A stretch of 64,000 nucleotides of DNA from Bacteroidales bacterium (GCA_016934395.1 JAFGSZ010000017.1:54345-118344), one strand, 5' to 3'. Shown: positions 1-64,000, counted from the first letter of the stretch. Numbers and translations are program-made. The notes: generated by a model not told the origin, from the sequence alone.

Positions 1-24
1 TCAATTTTACAAAAAGGATTGGGT

Positions 25-180
25 AAAACTACGCGCAGGCCAGAAAAAACAACCCTCGCTAAAGCTTCGGCTGATAAAAAATGCGGGCCAGACTGGCTGT
101 GAATTGCCATTTAGGCCGGAGTAGCCGTAATACATAGGCCGTTAAAAATGGCAAGAGAGCGTAGAAGCATATTTTTTTTA
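25..180 (+). ncRNA. Candidate structured non-coding element of unknown identity: a G+C-enriched island in AT-rich intergenic DNA, ending in a T8 run
   Basis: Nested complementary segments at 29-34/159-164 (ctacgc/gcgtag) and 104-112/146-154 (ttgccattt/aaatggcaa). A gc-ttcg-gc tetraloop-type hairpin sits at 64-71 and a T8 run at 172-179. There is no convincing ORF. I could not match RNase P, tmRNA, SRP or 6S consensus by eye. Confidence 0.2.
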
Positions 181-781
181 TGATTTTTTGTTTCTTTTGT
201 ATCCCGGACAAAAGAAAAAGAGGTTTTAAAATCCTGGATCTAAGCAAGTGTATTGCAAATCTACCTGGCGGCAGACAGGCTGAGCGACCCAAGAAGCGAA
301 CAAACTTTTATAAGCACCAATGAAAATAAACTCAATTAGAGAATTACCAGGCACAATCAGATACCGCAGAAAAGCAATTTTAAATCGCCGAAAATCGAAT
401 ATTTATACTTAAACTGTATTAAGGGACGGAAAATTTAATTCTGAAGGAGAATATTTTTCTATTTATACCTTCAAGACCGAATCCCGATTTTAGTATTGTT
501 AGGTTTTGAGAAACAAAAGCCTCAAAAACTAAGATCGGGAGAAGACATAATATAATTATAGGAACTAATTTGGTTTGTGGGGAGGCCGTAAATTATTTAA
601 ATATAAATTATTACAATTTTCGTGACTTTATACCGCAAATTGCTTAACATAATTTCGGCACCGTTATCGAACAACGCTGCGCGCCGTCACGATAACTGAA
701 ACTATGTTAAATACTCGCATACTCGTATTACGCAATTTGCTTGTGAATGTCCCATAATTAATATTATGTTAAATTGAATAT

Positions 782-818
782 ATAAAAAGAAAGGAGAAGT
801 AAAAGAATACCTCTCCTT
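782..818 (-). terminator. Rho-independent terminator downstream of the TPR gene
   Basis: 7-bp stem 791-797/812-818 (aaggaga/tctcctt). On the minus strand it is followed by TCTTTTTAT (complement of 781-790). It lies 18 nt after the stop at 836. Confidence 0.55.
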
Positions 819-835
819 CAAACTCTTTTTAAGAA

Positions 836-2143
836 TTATTCACATCCTAAGGTGCTTAATTCTACTTTTGTGTTTTCAAGCTTGTCATTAATTTTCATTC
901 TGTAATACAGTGTTTTTAATGTGTTCAGGGTTTCACATTTTGCAACCTTGTCCGAAGCCAGCTCATAGGATTTTTCCATAAATGGTAATGCTTTGGCAAG
1001 TTCATCATCTGCAATCTTCTTTGCCTTTTCGTATTCCTTATTATCTACTATTGAATTGGCTTTTTCGTATAGCTTAATGGCATAGTTATAATACAATACA
1101 CCCAGATTATAATATCCGTTAAAATAGTTTGGTTGTTTTTCTATACATTCATTATACAACTCAATGGCTTTTTCTGTGTTACCTATTTTATCATACATGG
1201 TAGCTTCGGCAAATGTAAATGATATATTATCAGGATCGTTGGCACGAGCTATACTCAGATAATCAAGCGCTTCTTTTTCAAGACCTTTTGAGAGGTAATA
1301 GTTGATCAACTCAATAAGAATGGCCTGGTCTTCAGGATATTTTTTAAAACCTTCACCAATTACTTCCATTCCTGTTGCGGTATCGCCTTTTTCAAAATAA
1401 TTTTTTTTCAAAAACACATACAGGTTCGGTTCCGGATAATTGTATTTCCGGGCGAGTTCGTAATAGTCAATGGCTTTATCATTCATTCCTGCGCGAGACG
1501 CGGTCATACCTGCAAAGTACATGATCATGGTATCCACATAATTATCGTAAACCTTCAATTTATTTATAGCCAGAATATCTTCAAAGCTACTTAACGATTC
1601 TGCAAATTTTTCTTTGTCGAACTGACTTCCGGCCTGGGATTCATATAATCTTTTCAAGCGGTCGAAATCATCTTTGATATCCTTACTTAGTTTACCATCT
1701 GTATCCAGAGCAGTGGCTTTTTCCAAAGCCTCTTTTGCAACCGGCAGCGGATTATCATACATTTTTTTTGTTTCCTCATAACTTTTTAATGCATCATCTT
1801 TAAAGACCATGTTTATTCGGTCGTATATGCATTTCTGTGCAGCTCCCCCTTCGATCTGAACCGTTTGTATTTCATTGGGTTCTCCAAAAATAAGTTTTAC
1901 TTCACTGAGCGGCATCCCGATACGCAGCCATTTCATGTTTACTTCATAACTATCCATATATGCTTCAGCCCGCGCAATCCAGGTTTTTGCCTTGCTGCTT
2001 TTTTTCTCATCCTTAATGGCTTCATCACTTTTGCTGAGTTTATTCTCAAGCGGAGCATAATTTATAAACGTAGTGGTTTGTGCCTTTCCAACTGTTGTAA
2101 TTATAAAAGTAAATAAAATTAAAAATAAACTAATTCGCTTCAT
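836..2143 (-). CDS. Secreted tetratricopeptide-repeat (TPR) protein
   Basis: 435-aa ORF. N-terminal signal peptide MKRISLFLILFTFIITTVGKAQ. Repeated TPR-like A/Y/L-patterned helices (e.g. AIDYYELARKY, AIELYNECIEKQPNYFNGYYNLGVLYY). Confidence 0.7.
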   Translation of the reverse strand: MKRISLFLILFTFIITTVGKAQTTTFINYAPLENKLSKSDEAIKDEKKSSKAKTWIARAEAYMDSYEVNMKWLRIGMPLSEVKLIFGEPNEIQTVQIEGGAAQKCIYDRINMVFKDDALKSYEETKKMYDNPLPVAKEALEKATALDTDGKLSKDIKDDFDRLKRLYESQAGSQFDKEKFAESLSSFEDILAINKLKVYDNYVDTMIMYFAGMTASRAGMNDKAIDYYELARKYNYPEPNLYVFLKKNYFEKGDTATGMEVIGEGFKKYPEDQAILIELINYYLSKGLEKEALDYLSIARANDPDNISFTFAEATMYDKIGNTEKAIELYNECIEKQPNYFNGYYNLGVLYYNYAIKLYEKANSIVDNKEYEKAKKIADDELAKALPFMEKSYELASDKVAKCETLNTLKTLYYRMKINDKLENTKVELSTLGCE

Positions 2144-2301
2144 CTTTATGTGTTTTAATATGTTACTTGATCACAAAATTATAATTAAATTAAGAACAGT
2201 CAAAAACTTTGCCAAATATTAATCAGAAAATTTTATGTTTGAATTTTAATTTCCATGATAAAGGACAAAAGAACTACTTCTGAATGTTTAAAAGGATTTT
2301 T

Positions 2302-4803
2302 TTATTCTCCTGTTTCCTCATGGTTTTCGTTTTCCGAATCTCCTTCTTCTTCAGTATTTTCACTGCTTCCGACCACGCTTGCTACTGCAGCTATAGAATC
2401 TCCGCTCCTGAGGTTCATAAGCCGAACTCCCTGAGTAGCCCTTCCCATCACCCGAAGACCGGAAATAGCCATCCTTATAGTAATCCCTGATTTATTAATA
2501 ATCATCAATCCGTCTTTATTGGTTACCGCTTTAATGGAGATTAATTCACCGGTTTTTTCAGTAATATTAATGGTTTTTACACCCTTACCACCCCGGTTTG
2601 TTATCCTGTAATCTTCAATATCAGTACGTTTTCCATACCCTTTTTCCGAAACTACCAGGATTGTAGATTCCGGGTCGTCTACACAAACAAAACCTACCAC
2701 CTCATCGTTGGGATTTGCCATTTTTATTCCCCTTACCCCTGAAGCGGTTCTTCCCATCGGTCGAATTTTACTTTCATGAAAGCGTATGGCTTTACCTGAT
2801 TTGATAGCTATAAGGATCTCATGATTGCCGCTAGTTAATCTTGCCTGAAGCAATGAATCCCCTTCTTTAATATTAATGGCGTTTATTCCGTTTTGCCGTG
2901 GCCTTGAATAGGCTTCAAGCGTTGTTTTTTTAATGACACCTTTTTTGGTGCACATCATTATATAATTGTTGTTAAGGTAATCCTCTTCAGAAAGACTGGT
3001 AACATTAATAAAGGCTTTTACTTTATCATTGGGTTCAATATTTATAAGATTCTGTATTGCCCTGCCCTTAGACGTGCGCTGACCTTCCGGAATCTGATAT
3101 ACTTTTTGCCAGTAGCATTTACCGTTTTCGGTAAAAAATAACATGGTATTATGCATGGTAGCATGAAACATATGTTCCAGGAAATCTTCCTCGCGGGTAG
3201 TACTCCCTTTCATACCTATTCCGCCCCTGTGCTGTGTCTTGAAATCAATAAGCGGCGTACGTTTAATATAACCCATATGCGATATGGTGATGATCATATC
3301 CTCATCTGCGTAAAAATCTTCAGGATTAAATTCTTCAGCATCGGGAACAATTTCAGTTCTTCTTTCATCACCATAGGTGTCCCGTACCTGAATCAGTTCA
3401 TCTTTTATAATCTGCATTCTCAGGCTTTCATTTTCAAGAACCTCCTTAAGATATGTAATTAATTTCTGAAGTTCGTCATAATCATTTCGAATCTTATCTC
3501 GCTCTAAACCAGTTAACCTTTGCAACCTCATATCGAGTATTGCTTTAGCCTGAATCTCTGAAAGTTCGAATTGTGTCATCAATCCGTCTCTGGCTTCATC
3601 GGGAGTTTTAGAACTTCGTATAAGTTTAATTACTTCGTCGAGATGATCCAGGGCAATTAATAAACCTTCAAGTACATGCGCTTTCTTTTCTGATTGTTCA
3701 AGATCGTATGCTGTACGCCGGATGACCACATCATGCCTGTGTTCGACAAAATAATGAATGATCTGCTTCAGATTTAACATTCTTGGTCTGCCTTTTACCA
3801 GGGCAATATTATTCACGTTAAATGTGGTCTGAAGCTGCGTGTATTTATACAGGTTGTTGAGTACAATACCTGACTGTGCGTCTTTTTTCAGTATAATTAC
3901 AATCCGGGTACCGGTTCGGTCCGATTCATCATTAATGTAAGAAATCCCATCGATTTTTTTCTCATTGATCAATTCAGCAGTTTTTCGTATCATTTCTGCT
4001 TTATTCACCTGATACGGAATTTCTGTAACTACGATCCTTTCCCTGCCGCTGGATGTAATTTCAATATCTGTTTTAGCCCTGAGTACAATTCGTCCTCTTC
4101 CGGTTTCAAAAGCTTCACGAACTCCCTTAAAACCATATATTATGCCACCGGTTGGAAAATCGGGGGCTTTAATATATTGCATCAGGCCATCTATATCTAT
4201 TTCATTATTTTCGATATAGGCTATTATGGCATTACAACTTTCAACCAGGTTGTGCGGCGCCATGTTGGTTGCCATACCCACAGCAATTCCTGAAGCGCCG
4301 TTTACCATTAAAATTGGAACCCGTGTTGGCAATACCGTGGGTTCTTCCAGGGAGTCGTCAAAATTGAGCTGAAAATCAACAGTATTTTTATCAATGTCCG
4401 AGAGGGTTTCTTCAGCAATTTTCTGCAGCCGTGCTTCAGTGTATCGCATTGCGGCGGGGCTGTCGCCGTCCATGGAGCCAAAGTTACCCTGGCCGTTCAC
4501 CAATGGGTATCGCAAAGACCAGTTTTGTGCCATCCTTACCATAGCATCATATACCGAAGTATCACCATGGGGATGATATTTTCCAAGCACCTCTCCTACA
4601 ATTCTTGCAGATTTTTTATACGGTCGGTTAGATAATAAACCAAGATCAGACATTCCAAACAAAACCCTTCGATGTACAGGTTTTAATCCGTCGCGAACAT
4701 CAGGTAATGCTCGTGAAATAATAACCGACATAGAATAATCTATGTAGGCTGCCTTCATTTCTTCTTCTATATTTACCTTTACAATTCTTTCACCTTCAGC
4801 CAT
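2302..4803 (-). CDS. gyrA: DNA gyrase subunit A
   Basis: 833-aa ORF. Canonical N-terminus [29 protein letters not shown] with the active-site region AAMRYTE. C-terminal beta-pinwheel repeats and an acidic tail. Confidence 0.97.
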
Positions 4804-4962
4804 TTTCCAATAAATCGAATTTGTTTAAAAAATTTGTAAATTTATATTAAATTTATTAAAGTTTTACACTACTAATGTAGGTATTATTTGTGGTTTATAT
4901 AATTTTATAAAAGCCTTAATTATTAACATGAATATGTTTATAAAAGGTTTTCTTTTTATTAG

Positions 4963-4970
4963 TATATTTG
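4963..4970 (+). promoter_or_regulatory. Bacteroidota-type -7 promoter box (TAnnTTTG) for clpC
   Basis: Exact TATATTTG match at 4963-4970, about 50 nt upstream of the ATG at 5022. Confidence 0.45.
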
Positions 4971-5021
4971 CACGACATATATTTATTTGGTTGAGCGATT
5001 GATTTGAAAATTATTGATGAT

Positions 5022-7586
5022 ATGGATGCTAAATTTTCACAAAGGATTAAAGACGTTTTATCGTACAGCAAAGAGGAAGCGATACGGCTGGGAAATACAG
5101 AAATAGCCCCGGAACACTTGTTTCTCGGGATATTACGCGAAGGTGAAGGTGTCGCTATTGATGTGCTGATTACGCTTGGAGCTAATTTGTACGATCTCAG
5201 AAAAGATATTGAAAGTACACTAACTTCCTCAAAACCGGTAATGCTTACAAATACCGATAATATACCTTTATTAAAATCATCTGAACGTATATTAAAATTG
5301 GTTTATCTTGAAGCAAAGTCATTTAAAAAGAGTACTATAGATACCGGTCACTTATTGCTGGCCCTGATAAAAGATGAAAACAGTGCGGTAGCCCGGATAT
5401 TGGAAGATCATTTTATTAATTACGCAAAAGTAAAGCATGAGCTTGAACAGGATAACAATGAACGTACCGATGGTACTGATCCGCATGCAGATTTTTCGAG
5501 TGATGAAGATGATCAGGGAGCTTCATTCGGACCTCCCGGTAAAGGCTCCGGTTCGGAATCGGGTCAGAAATCGAGTTCAGATACTCCTGTTCTTGATAAT
5601 TTTGGTATTGACCTTACAAAAGCTGTTGAAGAAGACCGGCTTGATCCAATTATTGGACGAGAGCGGGAAATCGAGCGCTTAGCGCAGATATTAAGCCGAA
5701 GAAAAAAGAATAACCCTATCCTGATCGGTGAACCCGGAGTGGGTAAATCGGCCATTGCTGAAGGACTGGCAATGCGTATCGTACAGAGAAAAGTATCCCG
5801 GGTATTATTTGATAAACGTGTAGTTACTCTTGATCTGGCTTCCATTGTTGCCGGTACAAAATACCGGGGGCAGTTTGAGGAACGTATGAAGGCCATATTA
5901 AATGAGTTGCAGAAAACCAATGATGTGATTTTATTTATTGATGAGATTCACACCATTGTTGGTGCAGGCGGAGCAACCGGTTCGCTCGATGCAGCCAATA
6001 TGTTAAAACCTGCCCTGGCACGTGGTGAAATCCAATGTATTGGTGCTACAACCCTTGATGAATACAGGCAGCATATTGAAAAAGACGGCGCCCTGGAAAG
6101 AAGGTTTCAAAAGGTTATGATAGAACCTACCACTGCCCATGAAACCATCGAGATTCTTAATAATATTAAAGAACGATACGAGGATCATCATAATGTATTT
6201 TATACCCCTGAGGCTATTGATGCCTGCGTGAAACTGACCAACCGGTATATTACCGACCGCCATCTTCCCGATAAGGCTATTGATGCCCTTGATGAATCCG
6301 GATCACGTGTTCATATTTCGAATATTAAAGTGCCGGATGCCATCCTGGAACTTGAAAAAAAGGTTGAAGAAACAAAAAAGGAAAAAATAAAGGCCGTAAA
6401 AAACCAGAATTTTGAAAAAGCAGCAAGTTACCGGGATAAAGAAAAAGAATATCTGGAACTGCTTGATGACGAAAAAGTAAAATGGGAAAAAGAACTCACC
6501 CGCAACAGAGAGATTGTTGATGAAGAAAAAGTTGCCGAAGTTGTTGCCATGATGACCGGAGTACCCGTGCAGCGAATTGCCCAGGCCGAAGGGATCCGTT
6601 TACTAAAAATGAACGAGGAGTTAAAGGGTAAAGTGATTGGCCAGGAAGAAGCTATTGCCAAAGTGGTGAAATCCATTCAGCGGAACCGTGCAGGTTTAAA
6701 AGATCCGAATAAACCTATCGGTACCTTTATTTTCCTGGGACCTACGGGTGTTGGAAAAACCCAATTGGCAAAAGTACTGGCCCAGTATTTATTCGAATCA
6801 AGCGATAACCTGATCCGTATTGACATGAGCGAGTACATGGAAAAATTTTCTGTATCCCGTCTGGTGGGGGCCCCTCCCGGGTATGTTGGGTATGAAGAAG
6901 GCGGACAGCTCACTGAAAAAGTCAGAAGAAAACCTTATTCCGTAGTACTTCTCGATGAAATAGAAAAAGCTCATCCCGATGTATACCATATCCTTTTACA
7001 GGTATTGGATGAAGGACAGCTTACCGACAGCCTTGGAAGAAGGGTTGATTTCAGAAATTCTATTGTTATTATGACCTCGAATGTGGGTACACGGCAACTA
7101 AAAGATTTTGGCCGGGGCGTAGGATTTAATACACAGGCTAAAGACAGTTCCACAAACGATTATCAGAAAAGTGTAATTCAGAATGCTCTCAAAAAAGCCT
7201 TTGCTCCTGAGTTTCTGAACCGCCTGGATGATGTGGTTTTATTTAATGCCCTTACAAGAACAGATATACATAAAATTATTGATATTGAGCTTAAAGGGTT
7301 ATATAACAGAATATTTAATCTGGGATATAAAGTAAAACTTACTGCTGCAGCTAAAGATTTTATCGCTGAAAAAGGATATGATATCCAGTTTGGTGCACGG
7401 CCTTTAAAACGAGCTATTCAGAAATATCTTGAAGATCCGATGGCTGAAGTGATAATTAAAGGAAACGTAAAAGAAGGGGATACAATTTCTGTTGGATTTA
7501 GTAAGAAAAATGAAGAAATCACCTTAAAGGTTGTGCATAGTGCAAAACAGCTAAAGGCAAATGAAACAAAAATGCTTAAAGAATAA
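5022..7586 (+). CDS. clpC: ATP-dependent Clp protease ATP-binding subunit ClpC (class I AAA+ with UVR motif)
   Basis: Clp_N repeats at the N-terminus. Two Walker A motifs ([21 protein letters not shown]). UVR-like segment [16 protein letters not shown] at 5022 is preferred over the TTG at 5004 used by the ORF track. Confidence 0.9.
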
Positions 7587-7608
7587 TACTAATACAACAT
7601 AATACTAA

Positions 7609-7633
7609 AGCGGGCCTTAAAGCCCGTTTTTTT
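7609..7633 (+). terminator. Rho-independent terminator after clpC (possibly bidirectional with rimO)
   Basis: Stem gcgggc/gcccg (7610-7615/7622-7626) followed by T7 (7627-7633). It overlaps the rimO stop codon on the opposite strand. Confidence 0.65.
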
Positions 7634-8942
7634 ATGCTTCAATTTCTCCAAATAAATCGTAATCAAGCGCTTCGGATATTTTTACGAAGTAAAAATATCC
7701 GATATTTAATTTTTTTGCTGAACGTATTAATACTTCATTATCCACTTCAGGAGAATCCGCCTCGGTTCTGCCCACATAAAATTCACCCTCTTCCCTATCA
7801 ATAATTACTTTATATACCGACCCGATTTTTTTATCATTCAACTCTTTAGAGATATTATTTTGTAAATTCATAATTTCTTCGGCGCGGAAATTTTTTACAT
7901 CTTCCGGAACGGAATCTTTAAAATTTCTTGCTGCGTAGGTATCTTCTTCTTCAGAGTAGGTAAAAATGCCCAGGCGATCAAAACGAACCGATGAAACAAA
8001 TTCTTTTAATTCATCAAAATCTTTTTCTTCTTCTCCCGGATGCCCCACCAGCAATGTTGTTCGAAGTGTAATATCCGGAATTTCTTTCCTGATAAAGTCA
8101 ATAAGATCATAGGTTTGTTGTTTGGTGTGATTGCGCCTCATATTTTTAAGCACATGGTTGCTTATATGCTGAAAAGGAATATCAAGGTAATTGCAAATAT
8201 TGGGATGGTCTTTTATTACCTGAATAATATCTTTTGGAAACTGCGCCGGATAAGCATAATGCAAACGCAGCCATTCAATACCGTGAATTTTTGATAACTC
8301 CCTGAGAAGATCGGCCAGTCGTTGCCTGCGATAGATATCTACACCGTAATATGTTAAATCCTGGGCAATTAAAATAATTTCCTTTGCCCCATTATTGGTA
8401 AGATACTCAGTTTCAGATACCAGGTTTTCTATAGATTTTGACCGGTGTTTTCCACGCATTAGCGGGATGGCACAAAAGGAGCAGGTGCGGTCACATCCTT
8501 CTGAAATTTTCAGGTATGCATAATGAGAGGGGGTAGTTAACAGCCTCTCTCCCACCAGTTCAGTCTTATAATCTGCCCCTAAGCTTTCAACAATTTGTTT
8601 GAGGTCGTTGGTCCCAAAAAACTGATCAACTGCAGGGATTTCGGTTCTCAGGTCGTTTTTATACCGCTCACTCAGGCAACCCATAACAAATACATTGTCA
8701 ATAATCCCGTCTTCTTTAGCTTTAACATATTGAAGTATGGTATCGATCGATTCTTCCTTGGCATCTTTAATAAAACCACAAGTGTTGATGATAACGGTTT
8801 TGGCTTTTTCGGAATTTGAATTGTGCAGCACTTTGAGTTTGTTCCCCTGTAATTGTTTCATCAGGTATTCTGAATCTACCAGATTTTTAGAGCAACCTAA
8901 CGTAACTATATTAATAATGTTATCTTTTACTTTGGTTTTCAT
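7632..8942 (-). CDS. rimO: Ribosomal protein S12 methylthiotransferase RimO (radical SAM MTTase)
   Basis: 436 aa. N-terminal UPF0004 domain (VTLGCSKNLVDSE), radical-SAM CxxxCxxC (CDRTCSFCAIP) and a C-terminal TRAM-like domain. Confidence 0.88.
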   Translation of the reverse strand: MKTKVKDNIINIVTLGCSKNLVDSEYLMKQLQGNKLKVLHNSNSEKAKTVIINTCGFIKDAKEESIDTILQYVKAKEDGIIDNVFVMGCLSERYKNDLRTEIPAVDQFFGTNDLKQIVESLGADYKTELVGERLLTTPSHYAYLKISEGCDRTCSFCAIPLMRGKHRSKSIENLVSETEYLTNNGAKEIILIAQDLTYYGVDIYRRQRLADLLRELSKIHGIEWLRLHYAYPAQFPKDIIQVIKDHPNICNYLDIPFQHISNHVLKNMRRNHTKQQTYDLIDFIRKEIPDITLRTTLLVGHPGEEEKDFDELKEFVSSVRFDRLGIFTYSEEEDTYAARNFKDSVPEDVKNFRAEEIMNLQNNISKELNDKKIGSVYKVIIDREEGEFYVGRTEADSPEVDNEVLIRSAKKLNIGYFYFVKISEALDYDLFGEIEA

Positions 8943-9087
8943 CGATTTAAAAAAATTGACTCTTGAAAAAACTCACAAAAATAAATAGTTTTTTGATTAG
9001 GTTAAAGTAATGTTTTCCTGTAAAATCAGGGAACTAAATTACTTCTAAATAAGGAATAAAGATAATCTATAAAAGAAGGAAAATTAT

Positions 9088-10041
9088 CTACTGTGAAAAC
9101 AAGGAATCCACAAATTCATGTTTGTTAAAAATATGAAGGTCTTCCATTTTCTCTCCAATACCGATATATTTTACGGGTATTTTAAACTGATCTGAAATAC
9201 CGAGCACCACACCCCCTTTAGCCGTACCATCAAGTTTTGTGATAGCCAAAGCATTGACCTGTGTTGCTTTTGTAAATTGTTTGGCTTGTTCAAAGGCATT
9301 TTGACCTGTGGATCCATCAAGGATTAACAACACCTCATGCGGGGCATCGGGTATAATTTTTTGCATTACCCGCTTAATTTTTGTGAGCTCATCCATTAAG
9401 TTTTGTTTATTGTGAAGCCTGCCCGCCGTATCAATAATAACAACATCGGCTTGCTGGGTTTTTGCGGATGATAAGGTATCATAGGCCACAGAAGCAGGAT
9501 CGGATCCCATTTTTTGTTTTATAATAGGAACTCCAACCCGTTCTGACCAGATTACCAGCTGATCGACAGCAGCAGCCCGAAATGTATCGGCAGCACCCAG
9601 AATGACTTTCTTCCCGGCTTTTTTAAAATGATAGGCAAGTTTTCCAATGGTAGTGGTTTTCCCAACGCCATTCACACCTACGATCATTATTACATAGGGT
9701 TTAACATTAAGGTCAGCAGTAAAATCTGATACTTCGTCTGTATTATTTTCGTCAAGCAGGGCAACAATTTCTTCTTTAAGAATATCATTTAGTTCATTTG
9801 TTCCAAGATACTTTTCGCTGGCAACACGCAGTTCAATACGTTTTATTATGCGCAGGGTGGTATCTACCCCTACATCGGAGGTTACCAGCACTTCCTCAAG
9901 ATTATCCAGCACCTCGTCGTCTACCTTTGATTTGCCAATAACTGCCCGTGAAAGTTTTTTAAAAACCGTTTCTTTAGTCTTTTCAAGACCTTTATTTAAC
10001 TCGCTTTTAGTGTTTTTGGAAAATAAACTGAGTTTTGCCAT
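9088..10041 (-). CDS. ftsY: Signal recognition particle receptor FtsY
   Basis: SRP54-type GTPase motifs GVNGVGKTTTIGKLA, DTAGR and TKLDG. ATG at 10041 is preferred over the upstream TTG at 10059. Confidence 0.93.
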   Translation of the reverse strand: MAKLSLFSKNTKSELNKGLEKTKETVFKKLSRAVIGKSKVDDEVLDNLEEVLVTSDVGVDTTLRIIKRIELRVASEKYLGTNELNDILKEEIVALLDENNTDEVSDFTADLNVKPYVIMIVGVNGVGKTTTIGKLAYHFKKAGKKVILGAADTFRAAAVDQLVIWSERVGVPIIKQKMGSDPASVAYDTLSSAKTQQADVVIIDTAGRLHNKQNLMDELTKIKRVMQKIIPDAPHEVLLILDGSTGQNAFEQAKQFTKATQVNALAITKLDGTAKGGVVLGISDQFKIPVKYIGIGEKMEDLHIFNKHEFVDSLFSQ

Positions 10042-10124
10042 AGTACCTGATTTGAACAAAAATAAAACAAAAAAAGCCTTCTTTATTTAAGAAAGCTTTT
10101 GAGCAAGTTATATAAAATATTCTT

Positions 10125-10277
10125 TTATTCTGCAAAAAAATCTTTAATATGCTCGTTGTTAACAACCTCTTCTTTAAAAATATAGGCATCTGACTTATCA
10201 GATTTCACCATTTTTATACATTTGGTAAAATTTCTTGTCGCGCCGGTCTGTAATGTTGCAACTACTTTCTTTGCCAT
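10125..10277 (-). CDS. DUF4295 family small protein (50 aa), absent from the ORF track because it is under 60 aa
   Basis: Hand translation gives MAKKVVATLQTGATRNFTKCIKMVKSDKSDAYIFKEEVVNNEHIKDFFAE, ending in TAA. It sits between rpmG and ftsY, where Bacteroidota carry DUF4295. Confidence 0.75.
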   Translation of the reverse strand: MAKKVVATLQTGATRNFTKCIKMVKSDKSDAYIFKEEVVNNEHIKDFFAE

Positions 10278-10286
10278 AGTATCTTA

Positions 10287-10469
10287 TTATTTTATTTCTC
10301 TGTGTACAGTAACTTTTCTTAAAATCGGATTGAACTTTTTCTGTTCAAGCCGGTCCGGTGTATTCTTCCTGTTCTTGGTTGTAATATATCTCGAAGTACC
10401 GGGCATTCCGCTATCCTTGTGCTCTGTGCATTCCATTATAACCTGCACCCTGTTCCCTTTTTTAGCCAT
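10287..10469 (-). CDS. rpmG: 50S ribosomal protein L33
   Basis: 60 aa: [17 protein letters not shown]...[33 protein letters not shown]. Confidence 0.95.
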
Positions 10470-10491
10470 GGTTCAATAAAATTAAATATAA

Positions 10492-10734
10492 TTAGTAACT
10501 AGCAAGGTATCCTTTTGCTTTTGCTTCTTCCAGAGCGGGTTTTAATCCCTTTTTATTTATATTTCTAATCCCTGATGCGGAAACTTTTAAGGTTACCCAT
10601 CGGTCTTCTTCCGGAAGATAAAATTTCTTAACAAAAAGATTTGGATAAAATTTTCTTTTTGTCCTTCTTTTAGAGTGAGATACATTGTTTCCCACCATAA
10701 CTTTCTTTCCTGTAATCTGACAAACTCTTGACAT
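10492..10734 (-). CDS. rpmB: 50S ribosomal protein L28
   Basis: 80 aa: [33 protein letters not shown], a typical L28 N-terminus. Confidence 0.95.
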
Positions 10735-11056
10735 TTTCTTTCTGTTATTAGCACTAAATTTTAAACAGAGCGCAAATTACGGTAATTTTATTTAAATAAT
10801 CAAATATTCTACAAACGAATTTTTATTATAAACTGGGTATTTTAAATTAATAGTACAGCAATTCGATGAAATTATACGTGCAATTCAAAACAGAATAATC
10901 GATGTTGTATTGAAATATAAGACTATACGCTGGTTGTACTAATGTAAAAAATTAATTTGTAAGAAAAATCCAAAACATGCTGAAGTATCTGTAAAATATA
11001 TAATTTTTTAATACTGAAAATGAGCTCCTGATAGTAAAATTCTAATCTGAAAATAT

Positions 11057-12295
11057 TCAGGCTTGCAAGGTTTTCCACAACATAAAGAGAGCGGCTATGG
11101 CAGACTTTTCAATATTTCTGCCCCGGTGTTCTCCCATTTGGAATTTTTGAGCTATTGTGGCGCCGGGAGAGGCTACTGCAATCCAGACAGTACCCACAGG
11201 TTTTTCCTGAGTGCCCCCATCCGGCCCTGCAATTCCGGAGGTTGCAATTGCATAATCTGTAAGTAACAGATGTTTCACACCTTCTGCCATTTCGATAACT
11301 ACTTCTTTGCTAACTGCACCGAATTTTTCCAAATGCTGTTGATTAACATTCAGAACGCTTGTTTTAACATCATTGGAATAAGCAACTACAGAACCTTTAA
11401 AATACCTTGATGCTCCGGGAACAGCAGTGATTAATTCTGCAATTCTACCCCCTGTACAACTTTCGGCAGTAGCACAGGTAGTTTTATTTTTTTGAAGCAA
11501 CCCTCCTATCAGTTGTTCAAGCCGGTCATTATCGTATCCGAAAATATTATCAGGAATAATCTTTTGCAATCCCATTAAAGTTTTATTTACCAAATTCGAT
11601 AGAAATTGTAAGTTATTTCCATACGCGCTCAACCGTAGCTTTAAAATTCCCGGTGATGGTAAATAGGCCAGCTTAATATCTTCAGGCAATTGATTTTCCC
11701 AGTTTTTTATTTTTTCAGCCATCACCGATTCGGGTAATCCATAAGTTAGAACGGTTTTGTGAAGAATTACCGGGAGATTGTGTTCTTTTATAAGTGTTGG
11801 AATAATATAGTTAGTCATCATTTCCCGCATCTCGTATTGAACTCCGGGCATAGAAACAAGAATTTTATTATTTTTCTCGAACCACATCCCGGCGGCGGTA
11901 CCATATATATTGTTAATGATCCTGCAATTATCCGGAAGATCGGCCTGTTGTATATTTCTTTCAATAATTTGCACCCCTCTCCTGCCCAGCAAATCTTCAA
12001 TATGGGCCAGCACCTCAGGATTTCTTACAAGTTTTGAATTAAAATATTCTGCCAGGGTGTGTTTGGTGATATCATCGTTTGTTGGCCCCAGGCCGCCGGT
12101 GATTAATACCAGGTCGCAGTCAGTAAAGGCATTATTTATAGCATGGATTATGTCTTCTTTATTATCTGAAATAGAAAAAATTCTTTTTACTTTAATTCCT
12201 GCTTCATTTAATTGATTTGCTATAAAGGCTGAATTGGAATCCACAATTTGCCCGATTAAAATTTCGTCGCCAATAGTAATAATTTCTGCATTCAT
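11057..12295 (-). CDS. cinA: CinA family competence/damage-inducible protein (MoCF-binding domain plus nicotinamide-nucleotide amidohydrolase PncC domain)
   Basis: Canonical start MNAEIITIGDEILIGQIVDSNS and a C-terminal CinA/PncC domain (ATAESCTGG). The alternative start at 12310 adds 5 aa. Confidence 0.88.
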   Translation of the reverse strand: MNAEIITIGDEILIGQIVDSNSAFIANQLNEAGIKVKRIFSISDNKEDIIHAINNAFTDCDLVLITGGLGPTNDDITKHTLAEYFNSKLVRNPEVLAHIEDLLGRRGVQIIERNIQQADLPDNCRIINNIYGTAAGMWFEKNNKILVSMPGVQYEMREMMTNYIIPTLIKEHNLPVILHKTVLTYGLPESVMAEKIKNWENQLPEDIKLAYLPSPGILKLRLSAYGNNLQFLSNLVNKTLMGLQKIIPDNIFGYDNDRLEQLIGGLLQKNKTTCATAESCTGGRIAELITAVPGASRYFKGSVVAYSNDVKTSVLNVNQQHLEKFGAVSKEVVIEMAEGVKHLLLTDYAIATSGIAGPDGGTQEKPVGTVWIAVASPGATIAQKFQMGEHRGRNIEKSAIAALFMLWKTLQA

Positions 12296-12572
12296 TGATA
12301 ATAATTTCATTTGGCTAAAGTTTAAATTAGGGTTGGTATGAGTATTTGTGACTTAGAGACTTCATGGCTATTAGTATTTTGCCATTAAGACACAAAAACA
12401 CGAAGAATTCACCAGGATTAAATCACGATTAAAACTTAAGCTTTTCATTTGTAATTATAAGAAAATCGTTTATTCAGTTAATCCGCAAAAGTAAAGAAAA
12501 AACAGGTATTCATACGGTTAATTATTTGAATCTGTTTTGAGGAAGTATAGAATACGAGCAGGTAAAAAATTG

Positions 12573-12645
12573 AGCGGCAAACGGGGCTCGAACCCGCGAC
12601 CTTAAGCTTGGGAAGCTTACGCTCTACCAACTGAGCTACTGCCGC
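12573..12645 (-). tRNA. tRNA-Gly (anticodon CCC)
   Basis: The reverse complement folds as a cloverleaf: acceptor GCGGCAG/TTGCCGC, D arm GCTC-AGTTGGTA-GAGC, anticodon loop TTCCCAA, T arm GCGGG-TTCGAGC-CCCGT. Confidence 0.9.
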
Positions 12646-12783
12646 AAAATGTAGACAAATATACTTTATTTTTTAATTTCCGATTACTGCAAAAAATATT
12701 TCAATAAAAATATTTTTAAGAATAACATGTTTTACCTGAAATACAGAAAATACAGTTTATCGAAATTGAATATATAAAAAAAA

Positions 12784-12839
12784 CCTCTCACGGGACTTGA
12801 ACCTGCCTGTCGGCAGACAGGCCTGCGACCTGCTCATTA
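12784..12839 (-). pseudogene. Partial duplicate of the 3' half of tRNA-Thr, interrupted by a 20-nt hairpin insertion
   Basis: 12784-12803 (cctctcacgggacttgaacc) and 12825-12839 (gcgacctgctcatta) are identical to the corresponding parts of the intact tRNA-Thr at 12938-13010. The T-stem is split by tgcctgtcggcagacaggcc (7-bp stem gcctgtc/gacaggc). No 5' half is present. Confidence 0.8.
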
Positions 12840-12937
12840 TCCATATTATGCTAAACAACTATATTATTTGAACTGGCTTGCTGTGACAAGGCGCATCAAA
12901 GCCAAACAGGCTCATGTGCGTTATTTTAATTTATATG

Positions 12938-13010
12938 AGCCTCTCACGGGACTTGAACCCGCGACCTGCTCATTACGAATGAGCTGCTCTACCAACTGAG
13001 CTAAAGAGGC
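12938..13010 (-). tRNA. tRNA-Thr (anticodon CGT)
   Basis: The reverse complement folds as a cloverleaf: acceptor GCCTCTT/GAGAGGC, D arm GCTC-AGTTGGTA-GAGC, anticodon loop TTCGTAA, T arm GCGGG-TTCAAGT-CCCGT. Confidence 0.9.
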
Positions 13011-13041
13011 AAAATATTTTTTTCAAAGAACAAATGTAATA

Positions 13042-14274
13042 TTATTTCATTTTCAGCGCATGTATTCGCTGCAGCAAGGTAGGATGCGAATAGTGAAAAA
13101 ATACGTAAACCGGATGTGGTGTAAGGTTGCTCAGGTTTTTAACCGAAAGCTTTTTTAAGGCTGAAATTAATTGTTCCCCATCAAAGTGTTCTTTCGCAAA
13201 CCGATCGGCTTCATATTCATTTTTTCTGGAGAATATATTCATCAACAGACCGATTACCAGTGAGATTGGACTATAAAGAATACCAAAAGCAACCAGTCCA
13301 AGATGAAAACCCGGTTCGTTTGTTCCAAGGGCCCGGGATAATGCCGGGTTATCCACAAAAAGTGAGAAAATAAAAAGAGTAAGTCCTGTCTGAATTATAC
13401 CCAGAATCAGGTTAGATATATTATGCTTTTTCTTATAGTGACCAATTTCATGGGCAAGCACGGCTACTAACTCATCTGTAAACAAATCTTTAATAAGCGT
13501 ATCATATAATACTATCCTTTTTTTTGATCCTAATCCGGTAAAATAGGCATTCGATTTTGTAGATCTTTTTGAACCATCGATTACAAAAATATTATCGAGT
13601 TTAAAACCGGCGTTTGCGCTGAATTTTTCGATGGCATCCCTTAATTCACCGGGTTCGAGGGGTGTTTGTTTATTAAACAGCGGAACAATAAGATTGGAAT
13701 AAAACATATTCATAAAAATGGAAAAAACTGCCACTGCTATCCAGGCATAAATCCAGAATAAAGAAGTAGTCAACTGGTAAAACCAGATTATCAAAGCCAG
13801 CAGTCCACCACCAATAACTGCTCCCAGGAGCCAACCTTTAATCTTATCGAAAATAAAAGTTTTTACAGTGGTCTTGTTAAAACCAAATTTTTCTTCAATA
13901 ACAAATGTGTCATAAATGGAAAATGGAGTATTTATTACATCGGATGCCAACATGAGTATTCCAAAAAATACAAGCGCTATAAGTATGGTGTTGGAAACAA
14001 AATCTTTTGCCAGGCCGTCAACAACGCTAAATCCTCCCAAAAAGAACATTAGTAATATTAAAATTAAGTTAAAACTACTGGTGATAAGAGAAAACCTGTC
14101 GTTTACCTTTTTATAATCCTGGGATTTTTTATATTGTCCGGCATCATATATCCCTTCAAGTTCCTTTGGCAAAATGTTTGTCCATTTTTGGGCATTAAGC
14201 CAATCCAGAAATCTTTCAAGAATAAAATTGAAAATAAGTATCCCTACTATTATGTAAAAAACTATATTGTACAT
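13042..14274 (-). CDS. M48 family zinc metallopeptidase (Ste24/HtpX-like), multi-pass membrane protein
   Basis: HExxH motif LAHEIGHYKKKH and several hydrophobic TM segments. The internal ATG at 14274 (MYNIVFYIIVG) is preferred because the longer ORF to 14376 overlaps the upstream gene. Confidence 0.85.
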   Translation of the reverse strand: MYNIVFYIIVGILIFNFILERFLDWLNAQKWTNILPKELEGIYDAGQYKKSQDYKKVNDRFSLITSSFNLILILLMFFLGGFSVVDGLAKDFVSNTILIALVFFGILMLASDVINTPFSIYDTFVIEEKFGFNKTTVKTFIFDKIKGWLLGAVIGGGLLALIIWFYQLTTSLFWIYAWIAVAVFSIFMNMFYSNLIVPLFNKQTPLEPGELRDAIEKFSANAGFKLDNIFVIDGSKRSTKSNAYFTGLGSKKRIVLYDTLIKDLFTDELVAVLAHEIGHYKKKHNISNLILGIIQTGLTLFIFSLFVDNPALSRALGTNEPGFHLGLVAFGILYSPISLVIGLLMNIFSRKNEYEADRFAKEHFDGEQLISALKKLSVKNLSNLTPHPVYVFFHYSHPTLLQRIHALKMK

Positions 14275-14335
14275 CTGGTAAATTTTAAAAAAGCTGTGCA
14301 AAAATAGCAATAATAATGAATAATAAACAGTCCAA

Positions 14336-15364
14336 CTATTCACCCAATAGTTGCATTGTAACTTTGGCTTTCGCATTTATCCTGCTCTGAATCACATTTT
14401 TGTAAAACTCTGTAAGTTTATTGTATTTAATATTATTTGAAGTTGTAGTCCAATATAGGGCAGTTTCCAGATTATCCTGCAATTCATTTGCCAGGGCAAG
14501 GTTAAATGCAGCCTTAGCCGCAACATTCTTGTTTTCTTCATCTACCAGTCTTTGCCAGATTTCCATAGCGCCTGAGATATTATCTTCTTTCAATAATTTA
14601 TTTGCCTGGGAAAGGTTACGGTTGCCTGAAGCATAATAAAATCTCTGAATATCATCATACCACAATGGGACAATTCTTTTTGCATATTTTGATCCAATGT
14701 GATTAAAGGTTTCCATCAGCATATCATCAATATTGGGCATTTGATTTACGGCATTATTACAATCAACATCATAAGTAACCCAGTTCAACGAATCATGGAT
14801 ATAAAAATTATCAACATACTCAAGCGGTTGTGAATTGTAAATTATCCAGTGCGCTTTATAATATATAGTATAACTTACTTCGCAGTTTTGGTAATAATCG
14901 GTATTGATATCTAAGGAATCGGCCAGTTCAAAAAATTCGAAAGAGATTAATGCATCGGTGCTGTCATTTTTACACTTACGGATTAAATCTTTCCAGTTTA
15001 TAGGATTATCAGTAGTATATGGATCTTGCAGCTTCAGAAATTCCCCGGCAAGGTGCAGATGCTGAAATCTTGGGGATTGTTCCAGTAGATCAATAAGCGC
15101 AAAGAGACTTTCAGAAGAAAAGGAAAAATAATTCTTATCCGGATTAAAACGCAGGTTATTTAACATACTAAGTTTGCCGTTTTCAAATTCTGTGGGAATC
15201 CTGGAAACTATACTTACTTTATTTATTTCCGGAGGAATATTGATTTCAGCAGGATTCAGTATACTAATGGTTATTTTTTTAACCGGTGAACACGCAAAAA
15301 AGGGCACAGCAATTAAAATGCAGAAAAAAAATCCTGTTCTAGACTGTTTAAAATACTTTATCAA
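14336..15364 (-). CDS. Lipoprotein of unknown function with a C-terminal TPR-like region
   Basis: 342 aa. Lipoprotein signal FFCILIAVPFFACSP. The C-terminus (AMEIWQRLVDEENKNVAAKAAFNLALANELQDNLETALYW) is TPR-like. Confidence 0.65.
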   Translation of the reverse strand: MIKYFKQSRTGFFFCILIAVPFFACSPVKKITISILNPAEINIPPEINKVSIVSRIPTEFENGKLSMLNNLRFNPDKNYFSFSSESLFALIDLLEQSPRFQHLHLAGEFLKLQDPYTTDNPINWKDLIRKCKNDSTDALISFEFFELADSLDINTDYYQNCEVSYTIYYKAHWIIYNSQPLEYVDNFYIHDSLNWVTYDVDCNNAVNQMPNIDDMLMETFNHIGSKYAKRIVPLWYDDIQRFYYASGNRNLSQANKLLKEDNISGAMEIWQRLVDEENKNVAAKAAFNLALANELQDNLETALYWTTTSNNIKYNKLTEFYKNVIQSRINAKAKVTMQLLGE

Positions 15365-15386
15365 TTACACCTTTTTTAAATTGAAG

Positions 15387-15418
15387 AAAAAACCAGATTA
15401 ATAATTTATTAATCTGGC
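15387..15418 (-). terminator. Rho-independent terminator after fabG
   Basis: 10-bp stem ccagattaat/attaatctgg (15393-15402/15408-15417). On the minus strand it is followed by T6 (complement of the A-run 15387-15392). Confidence 0.65.
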
Positions 15419-15440
15419 TCTAAATTTATTAAAAAATTAC

Positions 15441-16187
15441 TTAGGTTTTCATTGCACCACAAATGTTGATCACCTGGCCACTAACATAACTAGACAGATC
15501 AGATGCCAGAAATACGATAACACTAGCTACTTCTTCGGGTGTACCTCCGCGTTTTAACGGAATTTGTTCTTCCCATTTTTTACGCACATCTTCAGGCAGC
15601 TTATTGGTCATTTCCGTGATTATAAAGCCCGGAGCAACGGCATTGCACCTGATATTCCTGGAACCCAGTTCCTGAGCGATAGATTTTGTAAAACCAATAA
15701 TTCCGGCTTTGGAAGCAGCATAATTCGCCTGACCGGCATTTCCGCCAACACCTACCACAGAACTCAGGTTAATAATAGAACCTTTACGGTTTTTTAGCAT
15801 ATTAAGCTGCGTGGCTTTTGTATAATTAAATACAGATTTAAGATTTACTGATATTACTTTATCCCACTGATCTTCAGTCATTCTCATTAATAATGTATCC
15901 ATCGTAATTCCTGCATTATTCACAAGAATATCAATACTTCCAAAATCTTTAATAATTTCATTAACCACATGTTCTGTGTCGCTGAAATTGCTGGCATCCG
16001 AAGCATATCCTTTACCTTTTATACCTTTGCCGGTAATTTCTTTTTCAACAGCTTTCATATTATCATCATAATTCAGATCGGTAAACGCCACATTAGCTCC
16101 TTCTTCAGCAAACCGAAGCGCAATGGCTTTTCCAATTCCCCTGGCAGCCCCTGTAATTATTGCAGTTTTCCCTTTTAATAAGTCCAT
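15441..16187 (-). CDS. fabG: 3-oxoacyl-[acyl-carrier-protein] reductase FabG (SDR)
   Basis: 248 aa. TGAARGIGKAIA cofactor motif, NNAG, and catalytic YAASKAG. Confidence 0.85.
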   Translation of the reverse strand: MDLLKGKTAIITGAARGIGKAIALRFAEEGANVAFTDLNYDDNMKAVEKEITGKGIKGKGYASDASNFSDTEHVVNEIIKDFGSIDILVNNAGITMDTLLMRMTEDQWDKVISVNLKSVFNYTKATQLNMLKNRKGSIINLSSVVGVGGNAGQANYAASKAGIIGFTKSIAQELGSRNIRCNAVAPGFIITEMTNKLPEDVRKKWEEQIPLKRGGTPEEVASVIVFLASDLSSYVSGQVINICGAMKT

Positions 16188-16463
16188 AATTTAGAGTTTT
16201 TGAATTTTTCACAAAATAAACAAACTTCTTTTATTTTTTCAATTTTTAAAAAAAATCATTTACAGATTATTGTTCAATAATTAATTAATTCCAGACTTTT
16301 TAATATTATCTCAGTCTTTATGAAACCTGTAAATTCTTATTTCGTAAATAACAAGAAATCACCAAAAACCAATTCCCTATTAAATCTTGTTGCTGGATTA
16401 TATGCACTAATCATTTATTATCGTAGTGTTCTATAATAATTAATGTACTAATTAAAAAATACA

Positions 16464-17018
16464 ATGATGGGGAAGAAAGATGTTTTTATTAAAAATGGAT
16501 TGTTGATTACGCTAACTGTTGTACTATTCTTAAATAATATTTCGGCTATTGGGCAGCAAAGACAGGTAACTGCGCCTCGATACATTTCTTATGCAATGTA
16601 TAATTTTGCAAAATCTGTTAATTGGCCGGAACAGTATAAATCGGGGGATTTTATTCTGACAGTGGTGGGAGATAAAGATGTATATAACGAGTTGAACAAG
16701 CTGGTAACAAATCAAAAGATTGGATTGCAGAGTATTGTTATTAACTATTACAAAAACATTGATGAGCTTTCCGGATTTCAACACATACTGTTTTTAGCCA
16801 GCTGGCAAAGTGCTAATATCAATACTTTATTGGAAAAAGTTAGTGAATCAAGCACACTGATTGTCACTGAAAAAGAAGGTATGATCCATAAAGGATCCGT
16901 TATCAATTTTATTCCCAAGGATGGAAAGATGGCTTTTGAGTTGTCACAGGCAAATGCTGACAAGTCTAATCTTCAGGTAAGTTCATACCTTAAGAAAATG
17001 GCAATATTGGTGAATTAG
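16464..17018 (+). CDS. YfiR/DUF4154 family periplasmic protein (orphan; no YfiN/YfiB partner in the window)
   Basis: 184 aa. Signal peptide. The FAKSVNWPEQ and TVVGD segments are typical of DUF4154. Confidence 0.55.
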   Translation: MMGKKDVFIKNGLLITLTVVLFLNNISAIGQQRQVTAPRYISYAMYNFAKSVNWPEQYKSGDFILTVVGDKDVYNELNKLVTNQKIGLQSIVINYYKNIDELSGFQHILFLASWQSANINTLLEKVSESSTLIVTEKEGMIHKGSVINFIPKDGKMAFELSQANADKSNLQVSSYLKKMAILVN

Positions 17019-17070
17019 GTTTTAAAATTCACTTAAAAGTATTTTTAATATTTTATTGAGGTCAGAAGGA

Positions 17071-17095
17071 TGCCGGGGTTATTTCCCGGCTTTTT
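17071..17095 (+). terminator. Rho-independent terminator after the YfiR-like gene
   Basis: Stem gccggg/cccggc (17071-17076/17084-17089) followed by T6 (17090-17095). Its right arm overlaps the 3' end of sucD on the opposite strand. Confidence 0.55.
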
Positions 17096-17963
17096 TAATG
17101 GCATCAACCATGGTTTTGCCAATATCTGCAGGTGAATTTACAACATGAATCCCGCATTCTTCCATAATCTTCATCTTAGCAGCTGCGGTATCGGCTTTTC
17201 CACCTATAATAGCGCCGGCATGTCCCATTCTTCTGCCTTTTGGCGCTGTTTGACCGGCTATAAATCCTACCACCGGCTTTGTACCGTGTTCTTTTATCCA
17301 GTATGCGGCATCAGCCTCCATGCTTCCACCAATTTCTCCGATCATAATAATTCCTTCCGTTTCAGCATCTTTCATAAACAATTTTATAGCATCAAGAGTG
17401 GTGGTGCCTATTATCGGATCGCCTCCAATACCGATACAGGTAGATTGTCCCAATCCGGCTTTTGTAATCTGGTCTACCGCTTCGTACGTTAATGTTCCTG
17501 AGCGCGATACAATACCAATTGTTCCTTTTTTATGAATAAATCCGGGCATAATTCCCACCTTTGCTTCTCCGGGAGTTATCACACCGGGGCAATTTGGTCC
17601 AATTAGAGTAACTCCCTTTTTTTCTGATAAATATTGTTTCACTTTAACCATATCCTGGGTGGGAATTCCTTCTGTAATGCAGACAATTACTTTTATGCCC
17701 GCGTCAGCTGCTTCCATAATGGCATCGGCAGCAAATGCCGGAGGAACAAAAATCACTGAAGTATCCGCCTGTACTTTAGTAACAGCTTCAAAAACCGTAT
17801 TAAACACAGGTCGGTTAAGATGGGTCTGTCCTCCTTTACCTGGAGTTACACCACCAACAACATTTGTTCCGTATTCTATCATCTGTCCGGCATGAAAGGT
17901 TCCTTCACTACCCGTAAATCCCTGAACAATAACTTTCGAATTTTTATTGACTAAGGTGCTCAT
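17079..17963 (-). CDS. sucD: Succinate--CoA ligase subunit alpha
   Basis: [14 protein letters not shown], the SRSGTLTYE segment, and the phosphohistidine-loop region GHAGAII. ATG at 17963 is preferred over the TTG at 17990. Confidence 0.93.
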
Positions 17964-18160
17964 AAAGTTCTCTTTTTCTAAACTGCTCAAAAATAGAATT
18001 TTTTACGCAACAAAAAAAGGCAATAATGAACGGATACATATTGCTATGGTGTTCAAAACCGACAAGGATTTTTATATATTCTAATCACGTTGCAGTATTT
18101 GAATTTTTTATTTTACTAAATAGTAATCAGATTTCTTTAATTTTAGGGCAAATTAATTTT

Positions 18161-19567
18161 ATGTTTGATAATTCTACCATAGTTGCCATTTCTACTCCGC
18201 CCGGAATAGGCGCCATTGCAGTAATACGCATGTCAGGTGAAGATGCCGTAAACATTTGTGATACGGTTTTTAGCTCTAATTCAAATAAAACGCTGGGATT
18301 ACAGTCTGCGAATACACTTCACTATGGAAAAATCCGGGAGGGTGAGACCGTTATAGATGAAGTGGTAGTTGGTATTTTTAAAGCACCTCACTCCTACACC
18401 GGAGAAAATGTTGTAGAAATATCCTGTCACGGATCGTTGTATATTCAGAAAAAAATTCTTGAAGTTCTTGTTCAACAGGGAGCCCGTCTTGCCCATCCGG
18501 GAGAATTTACGCTTCGGGCATTTTTAAACGGTAAACTGGACTTGTCGCAGGCAGAAGGTGTGGCCGATTTAATTTCTTCATCTTCAAAAGCAGCACACAG
18601 GGTGGCTATAAACCAGATGCGTGGAGGAATATCCGAAGAAATAAAGGGACTGCGGGGTCAATTGCTAAATTTTATTTCTCTAATTGAATTGGAACTTGAC
18701 TTTAGTGAAGAAGATGTAGAATTTGCTAATCGCTCAGATCTTAGAATCCTGGTATCAAAAATTGGACGATTATTAAAAATACTTAAAGATTCCTTTTATC
18801 TTGGCAATGCTATAAAAAACGGCATTCCGGTTGCCATTGTGGGTAAAACCAATTCAGGAAAATCCACCCTGCTGAATTTATTGCTCAAGGAAGATAAGGC
18901 CATTGTTTCGGATATTGCCGGTACCACCCGGGATTTTATTGAAGATATTATATCAATTGATGGTATTCATTTCCGGTTTATTGATACCGCAGGAATCCGG
19001 CATACTACTGACAAGATTGAGCAGCTAGGCATTGAACGTACCTTTCAGAAGATAAGCCAGGCTGCCATTGTTTTGCTTCTGGTTGATCTGGATGATGAAC
19101 AGCAAACAATAGTCCAATCGGTTAAAAGCCTTAAAAAACAAATTGAACATTCAGAAACCCATCTTGTGGTAATTATTAATAAAATTGACCTGTATCCAGT
19201 TAACGAAGTTGATAAAATCATCAGATTGCTTGAGCCAATGGTAACGAACAGTAACAGAGTAGTGACTTTGTCTGCAAAATTTGGCAACAATCTCGAAGTG
19301 CTCGAAAAAACCCTAAAGGAGTTGATACATGCAGATCAGATCGAACAAAGTGATATCCTGATTACAAATACACGGCATTTTGAAGCCCTCACAAAATCGT
19401 ATGAAGCCATTCAACGGGTTGCAGCAGGCCTCGAAAGTAATATCCCCGAAGATCTTTTAGCACAAGATATCCGCGAGGTTTTGCATTATCTTGGTGAAAT
19501 TACCGGTGAAATAACAAATGACGAAATCCTAGGAAATATTTTTAGTAAGTTTTGTATTGGTAAGTGA
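18161..19567 (+). CDS. mnmE: tRNA modification GTPase MnmE (TrmE)
   Basis: Canonical start MFDNSTIVAISTPPG, G-domain GKTNSGKSTLLN and DTAGIR, and C-terminal FCIGK followed by TGA. The ORF-track start at 18026 adds a non-conserved hydrophobic extension. Confidence 0.92.
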   Translation: MFDNSTIVAISTPPGIGAIAVIRMSGEDAVNICDTVFSSNSNKTLGLQSANTLHYGKIREGETVIDEVVVGIFKAPHSYTGENVVEISCHGSLYIQKKILEVLVQQGARLAHPGEFTLRAFLNGKLDLSQAEGVADLISSSSKAAHRVAINQMRGGISEEIKGLRGQLLNFISLIELELDFSEEDVEFANRSDLRILVSKIGRLLKILKDSFYLGNAIKNGIPVAIVGKTNSGKSTLLNLLLKEDKAIVSDIAGTTRDFIEDIISIDGIHFRFIDTAGIRHTTDKIEQLGIERTFQKISQAAIVLLLVDLDDEQQTIVQSVKSLKKQIEHSETHLVVIINKIDLYPVNEVDKIIRLLEPMVTNSNRVVTLSAKFGNNLEVLEKTLKELIHADQIEQSDILITNTRHFEALTKSYEAIQRVAAGLESNIPEDLLAQDIREVLHYLGEITGEITNDEILGNIFSKFCIGK

Positions 19568-19576
19568 ATGAGCCAC

Positions 19577-19933
19577 GGCTTTTGCGAAGCATAGCTTAAG
19601 CGAAAGACGTATGGCGAATTCATCCCGCTAAGTACAGCGAAAGCGGGATCTGGGTTTGTATTTATTAAAAAATAATCTGATTTCTATAGAGTAATCAGCA
19701 AACCTATGTTTTCAGACGGCTTTTGCGAAGCATAGCTGAAGCGAAAGACATATGACGAATTCATCCCGCAGAGATCAACGAAAGCGGGATCTGGATTTGT
19801 ATTCATTAATAAATAATCTGATTTCTATAGAGTAATCAGCAAACCTATGTTTTCAGAAGGCTTTTGCGAAGCATAGCTTAAGCGAAAGATGTATGCCGAA
19901 TTCATCCTGGAAATGCTATGCTTGTCGGGATCT
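19577..19933. repeat. Tandem repeat, 141-bp unit, 2.5 copies (19577-19717, 19718-19858, 19859-19933)
   Basis: Units 1 and 2 align without gaps and with few substitutions. Each contains hairpin atcccgc-N14-gcgggat and hairpin ctgatt-N10-aatcag. The array lies in the convergent mnmE/purF intergenic region. Confidence 0.9.
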
Positions 19934-20042
19934 ATCAGTTCCCTGCAGGGTAAGGCAATACCTATCAGGAAATGAATGATGCCACTATACAAAAAAACAG
20001 CTTTGATTGTTGATATCCAGAAACCATTCATTCCATATCCTG

Positions 20043-20085
20043 AAAAAAACCTGAGGCAGATTTTCTCACACGATAATTTCTGCCT
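20043..20085 (-). terminator. Rho-independent terminator after purF
   Basis: Stem aggcaga/tctgcct (20054-20060/20079-20085). On the minus strand a T7 run follows (complement of the A-run 20043-20049). Confidence 0.55.
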
Positions 20086-20097
20086 TAAATTCCATGA

Positions 20098-21504
20098 TTA
20101 AAAACAACCTGTGCCATCCCAGCAGTGCGTGCAGAGTTTTTCTTTTGGCATACCGATGGCATCAACCAAATCGTTAAGCTGTTGAAATTTGAGTGTAGAT
20201 AAATTGAGTGTTTTTCTAATTTGCTCGATCATGGCCATGTATTTACCATTTTTAGTATCGGAATACTCGCTAAAATCGACATCTTCGCGACCTTCGATGA
20301 TTTTTATGGCCTTACGTGTGGCTAAATCAAAGTTAGAACGAGAACGGCTGAAATTTAAAAACTCGCATGGATAGGTTAATGGCGGACAAGCGATGCGCAT
20401 GTGAATTTCCCGAATGCCTCCGGCATGCAAATGGCGAACATTATCTTTTAGCTGTGTACCCCTCACGATAGAATCGTCCAGGAATATCCCTTTTTTTCCT
20501 TTAATCACAGAATGATTGGTTATCAGTTTCATTTTGGCAACAAGATCTCGGGTATCCTGGCTCTGTGGCATAAAACTCCGTGGCCATGTGGGAGTATACT
20601 TGGTATATGGCCGTTTTAACGGTATTCTCTTTTCATTGCTGTACCCTATGGCATGACCCACTCCCGAATCGGGAATACCTGCAACAAAATCAGCTTCTAT
20701 ATTATCGTTTTTTGCCAATGCAGCACCGCAACGATAGCGGGTCTCATCTACATTAATGTTTTCGTAAAACGAAGGTGGATAGCCATAATAGACCCATAAG
20801 AAAGAACATATCTGCATTTTATCTTTAGGTTTCTGTACCTGCCGGTACCCATCAGCAGTAATAACAAGAATTTCACCAGGTCCTAAATAGTATTCCGTAT
20901 CAAAATCTAGGTTAGGAAAGGCACTGGTTTCAAATGATACTGCATATGCATCTTTCTTTTTCCCGATAATTATCGGAGTCCTGCCAAACTTATCGCGTGC
21001 AGCAATTAATTTATCTGCTGTCATAATCAGTATTGAGCAGGAACCTTCAATTTTTTCAAATACACTGCTTATCCCCGATACAAAACTTTCGCATTCGGCT
21101 ATAAGCATGGCTACTAATTCGGTGGGATTTACACTTCCCTGGCTGGTTTCCGAGAAAGTGTGGTGATTGCCGATACATTTTTTTTCCAGTTCATCAATAT
21201 TTTTGATTTTACCTACGGTTGCAACAGCAAAACGCCCCAAATGTGATGTTACTACAATGGGTTGCGCTTCGTAATCGCTAATGATACCAATGCCACAATT
21301 CCCGGAAAATCCTTTTATATCGTTTTCAAATTTATTCCTGAAATATCCGTCTTCAAGACTATGAATCGCCCTTTGAAATCCGCTATCTTTCGAAAAAAAT
21401 GATAATCCTGCCCTTTTTGTACCCAGATGCGAATGATAATCGGTACCATAAAACACATCCATCACACAATTATTCTTTGAGATACAACCAAAAAATCCAC
21501 TCAT
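20098..21504 (-). CDS. purF: Amidophosphoribosyltransferase (class II glutamine amidotransferase plus PRTase domain)
   Basis: 468 aa. Short propeptide before the nucleophile Cys (MSGFFGC). PRPP-binding loop IFLDDSIVRGTQ. Confidence 0.75.
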   Translation of the reverse strand: MSGFFGCISKNNCVMDVFYGTDYHSHLGTKRAGLSFFSKDSGFQRAIHSLEDGYFRNKFENDIKGFSGNCGIGIISDYEAQPIVVTSHLGRFAVATVGKIKNIDELEKKCIGNHHTFSETSQGSVNPTELVAMLIAECESFVSGISSVFEKIEGSCSILIMTADKLIAARDKFGRTPIIIGKKKDAYAVSFETSAFPNLDFDTEYYLGPGEILVITADGYRQVQKPKDKMQICSFLWVYYGYPPSFYENINVDETRYRCGAALAKNDNIEADFVAGIPDSGVGHAIGYSNEKRIPLKRPYTKYTPTWPRSFMPQSQDTRDLVAKMKLITNHSVIKGKKGIFLDDSIVRGTQLKDNVRHLHAGGIREIHMRIACPPLTYPCEFLNFSRSRSNFDLATRKAIKIIEGREDVDFSEYSDTKNGKYMAMIEQIRKTLNLSTLKFQQLNDLVDAIGMPKEKLCTHCWDGTGCF

Positions 21505-22022
21505 AAATATTTATTATATACTAAATTTTATTTGATTTAACTAATTTCTTAATGATAATCCTTTAGCAAAATTTTGATATTCAACATATTTCGACATTCT
21601 TTTTACAACATAATTTCCGGATCAAATTAAGTTTAATTTGATGAAGATAGGATTGATATTAAATGCTAAAAATAATGATTTTTAGTCACGAACTTCTCAA
21701 CTCTTAATAAAAGAGCTGAATTGTTAATATTTTATTAAATTACTTTTTGTATTGGGGAGTGAGTGATACTTAATTCCATGAGAGCAGCGAAACTAAACTT
21801 ATAAGCAAAAGCTGTCTGCCGTTAGTCAGGTTCATCCCGGCGAGTAAAACGAAAGTTATGAATTTCTAAAGTCGAACCAGCCTAATAGAATGTAATTTTT
21901 ACCAAATCCAATTTTTTATGGATATAAATTTCCAGAATGTCCAATATTTTAATTGGCTAGTAGATACCATAATAATACTTCTTATTACAGTAAGTTTGTT
22001 TCGAAAACAACCTAAATAATAT

Positions 22023-22583
22023 CTAGTGCAGATTAATTAGATTATATTCTCCTCGCTGACTTAATCTTAAAAAGGCCTCTTCTCTTGCTTTTTTAGAATG
22101 CTCTTTTTCATTTAATTCTGCCGGTTTCCAGTTCATTTTTTTCAATTCCTCCCAGGAATAATCCAGCATTATGGAATCGTCATAAAAGACCTCCTCCCCT
22201 CTTTTATCAAAGAGGTAGGCAGGGCTTACGATGTACAACACATGAGTATCTTCATTAGATTTATTTATCAGTTGAAAAAATTCACCGCCAATTGATATGG
22301 CAGAATGGTTAGCATATAATTCTACCGGGTAAGAATCATTATCGTTTTTTCCTTTCATGCGCAGCGTAATTTTACCAGATAGCACATAGGTTACCTGATC
22401 CACATATGGATGTACATGAATTTTAGAACTTTCATGCTTTTTGATAATTCCATATGCCACGCTGAATCCGTCTATTAAATTAAATGGTAAGTTGCTCGTG
22501 GAATCTTTGGGGTTCAGAAATGCAGATAACATTGTTCCATCCGGAATTTCGAAAAATTCTTTAGGTTCAAAAATTTGATTCAT
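22023..22583 (-). CDS. Cupin-domain protein of unknown function
   Basis: 186 aa. Cupin motif region KIHVHPYVDQVTYVLSGK ... HVLYIV. No signal peptide. Confidence 0.6.
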   Translation of the reverse strand: MNQIFEPKEFFEIPDGTMLSAFLNPKDSTSNLPFNLIDGFSVAYGIIKKHESSKIHVHPYVDQVTYVLSGKITLRMKGKNDNDSYPVELYANHSAISIGGEFFQLINKSNEDTHVLYIVSPAYLFDKRGEEVFYDDSIMLDYSWEELKKMNWKPAELNEKEHSKKAREEAFLRLSQRGEYNLINLH

Positions 22584-22700
22584 TGCCTTTATTTTAAATT
22601 GTGGATATAGAAAATTGCTTCTACTTATGGATCCTTTTCAAAGAGATCCTGAAGATATTAATTATCAATGTAAATTATAAAGAATTTATCATCCTGATTC

Positions 22701-23642
22701 CTAGTCAATAAATACCATGTCAAGATTAGGATTAATGCAGGGCAACCAAAAATCGTTTAGGTTTATCCGTGCTGTTCCATCTTCAGTCCAAGTAACTATT
22801 CTCATCTCAATTACAAAGTTGATAGTTGTTCCTTCATAAAGCCTGAAACATTCGTTGCGATTGTTTACCCGGTACCATCTTTTTAATTCATCTCTGGTGG
22901 TTCCGATGCCGGATATTTTTGTTTCCCGGGCTTCCAGGGTAAGAACCCTGATGTAGGTTACGGGGCCGGGAATATGCAACCCTGAACTTAACCATATTTC
23001 CAACATGGAATCCAACTCCCATAATCCGCTACCGGTAAGCTTGTAATCTACATTAACATAAAATTTTGAAGCTGCTGTATTAAAAAAGTAGTAACCTGTA
23101 CGTGGAACATCCATGGTCCAGGCCAGTAATAATCTCCCACCCATATATTTTCCTGTATCATAATTTCTTAACTGACCTGCATTTGTCCAGCCCAGTCTCC
23201 CCCCGTAAACATCGGTAACTGAAGGTGCAAAATCCAGGTCACCCTGGCTGATACCTTTCCAAAATGTCATGTATAAAGGGCTTTCCGGAGGATCATCTTC
23301 TGCTTGTTTATGATCTTGCCACTGATATGATGCTGCAGATGCTTTCGGTATTGGAAACACAATTCCTTCTTTTTTCTGCATTTCCTGCATTTCTAACCAT
23401 TCTGGTTCTACCTGTTCTGTGCTATGCTGGCATGTTTTTATAAAATCCAAATAACCTTCCCTGATCTTGGAAGCATCAGTAAGATTTTTTTCCATAGCAT
23501 CAAGGTAGCGTTTCTTTTTTTGCATCAACTGAATTTTCTGTTCAATGGTATATCCCGATTTACAGGTTCTCTCCAATTCTATTGCTTTTCCGATTGCCTG
23601 TATAACCTCTAATTGTTTTTTGTCTTCCGGTTTGTTTTTCAT
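22701..23642 (-). CDS. Hypothetical protein (313 aa): K/E-rich helical N-terminus and beta-rich C-terminal domain
   Basis: Long ORF with no antisense competitor and no motif I recognise. No signal peptide. It is co-directional with the cupin gene and 38 nt downstream of the GH16 gene. Confidence 0.55.
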   Translation of the reverse strand: MKNKPEDKKQLEVIQAIGKAIELERTCKSGYTIEQKIQLMQKKKRYLDAMEKNLTDASKIREGYLDFIKTCQHSTEQVEPEWLEMQEMQKKEGIVFPIPKASAASYQWQDHKQAEDDPPESPLYMTFWKGISQGDLDFAPSVTDVYGGRLGWTNAGQLRNYDTGKYMGGRLLLAWTMDVPRTGYYFFNTAASKFYVNVDYKLTGSGLWELDSMLEIWLSSGLHIPGPVTYIRVLTLEARETKISGIGTTRDELKRWYRVNNRNECFRLYEGTTINFVIEMRIVTWTEDGTARINLNDFWLPCINPNLDMVFID

Positions 23643-23680
23643 AACATTATTTTTAAGGTTTAATAAATAGAAGAGAAATA

Positions 23681-26092
23681 TTAGTTTTCGTGTTTTACCA
23701 ACAGTTTCAGATAAGTAGAAGATAAACCAGTTTTAACTTCCATAAAATAAAATCCATCCGGTAGATTATTTACTGGAATACTTTGTATTCTTTTTTCATT
23801 TAATATTTTTTTTATAACACATCCGGTGCTATTGTATAGAATAAGGCTTGCAGGTTTAACTGAAAGGATATTCACAACATCAGTTGCAGGATTGGGAAAT
23901 ATTTTCATTTCCTCATTTTGTTTTAAAACCTCAAGTGCTGAGGTTTCTTCGCATATATCCCCAATACCATCGCCATCAGTATCGTTTTGATCCGGATTGG
24001 AAGAATCCGGACAGTTATCACACGCATTGCCTATATCATCGCTATCTGTATCTTCCTGACCTACATTAGCGATTGAAGGGCAATTATCCAGATGATCTTC
24101 GATGCCGTCATTATCTTCATCGAATTTTTTTCTGACCAGATTTATTTTATCAATAATAACTGAAGAAGTATCCATCCCCAGTTCGAAAGAAAGTCTTAGG
24201 GAAGGCATTATTGCGGTATAGGGGAATTCGTAGAAATATTCCTCTAAAGAGGTACTCAGATCTACTTCTTCATAAATAAGAGTTGTGTTAGGCGCTTCAT
24301 CCAGACCCAGATAAACATACATTGGTCTGTCTTCTTTCGTGGATGATGCTTCAAATGAAAGGATATAGATTGAATCTTTCTTAAGCCGGTTTCGCTGCGA
24401 TTCGCTGAAGAACTGCATTAATTGTATATACCAGCTTACCGGTTCTTCGGAAATTGTAATATCAGAGATTGAGCAGGTACCCTCCTCCAGCGTCATATTT
24501 CCGGTGGAATTCTCGCTATAAACCTGGAAAAGGATCCATGCATCTAGGTTACATTGATCAAAATAACCATTCCTGATAATATTGTCCGGGTCAATTATTC
24601 CCGGGATACATGGTTTTTCCAGGTGTAAATCAAACTTATCAAAAAAGAGAGTTCCAGTCTGGTAACCAATATCCAGCTTAAATAATCCATGATAATCCTG
24701 CATGGTTGTAAAAGAAAAGGTATACTCCTGCCAATCTTCTGTCAACACATAGTGCTGTAAAAATAACAGGTCATATGGTTCTTCTCCATTTAATAAAACC
24801 ACATCGATTTCATCTCCTTCATTTAGGGATCTTGCCCAGAAACTTCCTTGATAAACACCCATTCCGTTAAGATATGCATCAGACCTCATTAAGCAGGTAT
24901 AGGAATAAATTTCACCAGGATCATACACTTCCGCTTTAATAAATTTTCCATCCAGCGGCAATGGATCATCTTCAAGAAAAAATCGCGCACCCCATGGATA
25001 TGCACTGTGTGATCAGTATTTAATATCGTTCGTAAAGTTGCCATTAAGAAGTACATTATTGGTTACAGAAACGGGATATGAAATTGCTGTAGTGTATTCA
25101 TCTTTTGTTAACGAAAGTTCAATGTCACCCCCTTCATCATTCCATCGTACAACAATGCGATCGGTACCCTGTCCTGTTAGAATTTGAGCATGTTCAGGTA
25201 CATTCCAGTTGTAGGTAGCTCCTTCAATTTCCGGACCCTGGTATATTTCTTTTGTATTCCAAAAGACATATTGGTTTCCACTGATTTCTGTATTATCCAG
25301 TTTTTGATATACCCTGATATAATCTGTAACCATAGAGGCCGAGTCGATATCAAAATAAGCTCCGCAGGCCAGGCTGAGAATAACATGGAAGGGACAATCG
25401 TAAGGCCAGTTTTCATACCCTGTATAATCGTTATGGAAAGTGAAATACATGCTGTCGTCTACAAAAAAATTGACACTATCCTGGTACCATTCAAGAGCGT
25501 AAATATGAAATTCGCTGTCTGCATTTTCTGTTTCCATACTTCCCTGACAAACATCCTCACCATAGATATGATTATATTTTTCTGTACCTATATTACCCCA
25601 TATTTTATTAACATTTTCAGTAAAAACTTCAAAAATGTCGATTTCACCACTGGTTGGCCACCAGCCATAGTTGCCATTCTCATACACAATCCAAAAGGCT
25701 GCTGTGAGATTAGGAGCAGAGGGAAGTTTGATTCTGGCCTCCATTCGGCCGTATGTCCATGCGATTTTTTCAGAAGTCCTGATAATGCCTGAGGTATTTT
25801 CCTGGTCGAGGTAATTTTCTTTTCGGGCATTAAGGTAAAGATAGCCGTCTTTTAAAAGTATATTTTCAGGTCTGCCTGTTGAATAGTGATAGGGTTCCGG
25901 TCTTTTATCGGGAGTCCAGAAACTTGTATCCAATACTTCCTCGTTAAATTCATCTGACCAGACGAGGTAGAGGGAATCGGCGAGTTCGGCAGTAAATACA
26001 ATGGTTCTTACTGCTACAAGCAGCAATATAAGTGCTTTATATCTTAAAAGTCTACCTGAAATGAGCATTGGTGTTTTTATTTTCTTTTTCAT
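23681..26092 (-). pseudogene. Secreted GH16 beta-glucanase-CBM-TSP3-T9SS protein interrupted by a single in-frame TGA (25013-25015)
   Basis: The upstream part (25016-26092) has a signal peptide and the GH16 catalytic motif GEIDIFE. The downstream part (23681-25012) is in the same frame. It has two CBM-like jelly-roll regions, thrombospondin type-3 Asp-rich repeats (DTDSDDIGNACDNCPDSSNPDQNDTDGDGIGD) and a Por/T9SS C-terminal domain (KIFPNPATDVVNI...). Reading through would give about 800 aa. Confidence 0.8.
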
Positions 26093-26402
26093 TTGTAAAT
26101 ATTTTTTTACCATCTTTTGCATCTACAAGGAAGATTTCGGTTCCGTCGGGAGACCATGCAGGAAAATCAACACTTACATAATGATCAAATAACTGTTCCT
26201 GATTACTCCCATCACTGTTCATTAAAAATATTTGATGCCTGAAATTTAAGTCTCTAATAAACGCAATCTTTCTGTCAGTTAAGGTAGTATCAGAGTCACC
26301 ACATACAAAAAGCAAAAGACAAAATCCACAGAGTATTAATATTAAAATTACAGGATGGATTAGGTTTATATTTTTTTTGAAAATACTTTGATTTTTTTTC
26401 AT
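26052..26402 (-). CDS. Membrane-anchored PD40/TolB-like repeat fragment (probably a truncated gene)
   Basis: 116 aa. N-terminal TM anchor, then a single PD40-like blade (KIAFIRD...IFLMNSDGSNQEQL...PAWSPDGTEIFLV). Its 3' end overlaps the GH16 start in another frame. Confidence 0.45.
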   Translation of the reverse strand: MKKNQSIFKKNINLIHPVILILILCGFCLLLFVCGDSDTTLTDRKIAFIRDLNFRHQIFLMNSDGSNQEQLFDHYVSVDFPAWSPDGTEIFLVDAKDGKKIFTNEKENKNTNAHFR

Positions 26403-26765
26403 TGAATTAAGGTTAAATTAACTTATAACTGATGCAATACTTTTAAGAGTTTTAATAATTTAAATGGTTTAGTTATGATAATTCTTTTGTCTATTAAAGG
26501 CTATCAATAACCGATAAAAGCCTACTGTAAAATAATAGTAATTTAGAATCTGATAATTAACATAATCGTTGCAAACTATTTTAAATTTGGGAATACAAAT
26601 GTTGCATTTAGGTATTCTGGTTGCATTTTCTAATCCATCCTGAAGAAATCGAAATTCAGCAGGCTGAAGCAAAGTCAACACAATATGAATACTTGATACA
26701 AATTTGTTTGGTAACATTGAACTCATTTACTTTATTCACAGGCTATTGTTTTATAAATGACATAT

Positions 26766-27044
26766 TTATTCCTTAAGTATTAATCCTAAAGGTTGTTTTT
26801 TTGCTACTTCGATCAATTCGTCCAGCAACTGTCTTAATTTCTCTGACTTCTCAGGCAAAGGCACTGAATCAATAGCAACACTGCCTTTACTGACCTTCTT
26901 TGCCTTTTCAGGTGTTGTCCAAATGCCGATAGCCACTATATCATTAATCAAAGCAACTGTCGTTGAAACTGAATATAATTTTACAATTTCTTCCAGCTTT
27001 CGTTTAAAAAGTTCTTTTTGTACTGATTTATCTGTTTTTTTCAT
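26766..27044 (-). CDS. Hypothetical small protein (92 aa)
   Basis: ORF with a charged helical N- and C-terminus. No recognisable motif. Confidence 0.4.
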   Translation of the reverse strand: MKKTDKSVQKELFKRKLEEIVKLYSVSTTVALINDIVAIGIWTTPEKAKKVSKGSVAIDSVPLPEKSEKLRQLLDELIEVAKKQPLGLILKE

Positions 27045-27327
27045 TTCTAAGTAGAATTATTCATATAGTAATACATTCTCAAATGCCGCATAGTTTTTTT
27101 CACGTAAACATTGAAAATCGGCATGGTGGTTTATACATAATTATTTATACATACCGATTTAGTAAATGATAATGATCGCATATTTAAACACTTAATAGAA
27201 TTCAGGATTTAATTTACAACCAGACAACAGCTAAAGCAAAAAAATGGTACGAACGGAGATTATGATGTTACAAACACCATTTGTTTATTGAAGATTAAGT
27301 GAATAGAAATTTTAACAGAGGTCAGAA

Positions 27328-28065
27328 TCAGAAAATAATATTTAGGTTTTTTCTGATATTTTCTTTATACATTTTGCCAATAGGGATCGTTGTTTTATCG
27401 ATTAAAATCTCGTTAGGTCTCACAGAATCGATATATTCAAAATTAACGGCATATGATTTATGTACTTGCAATAATGATTTTAATTTTATATTCTGAAATA
27501 ATTCAATAAAAGTCGATCTTATCAGGAACTTCCTTTGATTGGTGCAGTGCATTTCCAGGTAATTGCCTTCTGATTTAATCCATATTATATCATGTATCCT
27601 GATTTTTTCAAACTGAAATTTATGTTTAACAAAAATATATTCATTAAAAATATAGTTATCTGTTTCTTTATCAGGTGAAAGAGATTTTGATTTTAAAAAA
27701 TTTGAAAGTGCTATTTCCACTGAAGTAAACAAATCCTTTTTATCAAAGGGTTTTACAATATATCCGTCAGGATTTGCCAGCTTTGCTCTTTCAACGGTAG
27801 CTTTATCGGAGTGGGAAGTAACGAATATAACAGGTAGATTATTTTTTTCTTTAATAGATTGCGCTAGTGAAATACCATCGATATTACCTCTAAGCTGTAT
27901 ATCGATAAGAGCAATATCAGGTAATTCTTTTTCCAGTAAATCCTCTGCTTCATTATAATCGCACGCTACTCCGATCACACTATATTCGAGTTCCCGGAGC
28001 ATTTCCTTCATATCTTCAGCTATTATTAACTCGTCCTCAACAATCAGTATTTTAATTTTACTCAT
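27328..28065 (-). CDS. LytTR-family response regulator (REC plus LytTR DNA-binding domain)
   Basis: REC domain KILIVEDELIIAEDM...DIALIDIQL...VIFVTSH, with a C-terminal LytTR-like region (IWIKSEGNYLEMHC...LQVHKSYAVN). Confidence 0.88.
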   Translation of the reverse strand: MSKIKILIVEDELIIAEDMKEMLRELEYSVIGVACDYNEAEDLLEKELPDIALIDIQLRGNIDGISLAQSIKEKNNLPVIFVTSHSDKATVERAKLANPDGYIVKPFDKKDLFTSVEIALSNFLKSKSLSPDKETDNYIFNEYIFVKHKFQFEKIRIHDIIWIKSEGNYLEMHCTNQRKFLIRSTFIELFQNIKLKSLLQVHKSYAVNFEYIDSVRPNEILIDKTTIPIGKMYKENIRKNLNIIF

Positions 28066-28118
28066 GGTTAGGTCGAACGTTTCGTTTATCCAAAATAAAA
28101 TTACCAGAAAAAATAATA

Positions 28119-29279
28119 TTATTCCATTTTTGATATTACCAATTTAAATTCCACTCCGTCGTTCAACTGATATTTTAAATCTGCATTCATTTGCCGGGTT
28201 AGAAGTTTGACTAGTTTCAAACCCAGGGTTTGACTTTCTTCTAAATCAAAATCTTTAGGAAATCCTTTTCCGTTGTCTTTAATCCTTAGGACAACATTCT
28301 TTTGTGGTGTGTTTTTGAAATGGATATCAATCTTGCCTTCTGACCTCCCTACAAATGCATGTTTGTATGCATTGGTAACAAGTTCGTTGGTTATTAATCC
28401 CAATGGCACAGCAGTATCAATATCCAATTGGGTATTATCGGTATTTATAATATAGCTGATTTTGTTTTCTGGCTTGCTAAATGTATTGTGCAATGAAACC
28501 ATAAGTTGTTTTAAATATTTGCCAAAGTCAATAGTTGTAAAACTGTCAGTTTGATAAAGCAGCTGATGGATTAACGCCATAGATTTTACCCTGCTTTGTC
28601 CTTCTTTAACAATTATTTGTGCATTTTCATCTGAAATACTACCTGATTGAAGGTTGAGTATACTACTGATCACCTGTAAATTATTCTTTACACGATGGTG
28701 TATTTCTTTCAGAAGAAGTTCACGCTCTTCCAACACGTTGGTTTCATTCTTTTTTATAATATTAACCATATAATTTATAGTAACTCCAAGAATACCGGAA
28801 AGGCTTAGAAGGAAAATATGATTAAACAATCCTTTTGGTTGATATTCAGGATAAAATGATAACAGGACAAAATGAAAAGACAGGATTAATAATAAGGCAA
28901 CTAAAAATTGTAATGGGTTAAAATCAAACACAACAGCAGAAGCAAGAATGAGAAAAATAAAACCTGTAACAGTAATTCCCTCATAACCTATTGTTAGAAA
29001 GGAAATAACTGAAATCGACCAGCTTAAAGGAATTAAAATAAGAAATCCCAGGAGACTAAATACTTTTTTACTGATTTTGTTTAAAAATATCAGCAATATA
29101 AGGAAGTAAAACACAAGTAACGAACGAATAAATAAGGATATATTATTACTTAAAATTTTTACTCCTTCAGTAAACCGGTCATATTCAAAATAAAAGCTAT
29201 ACCCTATTAGGGCAATAATACATAATATCAGCGCCCACTTAAAATACAGTTTCTGGCGATCATATTGAATTTCCTTCAT
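28119..29279 (-). CDS. Membrane sensor histidine kinase, HisKA_2 type
   Basis: About 6 N-terminal TM helices. H-box [20 protein letters not shown], with HATPase_c N- and G-boxes ([18 protein letters not shown]). Confidence 0.85.
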
Positions 29280-29887
29280 GTTACTGATTTAAAATTATTA
29301 TAAGTCATCCAAGCTTTGAGAGAATTGCTTCTTCCAACAAGCAACCATTACATTATTCAGGAATCTTCATGCTTTTGTGATGACTAAGCTCATAAAAAGA
29401 TATAATTTCATCATTGTCATTTCAGGTACAAGGTTTCTGATACACATGTTGTTGTCCGGCTTAATATTTAGAAATCCGGAAAGTTAAAACAAGATAAACC
29501 ATATATCTGTGTATTTCAAAATTAATTTAAAAATTACTTTATTATGTAATTCTTTTATCAAATAATATTCTGTTATATGGTTTTTGAAATGATTATGAAT
29601 ATGCTTTTGGAAGCCCTATAAACCTTAAAAAATACTCAAAAAATAAGCGATTCCCCAAACTTATTGTTGAATTGTGAAACACAAAATATTAATTTTAAAA
29701 TTTCCAATATATTAATATTGATATTACTTAAAATAAAAGATAACCATGCTGGTTTTATTTTTGTTCATATAAATTAATTATAGATTATTTGCCAAAATAT
29801 ACTTGATTTAATTATTCCTTAGAAGGCGGTTTATTATAATATTTTGTAATTTTACTGCTATATCCAGTACCTAAAACCTATAATCCT

Positions 29888-30775
29888 ATGAAATCAAAAA
29901 AAATTATTGTATCTGTTTGTATATTAATTTTTGCAATATCGCTGGTACATGGGCAGGATATCGAAGATATGGTATCTAAGTATACCCAGGAAAATGGCCA
30001 GGGATATATGCAACCATTAGCCGATGCTTTCGGTGCAACATTTAACAGCGGGCTTTATCATAGTGCGTCTATTAAAAAGCTGGGCTTTCAGGCCTATTTG
30101 GGCGTTGTGAGTTCTTTTGCATTTATACCGGATAGTAAAAAAACTTTTGAAGCTACCACTGAAGGGTTCTTTGAACCCGTAACTACAGCAGATGTTCCAA
30201 CAATATTCGGAGCTGCTGAATCAGTTGAGGTGGATGGAAATGGCGGAACAACTTATGTTTTTCCAGCAGGTCTTAATGTTTCCATGGTTCCTTTTATTGT
30301 TCCCCAACTAACCATCGGATCAGTTTATGGAACAGATCTTACGCTTCGGTACTTTTCGGTCGGAATAAATGAAGAACTTGGTGATGTGAAATTATTCAGC
30401 TGGGGAATCCGACACAGTATTAGTCAGCATTTTGATTTATTACCGGTGGATATTGCTGTTGGTTTTTATTCACAAACCTTTTCTATCGGCGATCTTGTTT
30501 CTGCAAAGGCTTCTGTTATTAATGCACAGGTTAGCCGAAATGTGATGCTGTTTACTTTTTATGGCGGACTGGGCTACGAAAATTCAAACCTGGATATAAA
30601 ATATACCAATACTGCCGAAGACACTGAAATATCTTTTAAATTAAAAGGGAACAATAAAATTCGGTTTACTGCGGGGGTTACCTTTAACCTGGGGCCGGTA
30701 AAAATAAATGTGGATTATAACCTCTCCGATCAGAGTGTATTATGTGCAGGCCTTGGCTTTGGTATCGGCAAATAA
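29888..30775 (+). CDS. Putative outer-membrane beta-barrel protein of unknown function
   Basis: 295 aa. Signal peptide ending VHGQ. Alternating hydrophobic beta-strand pattern, Gly/aromatic rich. Function unknown. Confidence 0.55.
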   Translation: MKSKKIIVSVCILIFAISLVHGQDIEDMVSKYTQENGQGYMQPLADAFGATFNSGLYHSASIKKLGFQAYLGVVSSFAFIPDSKKTFEATTEGFFEPVTTADVPTIFGAAESVEVDGNGGTTYVFPAGLNVSMVPFIVPQLTIGSVYGTDLTLRYFSVGINEELGDVKLFSWGIRHSISQHFDLLPVDIAVGFYSQTFSIGDLVSAKASVINAQVSRNVMLFTFYGGLGYENSNLDIKYTNTAEDTEISFKLKGNNKIRFTAGVTFNLGPVKINVDYNLSDQSVLCAGLGFGIGK

Positions 30776-30812
30776 TTAATACTGTTTAAAACCAAAACTT
30801 AAAATCCTTATC

Positions 30813-31397
30813 ATGAAAAAAAATATAATAATATTGTTTTTAGTTCCTTTTTTCTTTTCAAGCTGCGAAAAAAGAAAATTTGAATTCGATCTTTCCCTGA
30901 ATTTGGAAGAAACCTACATTGTGGATCATACCGGAAATTTTTCCGAATCACAGACTATCACAAGAAGTGATGTTATGGATGCCTTAAGCATCCCGGAAAA
31001 TGCAGAAATAGAAAGTGTAAGTATTGAAAGTATAGCCATAAGTATTCAAGTGCTCAACGATAATGAAGCTTCTGCTTTATTAGTAAGTGGTATGGCACAA
31101 CTGGGTAACGGTAGTCCGCAGATTTTTAATAATTTTCCCATATCACTTGTCGGGGTGGATATTCCGTTTGTTGGAATAAACAGTCTTATAGCTGACGGAG
31201 TTGAAGGTATTAAAGATAAAATCGAAGGATATATAAAAGGAACCGATTCAGCACCATTCTCCATTGAAATTTCGGGAGATTCATCACCCACTGCAGGTCA
31301 GCGTGTTCATGTTCAGATTTTAATACAGGTAAAAGGCAATGTAAAATATACGAATTGTGAAGATGCTCTGCCTTTTATGGGGGCAGACTGTTCGTAA
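30813..31397 (+). CDS. Lipoprotein of unknown function
   Basis: 194 aa. Lipobox LVPFFFSSC. It lies 37 nt downstream of the beta-barrel gene. Confidence 0.55.
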   Translation: MKKNIIILFLVPFFFSSCEKRKFEFDLSLNLEETYIVDHTGNFSESQTITRSDVMDALSIPENAEIESVSIESIAISIQVLNDNEASALLVSGMAQLGNGSPQIFNNFPISLVGVDIPFVGINSLIADGVEGIKDKIEGYIKGTDSAPFSIEISGDSSPTAGQRVHVQILIQVKGNVKYTNCEDALPFMGADCS

Positions 31398-31442
31398 AAT
31401 ATAAACAAGATATTTATAAATTTATTCTGCCTTACCTGGATT

Positions 31443-32141
31443 CTAGTGCTGGTTTCGGTATAAACAATCCGTTTGTTTACATTTCTGGCAGGGATATTTA
31501 TGTTTTTTAACTTCTTTGCCCAATCCTATAATTCCGCTTACTGATTTTATAGGGCTCATTAATGCAGATTCAGTTAATGTAATGCCGCTAAATTGTTGGG
31601 GAAAAAAGCTGAATAATTCTGCCTGTTCCTTTACGTTCCAGGTGCAATAACCGGGGCTGAAGCGGTTAGTTATGGAATACCTGTATTGATTTGCAGTTTT
31701 ATTAATAAATTGATGGATAATTTCTGCAGTTTCTTCAGCGGCCTCAGAACCAATAATATCAAGAGTATAACCTTCAAGGGAATCCCCTTCACCCATTAAT
31801 TTCCGGGCAAGTTTCTCAATTTTATCTCCGATGGTACAAATAAAAAGAGCAATAAATTCAATTCCGGTTAATTGTGATGCAATAATTCTATTTACATGCA
31901 AGGCTTTTCCATCAATGAGCAGAATACCCTTAGTTTTATCCAAATGATCAATTTTTTTTATAATAAATCCGCCTTTCGGATGAATCAGGTGAATGCTTTC
32001 TGATAAATATTTATTTATTACCACGCTAACCATTTCTTCTGGTTCTTGATGCTTATACCCTAAAAAGCTTAAAATATTCTGCGTATTAATTTTAATATCG
32101 GCAGTATGTATGGGTACATAGGTAATTTGATCCGGTATCAT
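31443..32141 (-). CDS. Methionine-synthase (MetH) activation-domain-like protein with a C-terminal Cys cluster
   Basis: 232 aa. The segment RFSPGYCTWNVKEQAELFSFFP...GITLTESALMSPIKSVSGIIGLG resembles the vitamin-B12-dependent methionine synthase activation domain family. C-terminal CQKCKQTDC. Its start overlaps the upstream stop (ATGA at 32138-32141). Confidence 0.6.
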   Translation of the reverse strand: MIPDQITYVPIHTADIKINTQNILSFLGYKHQEPEEMVSVVINKYLSESIHLIHPKGGFIIKKIDHLDKTKGILLIDGKALHVNRIIASQLTGIEFIALFICTIGDKIEKLARKLMGEGDSLEGYTLDIIGSEAAEETAEIIHQFINKTANQYRYSITNRFSPGYCTWNVKEQAELFSFFPQQFSGITLTESALMSPIKSVSGIIGLGKEVKKHKYPCQKCKQTDCLYRNQH

Positions 32142-33061
32142 GATACAAAATTCTGGTAAAGGTTTTTTAATGTTCTTACATTAATGTTGTATCCCATGGC
32201 AATAATTTCGGTTTGCTTTACCGGAAACTCAATAATTTCTGTACGGTAATCTCCAAATGTTGCCTGCAGGGCAAGTGCTTTTCCATCGTCAAGTAAAATA
32301 TACCCCTTTAGCCGGTAACATAAGGGCACAATACCGGTAATAAAACTTTCCAGTTTATCTTTTTGCAATGGTTTTACAGTTCGTAATACGGCTGAATTTA
32401 TATCGGGCTTACCGGATGTGCCGGAAACGACAAACATTTTTTTATACCCTGCCTGAAATTCTTCTGTCTGCTTATCTAATATATTATCCAGGGAAACATT
32501 GCAAAAGCTTACCGGAAATTTTTCAGCAAATGGATTTATCTCATTCAATCGCGATAAAACAGGATTATAGTTATCATTTAGGTCGGTTTTATTAATAATG
32601 ATATAATCAGCAACCATTACCTGGTGGTTAATCCGGGTCATCAAGGTATTCATTGAAAGATAATTTTTTGCATCTATTATGCAAAAACTACCGGCAAGAA
32701 ATACCAGGTTTTGTAAATCAGGTGAATCAAATATCTGTCCAATTGAAACCGGATCGGAAAGCCCGCTGGCTTCTATAAATATGACATCTGGCCTAAAATC
32801 TTCTACAAATTTTTTAAATGATACGATAAACCCGGATAACAGACATACACAAAAGACCGAACCGTTGTTTATTTCCAGCAGGTCGAATTCTTTACCTGTA
32901 GTTCTGCGAAGTTCTTTTCCATCAAAGTTAGACGGTGCAAATTCATTCTGAATTATTGCAATTTTGAACTGGTCAGAAAGAGTATCAATAACTCTTTGAA
33001 TAAAGGTGGTTTTTCCACTGCCTAAAAAACCTGTAACCAGATATACCGGAATTTTTTTCAA
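32138..33061 (-). CDS. COG0523/CobW-family G3E P-loop GTPase
   Basis: Walker A VTGFLGSGKTT, a switch region EASGLSDP, and NKTD (IINKTDL). The usual CxCC metal motif is degenerate (NGSVFCVCLL). Confidence 0.8.
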   Translation of the reverse strand: MKKIPVYLVTGFLGSGKTTFIQRVIDTLSDQFKIAIIQNEFAPSNFDGKELRRTTGKEFDLLEINNGSVFCVCLLSGFIVSFKKFVEDFRPDVIFIEASGLSDPVSIGQIFDSPDLQNLVFLAGSFCIIDAKNYLSMNTLMTRINHQVMVADYIIINKTDLNDNYNPVLSRLNEINPFAEKFPVSFCNVSLDNILDKQTEEFQAGYKKMFVVSGTSGKPDINSAVLRTVKPLQKDKLESFITGIVPLCYRLKGYILLDDGKALALQATFGDYRTEIIEFPVKQTEIIAMGYNINVRTLKNLYQNFVS

Positions 33062-33150
33062 TAATTTATTTCTAATAATGATTTATTGCTGCCTGGAATT
33101 TTCCCCATTTGAAATTTTCACACTCCTCCTTCATCAGGCAAATTCATTTT

Positions 33151-34770
33151 TTACAAGTCTTTTAGCCATTCTTTGATGATGTCTACCTTTGGAATTTCTC
33201 CCTGGGTTTTTAATTTATGCTCAGTAAGAATTACTGCCGGAGTAATGGCCACTCCATATATCAAACGGGTTTTTTCCTCATATGAAACAGAGAGTTTAAT
33301 GTTTTTTCCGGTTTCTTTAATCGCGGTATCAACATTATTCTTTATTTGTTTGCATTCTTCAGCATTATTTCCAATTATAAGAATTTCGGCTTTATGCGAA
33401 GAAATTATCAGTTTTAACTTTTCATTAATCCGCTGTTGAATAGCAGCAATCAACTCATGTTTAGGCGGAATTTTAGATACAAACGCAATTTTACCGTCGA
33501 TACAAATTGTAGGAATATTTTTCACCATCAGGGAATTCATAAAAGTAACGCTCTCCATTCTTTTTATGGCATGTTCACGCCATTCAACAATCCCTTCAAA
33601 ATGCGGTGCTATATTTTTTACTGCTTCAACCATATACTGACAGGGTGCGCAGGATTCAGAGTCAAGGGTGATGATATCCACGATTATTTTGCCTGCTTTG
33701 CCATAATCTTTCATATTTAACAGGTCGAGATCGACTTCTGATTTCTCCATAGCTCTGACAATGTCCTGCAAATATGGATCTTGCACCAGACTGGTAACTG
33801 CCTGAAGATTTTCAATGGGTGTATCCATTGGTAAATCGCACCCGGGCGCCAGAATAAATCCTTTTTTCCCACCCAGATCCATACATTCCATGGCTTCTCT
33901 CTGTGCATCTTCCGGTGTACCCATGAGCAGTACAACGGTTAACTTCATATTTCCTCCGAAACTAATATTATGTTTCAGCGCTATTTTACCAACAAAATCC
34001 AGGGGTATATTTTCATCAATAGATATATTATCCGGCCGGCAGGCACACATAGCTTCTATATTTTGCTGGGCATGGCCGCAGACAAAAAATGAGCTTAAAG
34101 CGCCCTTATCCCTTATGATCTGAAAAATTTCTGTTGCCGGTTGTGTAACAAACATTTCGAACGAGCCCGGATCAATTTGCGAAGTCATAGGATCAACAAC
34201 AGCAATTATATCGCAACCGGCATCAATATAATAGCCAGCCATAGCTTCACCAACTTTTTTTGTAAACTCAAGGAGCTCGGTTACTTCATCAGGAGATTCC
34301 ATCATTTTCATAAAAATATCGGTTCCCATCAGATGAAGGGCCAGTGTAAACGGGCCGGTTATCAAACCATATAATGCGATATCGGGAAAATTGCTGCGAA
34401 GCTTTTTTGTGGCATTCAGGATCAATGGTATCCTGCCTTCTTTGTTGGATGGAATTTTTAAATCCTGTAGTTTAACACCTTCAGATAGCACATGAGAAAC
34501 CACTGCGGGCGGATTATCTTCAGCCCAGATTAGATTACAACCAAGGGCTTCAGCCTCAACCTGCAGATCAAACATTACGGGAATGCCATCCGGTTTATAG
34601 ATTTCAATAGCTTTGCTAATGCCTTCTACAATATTATTTTCTGATTGCAGAAAGCTGGTAGCGTTTATATTTAAAAGTTTCCCTGCATGACATCCCACAA
34701 AAGGTACCCAGGGAATCCGGTCGCTGTTGCCAAGTTGAAATGATTTTACTACTCGTTCTTTGCCTGTCAT
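33151..34770 (-). CDS. MtaA/CmuA-type (UroD-fold) corrinoid methyltransferase fused to two C-terminal thioredoxin-fold domains
   Basis: Residues 1 to about 345 are UroD-family but lack the HemE PVWxMRQAGR motif, and carry APGCDLPMDTPIENL. Residues about 358-450 are a thioredoxin fold with C374-A-P-C377 (33640-33651) and a cis-Pro box NIPTICIDG. Residues about 458-539 are a second thioredoxin-like fold with the CxxC lost (NAEECK) but ITPAVIL retained. Confidence 0.75.
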   Translation of the reverse strand: MTGKERVVKSFQLGNSDRIPWVPFVGCHAGKLLNINATSFLQSENNIVEGISKAIEIYKPDGIPVMFDLQVEAEALGCNLIWAEDNPPAVVSHVLSEGVKLQDLKIPSNKEGRIPLILNATKKLRSNFPDIALYGLITGPFTLALHLMGTDIFMKMMESPDEVTELLEFTKKVGEAMAGYYIDAGCDIIAVVDPMTSQIDPGSFEMFVTQPATEIFQIIRDKGALSSFFVCGHAQQNIEAMCACRPDNISIDENIPLDFVGKIALKHNISFGGNMKLTVVLLMGTPEDAQREAMECMDLGGKKGFILAPGCDLPMDTPIENLQAVTSLVQDPYLQDIVRAMEKSEVDLDLLNMKDYGKAGKIIVDIITLDSESCAPCQYMVEAVKNIAPHFEGIVEWREHAIKRMESVTFMNSLMVKNIPTICIDGKIAFVSKIPPKHELIAAIQQRINEKLKLIISSHKAEILIIGNNAEECKQIKNNVDTAIKETGKNIKLSVSYEEKTRLIYGVAITPAVILTEHKLKTQGEIPKVDIIKEWLKDL

Positions 34771-34788
34771 TTATTTTATCTAATGGAA

Positions 34789-35448
34789 TTATTGGTTTAA
34801 ATAGGCTACTGCGCCCTGAGGATCCGGAGAATAAAAATCTGCCCCGATTTGTTTTCTGAAATCTTCTGTTACCGGCGCTCCTCCAATTAATATTTCGTTG
34901 TGGGGATAGTGACTTTTTACATTTTGAACAATATCCTTCATGTTCTGCATGGTGGTAGTAAGCAATGCAGATAATCCAACTTTGGCATCCGGATTTTCTG
35001 CCAGAGAAGCAATAATTTTTTCTGACTTAACATCAGTTCCCAGATCAATAACTTCCCATCCGGAACCTTCAATGGCCATTTTAACAAGATTTTTCCCAAT
35101 ATCGTGCAAATCACCCTGAACGGTAGCAAGTATAAATTTTCCTTTTCGCTGGATTTCACCACTTGTAAAAAATGGTTTTAAATGTTCAATGGCTGCATTC
35201 ATGGCTTTTGCTGACATCAGCATCTGTGGAATAAAAATTTTCTTTTCTGAAAATTTCTTTCCTACCCTGTCCATTCCTGTAATTAAGGCCTGTTTAAGAA
35301 TGGTTTCTGCTTTTACGCCCTGCTCAAGAGCTTGTTTTGTAAGCTCATCAGCGCCGTCCTGATCTTTCATATTTGGAGGGTAAGGCGCAGCCTTATTAAT
35401 CTTTCCAAATTCGATACACGTGGTAATCTGTTCTAAAATGTCTTCCAT
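34789..35448 (-). CDS. Corrinoid (cobalamin-binding) protein, MtaC/MtbC-like
   Basis: 219 aa. N-terminal helical cap, then a B12-binding Rossmann domain with DxHxxG (GDLHDIGKN), SxL (LSALLTTT) and GG (LIGGAPV), the signature of base-off/His-on binding. Confidence 0.88.
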   Translation of the reverse strand: MEDILEQITTCIEFGKINKAAPYPPNMKDQDGADELTKQALEQGVKAETILKQALITGMDRVGKKFSEKKIFIPQMLMSAKAMNAAIEHLKPFFTSGEIQRKGKFILATVQGDLHDIGKNLVKMAIEGSGWEVIDLGTDVKSEKIIASLAENPDAKVGLSALLTTTMQNMKDIVQNVKSHYPHNEILIGGAPVTEDFRKQIGADFYSPDPQGAVAYLNQ

Positions 35449-35548
35449 ATGAGAAATTTTTTACTCAATTATATTAAACTCTTGTTTATCTGAAATGATG
35501 ATTTATACAAATATGTTATACTCAATTAAACCGTCTAAAAATAATAAA

Positions 35549-35683
35549 CAATTTGTTGAAAATTCAATATAAACAAACTAAAAAAGCGAATATTCAATTT
35601 GTTGGAAATAATAATACTTTTTGTTGCATTACATAAGAGGCAACAATGTAAAATTAATTGCATTAATATATTTTAATTGCATT
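35549..35683. promoter_or_regulatory. Divergent control region with repeated motifs (candidate operator sites)
   Basis: Direct repeat caatttgttg[a/g]aaa at 35549-35561 and 35595-35608. Inverted repeat ttgttgc-N12-gcaacaa at 35621-35646. Direct repeat ttaattgcatt at 35654-35664 and 35673-35683. Confidence 0.25.
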
Positions 35684-35785
35684 TTTAATTTCTTATTAAA
35701 GATTAAGATCAGCTAAAAAATATTTCTGAAAAATCTTTTGTACAGATGAATTTTATTTATATTTAAAACCGATAAAATTTGAACT

Positions 35786-36814
35786 ATGAAAGATACACAG
35801 TGGAATAATTTAATTAAAGTTGTTAATGGTGAAACACCAGCTTCAGTGCCTGTTGGATTTATTATTGATTGCCCCTGGCTTCCCGGCTGGTATGGGGTAA
35901 ATATACTCGACTACATTACAAATGACGAATTATGGCTTAAGGCCAATTTGAAAGCTATGGAAACTTTTCCGGATGTAACTTTTCTGCCGGGTTTCTGGAG
36001 CGAATATGGTATGTGTACCGAGCCTTCTGCATTTGGTGCAAAATGTACATTCTGGAAAAATGAATTTCCTTTTGCAGATAAAATTATTTACTCTTCAGAA
36101 GATTTGGATAAGGTTAAAGATCCAAATCCCGAAACCGACGGACTTCTACCTTTTATGTTAAACCGGTTATTGCTTGCACAGCCTAAGATTGAAGATGCAG
36201 GTTACAAATTCCGGTTTTCAGTTTCCCGCGGCCCGTTAAACATTGCATCTTTCCTTATGGGTACCTCTGAACTTATGATGGCTATGATGATGGAACCTGA
36301 GAATGTACATAAACTACTCCGTATTATTACCAATTTTCTGAAATCGTGGCATGAAATACAACATAACACCTTTTCGACCATTGAAGGGATTATGATGCTT
36401 GATGATATTGTGGGATTTGTTGGTGAAGAAGAGTTTAAAGAATTCGGACTTCCCTACCTGAAGGAATTATATAATACAAACGATAAAATAAAACTATTCC
36501 ATAACGATGCCGACTGTTCTATGTCGGTAAAATATTACCCCGAGATTGGTATTAACCTCTATAACCCGGGAACACATATGACGGTGAATGATTTAAAATC
36601 AGCCACAGATAACAAAATAACCATTCTGGGTAATATTCCTCCCCGTGATGTGCTGGCATCAGGAACCCCCGAAACGGTCAGTAAAGAAGTAAAGGATTTA
36701 CTTACCGGATTGAAGCAACGCGACAGGTTTATCCTTTCGTGTGGCGGTGGAATGCCTCCGAATGTTTCAACCGAGAATATACAGTCGTTAATTGATACAG
36801 CCAGAAATATCTAA
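35786..36814 (+). CDS. MtaA/CmuA-type (UroD-fold) methyltransferase
   Basis: 342 aa. UroD-family fold signature without the HemE N-terminal motif. C-terminal ILSCGGGMPPNVSTENIQSLI resembles the MtaA-family C-terminal Cys segment. It is divergent from the corrinoid-protein operon. Confidence 0.72.
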   Translation: MKDTQWNNLIKVVNGETPASVPVGFIIDCPWLPGWYGVNILDYITNDELWLKANLKAMETFPDVTFLPGFWSEYGMCTEPSAFGAKCTFWKNEFPFADKIIYSSEDLDKVKDPNPETDGLLPFMLNRLLLAQPKIEDAGYKFRFSVSRGPLNIASFLMGTSELMMAMMMEPENVHKLLRIITNFLKSWHEIQHNTFSTIEGIMMLDDIVGFVGEEEFKEFGLPYLKELYNTNDKIKLFHNDADCSMSVKYYPEIGINLYNPGTHMTVNDLKSATDNKITILGNIPPRDVLASGTPETVSKEVKDLLTGLKQRDRFILSCGGGMPPNVSTENIQSLIDTARNI

Positions 36815-36920
36815 ACAAAGATACAATCTGATATTTTCTGTATTTTGTAATTTGATAATTGAATTGTTGGTTTAGCAAAAAGTACAACTTTCTAAAATTT
36901 CAAACGATCACTCAGGTTCA

Positions 36921-37784
36921 TTACAAATTTTCAGGATTATAGGCTACCTGAGACCTTCCAAATGCACAAATCTGCGCATCTCCGGCAAAGGATTTATAGG
37001 GCTTTGATTCGCAGGTGCCGTTTAAAATCCGGGTCAGACATTCTAACTGATCCAGAATAAAATCACTGGACATGGGTTCGTTATGCCCCGGCAATATAAG
37101 ATTATATTCTTTTAGTCGCTGCGCTTCCTTTTCCACAGATTGTTTATAAACAGATAATGGCAGGCAAACATCTAAAAAGAGCCAGACCAGGTTATTGTTA
37201 TTATCTCCCGAAAATAACAGCTTATTTTGAATATCGAGTAAACTGATACTGCCCGGAGTATGACCGGGAACCTCAATAACCTGTATTTGTCTGCCGCCTA
37301 AATCGAAAACATATCCCTCATTTACGGGGATTAATTTGGTGTTGTGAACTTTTGAATTGTATAAATCCTCCGCAGATAAAGAATTATCCTGCTGGCCCAT
37401 GTTCAGAATTCCTTTTCGTTGATCAGGCTGGTTATACATTCTGGCCTGTGTTGAATCTAAAGCATGAATATAAACCTTTTCGAACTGATAATTTGCTCCG
37501 CTGTGATCGGGATGTGCATGGGTATTTACTACAATTAAAGGTTTATCTGTAAGCCTTTTAGCTTGTGCCTGAAGGTTTGCAATACCTATTCCGGTATCCA
37601 CTAATAGAGCGCTGTCACCTCCTTCAACAAGATAAATATTTGCAGCTTTATGGTCATCAATTACCCAGACCTTATTAGCAACTTCTTTTACAGTAAACCA
37701 TGATGATGTGTTTTGACAATGAATTATGAAAAATCCAAATAGAGAAATATTAATTAGCAGAATTCTTTGAAAAAGTAACTTCAT
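36921..37784 (-). CDS. Secreted MBL-fold metallo-hydrolase
   Basis: 287 aa. Signal peptide. HxHxDH motif (NTHAHPDHSG), with downstream GHTPGS and PGH. Confidence 0.8.
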   Translation of the reverse strand: MKLLFQRILLINISLFGFFIIHCQNTSSWFTVKEVANKVWVIDDHKAANIYLVEGGDSALLVDTGIGIANLQAQAKRLTDKPLIVVNTHAHPDHSGANYQFEKVYIHALDSTQARMYNQPDQRKGILNMGQQDNSLSAEDLYNSKVHNTKLIPVNEGYVFDLGGRQIQVIEVPGHTPGSISLLDIQNKLLFSGDNNNNLVWLFLDVCLPLSVYKQSVEKEAQRLKEYNLILPGHNEPMSSDFILDQLECLTRILNGTCESKPYKSFAGDAQICAFGRSQVAYNPENL

Positions 37785-38026
37785 ATCGGTATAATTTAAG
37801 GAGCTAAAGATAATTTATTAATTCAAATTGAAGAACGGTTATTAATTTTAAAAAGTAAACAAATATATAACTGACCTCAGGGTTTACCTTACATCTTAAT
37901 TTTAATTCATTAATCAGATTCTAAGGCTTTACCTGAAAAATTATAAATACGAATGAATATATTTTAATGAATTGGTAAATTTCAAATATAAAGTTTTTAA
38001 AGTTGTTTCTGTATAAAATATATAAC

Positions 38027-38034
38027 TACCTTTG
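38027..38034 (+). promoter_or_regulatory. Bacteroidota-type -7 promoter box (TAnnTTTG) for the ABC-F gene
   Basis: Exact TACCTTTG match at 38027-38034, 44 nt upstream of the ATG at 38078. Confidence 0.45.
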
Positions 38035-38074
38035 CAGCCCTTTTTAAAATTTAATTCATTAAAGTTTTTATTAG

Positions 38075-39688
<1,614 letters not shown>

Positions 39689-39705
39689 AAAATCCTGTAA
39701 TTAAA

Positions 39706-39948
39706 ATGGAGCAATCTTCAGAAAATATAAACCTTTCTTTTAATCCTGAAATCTTAAAAGACCTGGTGACCCGGCGAATGCCTTTTGGAAAATATAAAGG
39801 CCGGATTCTCTGTGATCTGCCCGAACCGTACCTTGTATGGTTTTATCAATAAGGATTTCCATCGGGAAAATTGGGTATGTGGCTTTCCACGTTGTATGAA
39901 ATAAAATTAAACGGACTGGAATATTTATTAAAGCCGCTTAGGAAATGA
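39706..39948 (+). pseudogene. DUF3820-family small protein interrupted by an in-frame TAA (39850-39852)
   Basis: The translation MEQSSENINLSFNPEILKDLVTRRMPFGKYKGRILCDLPEPYLVWFYQ*GFPSGKLGMWLSTLYEIKLNGLEYLLKPLRK runs in one frame. From memory, the family has K at the stop position (QKGFP). Confidence 0.6.
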
Positions 39949-40025
39949 TTCCAATCTGGCACACATTTGTGATGCCCTGGAGTAAATTTGTATCACGTGC
40001 CCATAATTATAAAACAAAATAACAA

Positions 40026-41234
40026 CTACCAATAAAACATTGTCCCGTCATTTTTCCGGTTTACCGGAAGACAAGCCATTTCGTAAGGAAATTTATTGGC
40101 AGCCTTTTCATCGATATCCACACCTATTCCCGGTGTATCATCAATGTACATAAATCCTTTATCGTAGCGGTAATTAATTTTAAAAACTTCGTTAACAATT
40201 GCCTGGTGCGGCATGTATTCCTGTATGCCGAAGTTGTTAATGGCCATATCAAAATGAAGGGATGCCGCCAGGTTTATCGGGGATAAATCGGTGGCGCCAT
40301 GAAACCCGGTTTGGATATGAAATACTGAAGCAAAAGATGCTACTTTTAGCATATGTGTAATACCGCCTCCATGTACCAGGGGCATTCGGACAAAATCGAT
40401 AAGTTGCTCAGTGAACAGGGTGGTATAATCATAAACCGAATTAAAAACTTCACCAATGGCAATGGGTGTGGTAGCATGTTTTCTAATATGCCGCAATCCT
40501 TCCTGCAATTCACCGGTTACAGGATCTTCAAGCCAGAATAAATGAAAAGGATCCAATTCATGGGCCAGGCGTGCTGCTTCAATTGGCGTACAACGATGGT
40601 GGACATCGTGGAGCAACAACAGGTCTTCTCCATATTTTTCCCTTACTTTCTGAAAAAGCTTTGGTGCAAAATTCAGATATTTAGAAGTATCCCAATAATC
40701 TTCATGTGGTAATCCTTTTTGTGCCGGTTCATAAGGTTTGTTATCCTTAGGTACTCCATACGTGTGGGTTATGCCGGGAATCCCTGATTGTACCCTTATG
40801 GCAAAAAACCCGTTTTCAATCTCCTCTCCTACTTTTTCTAATGTTTCTGAAAGATCTTTACCGTTTGCATGTGTATAAACCAATACTTTTTCCCTGCTTT
40901 TTCCACCTATAAGATTATATAAAGGAGTATTCAACATCTTGCCTTTTATATCCCACAAAGCCATATCTATGGCTGCAATAGCCGTCATATTTACAGCACC
41001 TCGTTTCCAGTAAACCCCTCGATAAAAGTAATGCCAGATGTCTTCAATATTTTGCGGGTCTTTTCCCAGTAATGCCGGAATACAATATTCCTGCAGATAT
41101 GTAGCAACCGCTTTTTCCCGTCCGTTAAGCGTGGCATCTCCCATTCCGTAAACTCCCTGATCGGTAAAAATTTTCAGGCTGACAAAGTTACGGCCCGGAC
41201 TGCATATGATCACTTTTGCATCTGTAATTTTCAT
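40026..41234 (-). CDS. manD: D-mannonate dehydratase, enolase-superfamily ManD type
   Basis: 402 aa. MKITDAKVIICSPGRNFVSLKIFTDQGVYGMGDATLNGRE... is the typical ManD subgroup N-terminus. The enolase-superfamily barrel region includes EDP. Confidence 0.8.
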   Translation of the reverse strand: MKITDAKVIICSPGRNFVSLKIFTDQGVYGMGDATLNGREKAVATYLQEYCIPALLGKDPQNIEDIWHYFYRGVYWKRGAVNMTAIAAIDMALWDIKGKMLNTPLYNLIGGKSREKVLVYTHANGKDLSETLEKVGEEIENGFFAIRVQSGIPGITHTYGVPKDNKPYEPAQKGLPHEDYWDTSKYLNFAPKLFQKVREKYGEDLLLLHDVHHRCTPIEAARLAHELDPFHLFWLEDPVTGELQEGLRHIRKHATTPIAIGEVFNSVYDYTTLFTEQLIDFVRMPLVHGGGITHMLKVASFASVFHIQTGFHGATDLSPINLAASLHFDMAINNFGIQEYMPHQAIVNEVFKINYRYDKGFMYIDDTPGIGVDIDEKAANKFPYEMACLPVNRKNDGTMFYW

Positions 41235-41283
41235 TGAACGAATAAATAGAGGTTAATAATACCGGGAATTTTGCATGAATTTT

Positions 41284-42051
41284 TTAAAAACCTATCGAGT
41301 TTCCACCATCTACCGGTAATATTACACCGGTTATAAACGAAGAAGCTTCAGATGTCAGAAAGAATACAGCTTCGGCAACTTCTTCAGATTTTCCCAGTCG
41401 TCCGAGTGGCGTTCGGGAAAGCACTTTTCTTTTGCGTTCCGGATCGTTATTCAGCGCTTTGGTAGACATATCGGTTTCAATAAATCCGGGAGCAATACAG
41501 TTAACCCGGATCCCAATTGGTGATAATTCAACAGCCAGGGCACGGGTCATACCTTCAACAGCCGATTTGGAGCTGGTATATGCTATAACTTTTGGTATGC
41601 CGTATCTTGAAGCCATAGAACTGATATTTACAATACTGCCCCTACCCTGTTTCTTCATATATATAGCAACTTCGCGGGTTAGACTAAAAACAGCCATTTG
41701 GTTCGTATTGACAATTTCCCGGAATTCGTCATCAGAAACCTCAAATAATGATTTTTTTAAATGAATTCCTGCATTGTTTACCAGGATATCGATCCTGTTA
41801 TGCTCTTGTATTATTTTTGCAACCAGTTTCGGTAATTCAGCTAGATTCGTAAGATCTGTAGCATAACAATCAGAAAGAGGCCCGACAATAGAACAGGCTT
41901 TCCTCAACTTATTTTTATCCCGGCCGATTAAAATGGATTTGATATTGTTTAGGGCAAATTTATTTGCCACGGCAAGACCTAATCCTGATCCGCCACCAGT
42001 AATTACGGCTACCTTTTGTTGTGTATCAGAATTGTTTTCAATACTTGTCAT
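41284..42051 (-). CDS. SDR-family oxidoreductase (probably a uronate-pathway dehydrogenase/reductase)
   Basis: 255 aa. TGGGSGLGLA cofactor motif, NNAG, and catalytic YTSSKSA. It is adjacent to ManD and GH67. Confidence 0.7.
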   Translation of the reverse strand: MTSIENNSDTQQKVAVITGGGSGLGLAVANKFALNNIKSILIGRDKNKLRKACSIVGPLSDCYATDLTNLAELPKLVAKIIQEHNRIDILVNNAGIHLKKSLFEVSDDEFREIVNTNQMAVFSLTREVAIYMKKQGRGSIVNISSMASRYGIPKVIAYTSSKSAVEGMTRALAVELSPIGIRVNCIAPGFIETDMSTKALNNDPERKRKVLSRTPLGRLGKSEEVAEAVFFLTSEASSFITGVILPVDGGNSIGF

Positions 42052-42113
42052 ACAAGATTATGAATTACTTTTGCAAATGAAATTTGATAATTTTCGATTA
42101 TAAATTGCAAAAT

Positions 42114-44264
42114 TTACGGGACATAATAAAACTTTTCATTTATATAATAATCCAGATTTTGTTCAGGTTTTTCCAAATCATTCGGAATTGGCCGTTTTGA
42201 AAACGTCTGGAAATACAGCACACATGCATCCCTCCATCTTATGGCTTCTTTTTCCTGCATTTTTAATAAGGTCTTTACCTGATTATAACGCTCATTATCT
42301 ATTAATCCTTTAGTTTTCTCCCATTCTTTTTGCATCCAGATCACAGAATCTACACCGGCATAATATTTATAGCACATCTCGTCCCAAAGTGTTCTTCCGG
42401 ATTTCATTTTATAATCCCAGGGAAGATGATGAAACCAGAGTAAAACATTTTCGGGGCAGGTTTCCACATTCTCAAATTGATCCCGTACAGGAGGAAAATA
42501 CTGACTAACCGCATCACTGCCAGTAGAAGTGCGGTCAAAACCAATTCCCAGAGAATCCGCCCTGTGATAATAAAGAGAAGTCCAGTCTGGTCTTCCCTCA
42601 CTTACCCATGGTCCCGGGCCAAAATGATGTCCTCTTCCCATGATATGGTGCAAGCCGATAGGTGTCATATAATTAACTGTTATCTCACGCGAAGCAAGCA
42701 TAATAGATTTTACAGTATTTATAAAATTTTCTGAATTGGAAAAAGTCATTCGAATCCATTCATTGGCAATATCACCTGAAGTAAGGTAAGGATCCCAGGC
42801 CAGACGTCCAAAAGCATACCAGTTAGCCTGGCCAAAGGGATGACCTGTCCAGTTTCGGTCTGTTCCAATATTAGAAACTCCTGCCATTCCCGAAAGGGAC
42901 TTATGCTCTAATGAGCCGTCGATAATTGAAGCAACTGTTGATCCTTTGCCTTTTGCATAGGTGTCTGATTTAAGGCATTCTTCAAATAAAGTTGCCAGAT
43001 ATACCAAATGTGTGGCAAAACCTAGATATTCCTGGGTAATCTGGAATTCCATCATCTCCGGTGTTTTGGGCATTGCGCCAAAAAGTGGATGAAAAGGTTC
43101 CCGGGGTTGAAAATCAATGGCTCCGTTTTTAACCTGTATAAGCACATTATCCCTGAATGTTCCATCCAGGGGCACAAATTCATTATAAGCCTGTTTGGCC
43201 CGGTCTTCCGGCACATTATTATCATAAACAAAGGCACGCCACATAACAATACCATTAAATGGTTTAAGAGCATCAGCAAGCATATTTGCCCCGTCTGCAT
43301 GCGAACGTTCGTAATTTTGCGGACCGGGTTGCCCTTCCGAATTGGCTTTTACAAGAAATCCTCCAAAATCGGGAATATAGCTGTAAATTTCTTTAACCTT
43401 TTCGTTCCACCACCAAACTACATCGGGATCCAGAGGATCAGCAGTTTTCAGTTTTCCAATTTCAATGGGTGCACTAAAACGTGCCGTTAAATATACCTTT
43501 ATACCATATGGGCGAAATACACCGGCAAGCGCTGCTACTTTTTCGAGATAATCTTTTGTAAGTACAAGGGCATTGGCATTAACATTTGTAAGAACCGTAC
43601 CATTTATTCCAATAGAAGCATTTGCACGGGCATAATCGGTATATCGGGTGTATAAATAATCAGGAAGTTTATGCCAGTCCCATAAAGAGAAGCCGGCGTA
43701 ACCTCTTTCTACAGTCCTGTCAAGATTATCCCAGTGGTTCAACACCCTGATTTTAGTTTTGGGTGCACTCTCAATAGCAAGCCCCGTAATATCCAGTTGT
43801 GTTTGTAATACCCGTAAAAAATGAAACACTCCGTATAAAACGCCAATATCACTATTTGCAGCAATAATTATTGCCTTTTTCTTATTTACTTTTCCACTGA
43901 CAATTACATAACCTTCACTACCAAGATGTTTCAATTTCTCCTTTAGAGCAGCATCTGCTATATCCGACAAATTATTTATAGTGCCTGCTATTACAATTCC
44001 ATTTATAGAAAGTTGGTTCGTTTCTGGTATAAAATTTCCTAAAAGTCCGTTTAGCCCGGTTTGTAATTCCTTTTTTGCAGCATCAATAATAGCTGACTCT
44101 CCTTTAATAGTCCAGTTTGTTATTGCTTTTTTATATTCTTTTAGTGTTGGTTGATTTGATATTGTATGATATCTCATCCATAATTCATAACCATCCTCGG
44201 CATGGATAGAAAACCGGAATGGGAGACTAGATAAAAGAAGCAGGATTAATAGGTTCTTTTTCAT
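42114..44264 (-). CDS. aguA: Alpha-glucuronidase, glycoside hydrolase family 67
   Basis: 716 aa. Signal peptide. The GH67 N-terminal hallmark EDGYELWMRY, with length and central TIM-barrel segments consistent with AguA. Confidence 0.85.
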   Translation of the reverse strand: MKKNLLILLLLSSLPFRFSIHAEDGYELWMRYHTISNQPTLKEYKKAITNWTIKGESAIIDAAKKELQTGLNGLLGNFIPETNQLSINGIVIAGTINNLSDIADAALKEKLKHLGSEGYVIVSGKVNKKKAIIIAANSDIGVLYGVFHFLRVLQTQLDITGLAIESAPKTKIRVLNHWDNLDRTVERGYAGFSLWDWHKLPDYLYTRYTDYARANASIGINGTVLTNVNANALVLTKDYLEKVAALAGVFRPYGIKVYLTARFSAPIEIGKLKTADPLDPDVVWWWNEKVKEIYSYIPDFGGFLVKANSEGQPGPQNYERSHADGANMLADALKPFNGIVMWRAFVYDNNVPEDRAKQAYNEFVPLDGTFRDNVLIQVKNGAIDFQPREPFHPLFGAMPKTPEMMEFQITQEYLGFATHLVYLATLFEECLKSDTYAKGKGSTVASIIDGSLEHKSLSGMAGVSNIGTDRNWTGHPFGQANWYAFGRLAWDPYLTSGDIANEWIRMTFSNSENFINTVKSIMLASREITVNYMTPIGLHHIMGRGHHFGPGPWVSEGRPDWTSLYYHRADSLGIGFDRTSTGSDAVSQYFPPVRDQFENVETCPENVLLWFHHLPWDYKMKSGRTLWDEMCYKYYAGVDSVIWMQKEWEKTKGLIDNERYNQVKTLLKMQEKEAIRWRDACVLYFQTFSKRPIPNDLEKPEQNLDYYINEKFYYVP

Positions 44265-44388
44265 TGTTTAAAATTTTAACTTTTAATAAAACATACAAAT
44301 TTAAGATGGTAATTCTTTACAAAATTGCGGCCTTATATAATAAGATACAAGAATTCATGAAAATTATTTTATAGGATATTCAACCCGA

Positions 44389-45420
44389 TTAACCGGATTT
44401 ATTTCTTGCAGATGAAGGCCGGATAATCAGATCATGGCGTAATACTATGGTATTCAAATTATGAGAATTTACATTTTTTATCTGATTAATAAGCGTGGTA
44501 ATGGCTACCTCACCCATTTCTTCCCCGGGATAATTAATTGTGGTGAGATTAGGTTCTACAACTGTAGACATTGGTGTATTATTAAATCCCACCACAGCAA
44601 TGTCTTGTGGTATCTGTTTTCCAAATTGTTTAAATCCACAAATTACAGCTACAGCAGAGGCATCATTGGCAGCAAAAACTCCATCCGGAACCGGATCAAG
44701 TTTTAACATCTGACGGACTACTTCAATTCCACATTTGTAATCCAACTTATTAAATATTACCAGATCATCGTCAAAATCCATGTTGTTATCTGCCAATGCT
44801 TTTTTATATCCTTTAAACCGGTCGACGTATACATTACTGTATTGACTTCCCCCCAAATGAACAATTTTCTTACATCCCTGATCAATAAGATGTTTAGTAG
44901 CCTCATATCCGGCTTTGAAATTATCGATAACTATACTTACACAATCGGGATGTTCAAATACCCGATCGAAAAAAATAAGTGGAATACCCTTCTTAAATAA
45001 TATTTTAAAATGATCCAGATTTTTTGTTTCCGTTGATAATGATATTAATAAACCATCAACCCGGCTGTTGAACATGGTTAAAATTCCTGAGGATTCTTTT
45101 AGTACAGATTCCTGAGACTGCCCAATAAGAACATTATATCCAAGATCATTTGCTTTTTTTTCAATACCGGCAATAACAGTAGACATAAAATAACTATCCA
45201 GTTTAGGTACAATTACACCAACCGTTCGGGTATGTTTACGTCTTAAATTACTGGCAAATGTATTATGCTGATAGCCCATTTCCATTGCAACCTGTTGGAT
45301 TTTTTTCTTAGTATCCTTACGAATAGCCGGATGGTCGTTGAGTCCTCTGCTTACTGTTGATGCAGAGATGTTTAAAACTCTGGCAATATCATATATTGTG
45401 GTTTCTTTGTTTGTTTTCAT
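44389..45420 (-). CDS. LacI-family transcriptional regulator
   Basis: HTH TIYDIARVLNISASTVSRGLN followed by a periplasmic-binding-protein-like sugar domain. ATG at 45420 is preferred; the alternative at 45435 would put an operator-like palindrome inside the coding region. Confidence 0.88.
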   Translation of the reverse strand: MKTNKETTIYDIARVLNISASTVSRGLNDHPAIRKDTKKKIQQVAMEMGYQHNTFASNLRRKHTRTVGVIVPKLDSYFMSTVIAGIEKKANDLGYNVLIGQSQESVLKESSGILTMFNSRVDGLLISLSTETKNLDHFKILFKKGIPLIFFDRVFEHPDCVSIVIDNFKAGYEATKHLIDQGCKKIVHLGGSQYSNVYVDRFKGYKKALADNNMDFDDDLVIFNKLDYKCGIEVVRQMLKLDPVPDGVFAANDASAVAVICGFKQFGKQIPQDIAVVGFNNTPMSTVVEPNLTTINYPGEEMGEVAITTLINQIKNVNSHNLNTIVLRHDLIIRPSSARNKSG

Positions 45421-45434
45421 TTCAATCGATTGCA
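45421..45434. promoter_or_regulatory. LacI-type palindromic operator O1 (autoregulatory position)
   Basis: The minus strand reads TGCAATCGATTGAA, matching the TGnAAnCGnTTnCA family pattern at 13 of 14 positions. It is directly upstream of the lacI-family ATG. Confidence 0.5.
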
Positions 45435-45488
45435 TTGCAAATTAACGACAATTTAATTATAATAAAAAGTAACTTTTTAAATTAATAA

Positions 45489-45502
45489 TGCAATCGGTTA
45501 CA
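45489..45502. promoter_or_regulatory. LacI-type palindromic operator O2
   Basis: TGCAATCGGTTACA matches the TGnAAnCGnTTnCA dyad pattern at all fixed positions. It lies in the divergent region between the regulator and the GPH transporter/GH10/GH3/GH115 genes. Confidence 0.55.
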
Positions 45503-45822
45503 TTGTTGGAATTTATTTTTACCTTTGAAACCTTACAAAAATGATACTGTCTGAAAAAACCAGATATTCAGGATTCAAATAAATGCGTATGAAAAAAGCC
45601 ATTAAGTATAGCCAAAATATTAATATTATTTAATATATTCATTCGCTCGTTAAATACGGCAGATAAAGAATGCAACAATATATTTTTACATATATAAAAT
45701 AATTAATATTCAACAGTTTACATATGATTTGACTATGTAAGCTGTTTTTTTATAAATACATTATTGATCTTAAATATTCAACATTCTTAAAAATTCTAAT
45801 ATTGATTAATATCTTATAATTT

Positions 45823-47274
45823 ATGAAACCTGTATCACAAACTTTATCGGTTAAAGAAAAAGTTGGTTTTAGTTTAGGCGACAGTGCCGCTAACTTTATC
45901 TTTCAGACAATTATGCTATTACAGCTAAGTTTTTATACCGATTCATTCGGAATATCTGCTGGAGTAGCTGCCGTACTTTTTCTGGTTGGCCGCCTCTGGG
46001 GCGCAGTTGCAGATCCCTTGATGGGAGTTATTGCAGATAGGACAAATACGCGCTGGGGAAAATTCAGGCCATGGATTCTATGGACTGCTATTCCTTTCGG
46101 AGTAATTGGCTTTTTAGCATTCACGACGCCAGACTTTGAAACAACCGGTAAAATAATTTATGCTTTTGTGACTTATTTTTTGTTGATGTCTGTTTATTCA
46201 GCAAATAATATTCCTTATTCAGCACTTAGCGGAGTAATTACAGGTGATCAAAAACAACGGAACAGCCTTTTCTCCTATCGTTTTGTTTTTGTTGTTTTAG
46301 CAACTATAGCTATTCAGGGTTTTGCCGTACCCATGGTGAATCATTTCGGACAGGGAGATACCGCCAAAGGTTACCAGATTACAATGGGGATATTTTCTGC
46401 CCTAGCCATTATATTCTTTTTAATTACATTCTCTACAACCCGTGAAAGAATTAAACCCGATCCAAAACAACAATCTTCATTAAAAGAAGATGTTCTTACC
46501 CTGGTTAAAAACCGCCCATGGGTAATTATGTTCCTTGTTTTTGTGATGATGTTTGTTTTTCTTTCTGTGAGAAACGGTATTTTGTTATATTATTTTAGGT
46601 ATTATTTAGACACAGACAGTATGGCCGTTTTTATGGAAAGCATAAATAAAGGTTTATTCGGCTTACTTGAAAAAATTGGTATGGCAGGTGCAAATGCTGA
46701 TGTTGCCGGAAGCGTATTTGGCATAACTAATATTTTTGGCCAGCTTTCTGCGATTTTAGGAATTATGGTATCCAATTTTCTGGCTGTTAAATTTGGTAAA
46801 AGAAATATTTTTATTTTCGGTTTAGCACTTGCAATGATATTCGGAGCATTGTATATGGTTGTTTCACCCAGTGGTGTAATTTTGGTGCTGCTGCTTCAGA
46901 TATTATTCAATTTTTCATGGGGAATCACTATGCCGCTACCATGGGCAATGATGGCCGATGTGGCAGATTATTCAGAATGGAAATTTAACCGGCGGTCTAC
47001 TGCTATTGTATTTGCCGGAATTGTAATAGGTCTTAAAGTCGGTTTGGCTCTTGGAGGTGCATTGGGCGGATTACTTCTAAAATGGTACGGGTATGTGCCC
47101 AACGTAGCTCAAACAGCACATTCAATTATGGGTATTCGTTTAACAACAAGTATTTATCCAGCTATTGCTGTAATTGCTGTAATTATCTTGTTATTATTTT
47201 ATAAAATAAATCAGAAAATGGAACTTACAATTCAGGATGATCTTGTTGAGAGAAGAAAATCCTATGAATCTTAA
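45823..47274 (+). CDS. Glycoside-pentoside-hexuronide (GPH):cation symporter, MFS superfamily (probable xylo-oligosaccharide or glucuronide transporter)
   Basis: 483 aa. About 12 TM segments. GPH N-terminal signature LSVKEKVGFSLGDSAANFIFQ and GRLWGAVADPLMGVIADRT. Confidence 0.82.
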   Translation: MKPVSQTLSVKEKVGFSLGDSAANFIFQTIMLLQLSFYTDSFGISAGVAAVLFLVGRLWGAVADPLMGVIADRTNTRWGKFRPWILWTAIPFGVIGFLAFTTPDFETTGKIIYAFVTYFLLMSVYSANNIPYSALSGVITGDQKQRNSLFSYRFVFVVLATIAIQGFAVPMVNHFGQGDTAKGYQITMGIFSALAIIFFLITFSTTRERIKPDPKQQSSLKEDVLTLVKNRPWVIMFLVFVMMFVFLSVRNGILLYYFRYYLDTDSMAVFMESINKGLFGLLEKIGMAGANADVAGSVFGITNIFGQLSAILGIMVSNFLAVKFGKRNIFIFGLALAMIFGALYMVVSPSGVILVLLLQILFNFSWGITMPLPWAMMADVADYSEWKFNRRSTAIVFAGIVIGLKVGLALGGALGGLLLKWYGYVPNVAQTAHSIMGIRLTTSIYPAIAVIAVIILLLFYKINQKMELTIQDDLVERRKSYES

Positions 47275-47313
47275 TAGTATTGAAGGTTTCCATTTAAAAT
47301 AAAACATGGTACA

Positions 47314-48450
47314 ATGAATAGAAATAATATATTGAGACGATCTGTTTACGTCCTTACGATTTTTATAACAGGTACTCTATTTTGCTCTTCTTGCAGTAAG
47401 CCTGAAGTTACAATAAAAGATACTTTTAAGGATTATTTTTTAATTGGCGGGGCATTAAATGCTGAACAAATTCTTGGAATCGATTCCCTTGCCCAAACTG
47501 TTTTGATAAAGCATTTTAATTCAGTAACCGCTGAAAATGCTATGAAATGGGAAAGAATACATCCTGAACCGGACCAATATAATTTTGAACTGGCAGATAG
47601 TCTGGTTGCCTTAGGGGTTCGAAATGGAATGTTTGTTATTGGACATACGCTGGTATGGCACCATCAGACTCCTAATTGGGTTTTTGAAGATTCATTGGGA
47701 AACCCGGTAACACGAGATGTTCTCCTTCAAAGAATGAAAGACCATATATTTACTGTTGTAGGCCGGTATAAAGGTCGTATAAATGGATGGGATTTGGTAA
47801 ATGAAGCTTTGACCGAAGACGGACAGTTGAGGAATTCAAAATGGTATGAAATAATCGGTGAAGATTATATTCAGAAAGCATTTGAATTTGCTCATGAAGC
47901 AGATCCGGAAGCTGAGCTTTATTACAATGATTATAACATAGAAAACCCGGGGAAAAGAGAAGGCGCTCTGAAACTTTTAAAAAGCCTTCAGGAATCGGGA
48001 GCTAAAATTGACGGCGTTGGTATTCAGGCGCACTGGCATTTGGATTTTCCCGAATTGTCTGATATAGATACCAGTGCATCGCAATTTGGCGCATTAGGAC
48101 TTAAGGTTATGTATACTGAACTGGATGTGAATGTACTTCCAAGACCGGAAAATTTAACAGGAGCTGAAATTTCACAAAACTTTGAATTAAATCAGCAAAT
48201 GAATCCTTTTCCTGAAACTTTGCCGGATTCAATGCAGGAAAAATTATCTGAACATTATGCCACCTTGTTTAAAATATTTCTTAAACACAGTGATTATGTG
48301 AGCAGGGTAACCTTATGGGGAATTCAGGACGGTCAGTCATGGCTGAACAATTGGCCTGTTCAGGGAAGAACGAATTATCCCCTGCTTTTCGACAGGAATT
48401 ATCAACCAAAACCCGCTTATTATGCCATAATTAAAACGGCTGAGAAATAA
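47314..48450 (+). CDS. Endo-1,4-beta-xylanase, GH10 (lipoprotein)
   Basis: 378 aa. Lipobox FCSSC. GH10 catalytic segments WDLVNEAL (acid/base) and MYTELDV (nucleophile). Confidence 0.88.
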   Translation: MNRNNILRRSVYVLTIFITGTLFCSSCSKPEVTIKDTFKDYFLIGGALNAEQILGIDSLAQTVLIKHFNSVTAENAMKWERIHPEPDQYNFELADSLVALGVRNGMFVIGHTLVWHHQTPNWVFEDSLGNPVTRDVLLQRMKDHIFTVVGRYKGRINGWDLVNEALTEDGQLRNSKWYEIIGEDYIQKAFEFAHEADPEAELYYNDYNIENPGKREGALKLLKSLQESGAKIDGVGIQAHWHLDFPELSDIDTSASQFGALGLKVMYTELDVNVLPRPENLTGAEISQNFELNQQMNPFPETLPDSMQEKLSEHYATLFKIFLKHSDYVSRVTLWGIQDGQSWLNNWPVQGRTNYPLLFDRNYQPKPAYYAIIKTAEK

Positions 48451-48491
48451 AACTGTAAATCTGATTTCTGTACCATCAAAGAATTTGAAAT

Positions 48492-50804
48492 ATGCAAACT
48501 TCAGAAGACGATTTATTAAAAAATGCAGCTTATAAAAACTCTAAGCTGTCCATTGAAAAAAGAGTCGCAGATTTATTATCACGAATGACCCTTGAAGAGA
48601 AAGTGGCACAAATGGTTTGTCACTGGCAGAAAAAAAATGAATCGTTGCTGGATGAAAAAGGGAACTTCGATTATAAAAAAGCGCAGGAATATTTCAAAGA
48701 TGGTTTTGGACTGGGACAGGTAGGACGTTCAAGCGATGCCGGTGGGGGTAAAAATGCCGTTGAGATGGCTGTATTAACTAATGCCATTCAAAAATTTTTT
48801 ATCGAAAACAGCCGGCTGGGAATCCCTGTAATTTTTCATGAGGAATGTCTTCATGGACATGCTGCACCGGGAGGTACCAGTTTTTCTCAACCCATTGGTT
48901 TAGGTGCAACCTTTAATCCTGAGCTTGTTGAAAAGCTTTTTGAAATGACGGCGGAAGAAGCCCGGGTAAGAGGAACGCATCAGGCCCTTACTCCGGTTGT
49001 TGATGTGGCGCGTGATCCCCGCTGGGGCCGTGTGGAAGAGACATACGGTGAGGACCCGTACCTTGTTTCCCGCATGGGGGTGGCTGCTGTTAAAGGTTTT
49101 CAGGGTGATGGTTCATTTAACGATAAGAAACATATTATTGCCACCCTGAAGCATTTTGCAGCACATGGACAGCCTGAATCAGGAACAAACTGTGCTCCGG
49201 TTAATGTATCGGAACGGATTCTGAGAGAGGTATTTTTATATACATTCAAAAAAGCAATTATTGAAGGCGGAGCTTTAAGCATTATGCCGTCTTATAATGA
49301 AATTGACGGTGTTCCTTCTCATGCCAATACATGGTTGCTCAGGGATGTCCTTCGCGGTGAATGGGGATTTAAAGGTTTTGTTGTTTCTGATTATTATGCC
49401 ATTCGCGAATTAAATGAACGCCCGGAACTTTACGGGCATCATCTCGCAAAAGATGGTAAAGAAGCTGCAATTCTTGCTGTTAAAGCCGGAGTAAATATTG
49501 AACTTCCGGAACCTGATTGTTATAAGCATATTATTGAAGCTGTTAACGAAGGCAATATTAAATTATCCCTTATTGATGAACTGGTTTCAGATTTATTATA
49601 CTTCAAGTTCAAAATGGGATTATTTGATGATCCTTATGTGGACCCAATGGCAGCTGAAAGAGTTGTGGGAAGAGATAAAAACTCAAAACTTGCGCTGCAG
49701 GCGGCACGTGAGACTATTACCCTGTTGAAAAATGATGGCAACGTTGCGCCTCTGGATTTAAAAAATATTAAAACTATTGCGGTAATCGGGCCAAATGCAA
49801 ACCGTGAATTGCTTGGCGGATATAGTGGGATTCCTAAAAAAGTCTCTACTGTGCTTGAAGGTATTCGTGAACGCGTGGGAAATTCTGTTAACATATTATA
49901 TCACGAAGGGTGTAAAATTACTATTGGGGGTTCTTGGTGGCAGGATGAAGTTACTCCCAACAATCCTGAAGAAGACCGGGAAAGTATTATTCAGGCCGTG
50001 GAGGTTGCAAAAAAAGCCGATGTAATTGTACTGGCTATAGGTGGAAACGAACAAACTTCCCGCGAAGCCTGGATGGGTAACCATATGGGTGACCGTTCCA
50101 ATCTGCAAATGGTAGGTTTACAGGATGAATTGGTAGATAAACTGGCACTTCTCGGAAAACCAATAATTGCCTTCGTTTTTAACGGTCGTCCCCTGTCTTT
50201 TGTAAATCTTGCAAAAAAAGCATCAACACTTTTTGAATGCTGGTATCTTGGTCAGGAAACCGGGACGGCAATAGCTGAAGTGCTTTTTGGCGATGTTAAT
50301 CCGGGAGGAAAACTTCCAATTACCATTCCCCGCTCCGTTGGCCATATTCCGGCATATTATAATTATAAACCATCCGCACGCCGAGGATACCTCTTTGATG
50401 ATGTATCTCCGCTTTTTGCATTTGGTTTTGGATTAAGTTATACACAGTTTAAATTTAAAAATATTAGACTCGAAAAATCAAATATTCATTTTTCTGAATC
50501 TACAAAACTTCTTGTTGATGTTACCAATACCGGAAAAATCGCCGGCGATGAAGTGGTTCAGATGTATATCAGGGATAAAATAAGCTCGGTTACGCGTCCA
50601 GTAAAAGAACTTAAAGGATTTTTACGTATTACTCTTCAACCCGGAGAAACAAAAACAGTTGAATTGAATATTACACCTGAACATCTTTCATTCTGCGATA
50701 TACATATGGATTATGTGGTTGAACCGGGAGAATTTGAAATTATGGCGGGCAATTCATCCCGGGATAAAGACCTTCAAAAAGTTTTGCTCGTTGTGCATGA
50801 TTAG
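48492..50804 (+). CDS. GH3 beta-glucosidase/beta-xylosidase (no obvious signal peptide)
   Basis: 770 aa. GH3 N-domain with nucleophile segment GFVVSDY, a C-terminal alpha/beta domain and an Fn3-like domain (GDEVVQMYIRD). Confidence 0.85.
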   Translation: MQTSEDDLLKNAAYKNSKLSIEKRVADLLSRMTLEEKVAQMVCHWQKKNESLLDEKGNFDYKKAQEYFKDGFGLGQVGRSSDAGGGKNAVEMAVLTNAIQKFFIENSRLGIPVIFHEECLHGHAAPGGTSFSQPIGLGATFNPELVEKLFEMTAEEARVRGTHQALTPVVDVARDPRWGRVEETYGEDPYLVSRMGVAAVKGFQGDGSFNDKKHIIATLKHFAAHGQPESGTNCAPVNVSERILREVFLYTFKKAIIEGGALSIMPSYNEIDGVPSHANTWLLRDVLRGEWGFKGFVVSDYYAIRELNERPELYGHHLAKDGKEAAILAVKAGVNIELPEPDCYKHIIEAVNEGNIKLSLIDELVSDLLYFKFKMGLFDDPYVDPMAAERVVGRDKNSKLALQAARETITLLKNDGNVAPLDLKNIKTIAVIGPNANRELLGGYSGIPKKVSTVLEGIRERVGNSVNILYHEGCKITIGGSWWQDEVTPNNPEEDRESIIQAVEVAKKADVIVLAIGGNEQTSREAWMGNHMGDRSNLQMVGLQDELVDKLALLGKPIIAFVFNGRPLSFVNLAKKASTLFECWYLGQETGTAIAEVLFGDVNPGGKLPITIPRSVGHIPAYYNYKPSARRGYLFDDVSPLFAFGFGLSYTQFKFKNIRLEKSNIHFSESTKLLVDVTNTGKIAGDEVVQMYIRDKISSVTRPVKELKGFLRITLQPGETKTVELNITPEHLSFCDIHMDYVVEPGEFEIMAGNSSRDKDLQKVLLVVHD

Positions 50805-50921
50805 GCCGGAAATTACCAGCATCAATTTCGGCTTCTAATTTCCTTATAAGGAAATATTTTTAATTATTAACCTAAATTCTACTAAACAATGGAAAATTTA
50901 TCTGTAAAGGTAAATTGGATA

Positions 50922-53882
50922 ATGAAATCCATTTCTTTTATAACCTCAAATGCAAAAAGTAATTTTAGATATCTGAAATTAAACCGATTATCAGATTTAT
51001 TTAAGTTAATGGTTCTGATGGTGATTATTGTAACCTGCGGAAGTCCTGTTTTTGCTGTAGGCAATCCATCATATATAAGTATTACAAAAAGCGATGGGTA
51101 TTTCCCACTGGTAACGGAAGGACAGGCAGCCACAATATTTGCAAGTAACGGGGACTACCCGGGAGTAGTTCGGGTAGTGAAAGAATTGCAAAAAGATTTA
51201 ACTTCGGTAACTGGAAATTCCCCGGCATTATTTTTTGATGAGAAACCTAAGACAGAAAATGTTATAATAATAGGAACACTGGGTAAGAATCCGTTAATTG
51301 ATAAGTTGTTTAAGAAAAAGAAACTCAATGTTTCCGAGGTAGAAGGAAAATGGGAAACTTTTCTGATTCAGACAATTGAAAATCCCATGCCAGGTGTAAA
51401 AATGGCCCTTGTTATTGTCGGAAGCGACAAAAGGGGAACTATATATGGAATATACGATTTATGTGAGCAAATTGGGGTTTCACCCTGGAACTGGTGGGCT
51501 GATGTTCCGGTTAAAAAACAGAATAATCTGTATATACTTCCCGGAAAACACAGTTTAGGAGAACCGGCTGTAAAGTACCGGGGCATTTTTATTAATGATG
51601 AAGCTCCTGCTTTATCTGGCTGGACTGCTGAAAAATTCGGGGGATTTAATCATTTATTTTATGAAAAAGTTTTTGATCTTATCCTGCGCCTAAAAGGGAA
51701 TTACCTGTGGCCGGCAATGTGGGGTAGTGCATTTTACGACGATGATACATTAAACCCGGTAAGGGCAGATGAATACGGAATAGTAATCGGGACTTCACAC
51801 CATGAACCGCTGATGCGTGCCCATGCTGAATGGCGTAAATACGGTTCAGGGCCCTGGAACTACGAAAAAAATAAAGAAAAACTGCAGGAATTCTGGAGGA
51901 TCGGAATCGAAAGAATGGGTACCAATGAAAGTCTAGTAACCGTTGGCATGCGAGGCGATGGTGACGAACCCATGACAGAAGGAACTGCAATATCACTGTT
52001 AGAAAATATTGTTAAAGACCAGCGTGAAATAATCGAAGAAGCAACAGGTAAAAAAAATGAAGATGTTCCGCAAGTATGGGCCTTGTATAAGGAGGTGCAG
52101 GATTATTACGATAAAGGCATGCGTGTTCCGGAGGATGTGACCCTGTTATGGTGTGACGATAACTGGGGAAATGTTCGAAGGCTTCCAAAAAAAGATGATC
52201 CTCCCCGTTCCGGAGGTTATGGCATGTATTATCATTATGATTTTGTTGGCGGACCAAGAAATTACAAATGGCTAAACACTACACAAATAGAACGGGTTTG
52301 GGAACAGATGAACTTAAGTTATCAATATGGTGTAGACCGTATATGGATTGTTAATGTGGGTGATATTAAACCCATGGAATTGCCCATAAGTTTCTTCCTT
52401 GATTTTGCATGGGCCCCGGAAAAATGGCCTGCAGAAAGGCTGCCTGAATATTATAATTTATGGGCCGAACAACAGTTTGGGAAACAATTCAGTGAAAAAA
52501 TTGCTCATATTCTGGCCATGTACACCAAGTATAATTCCAGGCGTAAACCGGAAATGCTGGCCCCCGATACTTACAGCTTAATTAATTACAGAGAAGCCGA
52601 GACAGTGGTAAACGATTATAATAACCTTGCCCGGGAGGCTGAAACTATTTTTAATGAATTGCCTGATGAATATAAAGATGCCTACTATCAGCTGGTACTT
52701 TTTCCTGTAAAAGCCTGTGCCAACCTAAACGAACTTTATGTTACAACAGCTAAAAACTATCTGTATGCCAAGCAGCAGCGGGCATCAACTAATCTGATGG
52801 CCCAAAAAGTAAAGGATCTTTATGAGAAGGATGCCGAATTAACGGAATATTACCATAAAAATATGTCTGATGGTAAGTGGAACCATATGATGTCTCAGAT
52901 TCATATAGGATATACTTATTGGCAACAACCGCAAAAGAGTAAAATGCCTGATGTTAAAGAAATAATAATTTCTGATAAACCGGCAATGGGAATCGCAATT
53001 GAAGGATCGGAAAAATGGTGGCCAAATGATACGGGAGAAGCAGTGTTACCCGCATTTGATCCATTTGGTACAGACCATTATATTGATATTTTTAATCAGG
53101 GAAAAAATTCATTTACCTATACTCTACAGACTAATGCCAACTGGTTAAAAGTATCTGCTGATAGTGCTGAAATAGATAAACAAAAAAGATTGTGGGTTTC
53201 TGCAGACTGGTCCAAAGTACCTGAAGGGGATTCTAAAGTTTCAATAACAATAACAGGATCTGAAGGCACTAAAGTTATTGTTTATGCCAATGTTTTCAAT
53301 TTTTTATCCCGGATACCTGAAAACTTTGAAGGGTTTATTGAAAGTAACGGGGTAATATCCACTGAGGCAGTACATTATTCAAAGAAAGTAAACTCAAATG
53401 ATGCCCATTGGGAGCAGATACCGAATCTTGGACGCACCCTTTCTGCCATGACCCTTTTCCCGGTTAATGCGAAAAGTCAGTTGCCAGAAGAAAATGGACC
53501 GCATTTAGAATACAATATGTTTGTAACTAACCCGGGGTCGGTAAAGGTAAATGTTTATTTATCCCCTACTCAGAATTTTCATGATACCCAGGGGCTCAGG
53601 TATGCTGTTTCATTCGATGATGAAACTCCTGTATTGGTAAATATCCATGAGTATGATACTATCCCTGATTGGAAATATCCCGAGGAATGGAATATTGCAG
53701 TTGGTGAAAATATTAAAATTAAATCATCGGAACATACCCTTTCATCAGCAGGCGTGCACACATTAAAATTCCGGATGGTAGATCCGGGTTTTGTATTACA
53801 GAAAATAGTAGTTGAAACCGGTGAACCAAAATATTCTTATCTCGGACCTCCTGAGAGTTATTATTTAAAAAGGAAAAATTAA
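50922..53882 (+). CDS. GH115 xylan alpha-glucuronidase
   Basis: About 986 aa. Segments typical of GH115 include GVVRVVKELQKDLTSVTG, VGSDKRGTIYGIYDLCEQIGVSPWNWWADVP and RGIFINDE. The start is ambiguous between 50889 and 50922. Confidence 0.82.
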   Translation: MKSISFITSNAKSNFRYLKLNRLSDLFKLMVLMVIIVTCGSPVFAVGNPSYISITKSDGYFPLVTEGQAATIFASNGDYPGVVRVVKELQKDLTSVTGNSPALFFDEKPKTENVIIIGTLGKNPLIDKLFKKKKLNVSEVEGKWETFLIQTIENPMPGVKMALVIVGSDKRGTIYGIYDLCEQIGVSPWNWWADVPVKKQNNLYILPGKHSLGEPAVKYRGIFINDEAPALSGWTAEKFGGFNHLFYEKVFDLILRLKGNYLWPAMWGSAFYDDDTLNPVRADEYGIVIGTSHHEPLMRAHAEWRKYGSGPWNYEKNKEKLQEFWRIGIERMGTNESLVTVGMRGDGDEPMTEGTAISLLENIVKDQREIIEEATGKKNEDVPQVWALYKEVQDYYDKGMRVPEDVTLLWCDDNWGNVRRLPKKDDPPRSGGYGMYYHYDFVGGPRNYKWLNTTQIERVWEQMNLSYQYGVDRIWIVNVGDIKPMELPISFFLDFAWAPEKWPAERLPEYYNLWAEQQFGKQFSEKIAHILAMYTKYNSRRKPEMLAPDTYSLINYREAETVVNDYNNLAREAETIFNELPDEYKDAYYQLVLFPVKACANLNELYVTTAKNYLYAKQQRASTNLMAQKVKDLYEKDAELTEYYHKNMSDGKWNHMMSQIHIGYTYWQQPQKSKMPDVKEIIISDKPAMGIAIEGSEKWWPNDTGEAVLPAFDPFGTDHYIDIFNQGKNSFTYTLQTNANWLKVSADSAEIDKQKRLWVSADWSKVPEGDSKVSITITGSEGTKVIVYANVFNFLSRIPENFEGFIESNGVISTEAVHYSKKVNSNDAHWEQIPNLGRTLSAMTLFPVNAKSQLPEENGPHLEYNMFVTNPGSVKVNVYLSPTQNFHDTQGLRYAVSFDDETPVLVNIHEYDTIPDWKYPEEWNIAVGENIKIKSSEHTLSSAGVHTLKFRMVDPGFVLQKIVVETGEPKYSYLGPPESYYLKRKN

Positions 53883-53985
53883 AAGGGTCATATAAATTAA
53901 TGCCATACTGTTACTATAAATTAATTATTATTAATCGTATGGCTATTTATAACCTTTTTTTTAACTACATAAAAACCATGTTAAA

Positions 53986-55224
53986 ATGATTAAAATTTTA
54001 GTATCTTTTATTCTTGGCAGTATACTATTATCATGCAATACTGGCCAGCCGATTGCAACGCTGGAAGTGGAATTGCCGGATTCAACCATGGGAATTGATG
54101 TTCCTGCAAGTATTAATTTAGATAACATAACCACTTATACAGGTGATTTATCATTATTTGAAGTAACTAACGGCCAATCCATTGAGGTTCCTGTGCAGAT
54201 TTCGAATGGTGAAAAAAGAGTATTGTCATGGCTGGTTACTGGTGATAACTCTATTGATAAACGGAAATATGAGCTTGTAAAGGGTAAATCTGCAGAAGCT
54301 GAAATAGTTCAGGCTACTAAAGAAGACGGTGGATTGGTTATTCATGAAGGAGATAAAAATCTGCTTCGCTACCAGTTTGAAACCATGTATCCGCCCGCGG
54401 GTGTTGATTCAGTTTTTAAAAGAAGTGCATTTATACATCCTCTGTGGGCTCCCCATGGTCAGGAGCTAACCCGCATTCAGGCTCCGGATCACATGCATCA
54501 TTATGGCATCTGGAATCCCTGGACCCATGTACTTTTTGAAAATGATACTATTGATTTCTGGAACCTGATGAGAGGCGAAGGAACTGTTCGATTTGCTGAA
54601 TTTCAATCAATACTCGAAGGACCTGTTTTTGCAGAATATAAATCACTGCACGAACATGTAGTTCTGAAAAACGGACAAGATAAAGTAGCGCTCAATGAAG
54701 TACAAAAAGTAAGGGTTTATAAACCGGAAAAAAACCCTGAATTGTTCATTGTTGATATCACCTTTACATATAATTGCGCTACAGATAGTCCGTTTAAAAT
54801 GCTGGAATACCGTTATGAAGGTTTGGGTTGGCGGACAACCGAATTTTGGAATAACCAGAACAGTGAAGTGTTATCATCAGAAGGCAAAACCAGAATTGAT
54901 GTTGATGGTACAAAAGCCCGCTGGTGCATTGTTCAGGGTGAAGTAGAAGACAACGATTATGCAGGTGCGGTTATGATGTCATATCCATCGAATTATAATT
55001 ATCCGGAACCTTTACGCATATGGCCTATAGACCAGTACGGTCGTGGAGATATGTTTGCCAGCTTTTCGACAACAAAAGATACCGACTGGCTGCTTGAACC
55101 GGGTAAAGAATATGTATTAAAATACAGGTTTCTTGTTTTTAACGGACATATGGATGCAGAAAAAGCAGAAAGCGCCTGGAAATATTTTGCCGAATCACCA
55201 AATGTTAACGTTTTAAAAAATTAA
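53986..55224 (+). CDS. PmoA-family (DUF6807) lipoprotein of unknown function
   Basis: 412 aa. Lipobox ILLSC. The His-rich segment HPLWAPHGQELTRIQAPDHMHHYGIWNPWTHV is characteristic of the family misnamed methane oxygenase PmoA. Confidence 0.6.
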   Translation: MIKILVSFILGSILLSCNTGQPIATLEVELPDSTMGIDVPASINLDNITTYTGDLSLFEVTNGQSIEVPVQISNGEKRVLSWLVTGDNSIDKRKYELVKGKSAEAEIVQATKEDGGLVIHEGDKNLLRYQFETMYPPAGVDSVFKRSAFIHPLWAPHGQELTRIQAPDHMHHYGIWNPWTHVLFENDTIDFWNLMRGEGTVRFAEFQSILEGPVFAEYKSLHEHVVLKNGQDKVALNEVQKVRVYKPEKNPELFIVDITFTYNCATDSPFKMLEYRYEGLGWRTTEFWNNQNSEVLSSEGKTRIDVDGTKARWCIVQGEVEDNDYAGAVMMSYPSNYNYPEPLRIWPIDQYGRGDMFASFSTTKDTDWLLEPGKEYVLKYRFLVFNGHMDAEKAESAWKYFAESPNVNVLKN

Positions 55225-55384
55225 AGCTTATTTAGTTAACGCCCAAAAATGTTAGCATGTAGAATGAAACATTTTTAGGTCGGTAAAAGGTTTTAGGTGT
55301 AAAAAGAAGAGTTACAAATCCTCTCAAGTATATATTTAAAACCTGCTTATTAAATAGCTACAATACAATAATTTAAATAATTTA

Positions 55385-56752
55385 ATGATGAAAAAATACG
55401 GATTTATTTGTGCTGTTATAATGATTTTTTCATGTTCATGTTCAACACAAAAAACAATGAAAGAAGAATCTAAAAAAGTAAAACTGGTAACTGTTGATCC
55501 CGGACATTTTCATGCAGCGCTGGTGCAAAAATCTATGTATAAAAATGTAGATTCTGTGGTTCATGTTTATGCTCCTGAAGGTCCTGATGTGATTCAACAT
55601 CTCGAACGGATTGAATCATATAATACCAGAGAAACAGATCCTACCTCATGGAACGAAAAGGTATATACGGGTCCTGATTTTTTTGAGAAAATGATACAGG
55701 ATAAAGCCGGAAACGTAGTGGTATTATCGGGAAACAACAGAAAAAAATCGGAATATATTCTACGCTCTCTGGAATCGGGTTTTAACGTACTTGCCGATAA
55801 ACCCATGGTGATCAATAAACAAGGGTATGGTATGTTGAAACAGGCATTTCTGGAAGCTGAAAAAAACAATTTATTGTTGTACGATATCATGACAGAACGA
55901 TACGAGATAACAACTATTCTGCAACGTCAGCTATCCCGTATTCCTGAAATTTTCGGAACGCTGGAAAAAGGGAGCCCTGAAAATCCTGCTATTACAAAAG
56001 AAAGTGTGCATCATTTGTTTAAGTATGTATCGGGCAGCATTCTTACCCGACCAGCCTGGTTTCTGGATGTTGAACAACAGGGTGAAGGTATTGTAGATGT
56101 AATGACCCACCTGGTGGACCTGGTGCAGTGGGAATGTTTTCCCAACCAGTTAATCGATACAAACGATATTGAAATTATTGAAGGTAAACGGTGGACTACT
56201 GATCTTACGTTATCGGAATTCAGCGCTATTACAAAAATGGAACAGTATCCTGAATATCTGCTTAAAAATGTAGTAAATGATACATTACTTCAGATTTATT
56301 GCAACGGCGCTATAAATTATAAGTTAAGAGGTATTCACGCTAAAACCTCGGTAACCTGGGCATATAAAGCTCCTGAAGGTGCGGGTGATACCCATTATTC
56401 AATTATGCGCGGATCAAAAGTTAACCTGGTTATCAGGCAGGGTGAAGCGGAAAATTTCAAACCAACACTTTATATTGAACCGGTTAGTGATGATGCATCA
56501 TATGAAAGTAGTTTAATCAAGAATTTTTCCCAGATTCAGAAGATTTATTCCGGTGTTGAATTACAAAAATCAGAAAATGGATGGATGGTTGTTATCCCTG
56601 AAGAATATAAAAAGGGACATGAAGCGCATTTCGGACAGGTTATGGAGAAATTCCTCGAATACCTCGAAAAGGGAAATTTGCCTGAATGGGAAATTCCCAA
56701 TATGATTGCAAAATATTATACTACAACGCTGGCCCTGGAGCTTGCCAAATAA
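55385..56752 (+). CDS. Putative oxidoreductase (Gfo/Idh/MocA-related, oxidoreductase-C-terminal-domain family), lipoprotein
   Basis: 455 aa. Lipobox IFSCSC. The N-terminal VTVDPGHFHAALVQK segment is typical of this uncharacterised oxidoreductase family, which is commonly paired with PmoA-family proteins. Confidence 0.55.
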   Translation: MMKKYGFICAVIMIFSCSCSTQKTMKEESKKVKLVTVDPGHFHAALVQKSMYKNVDSVVHVYAPEGPDVIQHLERIESYNTRETDPTSWNEKVYTGPDFFEKMIQDKAGNVVVLSGNNRKKSEYILRSLESGFNVLADKPMVINKQGYGMLKQAFLEAEKNNLLLYDIMTERYEITTILQRQLSRIPEIFGTLEKGSPENPAITKESVHHLFKYVSGSILTRPAWFLDVEQQGEGIVDVMTHLVDLVQWECFPNQLIDTNDIEIIEGKRWTTDLTLSEFSAITKMEQYPEYLLKNVVNDTLLQIYCNGAINYKLRGIHAKTSVTWAYKAPEGAGDTHYSIMRGSKVNLVIRQGEAENFKPTLYIEPVSDDASYESSLIKNFSQIQKIYSGVELQKSENGWMVVIPEEYKKGHEAHFGQVMEKFLEYLEKGNLPEWEIPNMIAKYYTTTLALELAK

Positions 56753-56760
56753 TTTTATTA

Positions 56761-56797
56761 CCCCGGCAGAGTTTTCATACCCTGTCGGGGTCTTTTT
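56761..56797 (+). terminator. Rho-independent terminator after the oxidoreductase gene
   Basis: 9-bp stem ccccggcag/ctgtcgggg (56761-56769/56782-56790, one G-U pair) followed by TCTTTTT (56791-56797). Confidence 0.65.
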
Positions 56798-58527
56798 CAG
56801 GGCTGCATGTATAAGTCGTCGTTTCCGCTATATTCAAACCATTGGTAAATTACGGAATTATTACTGGCGTTGCCTATGGAAGTAGCATACATGGCATACA
56901 TACATCCTACAAAGCCTCCTGCTATTTTTGTGCTTAAAAACTTTGCATCCACATTGTCTTTAAGTAAATTCCAATCATTACCTGATTCCGAATAATAAAA
57001 TGAATAGGTATTGGTATGGGATTCAATTTTAAGCATCAGTGGTTCCGGATTAATTGTATTTGCTAAATACCGGGATTCCAACAATTCCATCACTTCATTT
57101 TCTTCATCGCCGGGTGCCAGCGAACGGTATAATTGAACTGCCGGTTTATTATCAACTAAAGATTTACATATGTAGTAATAAAAATTTTCGTTCTGGAACA
57201 CCACAAGGCCTGCTTTTTCATTTTCTGTATTCGCATTAAAAATCATAGATACACTGGCATATCCGTTAAAATGCTGCTGACGCCTTGCAATAAATGCCGG
57301 ATTTGCAGAATCTGAACAAGTTACCGGTAAAAGTTGTAATGTCAGATCGCCTTTCTGTTTGGATAGGCTATACCATTGTTTACGGGGGGTTCTTAAATAC
57401 ATCCAGTTCATATCAAGTTCTTCATTTACAAACTCATCTTTGATAGTAAAATTACCACTGTATGGCCATCCGGTTATATGATTTGGTGAATGAATTGGTA
57501 TCGGGTATGTATACTGCACTTCATCAAATTCAGGATTAATCACCGGCCATCCATCTTCCCAACTCACAGGGGCAAGAAAAGTTTCACGCCCCAGATTATA
57601 AAAATCCTGATCTACTGGTCCATAAGGACGACATCCTAGAAATACAGCCCACCAGTCGCCGTTTTGAGTTTGTACCAGATCAGCATGACCTGTTGAAGTG
57701 ATCGGATTTTTCCGGTTCGGATTAAGATGCCGTTGGGTTAAAATGGGATTATTATCATACGGAATATATGGCCCTGTAACATTTTTACTTCTGAAGACTA
57801 CTTCTGAGTGATTGTATGAGGTCCCTCCTTCTGCTGCCATCAAATAGTAATAGCCGTCTTTTTTATAAATGTGCGGTCCTTCAATCCATACAGGCTTTTT
57901 ATTAATATCTGTTCCTCCGTTCACCAATAAATATTCATTGCCGGTAACATTAAGGTTATTCACATCAAATTCATATATCCGAAGCGTCCTGTGTCCGTTA
58001 TATAATTGCAAATTGTCCGGAGCATCGCTGTTATACACAATGTATGCTTTTCCATCGTCATCAAAAAACATGGAGGGATCAATGCCATTGACTTCCGGAA
58101 TCCAAACCGGATTAGACCATGGGCCTGACGGATCTGATGCTGTGACTATAAAATTTCCACCTCCGTCAACTACCGTGCAGGTAACGTAAAATACTCCCTC
58201 ATGATATCGTATCGCCGGGGCAAAAATACCTCGTGAAACCCCAAGATTATCAAGGTCTAGTTGTTCAGGTCTGTTCAGTACGTATCCGATTAGTTGCCAA
58301 TTCGCAAGGTCTTTGCTATGAAAGACCGGGATACCCGGAAAATAGGCAAATGTGGAATTTACCAGATAATAATCTTCATCTACCCTGCAAATGCTGGGAT
58401 CCGGATAAAATCCGGCCAGAATTGGATTGTTAAATTGTTGCACAGGCGATGTACACATGCTAAAAAGCAAAATCAGCAGTAAAAACAGCTGTATTATTTT
58501 AATGTGTTGTAACCATTTTTTTTTCAT
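56797..58527 (-). CDS. GH43 beta-xylosidase/alpha-L-arabinofuranosidase with a C-terminal beta-sandwich domain
   Basis: Signal or lipoprotein peptide (LLFSMCTS). GH43 N-terminal hallmark NPILAGFYPDPSICRV. Five-bladed propeller length plus a concanavalin-like C-domain. ATG at 58527 is preferred. Confidence 0.85.
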   Translation of the reverse strand: MKKKWLQHIKIIQLFLLLILLFSMCTSPVQQFNNPILAGFYPDPSICRVDEDYYLVNSTFAYFPGIPVFHSKDLANWQLIGYVLNRPEQLDLDNLGVSRGIFAPAIRYHEGVFYVTCTVVDGGGNFIVTASDPSGPWSNPVWIPEVNGIDPSMFFDDDGKAYIVYNSDAPDNLQLYNGHRTLRIYEFDVNNLNVTGNEYLLVNGGTDINKKPVWIEGPHIYKKDGYYYLMAAEGGTSYNHSEVVFRSKNVTGPYIPYDNNPILTQRHLNPNRKNPITSTGHADLVQTQNGDWWAVFLGCRPYGPVDQDFYNLGRETFLAPVSWEDGWPVINPEFDEVQYTYPIPIHSPNHITGWPYSGNFTIKDEFVNEELDMNWMYLRTPRKQWYSLSKQKGDLTLQLLPVTCSDSANPAFIARRQQHFNGYASVSMIFNANTENEKAGLVVFQNENFYYYICKSLVDNKPAVQLYRSLAPGDEENEVMELLESRYLANTINPEPLMLKIESHTNTYSFYYSESGNDWNLLKDNVDAKFLSTKIAGGFVGCMYAMYATSIGNASNNSVIYQWFEYSGNDDLYMQP

Positions 58528-58534
58528 TGCAGAT

Positions 58535-59122
58535 TTATTTATATTTTTTAAACTCAATATTAGCAGCTAAATTCAGTGCCAGATTTTTGGCTGTTTCCAG
58601 ACCCCATAAGTCATCACTTGCATGCTCACCGAATATTGTTGCACCAGAATGATGATAATTTGGTCCGTCACCAATTACAGACATATTCATTTGAAGCATA
58701 AAGGTATGAATATTTTGTATAGTATATTCCTGCCCCCCGTTCCTTGAATAAGCACATGCTATTGCACCACCGGTTTTTCCACTCATAGGAATGGTATCAC
58801 CATAATTGGGGCGCATGACCACACAGCGATCCATCATGGTTTTTAATTGTCCGGTTATCATACCAAAATATACCGGGGAACCAATAAGTAAACCATGGCT
58901 CCATTTCATTGCATCCAGAATCTCTTCCATATCATCTTTCTGAAAACAAGTATAGCTTTCACTACATTTCCAGCATCCTATACAAGGTTTAATTTTTTTT
59001 CCCGACAAGGAGATGTATTTTGTTTGATAACCTCTTTCTTTTAAAACTTCTAAGGCATAGTTAACCGTATATGCTGTATTTCCTTTTGAATTGGGACTTC
59101 CTGAGATACCTAAAATATTCAT
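58535..59122 (-). CDS. Iron-sulfur flavoprotein (Isf)-like / NADPH-dependent FMN reductase family protein
   Basis: MNILGISGSPNSKGNT flavodoxin-like start. Compact Cys motif CIGCWKCSESYTC (CX2CX2CX5C). It sits between the GH3-PA14 and GH43 genes on the same strand, with a 7-nt gap to GH43. Confidence 0.7.
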   Translation of the reverse strand: MNILGISGSPNSKGNTAYTVNYALEVLKERGYQTKYISLSGKKIKPCIGCWKCSESYTCFQKDDMEEILDAMKWSHGLLIGSPVYFGMITGQLKTMMDRCVVMRPNYGDTIPMSGKTGGAIACAYSRNGGQEYTIQNIHTFMLQMNMSVIGDGPNYHHSGATIFGEHASDDLWGLETAKNLALNLAANIEFKKYK

Positions 59123-59249
59123 TTGTTTTAATTTTTGAATAAAAAAGGGATGATCCGAAAGAACCATCCCATCCCTGTAATTTATTTGAAATATTCAGAT
59201 ACATATCAACATTATCGTGCAATATATACAATATTTTATCTAATCCGTT

Positions 59250-61937
59250 TTACAATAAAGTTATTCTTGATTTAAGAATTCCTTTTTCAGGTACATCAGC
59301 TGTTTTCTGAGGTTGTGTGCCTCCAACAAATATATCAAAGCGACCTGGAAGCGTTACCCTTTCAAAGTTATTATCGATAATTGAAAATGCATCTGAAGGA
59401 ATTAGAAAATGAACTGTTTTGGTTTCACCCGGCAATATATTTACTCTTTTAAAACCTTTTAATGTACGTATAGGTACAGGTACTTTTGCATCGAGATTTG
59501 ATACATATAACTGGACAACTTCGTCACCTGCCATCTTACCGGTATTTGTAACATCTACAGCAACTTCTACCAAATCTCCTATATGATATTCTTTATTAAT
59601 GTTCAGATTATTATATCTGAAAGTTGTATAGCTTAGTCCGTAACCAAAAGGATATAAAGGTTCTCCCTTAAAATACCTGTAAGTCTGGCCCACCATTCTG
59701 TATTCTTCAAAAGAAGGAAGATCTTCTGCTGATTTATAAAAGGTAACCGGTAGTCGTCCTCCAGGATTATAATCTCCAAAAAGTACATCGGCAATTGCCT
59801 GTCCTGCAGCCTGACCGGTGTACCATGCTTCCAATACCGCCGGAATTTTTTCATTTTCCCAGTTAATAGCCAGTGCACTTCCATTTAATAGTACTAAAAC
59901 CACAGGTTTACCCAATGCATAAATTTCTTTAATAAGTTGTTGCTGAACATACGGTAAATCAAGCCGCGTGCGGTCACCGCCTCTGAATCCTTCAATTTCT
60001 ATGTCCAACTGCTCACCTTCTAGTGATGCAGAAAGGCCCATACATAAAACAATAAGATCAGCCTTTTTAGCAGTTTCAACTGCCTGATGTCTTAATTCTT
60101 CGTTTGGATTTGTTCTGGGTTTGGCCCATACCAATTGTACCTGTGCATCAGCATAAGATTCGCCGGCTTCAATTTTAAGTGCATATTTTTTACCTGCTTC
60201 AAGAAATATCGGTTCCGATTTTTTTAGCCGCGGATCACCATATTCGTCCCTGAAATGATAGGCGGTATTTAAAATCAAACTGTCATTTAAATAAAAATCT
60301 ACTTTACAGGATGTAATAATTCCCAGACGGTATTTCCCGGTTAACTCAGGTACTATGTCCCCTGTCCAGCGCACACCAAAATTATCATCGTCCATATCCT
60401 CCCTTGGGGCTTTATTATACCAGTTTGCATCAAGTTTGTCAACAGTTTCAGTATAAAGAACATTACCGCTACGCTCTTTATTATTATAGTATTCTGCTTT
60501 TAAACCATTTTCATTTCCATTAAACAGAACTTCTGAGGACACCATTTCAAACATGGGCATTCCTTCTGCAAGTTCACTTCCCTGTGCATAGAGCACTTTT
60601 GAATGGTCTCCCAGTTTTTCTTTTATTCCTCTTAAAGGAGTAACCGGATCTGCCGGAACCCCATTATAATTACCAAGAAGCATCAGCCATTGGTCGGAAT
60701 TTGGACCTATAACAGCTACAGTCCCAACTTTTTCTTTATTGAGGGGCAAAATATTATTTTCGTTTTTTAATAATACAATTGATTTCCGGGCAGATTCCAG
60801 GGCCAGTTCCCTGTGTTCTTTACTGTCTACAACACTGTATGGGATATTTGTATATTTTACCATTTCCGGCGGATCGAACATGCCTAATTTAAACCGGGCA
60901 GTAAACAATCTTTTTACTGCGATGTCAATTTCCTGTTCATCAATCAGATTGTTTTTTACAGCGTCTACAAGGCTCCCGTAAACTGTGGCACATTCAAGAT
61001 CAGTTCCTGATTTTACGGCCAGTGAAGCAGCTTCTTCAGGTGTAGCCACCACTTTATGATCTTTATAAATATCTGTTATAGCGCCACAATCGGATACCAC
61101 GTATCCATCAAAATTCCACTCATCTCTTAAAATGCCATTAAGCAAATGATTACTGCCACAACAGGCTTCTCCATTATAACGGTTGTAAGCACACATTACA
61201 GAATATGCTTTACCCTCCTTAATACCCATTTCGAACTGGGGCAGATAGGTCTCTTTTAAGTCCCTTTCATCGGTCTGAGCATCAAATCGATGCCTTTCTG
61301 GTTCAGGGCCGCTGTGAACGGCATAATGTTTAACCGTGGCAATTGTTTTGAAATATTCCGGATCATCGCCCTGAAGTCCTTTAATAAACTGGACTCCCAG
61401 CTTACCGGTAAGAAAGGGATCTTCCCCATAAGTTTCCTGACCTCTTCCCCAGCGTGGATCACGAAAAATGTTAATGTTGGGAGACCAGAACGTAAGTCCC
61501 TGGTAAATAAATCTTTTACCCTTTTTTTCGAAATCATGATGTTTTGCCCTGGCTTCATCTGAAATAGCCGTTGAAACACGGAACATCAGATCTTCATCCC
61601 AGGTGGCTCCTAAACCAATAGCTTGCGGAAATACAGTCGCTAATCCTGCTCTGGCTACTCCGTGAAGACATTCATTCCACCAGTTATATTCAGGAATACC
61701 CAAACGCTCAATAGCTGGAGAGGCATTCATCATTTGGCTTACTTTTTCTTCGAGGGTTAATCTTTCTACCAGATCGTTCACCCGTTCTTCGATGCTTAAG
61801 TTGGTATTATAAAAAGGTAAGTCTTTAACATTCTTTTTTGTATTGCATGAGTTTATCGAAAACAATATAAAAAGAACAAGGATTACTTTAGCTAGTCTTT
61901 TAAAACGAATAAAAATTTGTTGCTTTATTGTCAGCAT
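59250..61937 (-). CDS. GH3 beta-xylosidase/beta-glucosidase with an inserted PA14 domain (lipoprotein)
   Basis: 895 aa. Lipobox FSINSC. GH3 nucleophile segment GYVVSDCGA. PA14-like insert (GLKAEYYNN...FGVRWTGDIVPELTGKYRLG). C-terminal Fn3-like domain (GDEVVQLYVSN). Confidence 0.85.
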   Translation of the reverse strand: MLTIKQQIFIRFKRLAKVILVLFILFSINSCNTKKNVKDLPFYNTNLSIEERVNDLVERLTLEEKVSQMMNASPAIERLGIPEYNWWNECLHGVARAGLATVFPQAIGLGATWDEDLMFRVSTAISDEARAKHHDFEKKGKRFIYQGLTFWSPNINIFRDPRWGRGQETYGEDPFLTGKLGVQFIKGLQGDDPEYFKTIATVKHYAVHSGPEPERHRFDAQTDERDLKETYLPQFEMGIKEGKAYSVMCAYNRYNGEACCGSNHLLNGILRDEWNFDGYVVSDCGAITDIYKDHKVVATPEEAASLAVKSGTDLECATVYGSLVDAVKNNLIDEQEIDIAVKRLFTARFKLGMFDPPEMVKYTNIPYSVVDSKEHRELALESARKSIVLLKNENNILPLNKEKVGTVAVIGPNSDQWLMLLGNYNGVPADPVTPLRGIKEKLGDHSKVLYAQGSELAEGMPMFEMVSSEVLFNGNENGLKAEYYNNKERSGNVLYTETVDKLDANWYNKAPREDMDDDNFGVRWTGDIVPELTGKYRLGIITSCKVDFYLNDSLILNTAYHFRDEYGDPRLKKSEPIFLEAGKKYALKIEAGESYADAQVQLVWAKPRTNPNEELRHQAVETAKKADLIVLCMGLSASLEGEQLDIEIEGFRGGDRTRLDLPYVQQQLIKEIYALGKPVVLVLLNGSALAINWENEKIPAVLEAWYTGQAAGQAIADVLFGDYNPGGRLPVTFYKSAEDLPSFEEYRMVGQTYRYFKGEPLYPFGYGLSYTTFRYNNLNINKEYHIGDLVEVAVDVTNTGKMAGDEVVQLYVSNLDAKVPVPIRTLKGFKRVNILPGETKTVHFLIPSDAFSIIDNNFERVTLPGRFDIFVGGTQPQKTADVPEKGILKSRITLL

Positions 61938-62607
61938 CTTTTATGGTTTATATGGTTAATATTTGGATTAAGGATTACAAGTTAATTAAATTAATAATAA
62001 AAATTATTCAGCAATTATTACAGTAAAAATAAATTACAGATTTCTAATGACTTATTTTTCAATTTATCTCAACATCAATTATTAAATTATTATACAACCA
62101 AAATCGCATTCTGAGTTTAAATTTTGACAATATTATAGAATTTCCATTAAATAAGCACAACAAATAATTCCCTTTAAATTAAATTTATTCAGATAATTAC
62201 AATTTCAACAAACCTTAAAGTTGCATAACAAAATTGTCTTTTTCTTGAGATAAAAATTATCAATCACAATACAGATGCACGGATTGTTTTGCAACACGTT
62301 TCTGCAACAAAATAAATGTATACGACCCTTTAAAAAAATAAGGCTGAAGAGCCTGTTTTACTTGCAAAAGTTATTTGGTATTGTTGAAATTTTGTACTTA
62401 ATTTAAATCAATTATATGAGTGTTTAAATTACAGTATATCTGAAATACAACTAATATTATATTTATTTTATATACTATTTGGAAGCCTTATTTATTGGGA
62501 GGAAAAATCATAATAACAATGAACAAATTTGGATATTTGAAATTTAAATTTTAAAAACAGGAATAAATAAATACACAATAATTTATAAAGTTAACCAATA
62601 GATACTG

Positions 62608-63423
62608 ATGAACAAAACAATTCAAGAACTTGAAAAAATGGCCCGTAAGTTAAGGTACAACGTTGTACAAATGATTGGCGTCGGTCAAAAGGGTCATTTA
62701 GGCGGATCCTGTTCCCTTGCGGATATTGTGGCGGTCTTGTATTTCTCAAGAATGAAACATAAACCAGAGAATCCTTCATGGGAAGATAGAGACAGATTTC
62801 TTCTGAGTAAGGGCCATGCTGCTCTTATTCAGTATGCAGCCCTTGCAGAGGCAGGATATTTTTCAAAAGATGAAATTAATAAAGTTAAAAGTCTGGGAGC
62901 CATGTTACAAGGTCATCCCGATATGAAAACTACTCCGGGAATTGAAGCAAATACCGGATCATTAGGACAAGGGCTATCTATGGCTTGCGGAATTGCAGCC
63001 GGTCTAAAACTTGACAAAAAAGAAAGTAATGTATATTGTATTATTGGTGATGGCGAAATAGCTGAGGGACAAATATGGGAAGCAGCAATGACTGCTTCGT
63101 ATTATAAACTCGATAACCTAGTTGTATTTCTGGATAAAAATAATTTGCAGGCTACGGGTCAGATTATTAGGCGATACAATACGAATCCATTGGTGGAAAA
63201 ATGGTTAGCCTTCGGCTGGCATGTTTTAGAAACGGATGGACATAATATTAAGGAAATAATTGAGACACTTGATAAAGCGGATACCATTAAAGGCCAGCCA
63301 AAACTGATAATTGCACATACCATAAAGGGTAAAGGTATACCATTCGCTGAAGATGTAGTTGCATTTCATAATGGTGAGCTTACTCAGGATCAATTTGAAC
63401 AGGCTTGTAAAGAATTAACTTAA
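62608..63423 (+). CDS. Transketolase, N-terminal (TPP-binding) subunit
   Basis: 271 aa. GHLGGSCSLADIV, SKGHAALIQYA, and GDGEIAEGQIWEA (TPP GDG motif). Confidence 0.9.
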   Translation: MNKTIQELEKMARKLRYNVVQMIGVGQKGHLGGSCSLADIVAVLYFSRMKHKPENPSWEDRDRFLLSKGHAALIQYAALAEAGYFSKDEINKVKSLGAMLQGHPDMKTTPGIEANTGSLGQGLSMACGIAAGLKLDKKESNVYCIIGDGEIAEGQIWEAAMTASYYKLDNLVVFLDKNNLQATGQIIRRYNTNPLVEKWLAFGWHVLETDGHNIKEIIETLDKADTIKGQPKLIIAHTIKGKGIPFAEDVVAFHNGELTQDQFEQACKELT

Positions 63424-63438
63424 CCAGGAGAACTTTTT

Positions 63439-64000
63439 ATGAAAATACAAAATCCAAGACAAGTTTATGGTGAGACACTCCTTGAACTTGGAAAAGAGAA
63501 TAAAAATATTGTGGTATTAGAAGCAGATCTAAGTAAATCGACCATGTCCTGTCTTTTCGAAGAACAATTTCCAAATCGGTTTTTTGAGATGGGCATCGGT
63601 GAAGCTAATATGACTTCTTTCGCAGCTGGTCTTTCATTAACAGGTAAAGTAGCTTTTACAAATTCATTTGCTGTTTTTGCCTCAGGACGTGCCTATGATC
63701 AGATACGTCAGGCAATCTGCATATCGAAACTCAATGTGAAGATCGTAGGTTCCAGCGCAGGCTTATCTGACTTTGGAGATGGTTCAACTCACCAATCTGT
63801 TGAAGATGCAGCTATAATGCGGGCCATTCCGAATATGACAGTTTTGGTGCCTGCTGATGGTATTGAAACAAGGAAAATGACCCGGAAAATAGCGGCATAT
63901 AACGGACCTGTATATATGCGCTTAAACCGAAATGATTTACCTGACGTTTTTCCCGAAGATGAAGAGTATGAGATTGGTGAGCCCTATTTAGTAAGAGAGG
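63439..64000 (+). CDS. Transketolase, C-terminal (pyrimidine-binding) subunit, truncated by the window end
   Basis: Starts with ATG 16 nt after the N-subunit stop. Contains FFEMGIGEANM and GSTHQSVEDAAIMRAIPNM. The ORF runs off the window. Confidence 0.88.
   Translation, partial: MKIQNPRQVYGETLLELGKENKNIVVLEADLSKSTMSCLFEEQFPNRFFEMGIGEANMTSFAAGLSLTGKVAFTNSFAVFASGRAYDQIRQAICISKLNVKIVGSSAGLSDFGDGSTHQSVEDAAIMRAIPNMTVLVPADGIETRKMTRKIAAYNGPVYMRLNRNDLPDVFPEDEEYEIGEPYLVRE

Follow-up and report, generated by a model that had tools for sequence, protein, structure and literature searches.

Organisation of the locus

The window, that is the whole stretch of 64,000 nucleotides of Bacteroidales DNA that was analysed, holds a corrinoid cluster at 31443-36814 in which parts of two widespread modules are combined and, 3.2 kb beyond it (UroD2 end to ManD end), a locus for uronate and xylan breakdown (Table 1). 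All the genes called in a first-pass annotation of this DNA were recovered with Pfam and NCBIfam at the same positions or within a few bases of them. Its spacing of about 3 kb between cluster and uronate genes was confirmed, as were the MBL hydrolase, the ABC-F ATPase and the DUF3820 pseudogene that it placed in between, DUF3820 being, we believe, the former name of PF12843. The xylan genes that it named are present, but the locus extends further, five additional genes at 53986-61937 belonging to it.

Table 1. Positions of the features of the window
Feature	Coordinates	Strand	Evidence or remark
Stand-alone MetH-type activation (SAM-dependent reactivation) protein	31443-32141	-	Pfam Met_synt_B12, E = 6.1e-13
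CobW/COG0523-family GTPase, presumed metallochaperone	32138-33061	-	Pfam cobW, E = 3.7e-35
UroD-Trx, MtaA-like domain plus two thioredoxin-like domains	33151-34770	-	Pfam URO-D plus Thioredoxin_3
Corrinoid (B12-binding) methyl-carrier protein	34789-35448	-	Pfam B12-binding_2 plus B12-binding
Divergent intergenic region, 337 bp, UroD2 / corrinoid-protein operon	35449-35785	.	sequence read directly
UroD2, URO-D-fold protein, proposed substrate:corrinoid methyltransferase (MT1)	35786-36814	+	Pfam URO-D, E = 5.8e-37
Secreted MBL hydrolase	36921-37784		intervening gene
ABC-F ATPase	38078-39688		intervening gene
48-aa fragment	39706-39852		PF12843 match confined to positions 1-35 of 66
ManD mannonate dehydratase	40026-41234	-	NCBIfam ManD equivalog, 668 bits vs cutoff 550
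SDR, mannonate-oxidoreductase-like	41284-42051	-	Pfam, NCBIfam
GH67 alpha-glucuronidase	42114-44264	-	Pfam, NCBIfam; signal peptide present
LacI-family regulator	44389-45435	-	Pfam LacI plus Peripla_BP
Two palindromic LacI operators	45421-45434 and 45489-45502		operator search
MFS_2 symporter, GH10, GH3	45823-50804	+	Pfam
GH115	50889 or 50922 to 53882	+	Pfam
DUF6807	53986-55224	+	Pfam
Oxidoreduct_C	55385-56752	+	Pfam
GH43 beta-xylosidase	56797-58557	-	Pfam
FMN reductase	58535-59167	-	Pfam
GH3-PA14	59250-61937	-	Pfam

GH67, SDR and ManD form one operon (40026-44264, minus strand); judged by sequence, GH67 is assigned to the release of glucuronate and its 4-O-methyl form, (Me)GlcA, and SDR and ManD to the routing of glucuronate into the KDG pathway. 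The xylan operon proper (45823-56752, plus strand) comprises MFS_2, GH10, GH3, GH115, DUF6807 and Oxidoreduct_C. Eight related loci have an orthologue of the GH43 (57-64% identical) in the stretch from GH115 to the UroD2 module, and the FMN reductase showed no conservation in such loci. The window showed neither a uronate transporter nor a uronate isomerase, and a homocysteine methyltransferase, a pterin-binding methyltransferase and a RamA/RACo activase are likewise absent from all 64 kb. With up to two mismatches allowed, 45421 and 45489 are the only sites of the LacI palindrome TGCAATCGATTGCA, and neither a LacI-type operator nor a riboswitch was found in 35449-35785, in agreement with the earlier statement that this region has no LacI palindrome. 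The link of the window UroD2 to the xylan genes is therefore loose, one of proximity only, because 3.2 kb and three unrelated genes lie between them and no LacI operator is shared.

Corrinoid proteins and their conserved neighbourhoods

UroD2 has no signal peptide. It is not HemE, since it scores 57.8 with the NCBIfam hemE model, whose cutoff is 303; HemE was the only significant match in a PDB sequence search, and the AlphaFold model (mean pLDDT 90.7) gave its best TM-score, 0.80, to MtaA (4AY7). The residues H239-N-D241-A and C244 do not vary among 83 homologues and C319 hardly does, H239 and D241 corresponding in the alignment to the His and the first Cys in the zinc motif of MtaA. The predicted zinc site is His-x-Asp with Gly at the second Cys position, a pattern reported for the O- and not the S-methyltransferases of the UroD superfamily (PMC10418091), and the motif is accordingly predicted to be O-type and not S-type. 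An O-type UroD2 is again paired with an S-type UroD in four homologous loci (L096, L112, L134, L152). The neighbourhoods of its homologues place UroD2 in a corrinoid system, the usual partners being a homocysteine S-methyltransferase (HcyMT, PF02574, adjacent in at least 24 of 84 loci), a corrinoid protein (CorrP, 19 loci) and a MetH-type activation protein (Act, PF02965, 15 loci). UroD2 is divergent from a CorrP/HcyMT/Act operon in L081-L084, L169 and L171, as from the corrinoid-protein operon of the window. The window's corrinoid protein carries the DxHxxG motif as DLHDIG at residue 113, matches the NCBIfam metH model at 1.7e-38 and is 53-74% identical to those of both module types, its nearest relatives being in L006, L005 and L082. 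The activation protein has a C-terminal CX2CX4C motif and cysteines at 166, 218, 221 and 226, and in both module types its gene is conserved in last position.

UroD-Trx and CobW occur together in 71 of 80 loci. UroD-Trx, 62-76% identical across Bacteroidota, is proposed to be a methyl-corrinoid:thiol methyltransferase (MT2). MtaA is its best match among PDB sequences (4AY7, E = 2.4e-26); the alignment puts Cys231 and Cys311 at the zinc cysteines of MtaA and displaces the His to residue 233. The first thioredoxin-like domain is of the redox-active type, with CAPC at 374-377, and the second has no CxxC. CobW has the P-loop GFLGSGKT and an NKTD motif, its metal motif being reduced to CVCL. UroD-Trx holds the slot of HcyMT in L082-type operons, so that the order CorrP, HcyMT, Act of L082 becomes CorrP, UroD-Trx and CobW, Act in the window, with the MT2 gene exchanged.

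A sister clade of UroD2 proteins (Melioribacteraceae/Ignavibacteriales, Calditrichaceae, KSB1), 58-62% identical to that of the window, is encoded co-directionally within glucuronoxylan operons in at least five different gene orders. These operons contain GH115, GH43, GH10, GH67, CE15, GH88 and UxuA, and often CorrP, HcyMT and Act as well. Thus one strand of L163 carries SASA, beta-helix, GH115, GH43, CorrP, HcyMT, Act, UroD2, a T9SS protein, GH10 and GH67, with a TRAP transporter and UxuA on the opposite strand. The order is GH115, GH43, GH10, CorrP, HcyMT, Act, UroD2 in L165; LacI, then GH115, GH43, HcyMT, Act, UroD2 in L166; GH8, GH115, GH9, UroD2 in L167; and in L168 three groups, namely GH115, CE15 glucuronoyl esterase and GH43, then UxuA and SDR, then CorrP, HcyMT, Act, UroD2, an esterase and GH88. 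Comparable loci are L145, L149, L130, L158, L159 and L161, and LacI homologues flank the GH115-UroD2 operons of L145, L149, L161 and L166. In L140 a ManD (75% identical) and an SDR (62%) are divergently adjacent to the UroD2 homologue. By tblastn, 10 of the 15 informative sister-clade loci have GH115 no more than 10 kb from UroD2, and L168, recognised by Pfam, makes it 11 of 15. In the other UroD2 clades the count is 0 of 51 (Fisher p = 1.4e-8), and for the UroD-Trx loci it is 0 of 80. The xylan-embedded UroD2 proteins are just 63-80% identical to one another and the GC content of their hosts spans 29 to 49%, which argues that the association is old and maintained.

The window UroD2 falls in a separate, Bacteroidota clade, in which no other locus has GH115, GH67 or ManD beside UroD2; none of these genes, nor GH10, was found in any of the remaining 51 informative loci not belonging to the xylan clade, several of which, including L081-L084, sit among housekeeping genes. 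DUF6807 and a GFO-type oxidoreductase lie directly upstream of the UroD2 homologue in L170 (72% identical; ECF sigma/anti-sigma, SusC, SusD, DUF6807, GFO, UroD2), L116, L119 and L046, where it is a more distant paralogue (49% identical). DUF6807 alone is beside UroD2 in L106, and a GH51-like gene in L107 and L108. An association with GH67/GH115 in related genomes, which the first-pass annotation had set beforehand as a test, is thus found for UroD2, mainly in the sister clade, and neither for the window clade nor for UroD-Trx.

A proposed substrate for UroD2

The cluster appears to have been assembled from two modules widespread in the FCB group of phyla. It is quite possible, if a little short of probable, that it constitutes a cytoplasmic three-component corrinoid methyl-transfer system whose substrate is most likely 4-O-methyl-D-glucuronate (MeGlcA). 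UroD2, with its TIM-barrel URO-D fold and His239/Asp241 (plus Cys) zinc site, would be the substrate-specific MT1, moving the methyl group of a glucuronoxylan-derived methoxy compound onto Co(I) of the corrinoid protein. This compound would most likely be MeGlcA, freed by GH67 and GH115 in the periplasm and then imported, and the demethylated product, glucuronate, would enter the SDR/ManD route to KDG. The methyl-Co(III) protein would be unloaded onto a thiol, in most relatives by homocysteine S-methyltransferase to give methionine, and in the window by the MtaA-like UroD-Trx, for which homocysteine, sulfide or another thiol are candidate acceptors; on a rough estimate homocysteine cannot absorb the catabolic methyl load, which is about ten times the methionine need. 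The MetH-type activation protein would rescue Co(II) by reductive methylation with SAM, and CobW probably loads metal. What the sequence analysis shows is the gene content, the folds, the motifs and the conservation of the neighbourhoods; we infer the substrate, the direction of transfer and the acceptor, and also that the window UroD2 acts like its xylan-embedded orthologues.

KDPG-type retro-aldol cleavage requires a free C4-OH, so the 4-O-methyl group would need to be removed before the sugar is catabolised, and the presence of UroD2 in glucuronoxylan operons of three other phyla suggests that it may be the missing O2-independent MeGlcA demethylase. No published description of such a system was found. 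Counting against it, we are aware of no corrinoid enzyme that cleaves the methyl ether of an aliphatic sugar, and the known O-demethylases act on aryl methyl ethers, phenolate being a far better leaving group. Corrinoid demethylation of MeGlcA had already been hypothesised in the first-pass annotation: the context of the sister-clade UroD2 and the O-type zinc motif speak for it, the link within the window and the UroD-Trx/CobW half do not. The tetrahydrofolate acceptor implied by the O-demethylases invoked there gives way to a predicted thiol, homocysteine in relatives and the substrate of an MtaA-like enzyme here.

That UroD2 demethylates a xylan-associated methoxylated aromatic (ferulate, sinapate or lignin-derived phenolics), with the same thiol acceptors, we regard as unlikely. 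The chemistry at a phenolic methyl ether is easy and matches that of known UroD-family O-demethylases, the characterised members mentioned in PMC10418091 all acting on such ethers. A gene of the BD-FAE (feruloyl-esterase) family adjoins UroD2 in L149, directly upstream, and UroD-Trx-CobW in L001, and so leaves room for an aromatic substrate; the CE15 of L168 cleaves lignin-glucuronoyl esters, and in nine loci the gene ahead of UroD2 encodes an outer-membrane channel of the 'phenol degradation' family PF13557. However, the conserved partners (GH115, GH67, UxuA/ManD, SDR) release or catabolise (Me)GlcA, a feruloyl esterase is absent from most GH115-linked loci, the UroD2 of L170 is in a SusC/SusD locus with sugar-type oxidoreductases, and aromatic-catabolism genes were seen in none of the loci. 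Similarly doubtful is the suggestion that UroD2 acts on some other glycan-derived methyl compound, such as an O-methyl sugar of the DUF6807/GFO loci, and that its proximity to GH67 and ManD is coincidental. This presumes a CAZyme-rich Bacteroidales genome and xylan specialisation in the sister clade only, and it would account for recurrent window-clade neighbours that are DUF6807/GFO and a GH51-like gene and not GH115, for the absence of GH115 from the 51 loci of other clades, and for the unrelated genes and lack of a common operator in the window. Yet DUF6807 and Oxidoreduct_C belong to the window's own GH115 operon, so that both contexts converge on one locus; proteins that, like these, are 58-62% identical between clades and keep their catalytic motifs unchanged are typically isofunctional orthologues, and L140 shares its ManD/SDR neighbours with the window.

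It is improbable that UroD2, HcyMT, CorrP and Act make up a B12-dependent methionine synthase, UroD2 replacing the pterin-binding domain and using methyl-tetrahydrofolate or another universal donor, with the xylan links functionally meaningless. In the relatives, separate genes encode three of the five MetH modules (Hcy-binding, B12-binding, activation), conservation within Bacteroidota is very high, at about 70-76%, and the neighbourhoods of L081-L084 are of a housekeeping kind, but LacI-flanked xylan operons in three phyla and five gene orders, and a SusC/SusD locus that ends with UroD2 (L170), are unexpected for a biosynthetic enzyme. We know of no methyl-folate-binding enzyme with the UroD fold, L171 has a separate PF00809 pterin-binding gene nearby, possibly FolP (folate synthesis), and no SAM or B12 riboswitch was found upstream of these modules, so that a catabolic role fits better than a methionine-regulated one.

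Equally improbable is a role of the whole cluster, unrelated to xylan, in methyl-sulfur or methyl-selenium metabolism, as proposed for type 1 mlp clusters, DMS, methanethiol, MMPA and methyl-selenides being examples of what it would demethylate. In favour of this, the MtaA-like UroD-Trx has a soft Cys/Cys zinc site, a CxxC thioredoxin domain and, with CobW, weak NCBIfam matches to selenoprotein-linked Trx and CobW families, its operon has an AraC regulator in 40 of 80 loci, a GntP permease in 15 and GH115, GH67, ManD or GH10 nearby in none, and ClMlp2 methylates selenide and sulfide, but UroD2 (O-type zinc motif, orthologues in xylan operons) is left unexplained, the Ram/RACE activase that is part of the type 1 mlp definition is absent, and the closest UroD-Trx relatives (L001-L003) are co-directional with carbohydrate esterases.

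Comparison with known methyl-transfer systems

The anaerobic O-demethylases of acetogens and Desulfitobacterium (Odm, Vdm, Mtv) follow the same three-component logic as the window cluster, with a UroD-fold MT I, a DxHxxG corrinoid protein, a second methyltransferase and a repair function, and in UroD2 a zinc-motif Cys is replaced by a carboxylate, as is reported for their MT I. They differ in their substrates, which are aryl methyl ethers, whereas the window context points to an aliphatic sugar ether; in MT II, a pterin-binding tetrahydrofolate methyltransferase as against thiol methyltransferases (MtaA-like or HcyMT) in the window and its relatives; and in repair, by an ATP-dependent RACo/RamA activase as against a MetH-type SAM-dependent activation domain. 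Compared with MetH, the UroD2 relatives have three of the five modules as separate genes (Hcy-binding PF02574, B12 cap plus B12-binding, activation PF02965) and a UroD-fold protein in place of the pterin-binding (methyl-THF) module, which all split MetH forms in GapMind retain; the window also lacks the Hcy module and has the MtaA-like Trx fusion plus CobW instead.

Among the MtaABC/MtsAB proteins of Methanosarcina, UroD-Trx is closest to MtaA (NCBIfam PRK06252, 2.1e-48), both zinc cysteines being kept, and its gene likewise adjoins that of its corrinoid protein. The module is found near MtaB and a RACo activase in L054, L063 and L076, and L005, L010, L011 and L058, in which a lone MtaA-like enzyme is paired with a corrinoid protein, resemble MtsAB. 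However, UroD-Trx scores below curated cutoffs (147 against 235 for TIGR01463), its zinc His is displaced (CGH, not HxC) and thioredoxin-like domains are fused to it, and coenzyme M, the acceptor of MtaA, is not to be assumed for it in Bacteroidota.

Bacterial type 1 mlp clusters combine a corrinoid protein with several UroD proteins of the MtaA type and have no tetrahydrofolate methyltransferase (Kountz & Balskus, PMC10418091), and in this the window cluster is alike. They have a Ram/RACE activase and Mlps that are almost all His-Cys-Cys, and occur in obligate anaerobes, mostly Firmicutes, with links to sulfur and selenium genes (PMC10418091), whereas the window has a MetH-type activator, one O-type UroD and a CAZyme context. 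The same problem, a methyl ether that blocks the catabolism of a polysaccharide-derived sugar, is met in marine Bacteroidota by a cytochrome P450 O-demethylase for 6-O-methyl-D-galactose, encoded with polysaccharide-degrading genes (PMC6292453). That route is an oxidation that depends on O2 and yields formaldehyde, whereas the proposed corrinoid route would be independent of O2, the intact methyl group passing to Co(I) by SN2 and being conserved as a thioether.

Corrinoid cluster and its two URO-D proteins

The first-pass annotation had proposed that a corrinoid cluster demethylates the 4-O-methyl-glucuronate (MeGlcA) released by a neighbouring GH67/GH115 xylan locus, and all the genes that it named were found in place, two of the window proteins, which come from a Bacteroidales MAG, being 100% identical to NCBI entries (one is MBN2347848.1). 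The cluster encodes a corrinoid protein (CorrP), an MtaA-like URO-D/thioredoxin fusion (UroD-Trx, the proposed MT2), a CobW-family GTPase and a MetH-type activation protein (Act), and these genes face that of a second URO-D protein, UroD2, the proposed substrate:corrinoid methyltransferase (MT1). Neither a pterin-binding methyltransferase (PF00809) nor a RamA/RACo activase was found among the scanned ORFs of the 64-kb window, and a homocysteine S-methyltransferase (HcyMT, PF02574) was found nowhere in it by tblastn (best E = 6.6). In the xylan locus GH67 and GH115 both carry signal peptides.

Positions of the features discussed, in the window unless a related locus (L number; fetched from other genomes or metagenomes) is named
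Feature	Position	Strand	Remarks
Two tRNAs	12573-12645, 12938-13010	-	Rfam
GH16 protein with PKD-like domain; CBM4_9/TSP_3 protein with T9SS tail	23681-26122	-
Low-GC stretch	26001-30000		GC 0.29-0.30 (about 0.37 elsewhere)
LytTR response regulator	27328-28065
HisKA_2 histidine kinase	28119-29279
Act	31443-32141	-	stand-alone MetH activation domain (PF02965), Pfam
CobW-family GTPase	32138-33061	-
UroD-Trx	33151-34770	-	539 aa; MtaA-like URO-D domain, two thioredoxin-like domains
CorrP	34789-35448	-	PF02607 1.6e-19, PF02310 1.3e-24; DxHxxG (DLHDIG at residue 113)
UroD2	35786-36814	+	342 aa; URO-D protein, divergent from CorrP operon
GH67, SDR, ManD	44264 down to 40026	-
LacI palindromes	45421 and 45489
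MFS_2, GH10, GH3, GH115, DUF6807, Oxidoreduct_C	45823-56752		LacI precedes
GH43, FMN reductase, GH3-PA14	up to 61937	opposite
FMN reductase	58535-59167	-
SASA esterase, DUF5703, BD-FAE esterase run	L001:1034-13712		with UroD-Trx
MtaB homologue	L054:20642-21616
T9SS protein of about 752 aa	L145:14022-16283, L163:11061-13319, L172:4202-6460, L173:1213-3471		directly downstream of UroD2
GH88 (unsaturated glucuronyl hydrolase)	L130:7800-9100, L158:11089-12360, L168:12248-13492		just downstream of UroD2

UroD2 was modelled as a UroD-type TIM barrel (pLDDT 90.7) with its best TM-score, 0.80, to MtaA (4AY7). On alignment with MtaA, H239 falls on the zinc His and D241 on the first zinc Cys (H239-N-D241 on H-x-C), and Gly occupies the position of the second Cys, two residues after C319, which is itself nearly invariant. 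The H239-N-D241 motif is invariant in 83 sequences taken from both the Bacteroidota clade of the window and its sister clade. Within the UroD superfamily a His-Cys-Cys site marks S-methyltransferases, and the change of Cys to a carboxylate or non-ligand marks O-methyltransferases (PMC10418091); the predicted zinc site of UroD2 is, by that criterion, of the O-type because its Cys residues are replaced by a carboxylate and Gly. A sequence search of the PDB returned HemE only, at about 1e-8, and no characterised methyltransferase. Since Foldseek gave HemE and MtaA nearly equal scores, the predicted fold confirms the superfamily, not the substrate.

UroD-Trx belongs to a separate family, and the two are conserved equally well; superfamily matches ran to thousands, and the 120 listed for each of the two queries all share about 69% identity or more with it. 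UroD-Trx keeps both Cys residues (C231, C311), with C-G-H instead of H-x-C and the His two residues past the first Cys; its closest similarity is to MtaA and it is therefore predicted to be of the S-type. The first thioredoxin-like domain (within residues 369-539) has an invariant SESCAPCQYM motif, whereas the second has no CxxC in the window and just a variable single Cys across homologues, and so is probably not redox-active. A scan of one genome per species yielded at least 580 loci with relatives of UroD-Trx, of which 80 were fetched. Identity was 62-76% across Bacteroidales, Prolixibacteraceae, Marinilabiliaceae and Cyclobacteriaceae, which is unusually high conservation, and the operon order was also conserved: AraC on the opposite strand, then CorrP, UroD-Trx, HcyMT, CobW and Act. 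A corrinoid protein was present in 74 of the 80 loci, CobW in 71, a PF02574-type HcyMT (about 294 aa) in 61, an AraC regulator in 40, a GntP permease in 15 and RACo-like genes in just five. The nearest relatives (L001-L003, 74-75% identical) have CobW and no adjoining corrinoid protein, and are co-directional with a SASA esterase, a DUF5703 protein (DUF5703_N in L001) and a BD-FAE esterase; in L001 and L002 a CE8 pectin methylesterase and a 911-944-aa GH20b/GH67N-like protein lie nearby on the other strand.

In L054, L063 and L076 (MAG labels Bacteroidaceae, Bacteroides and Chitinophaga) MtaB homologues (PF12176, 4.8e-117) and RACo-type activases stand beside UroD-Trx, CorrP and CobW, which suggests that some Bacteroidota have a bacterial counterpart of the MtaABC methanol system, UroD-Trx standing in for MtaA; L054, L055 and L063 are without HcyMT. 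Extra URO-D paralogues of 418-428 aa, located about 4-6 kb upstream of CorrP in L016, L018, L034 and L062, carry the motif H-S-C-G ... T-V-H-N, with His replacing the second Cys, and adjoin a Tat-signal Gfo/Idh/MocA oxidoreductase and a GH120-insertion/beta-helix protein, as well as, in all but L034, a 3-keto-disaccharide hydrolase (DUF1080). They may represent another sugar-linked corrinoid methyltransferase.

In the clade of the window, seven long contigs (L081-L084, L169 and L171 among them) have UroD2 facing a three-gene operon of HcyMT, CorrP and Act, in neighbourhoods that, for those named, are mostly not CAZyme-rich. At least 24 related loci have HcyMT beside UroD2, and PF00809 is absent from the related UroD2 modules. 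Judged by their domains, UroD2, HcyMT, CorrP and Act would amount to a four-part MetH-like system with a UroD-fold protein in place of the pterin-binding module. The window operon (CorrP, UroD-Trx, CobW, Act) appears to be the L082 arrangement (CorrP, HcyMT, Act, likewise facing UroD2) with HcyMT exchanged for UroD-Trx and CobW. Its CorrP and Act fall at the boundary between the UroD2-type and UroD-Trx-type module clades, and among 171 loci the window alone has one corrinoid protein common to UroD2 and UroD-Trx; an O-type UroD2 is paired with a canonical H-x-C...C UroD in L096, L112, L134 and L152. In one clade (L120, L122, L126, L131, L137, L139, L143, L150 and L151) UroD2 is preceded by a PF13557 ('Phenol_MetA_deg') outer-membrane channel, and in five of these nine loci a 433-aa PLP-dependent (PALP) enzyme lies ahead of the channel.

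At its C-terminus Act has a CX2CX4C motif, and a fourth Cys falls within its SPGYC motif (Cys residues 166, 218, 221 and 226), a pattern shared by the Act of L041, which represents the largest cluster of homologues. These cysteines could bind a metal or an Fe-S cluster; to our knowledge the MetH activation domain has neither. The RFSPGYC motif we take to match the SAM-binding region of MetH. Just upstream of the cluster and a DUF6588 gene lies a low-GC stretch with a LytTR response regulator and a HisKA_2 histidine kinase, and the GH16 and CBM4_9/TSP_3 genes make up a small glycan-degrading pair of their own, with no relation to the xylan locus.

UroD2 beside glucuronoxylan genes

A metagenome scan by UroD2 alignment gave 80 further loci, which were searched with the window proteins. 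GH115, 54-63% identical to that of the window, was found a few kb upstream of UroD2 in seven of them, and in L140 a ManD (75%) and SDR (62%) pair adjoins UroD2 divergently. In a neighbour-joining tree all the GH115- or ManD-linked loci fell in one clade, whose hosts are, by source names, Melioribacteraceae/Ignavibacteriales, Calditrichaceae and KSB1. Four more members of this xylan clade, picked only by taxon and by the sequence available around them, were then examined, and in all four GH115 lay upstream of UroD2 in the same direction.

Gene orders around UroD2 in the xylan clade
Locus	Host	Gene order
L145		LacI / GH115, CorrP, HcyMT, CE4, Act, UroD2, aldo-keto reductase, GH97
L149		LacI / GH8, GH115, aldo-keto reductase, BD-FAE esterase, UroD2, MFS, GH3, MFS_2
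L158, L159, L161		(GH8), GH115, GH43, UroD2; then GH88 in L158
L163		SASA esterase, beta-helix, GH115, GH43, CorrP, HcyMT, Act, UroD2, T9SS protein, GH10, GH67, one strand; TRAP transporter and UxuA opposite
L165	Melioribacteraceae	GH115, GH43, GH10, CorrP, HcyMT, Act, UroD2
L166	Calditrichaceae	LacI / GH115, GH43, HcyMT, Act, UroD2
L167	KSB1	GH8, GH115, GH9, UroD2, aldose epimerase
L168		GH115, CE15 glucuronoyl esterase, GH43 / UxuA, SDR / CorrP, HcyMT, Act, UroD2, esterase, GH88

Counting loci with at least 3 kb of flank, GH115 was within 10 kb of UroD2 in 10 of 15 xylan-clade loci by tblastn, or 11 of 15 if L168 is included, where GH115 is cut by the locus edge and was identified by Pfam; three of the four remaining loci have ManD/SDR, GH3 or GH10. 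None of 51 loci of other UroD2 clades had GH115 within this distance (Fisher p = 1.4e-8 against the xylan clade), nor did any of the 80 UroD-Trx loci, in which GH67, ManD and GH10 were likewise not found. The xylan-linked UroD2 proteins share 63-80% identity, their hosts range from 29 to 49% GC and there are at least five gene orders, which shows that the linkage has persisted over long divergence and repeated rearrangement, the signature of functional coupling. By annotation the partner genes are those for release of the (methyl)glucuronate side chain (GH115, GH67, CE15) and its catabolism (UxuA/ManD, SDR). The phylogenomic association with GH67/GH115 that the first-pass annotation called for therefore exists and is strong for UroD2, mainly in the sister clade; it does not extend to UroD-Trx.

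Our preferred reading, which is advanced tentatively and which we would not yet call probable, is that MeGlcA is the substrate of UroD2, which would be the first O-demethylase of the corrinoid-dependent kind to act on an aliphatic methyl ether of a sugar. With a corrinoid protein, an HcyMT or MtaA-like methyltransferase and a MetH-type activator it would form a conserved O2-independent module, distributed across Bacteroidota, Melioribacteraceae/Ignavibacteriales, Calditrichaceae and KSB1, that unblocks MeGlcA catabolism and passes the methyl group directly to methionine or another thioether. It is possible, and chemically the more conservative view, that the substrate is instead a methoxylated aromatic riding on xylan, such as ferulate or a lignin fragment: BD-FAE adjoins UroD2 in L149, CE15 occurs in L168 and the PF13557 channel precedes UroD2 in nine loci, but the conserved partner genes are glucuronate-specific.

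How far the link carries to the window is a separate consideration. The window UroD2 shares 58-62% identity with the xylan clade and 69-76% with the members of its own clade, in which no locus besides the window lies near GH115, GH67 or ManD. In L170 (72% identical), however, UroD2 is the last gene of a locus of ECF-sigma/anti-sigma, SusC, SusD, DUF6807 and GFO; DUF6807 and GFO also adjoin UroD2 in L116 and L119, DUF6807 alone does so in L106, and in L046 both adjoin a more distant paralogue (49% identical). As DUF6807 and Oxidoreduct_C come after GH115 in the window, the Bacteroidota context points once more to that xylan operon. A LacI-family gene stands next to UroD2 in both L096 and L099.

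The adjacency in the window itself may nevertheless be due to chance, for the genome is CAZyme-rich and, as had been cautioned, three unrelated genes (a secreted MBL hydrolase, an ABC-F ATPase and a 48-aa PF12843 fragment) separate the cluster from the uronate genes. The other caveat raised, that the LacI palindromes are absent upstream of the corrinoid genes, was also borne out: a search with TGCAATCGATTGCA allowing up to three mismatches gave four matches against 3.9 expected by chance, the only good ones being the two palindromes themselves, and no LacI-type operator was found near or upstream of the corrinoid genes, so that an operator common to the LacI regulon and the cluster was rejected. 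A scan for sigma-70 promoters and terminators gave counts no higher than in shuffled sequence; the consensus is, as far as is known, unsuited to Bacteroidota promoters. The demethylation hypothesis is partly supported, in that the association which it predicted was found and is strong, though limited to a single cluster gene and seen chiefly in the sister clade.

Several further features accompany UroD2. The protein of about 752 aa directly downstream bears a T9SS sorting tail, lacks any other Pfam domain and may represent a CAZyme of the glucuronoxylan locus that has escaped recognition. A longer conserved run contains it in L165 and L172, together with an SGL-domain T9SS protein, a protein of about 705 aa (with a weak GH65m match in L165), a DUF362 T9SS protein and a second URO-D gene of 339-346 aa. 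GH88 just downstream of UroD2 occurs in three GH115-linked loci (L130, L158 and L168) and could reflect a parallel lyase-type route (methanol elimination to a 4,5-unsaturated uronate) or other uronate substrates.

Proposed fate of the methyl group

Hardwood xylan and many other xylans carry MeGlcA as their main acidic side chain. By our own reasoning the 4-O-methyl group should have to go before uronate catabolism, as KDPG-type retro-aldol cleavage needs a free C4-OH and the methyl ether should block the aldolase step. In the scheme proposed here GH67 and GH115 would free MeGlcA in the periplasm and, after import, the zinc of UroD2 would polarise the O4 ether, much as MtaB activates methanol. 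In an SN2 step the methyl group would then pass to Co(I) of the corrinoid protein, the glucuronate left behind would enter the SDR/ManD route, and methyl-Co(III) would be unloaded onto homocysteine by HcyMT in the relatives and onto a thiol by UroD-Trx in the window. Act, with SAM, would restore Co(I) from Co(II), as in MetH, and CobW would load a metal. The FMN reductase of the xylan locus, which overlaps the start of GH43 by 23 bp, was considered as a conserved electron donor for corrinoid reactivation and dropped, no homologue being found in 171 related loci.

A difficulty is that homocysteine cannot absorb catabolic amounts of methyl groups, the supply being, on a rough estimate, about ten times the methionine demand. 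Speculatively, the methyl groups may leave by two routes, one to methionine and the other to an overflow thiol, for example sulfide, since HcyMT and an S-type UroD often co-occur (61 of the 80 UroD-Trx loci; L112, L152). Holophaga foetida reportedly converts methoxy-aromatics and sulfide to methanethiol and DMS by a corrinoid-dependent process, and Enterobacter asburiae JDR-1 reportedly releases methanol from methylglucuronoxylose.

It is improbable that the cluster is a housekeeping methionine synthase: this would fit the contexts of L081-L084, but UroD2 sits in LacI-flanked xylan operons and a SusC/SusD locus, and no SAM or B12 riboswitch was found at the Rfam gathering threshold in the window and ten related loci, the two tRNAs of the window being the sole matches of the whole scan. 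A role in methyl-sulfur or methyl-selenium metabolism, like that of type 1 mlp clusters, would suit UroD-Trx, does not suit UroD2 and is equally improbable.

If MeGlcA demethylation by UroD2 is correct, a B12-dependent O2-free route would fill a gap in anaerobic MeGlcA demethylation, corrinoid methyl transfer would extend from aryl ethers and methanol to sugar ethers, and xylan use would depend on vitamin B12, so that in sediments, digesters and guts the turnover of hemicellulose would be tied to cobamide supply and to methionine and C1-sulfur metabolism; there would also be an enzyme for tailoring glucuronoxylans. The proposal is directly testable because cultured Rosettibacter primus carries an annotated member of the family (WP_353677982.1), on a contig with the same downstream genes as L165 and the GH115 side lost at the contig end.

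Relation to known systems

In a literature search covering few subscription journals, no report was found of bacterial enzymatic MeGlcA demethylation or of corrinoid-dependent demethylation of any sugar, and no description of a UroD/HcyMT/corrinoid/Act module; nothing in the searchable literature concerned anaerobic removal of the MeGlcA methyl ether. The sole sugar O-demethylase found, and the nearest functional parallel, is an O2-dependent P450 for 6-O-methyl-galactose (PMC6292453). Split or core forms other than the UroD2 module are the subject of the GapMind paper and of the one on folate-independent methionine synthases. Whatever its substrate, a system that resembles MetH but has a UroD-fold protein instead of the folate module appears undescribed.

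Neither URO-D protein is HemE (UroD2 57.8 bits and UroD-Trx 76.3 bits against an equivalog cutoff of 302.95), and both fall below the TIGR01463 (MtaA/CmuA) cutoff of 235 (63 and 147 bits, respectively), so that UroD-Trx, predicted to work like MtaA, stands outside that family by curated criteria. From the type 1 mlp cluster (PMC10418091) the window is set apart, by its description, in having no Ram/RACE, one O-type UroD and a Bacteroidota host. MtaABC and MtsAB are among the nearest known systems. The window has the B12-binding and SAM-dependent activation (PF02965) modules in common with MetH, whose Hcy (PF02574) and pterin-binding (PF00809) modules are absent from it, and the donor module differs. 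With the three-component O-demethylases it shares a corrinoid protein of the same build (B12-binding_2 cap, B12-binding Rossmann domain, DxHxxG) and, in UroD2, a UroD-superfamily MT I with a predicted zinc site in which Cys has become a carboxylate. Their MT II, however, is a pterin-binding methyl-corrinoid:tetrahydrofolate methyltransferase (PF00809), whereas the second methyltransferase of the window and the related modules is MtaA-like or PF02574, and their activase is of the ATP-dependent RACo/RamA type, in place of which the window has a MetH-type PF02965 protein; the aryl-ether O-demethylases thus differ from the system proposed here in MT II, activase and substrate class.
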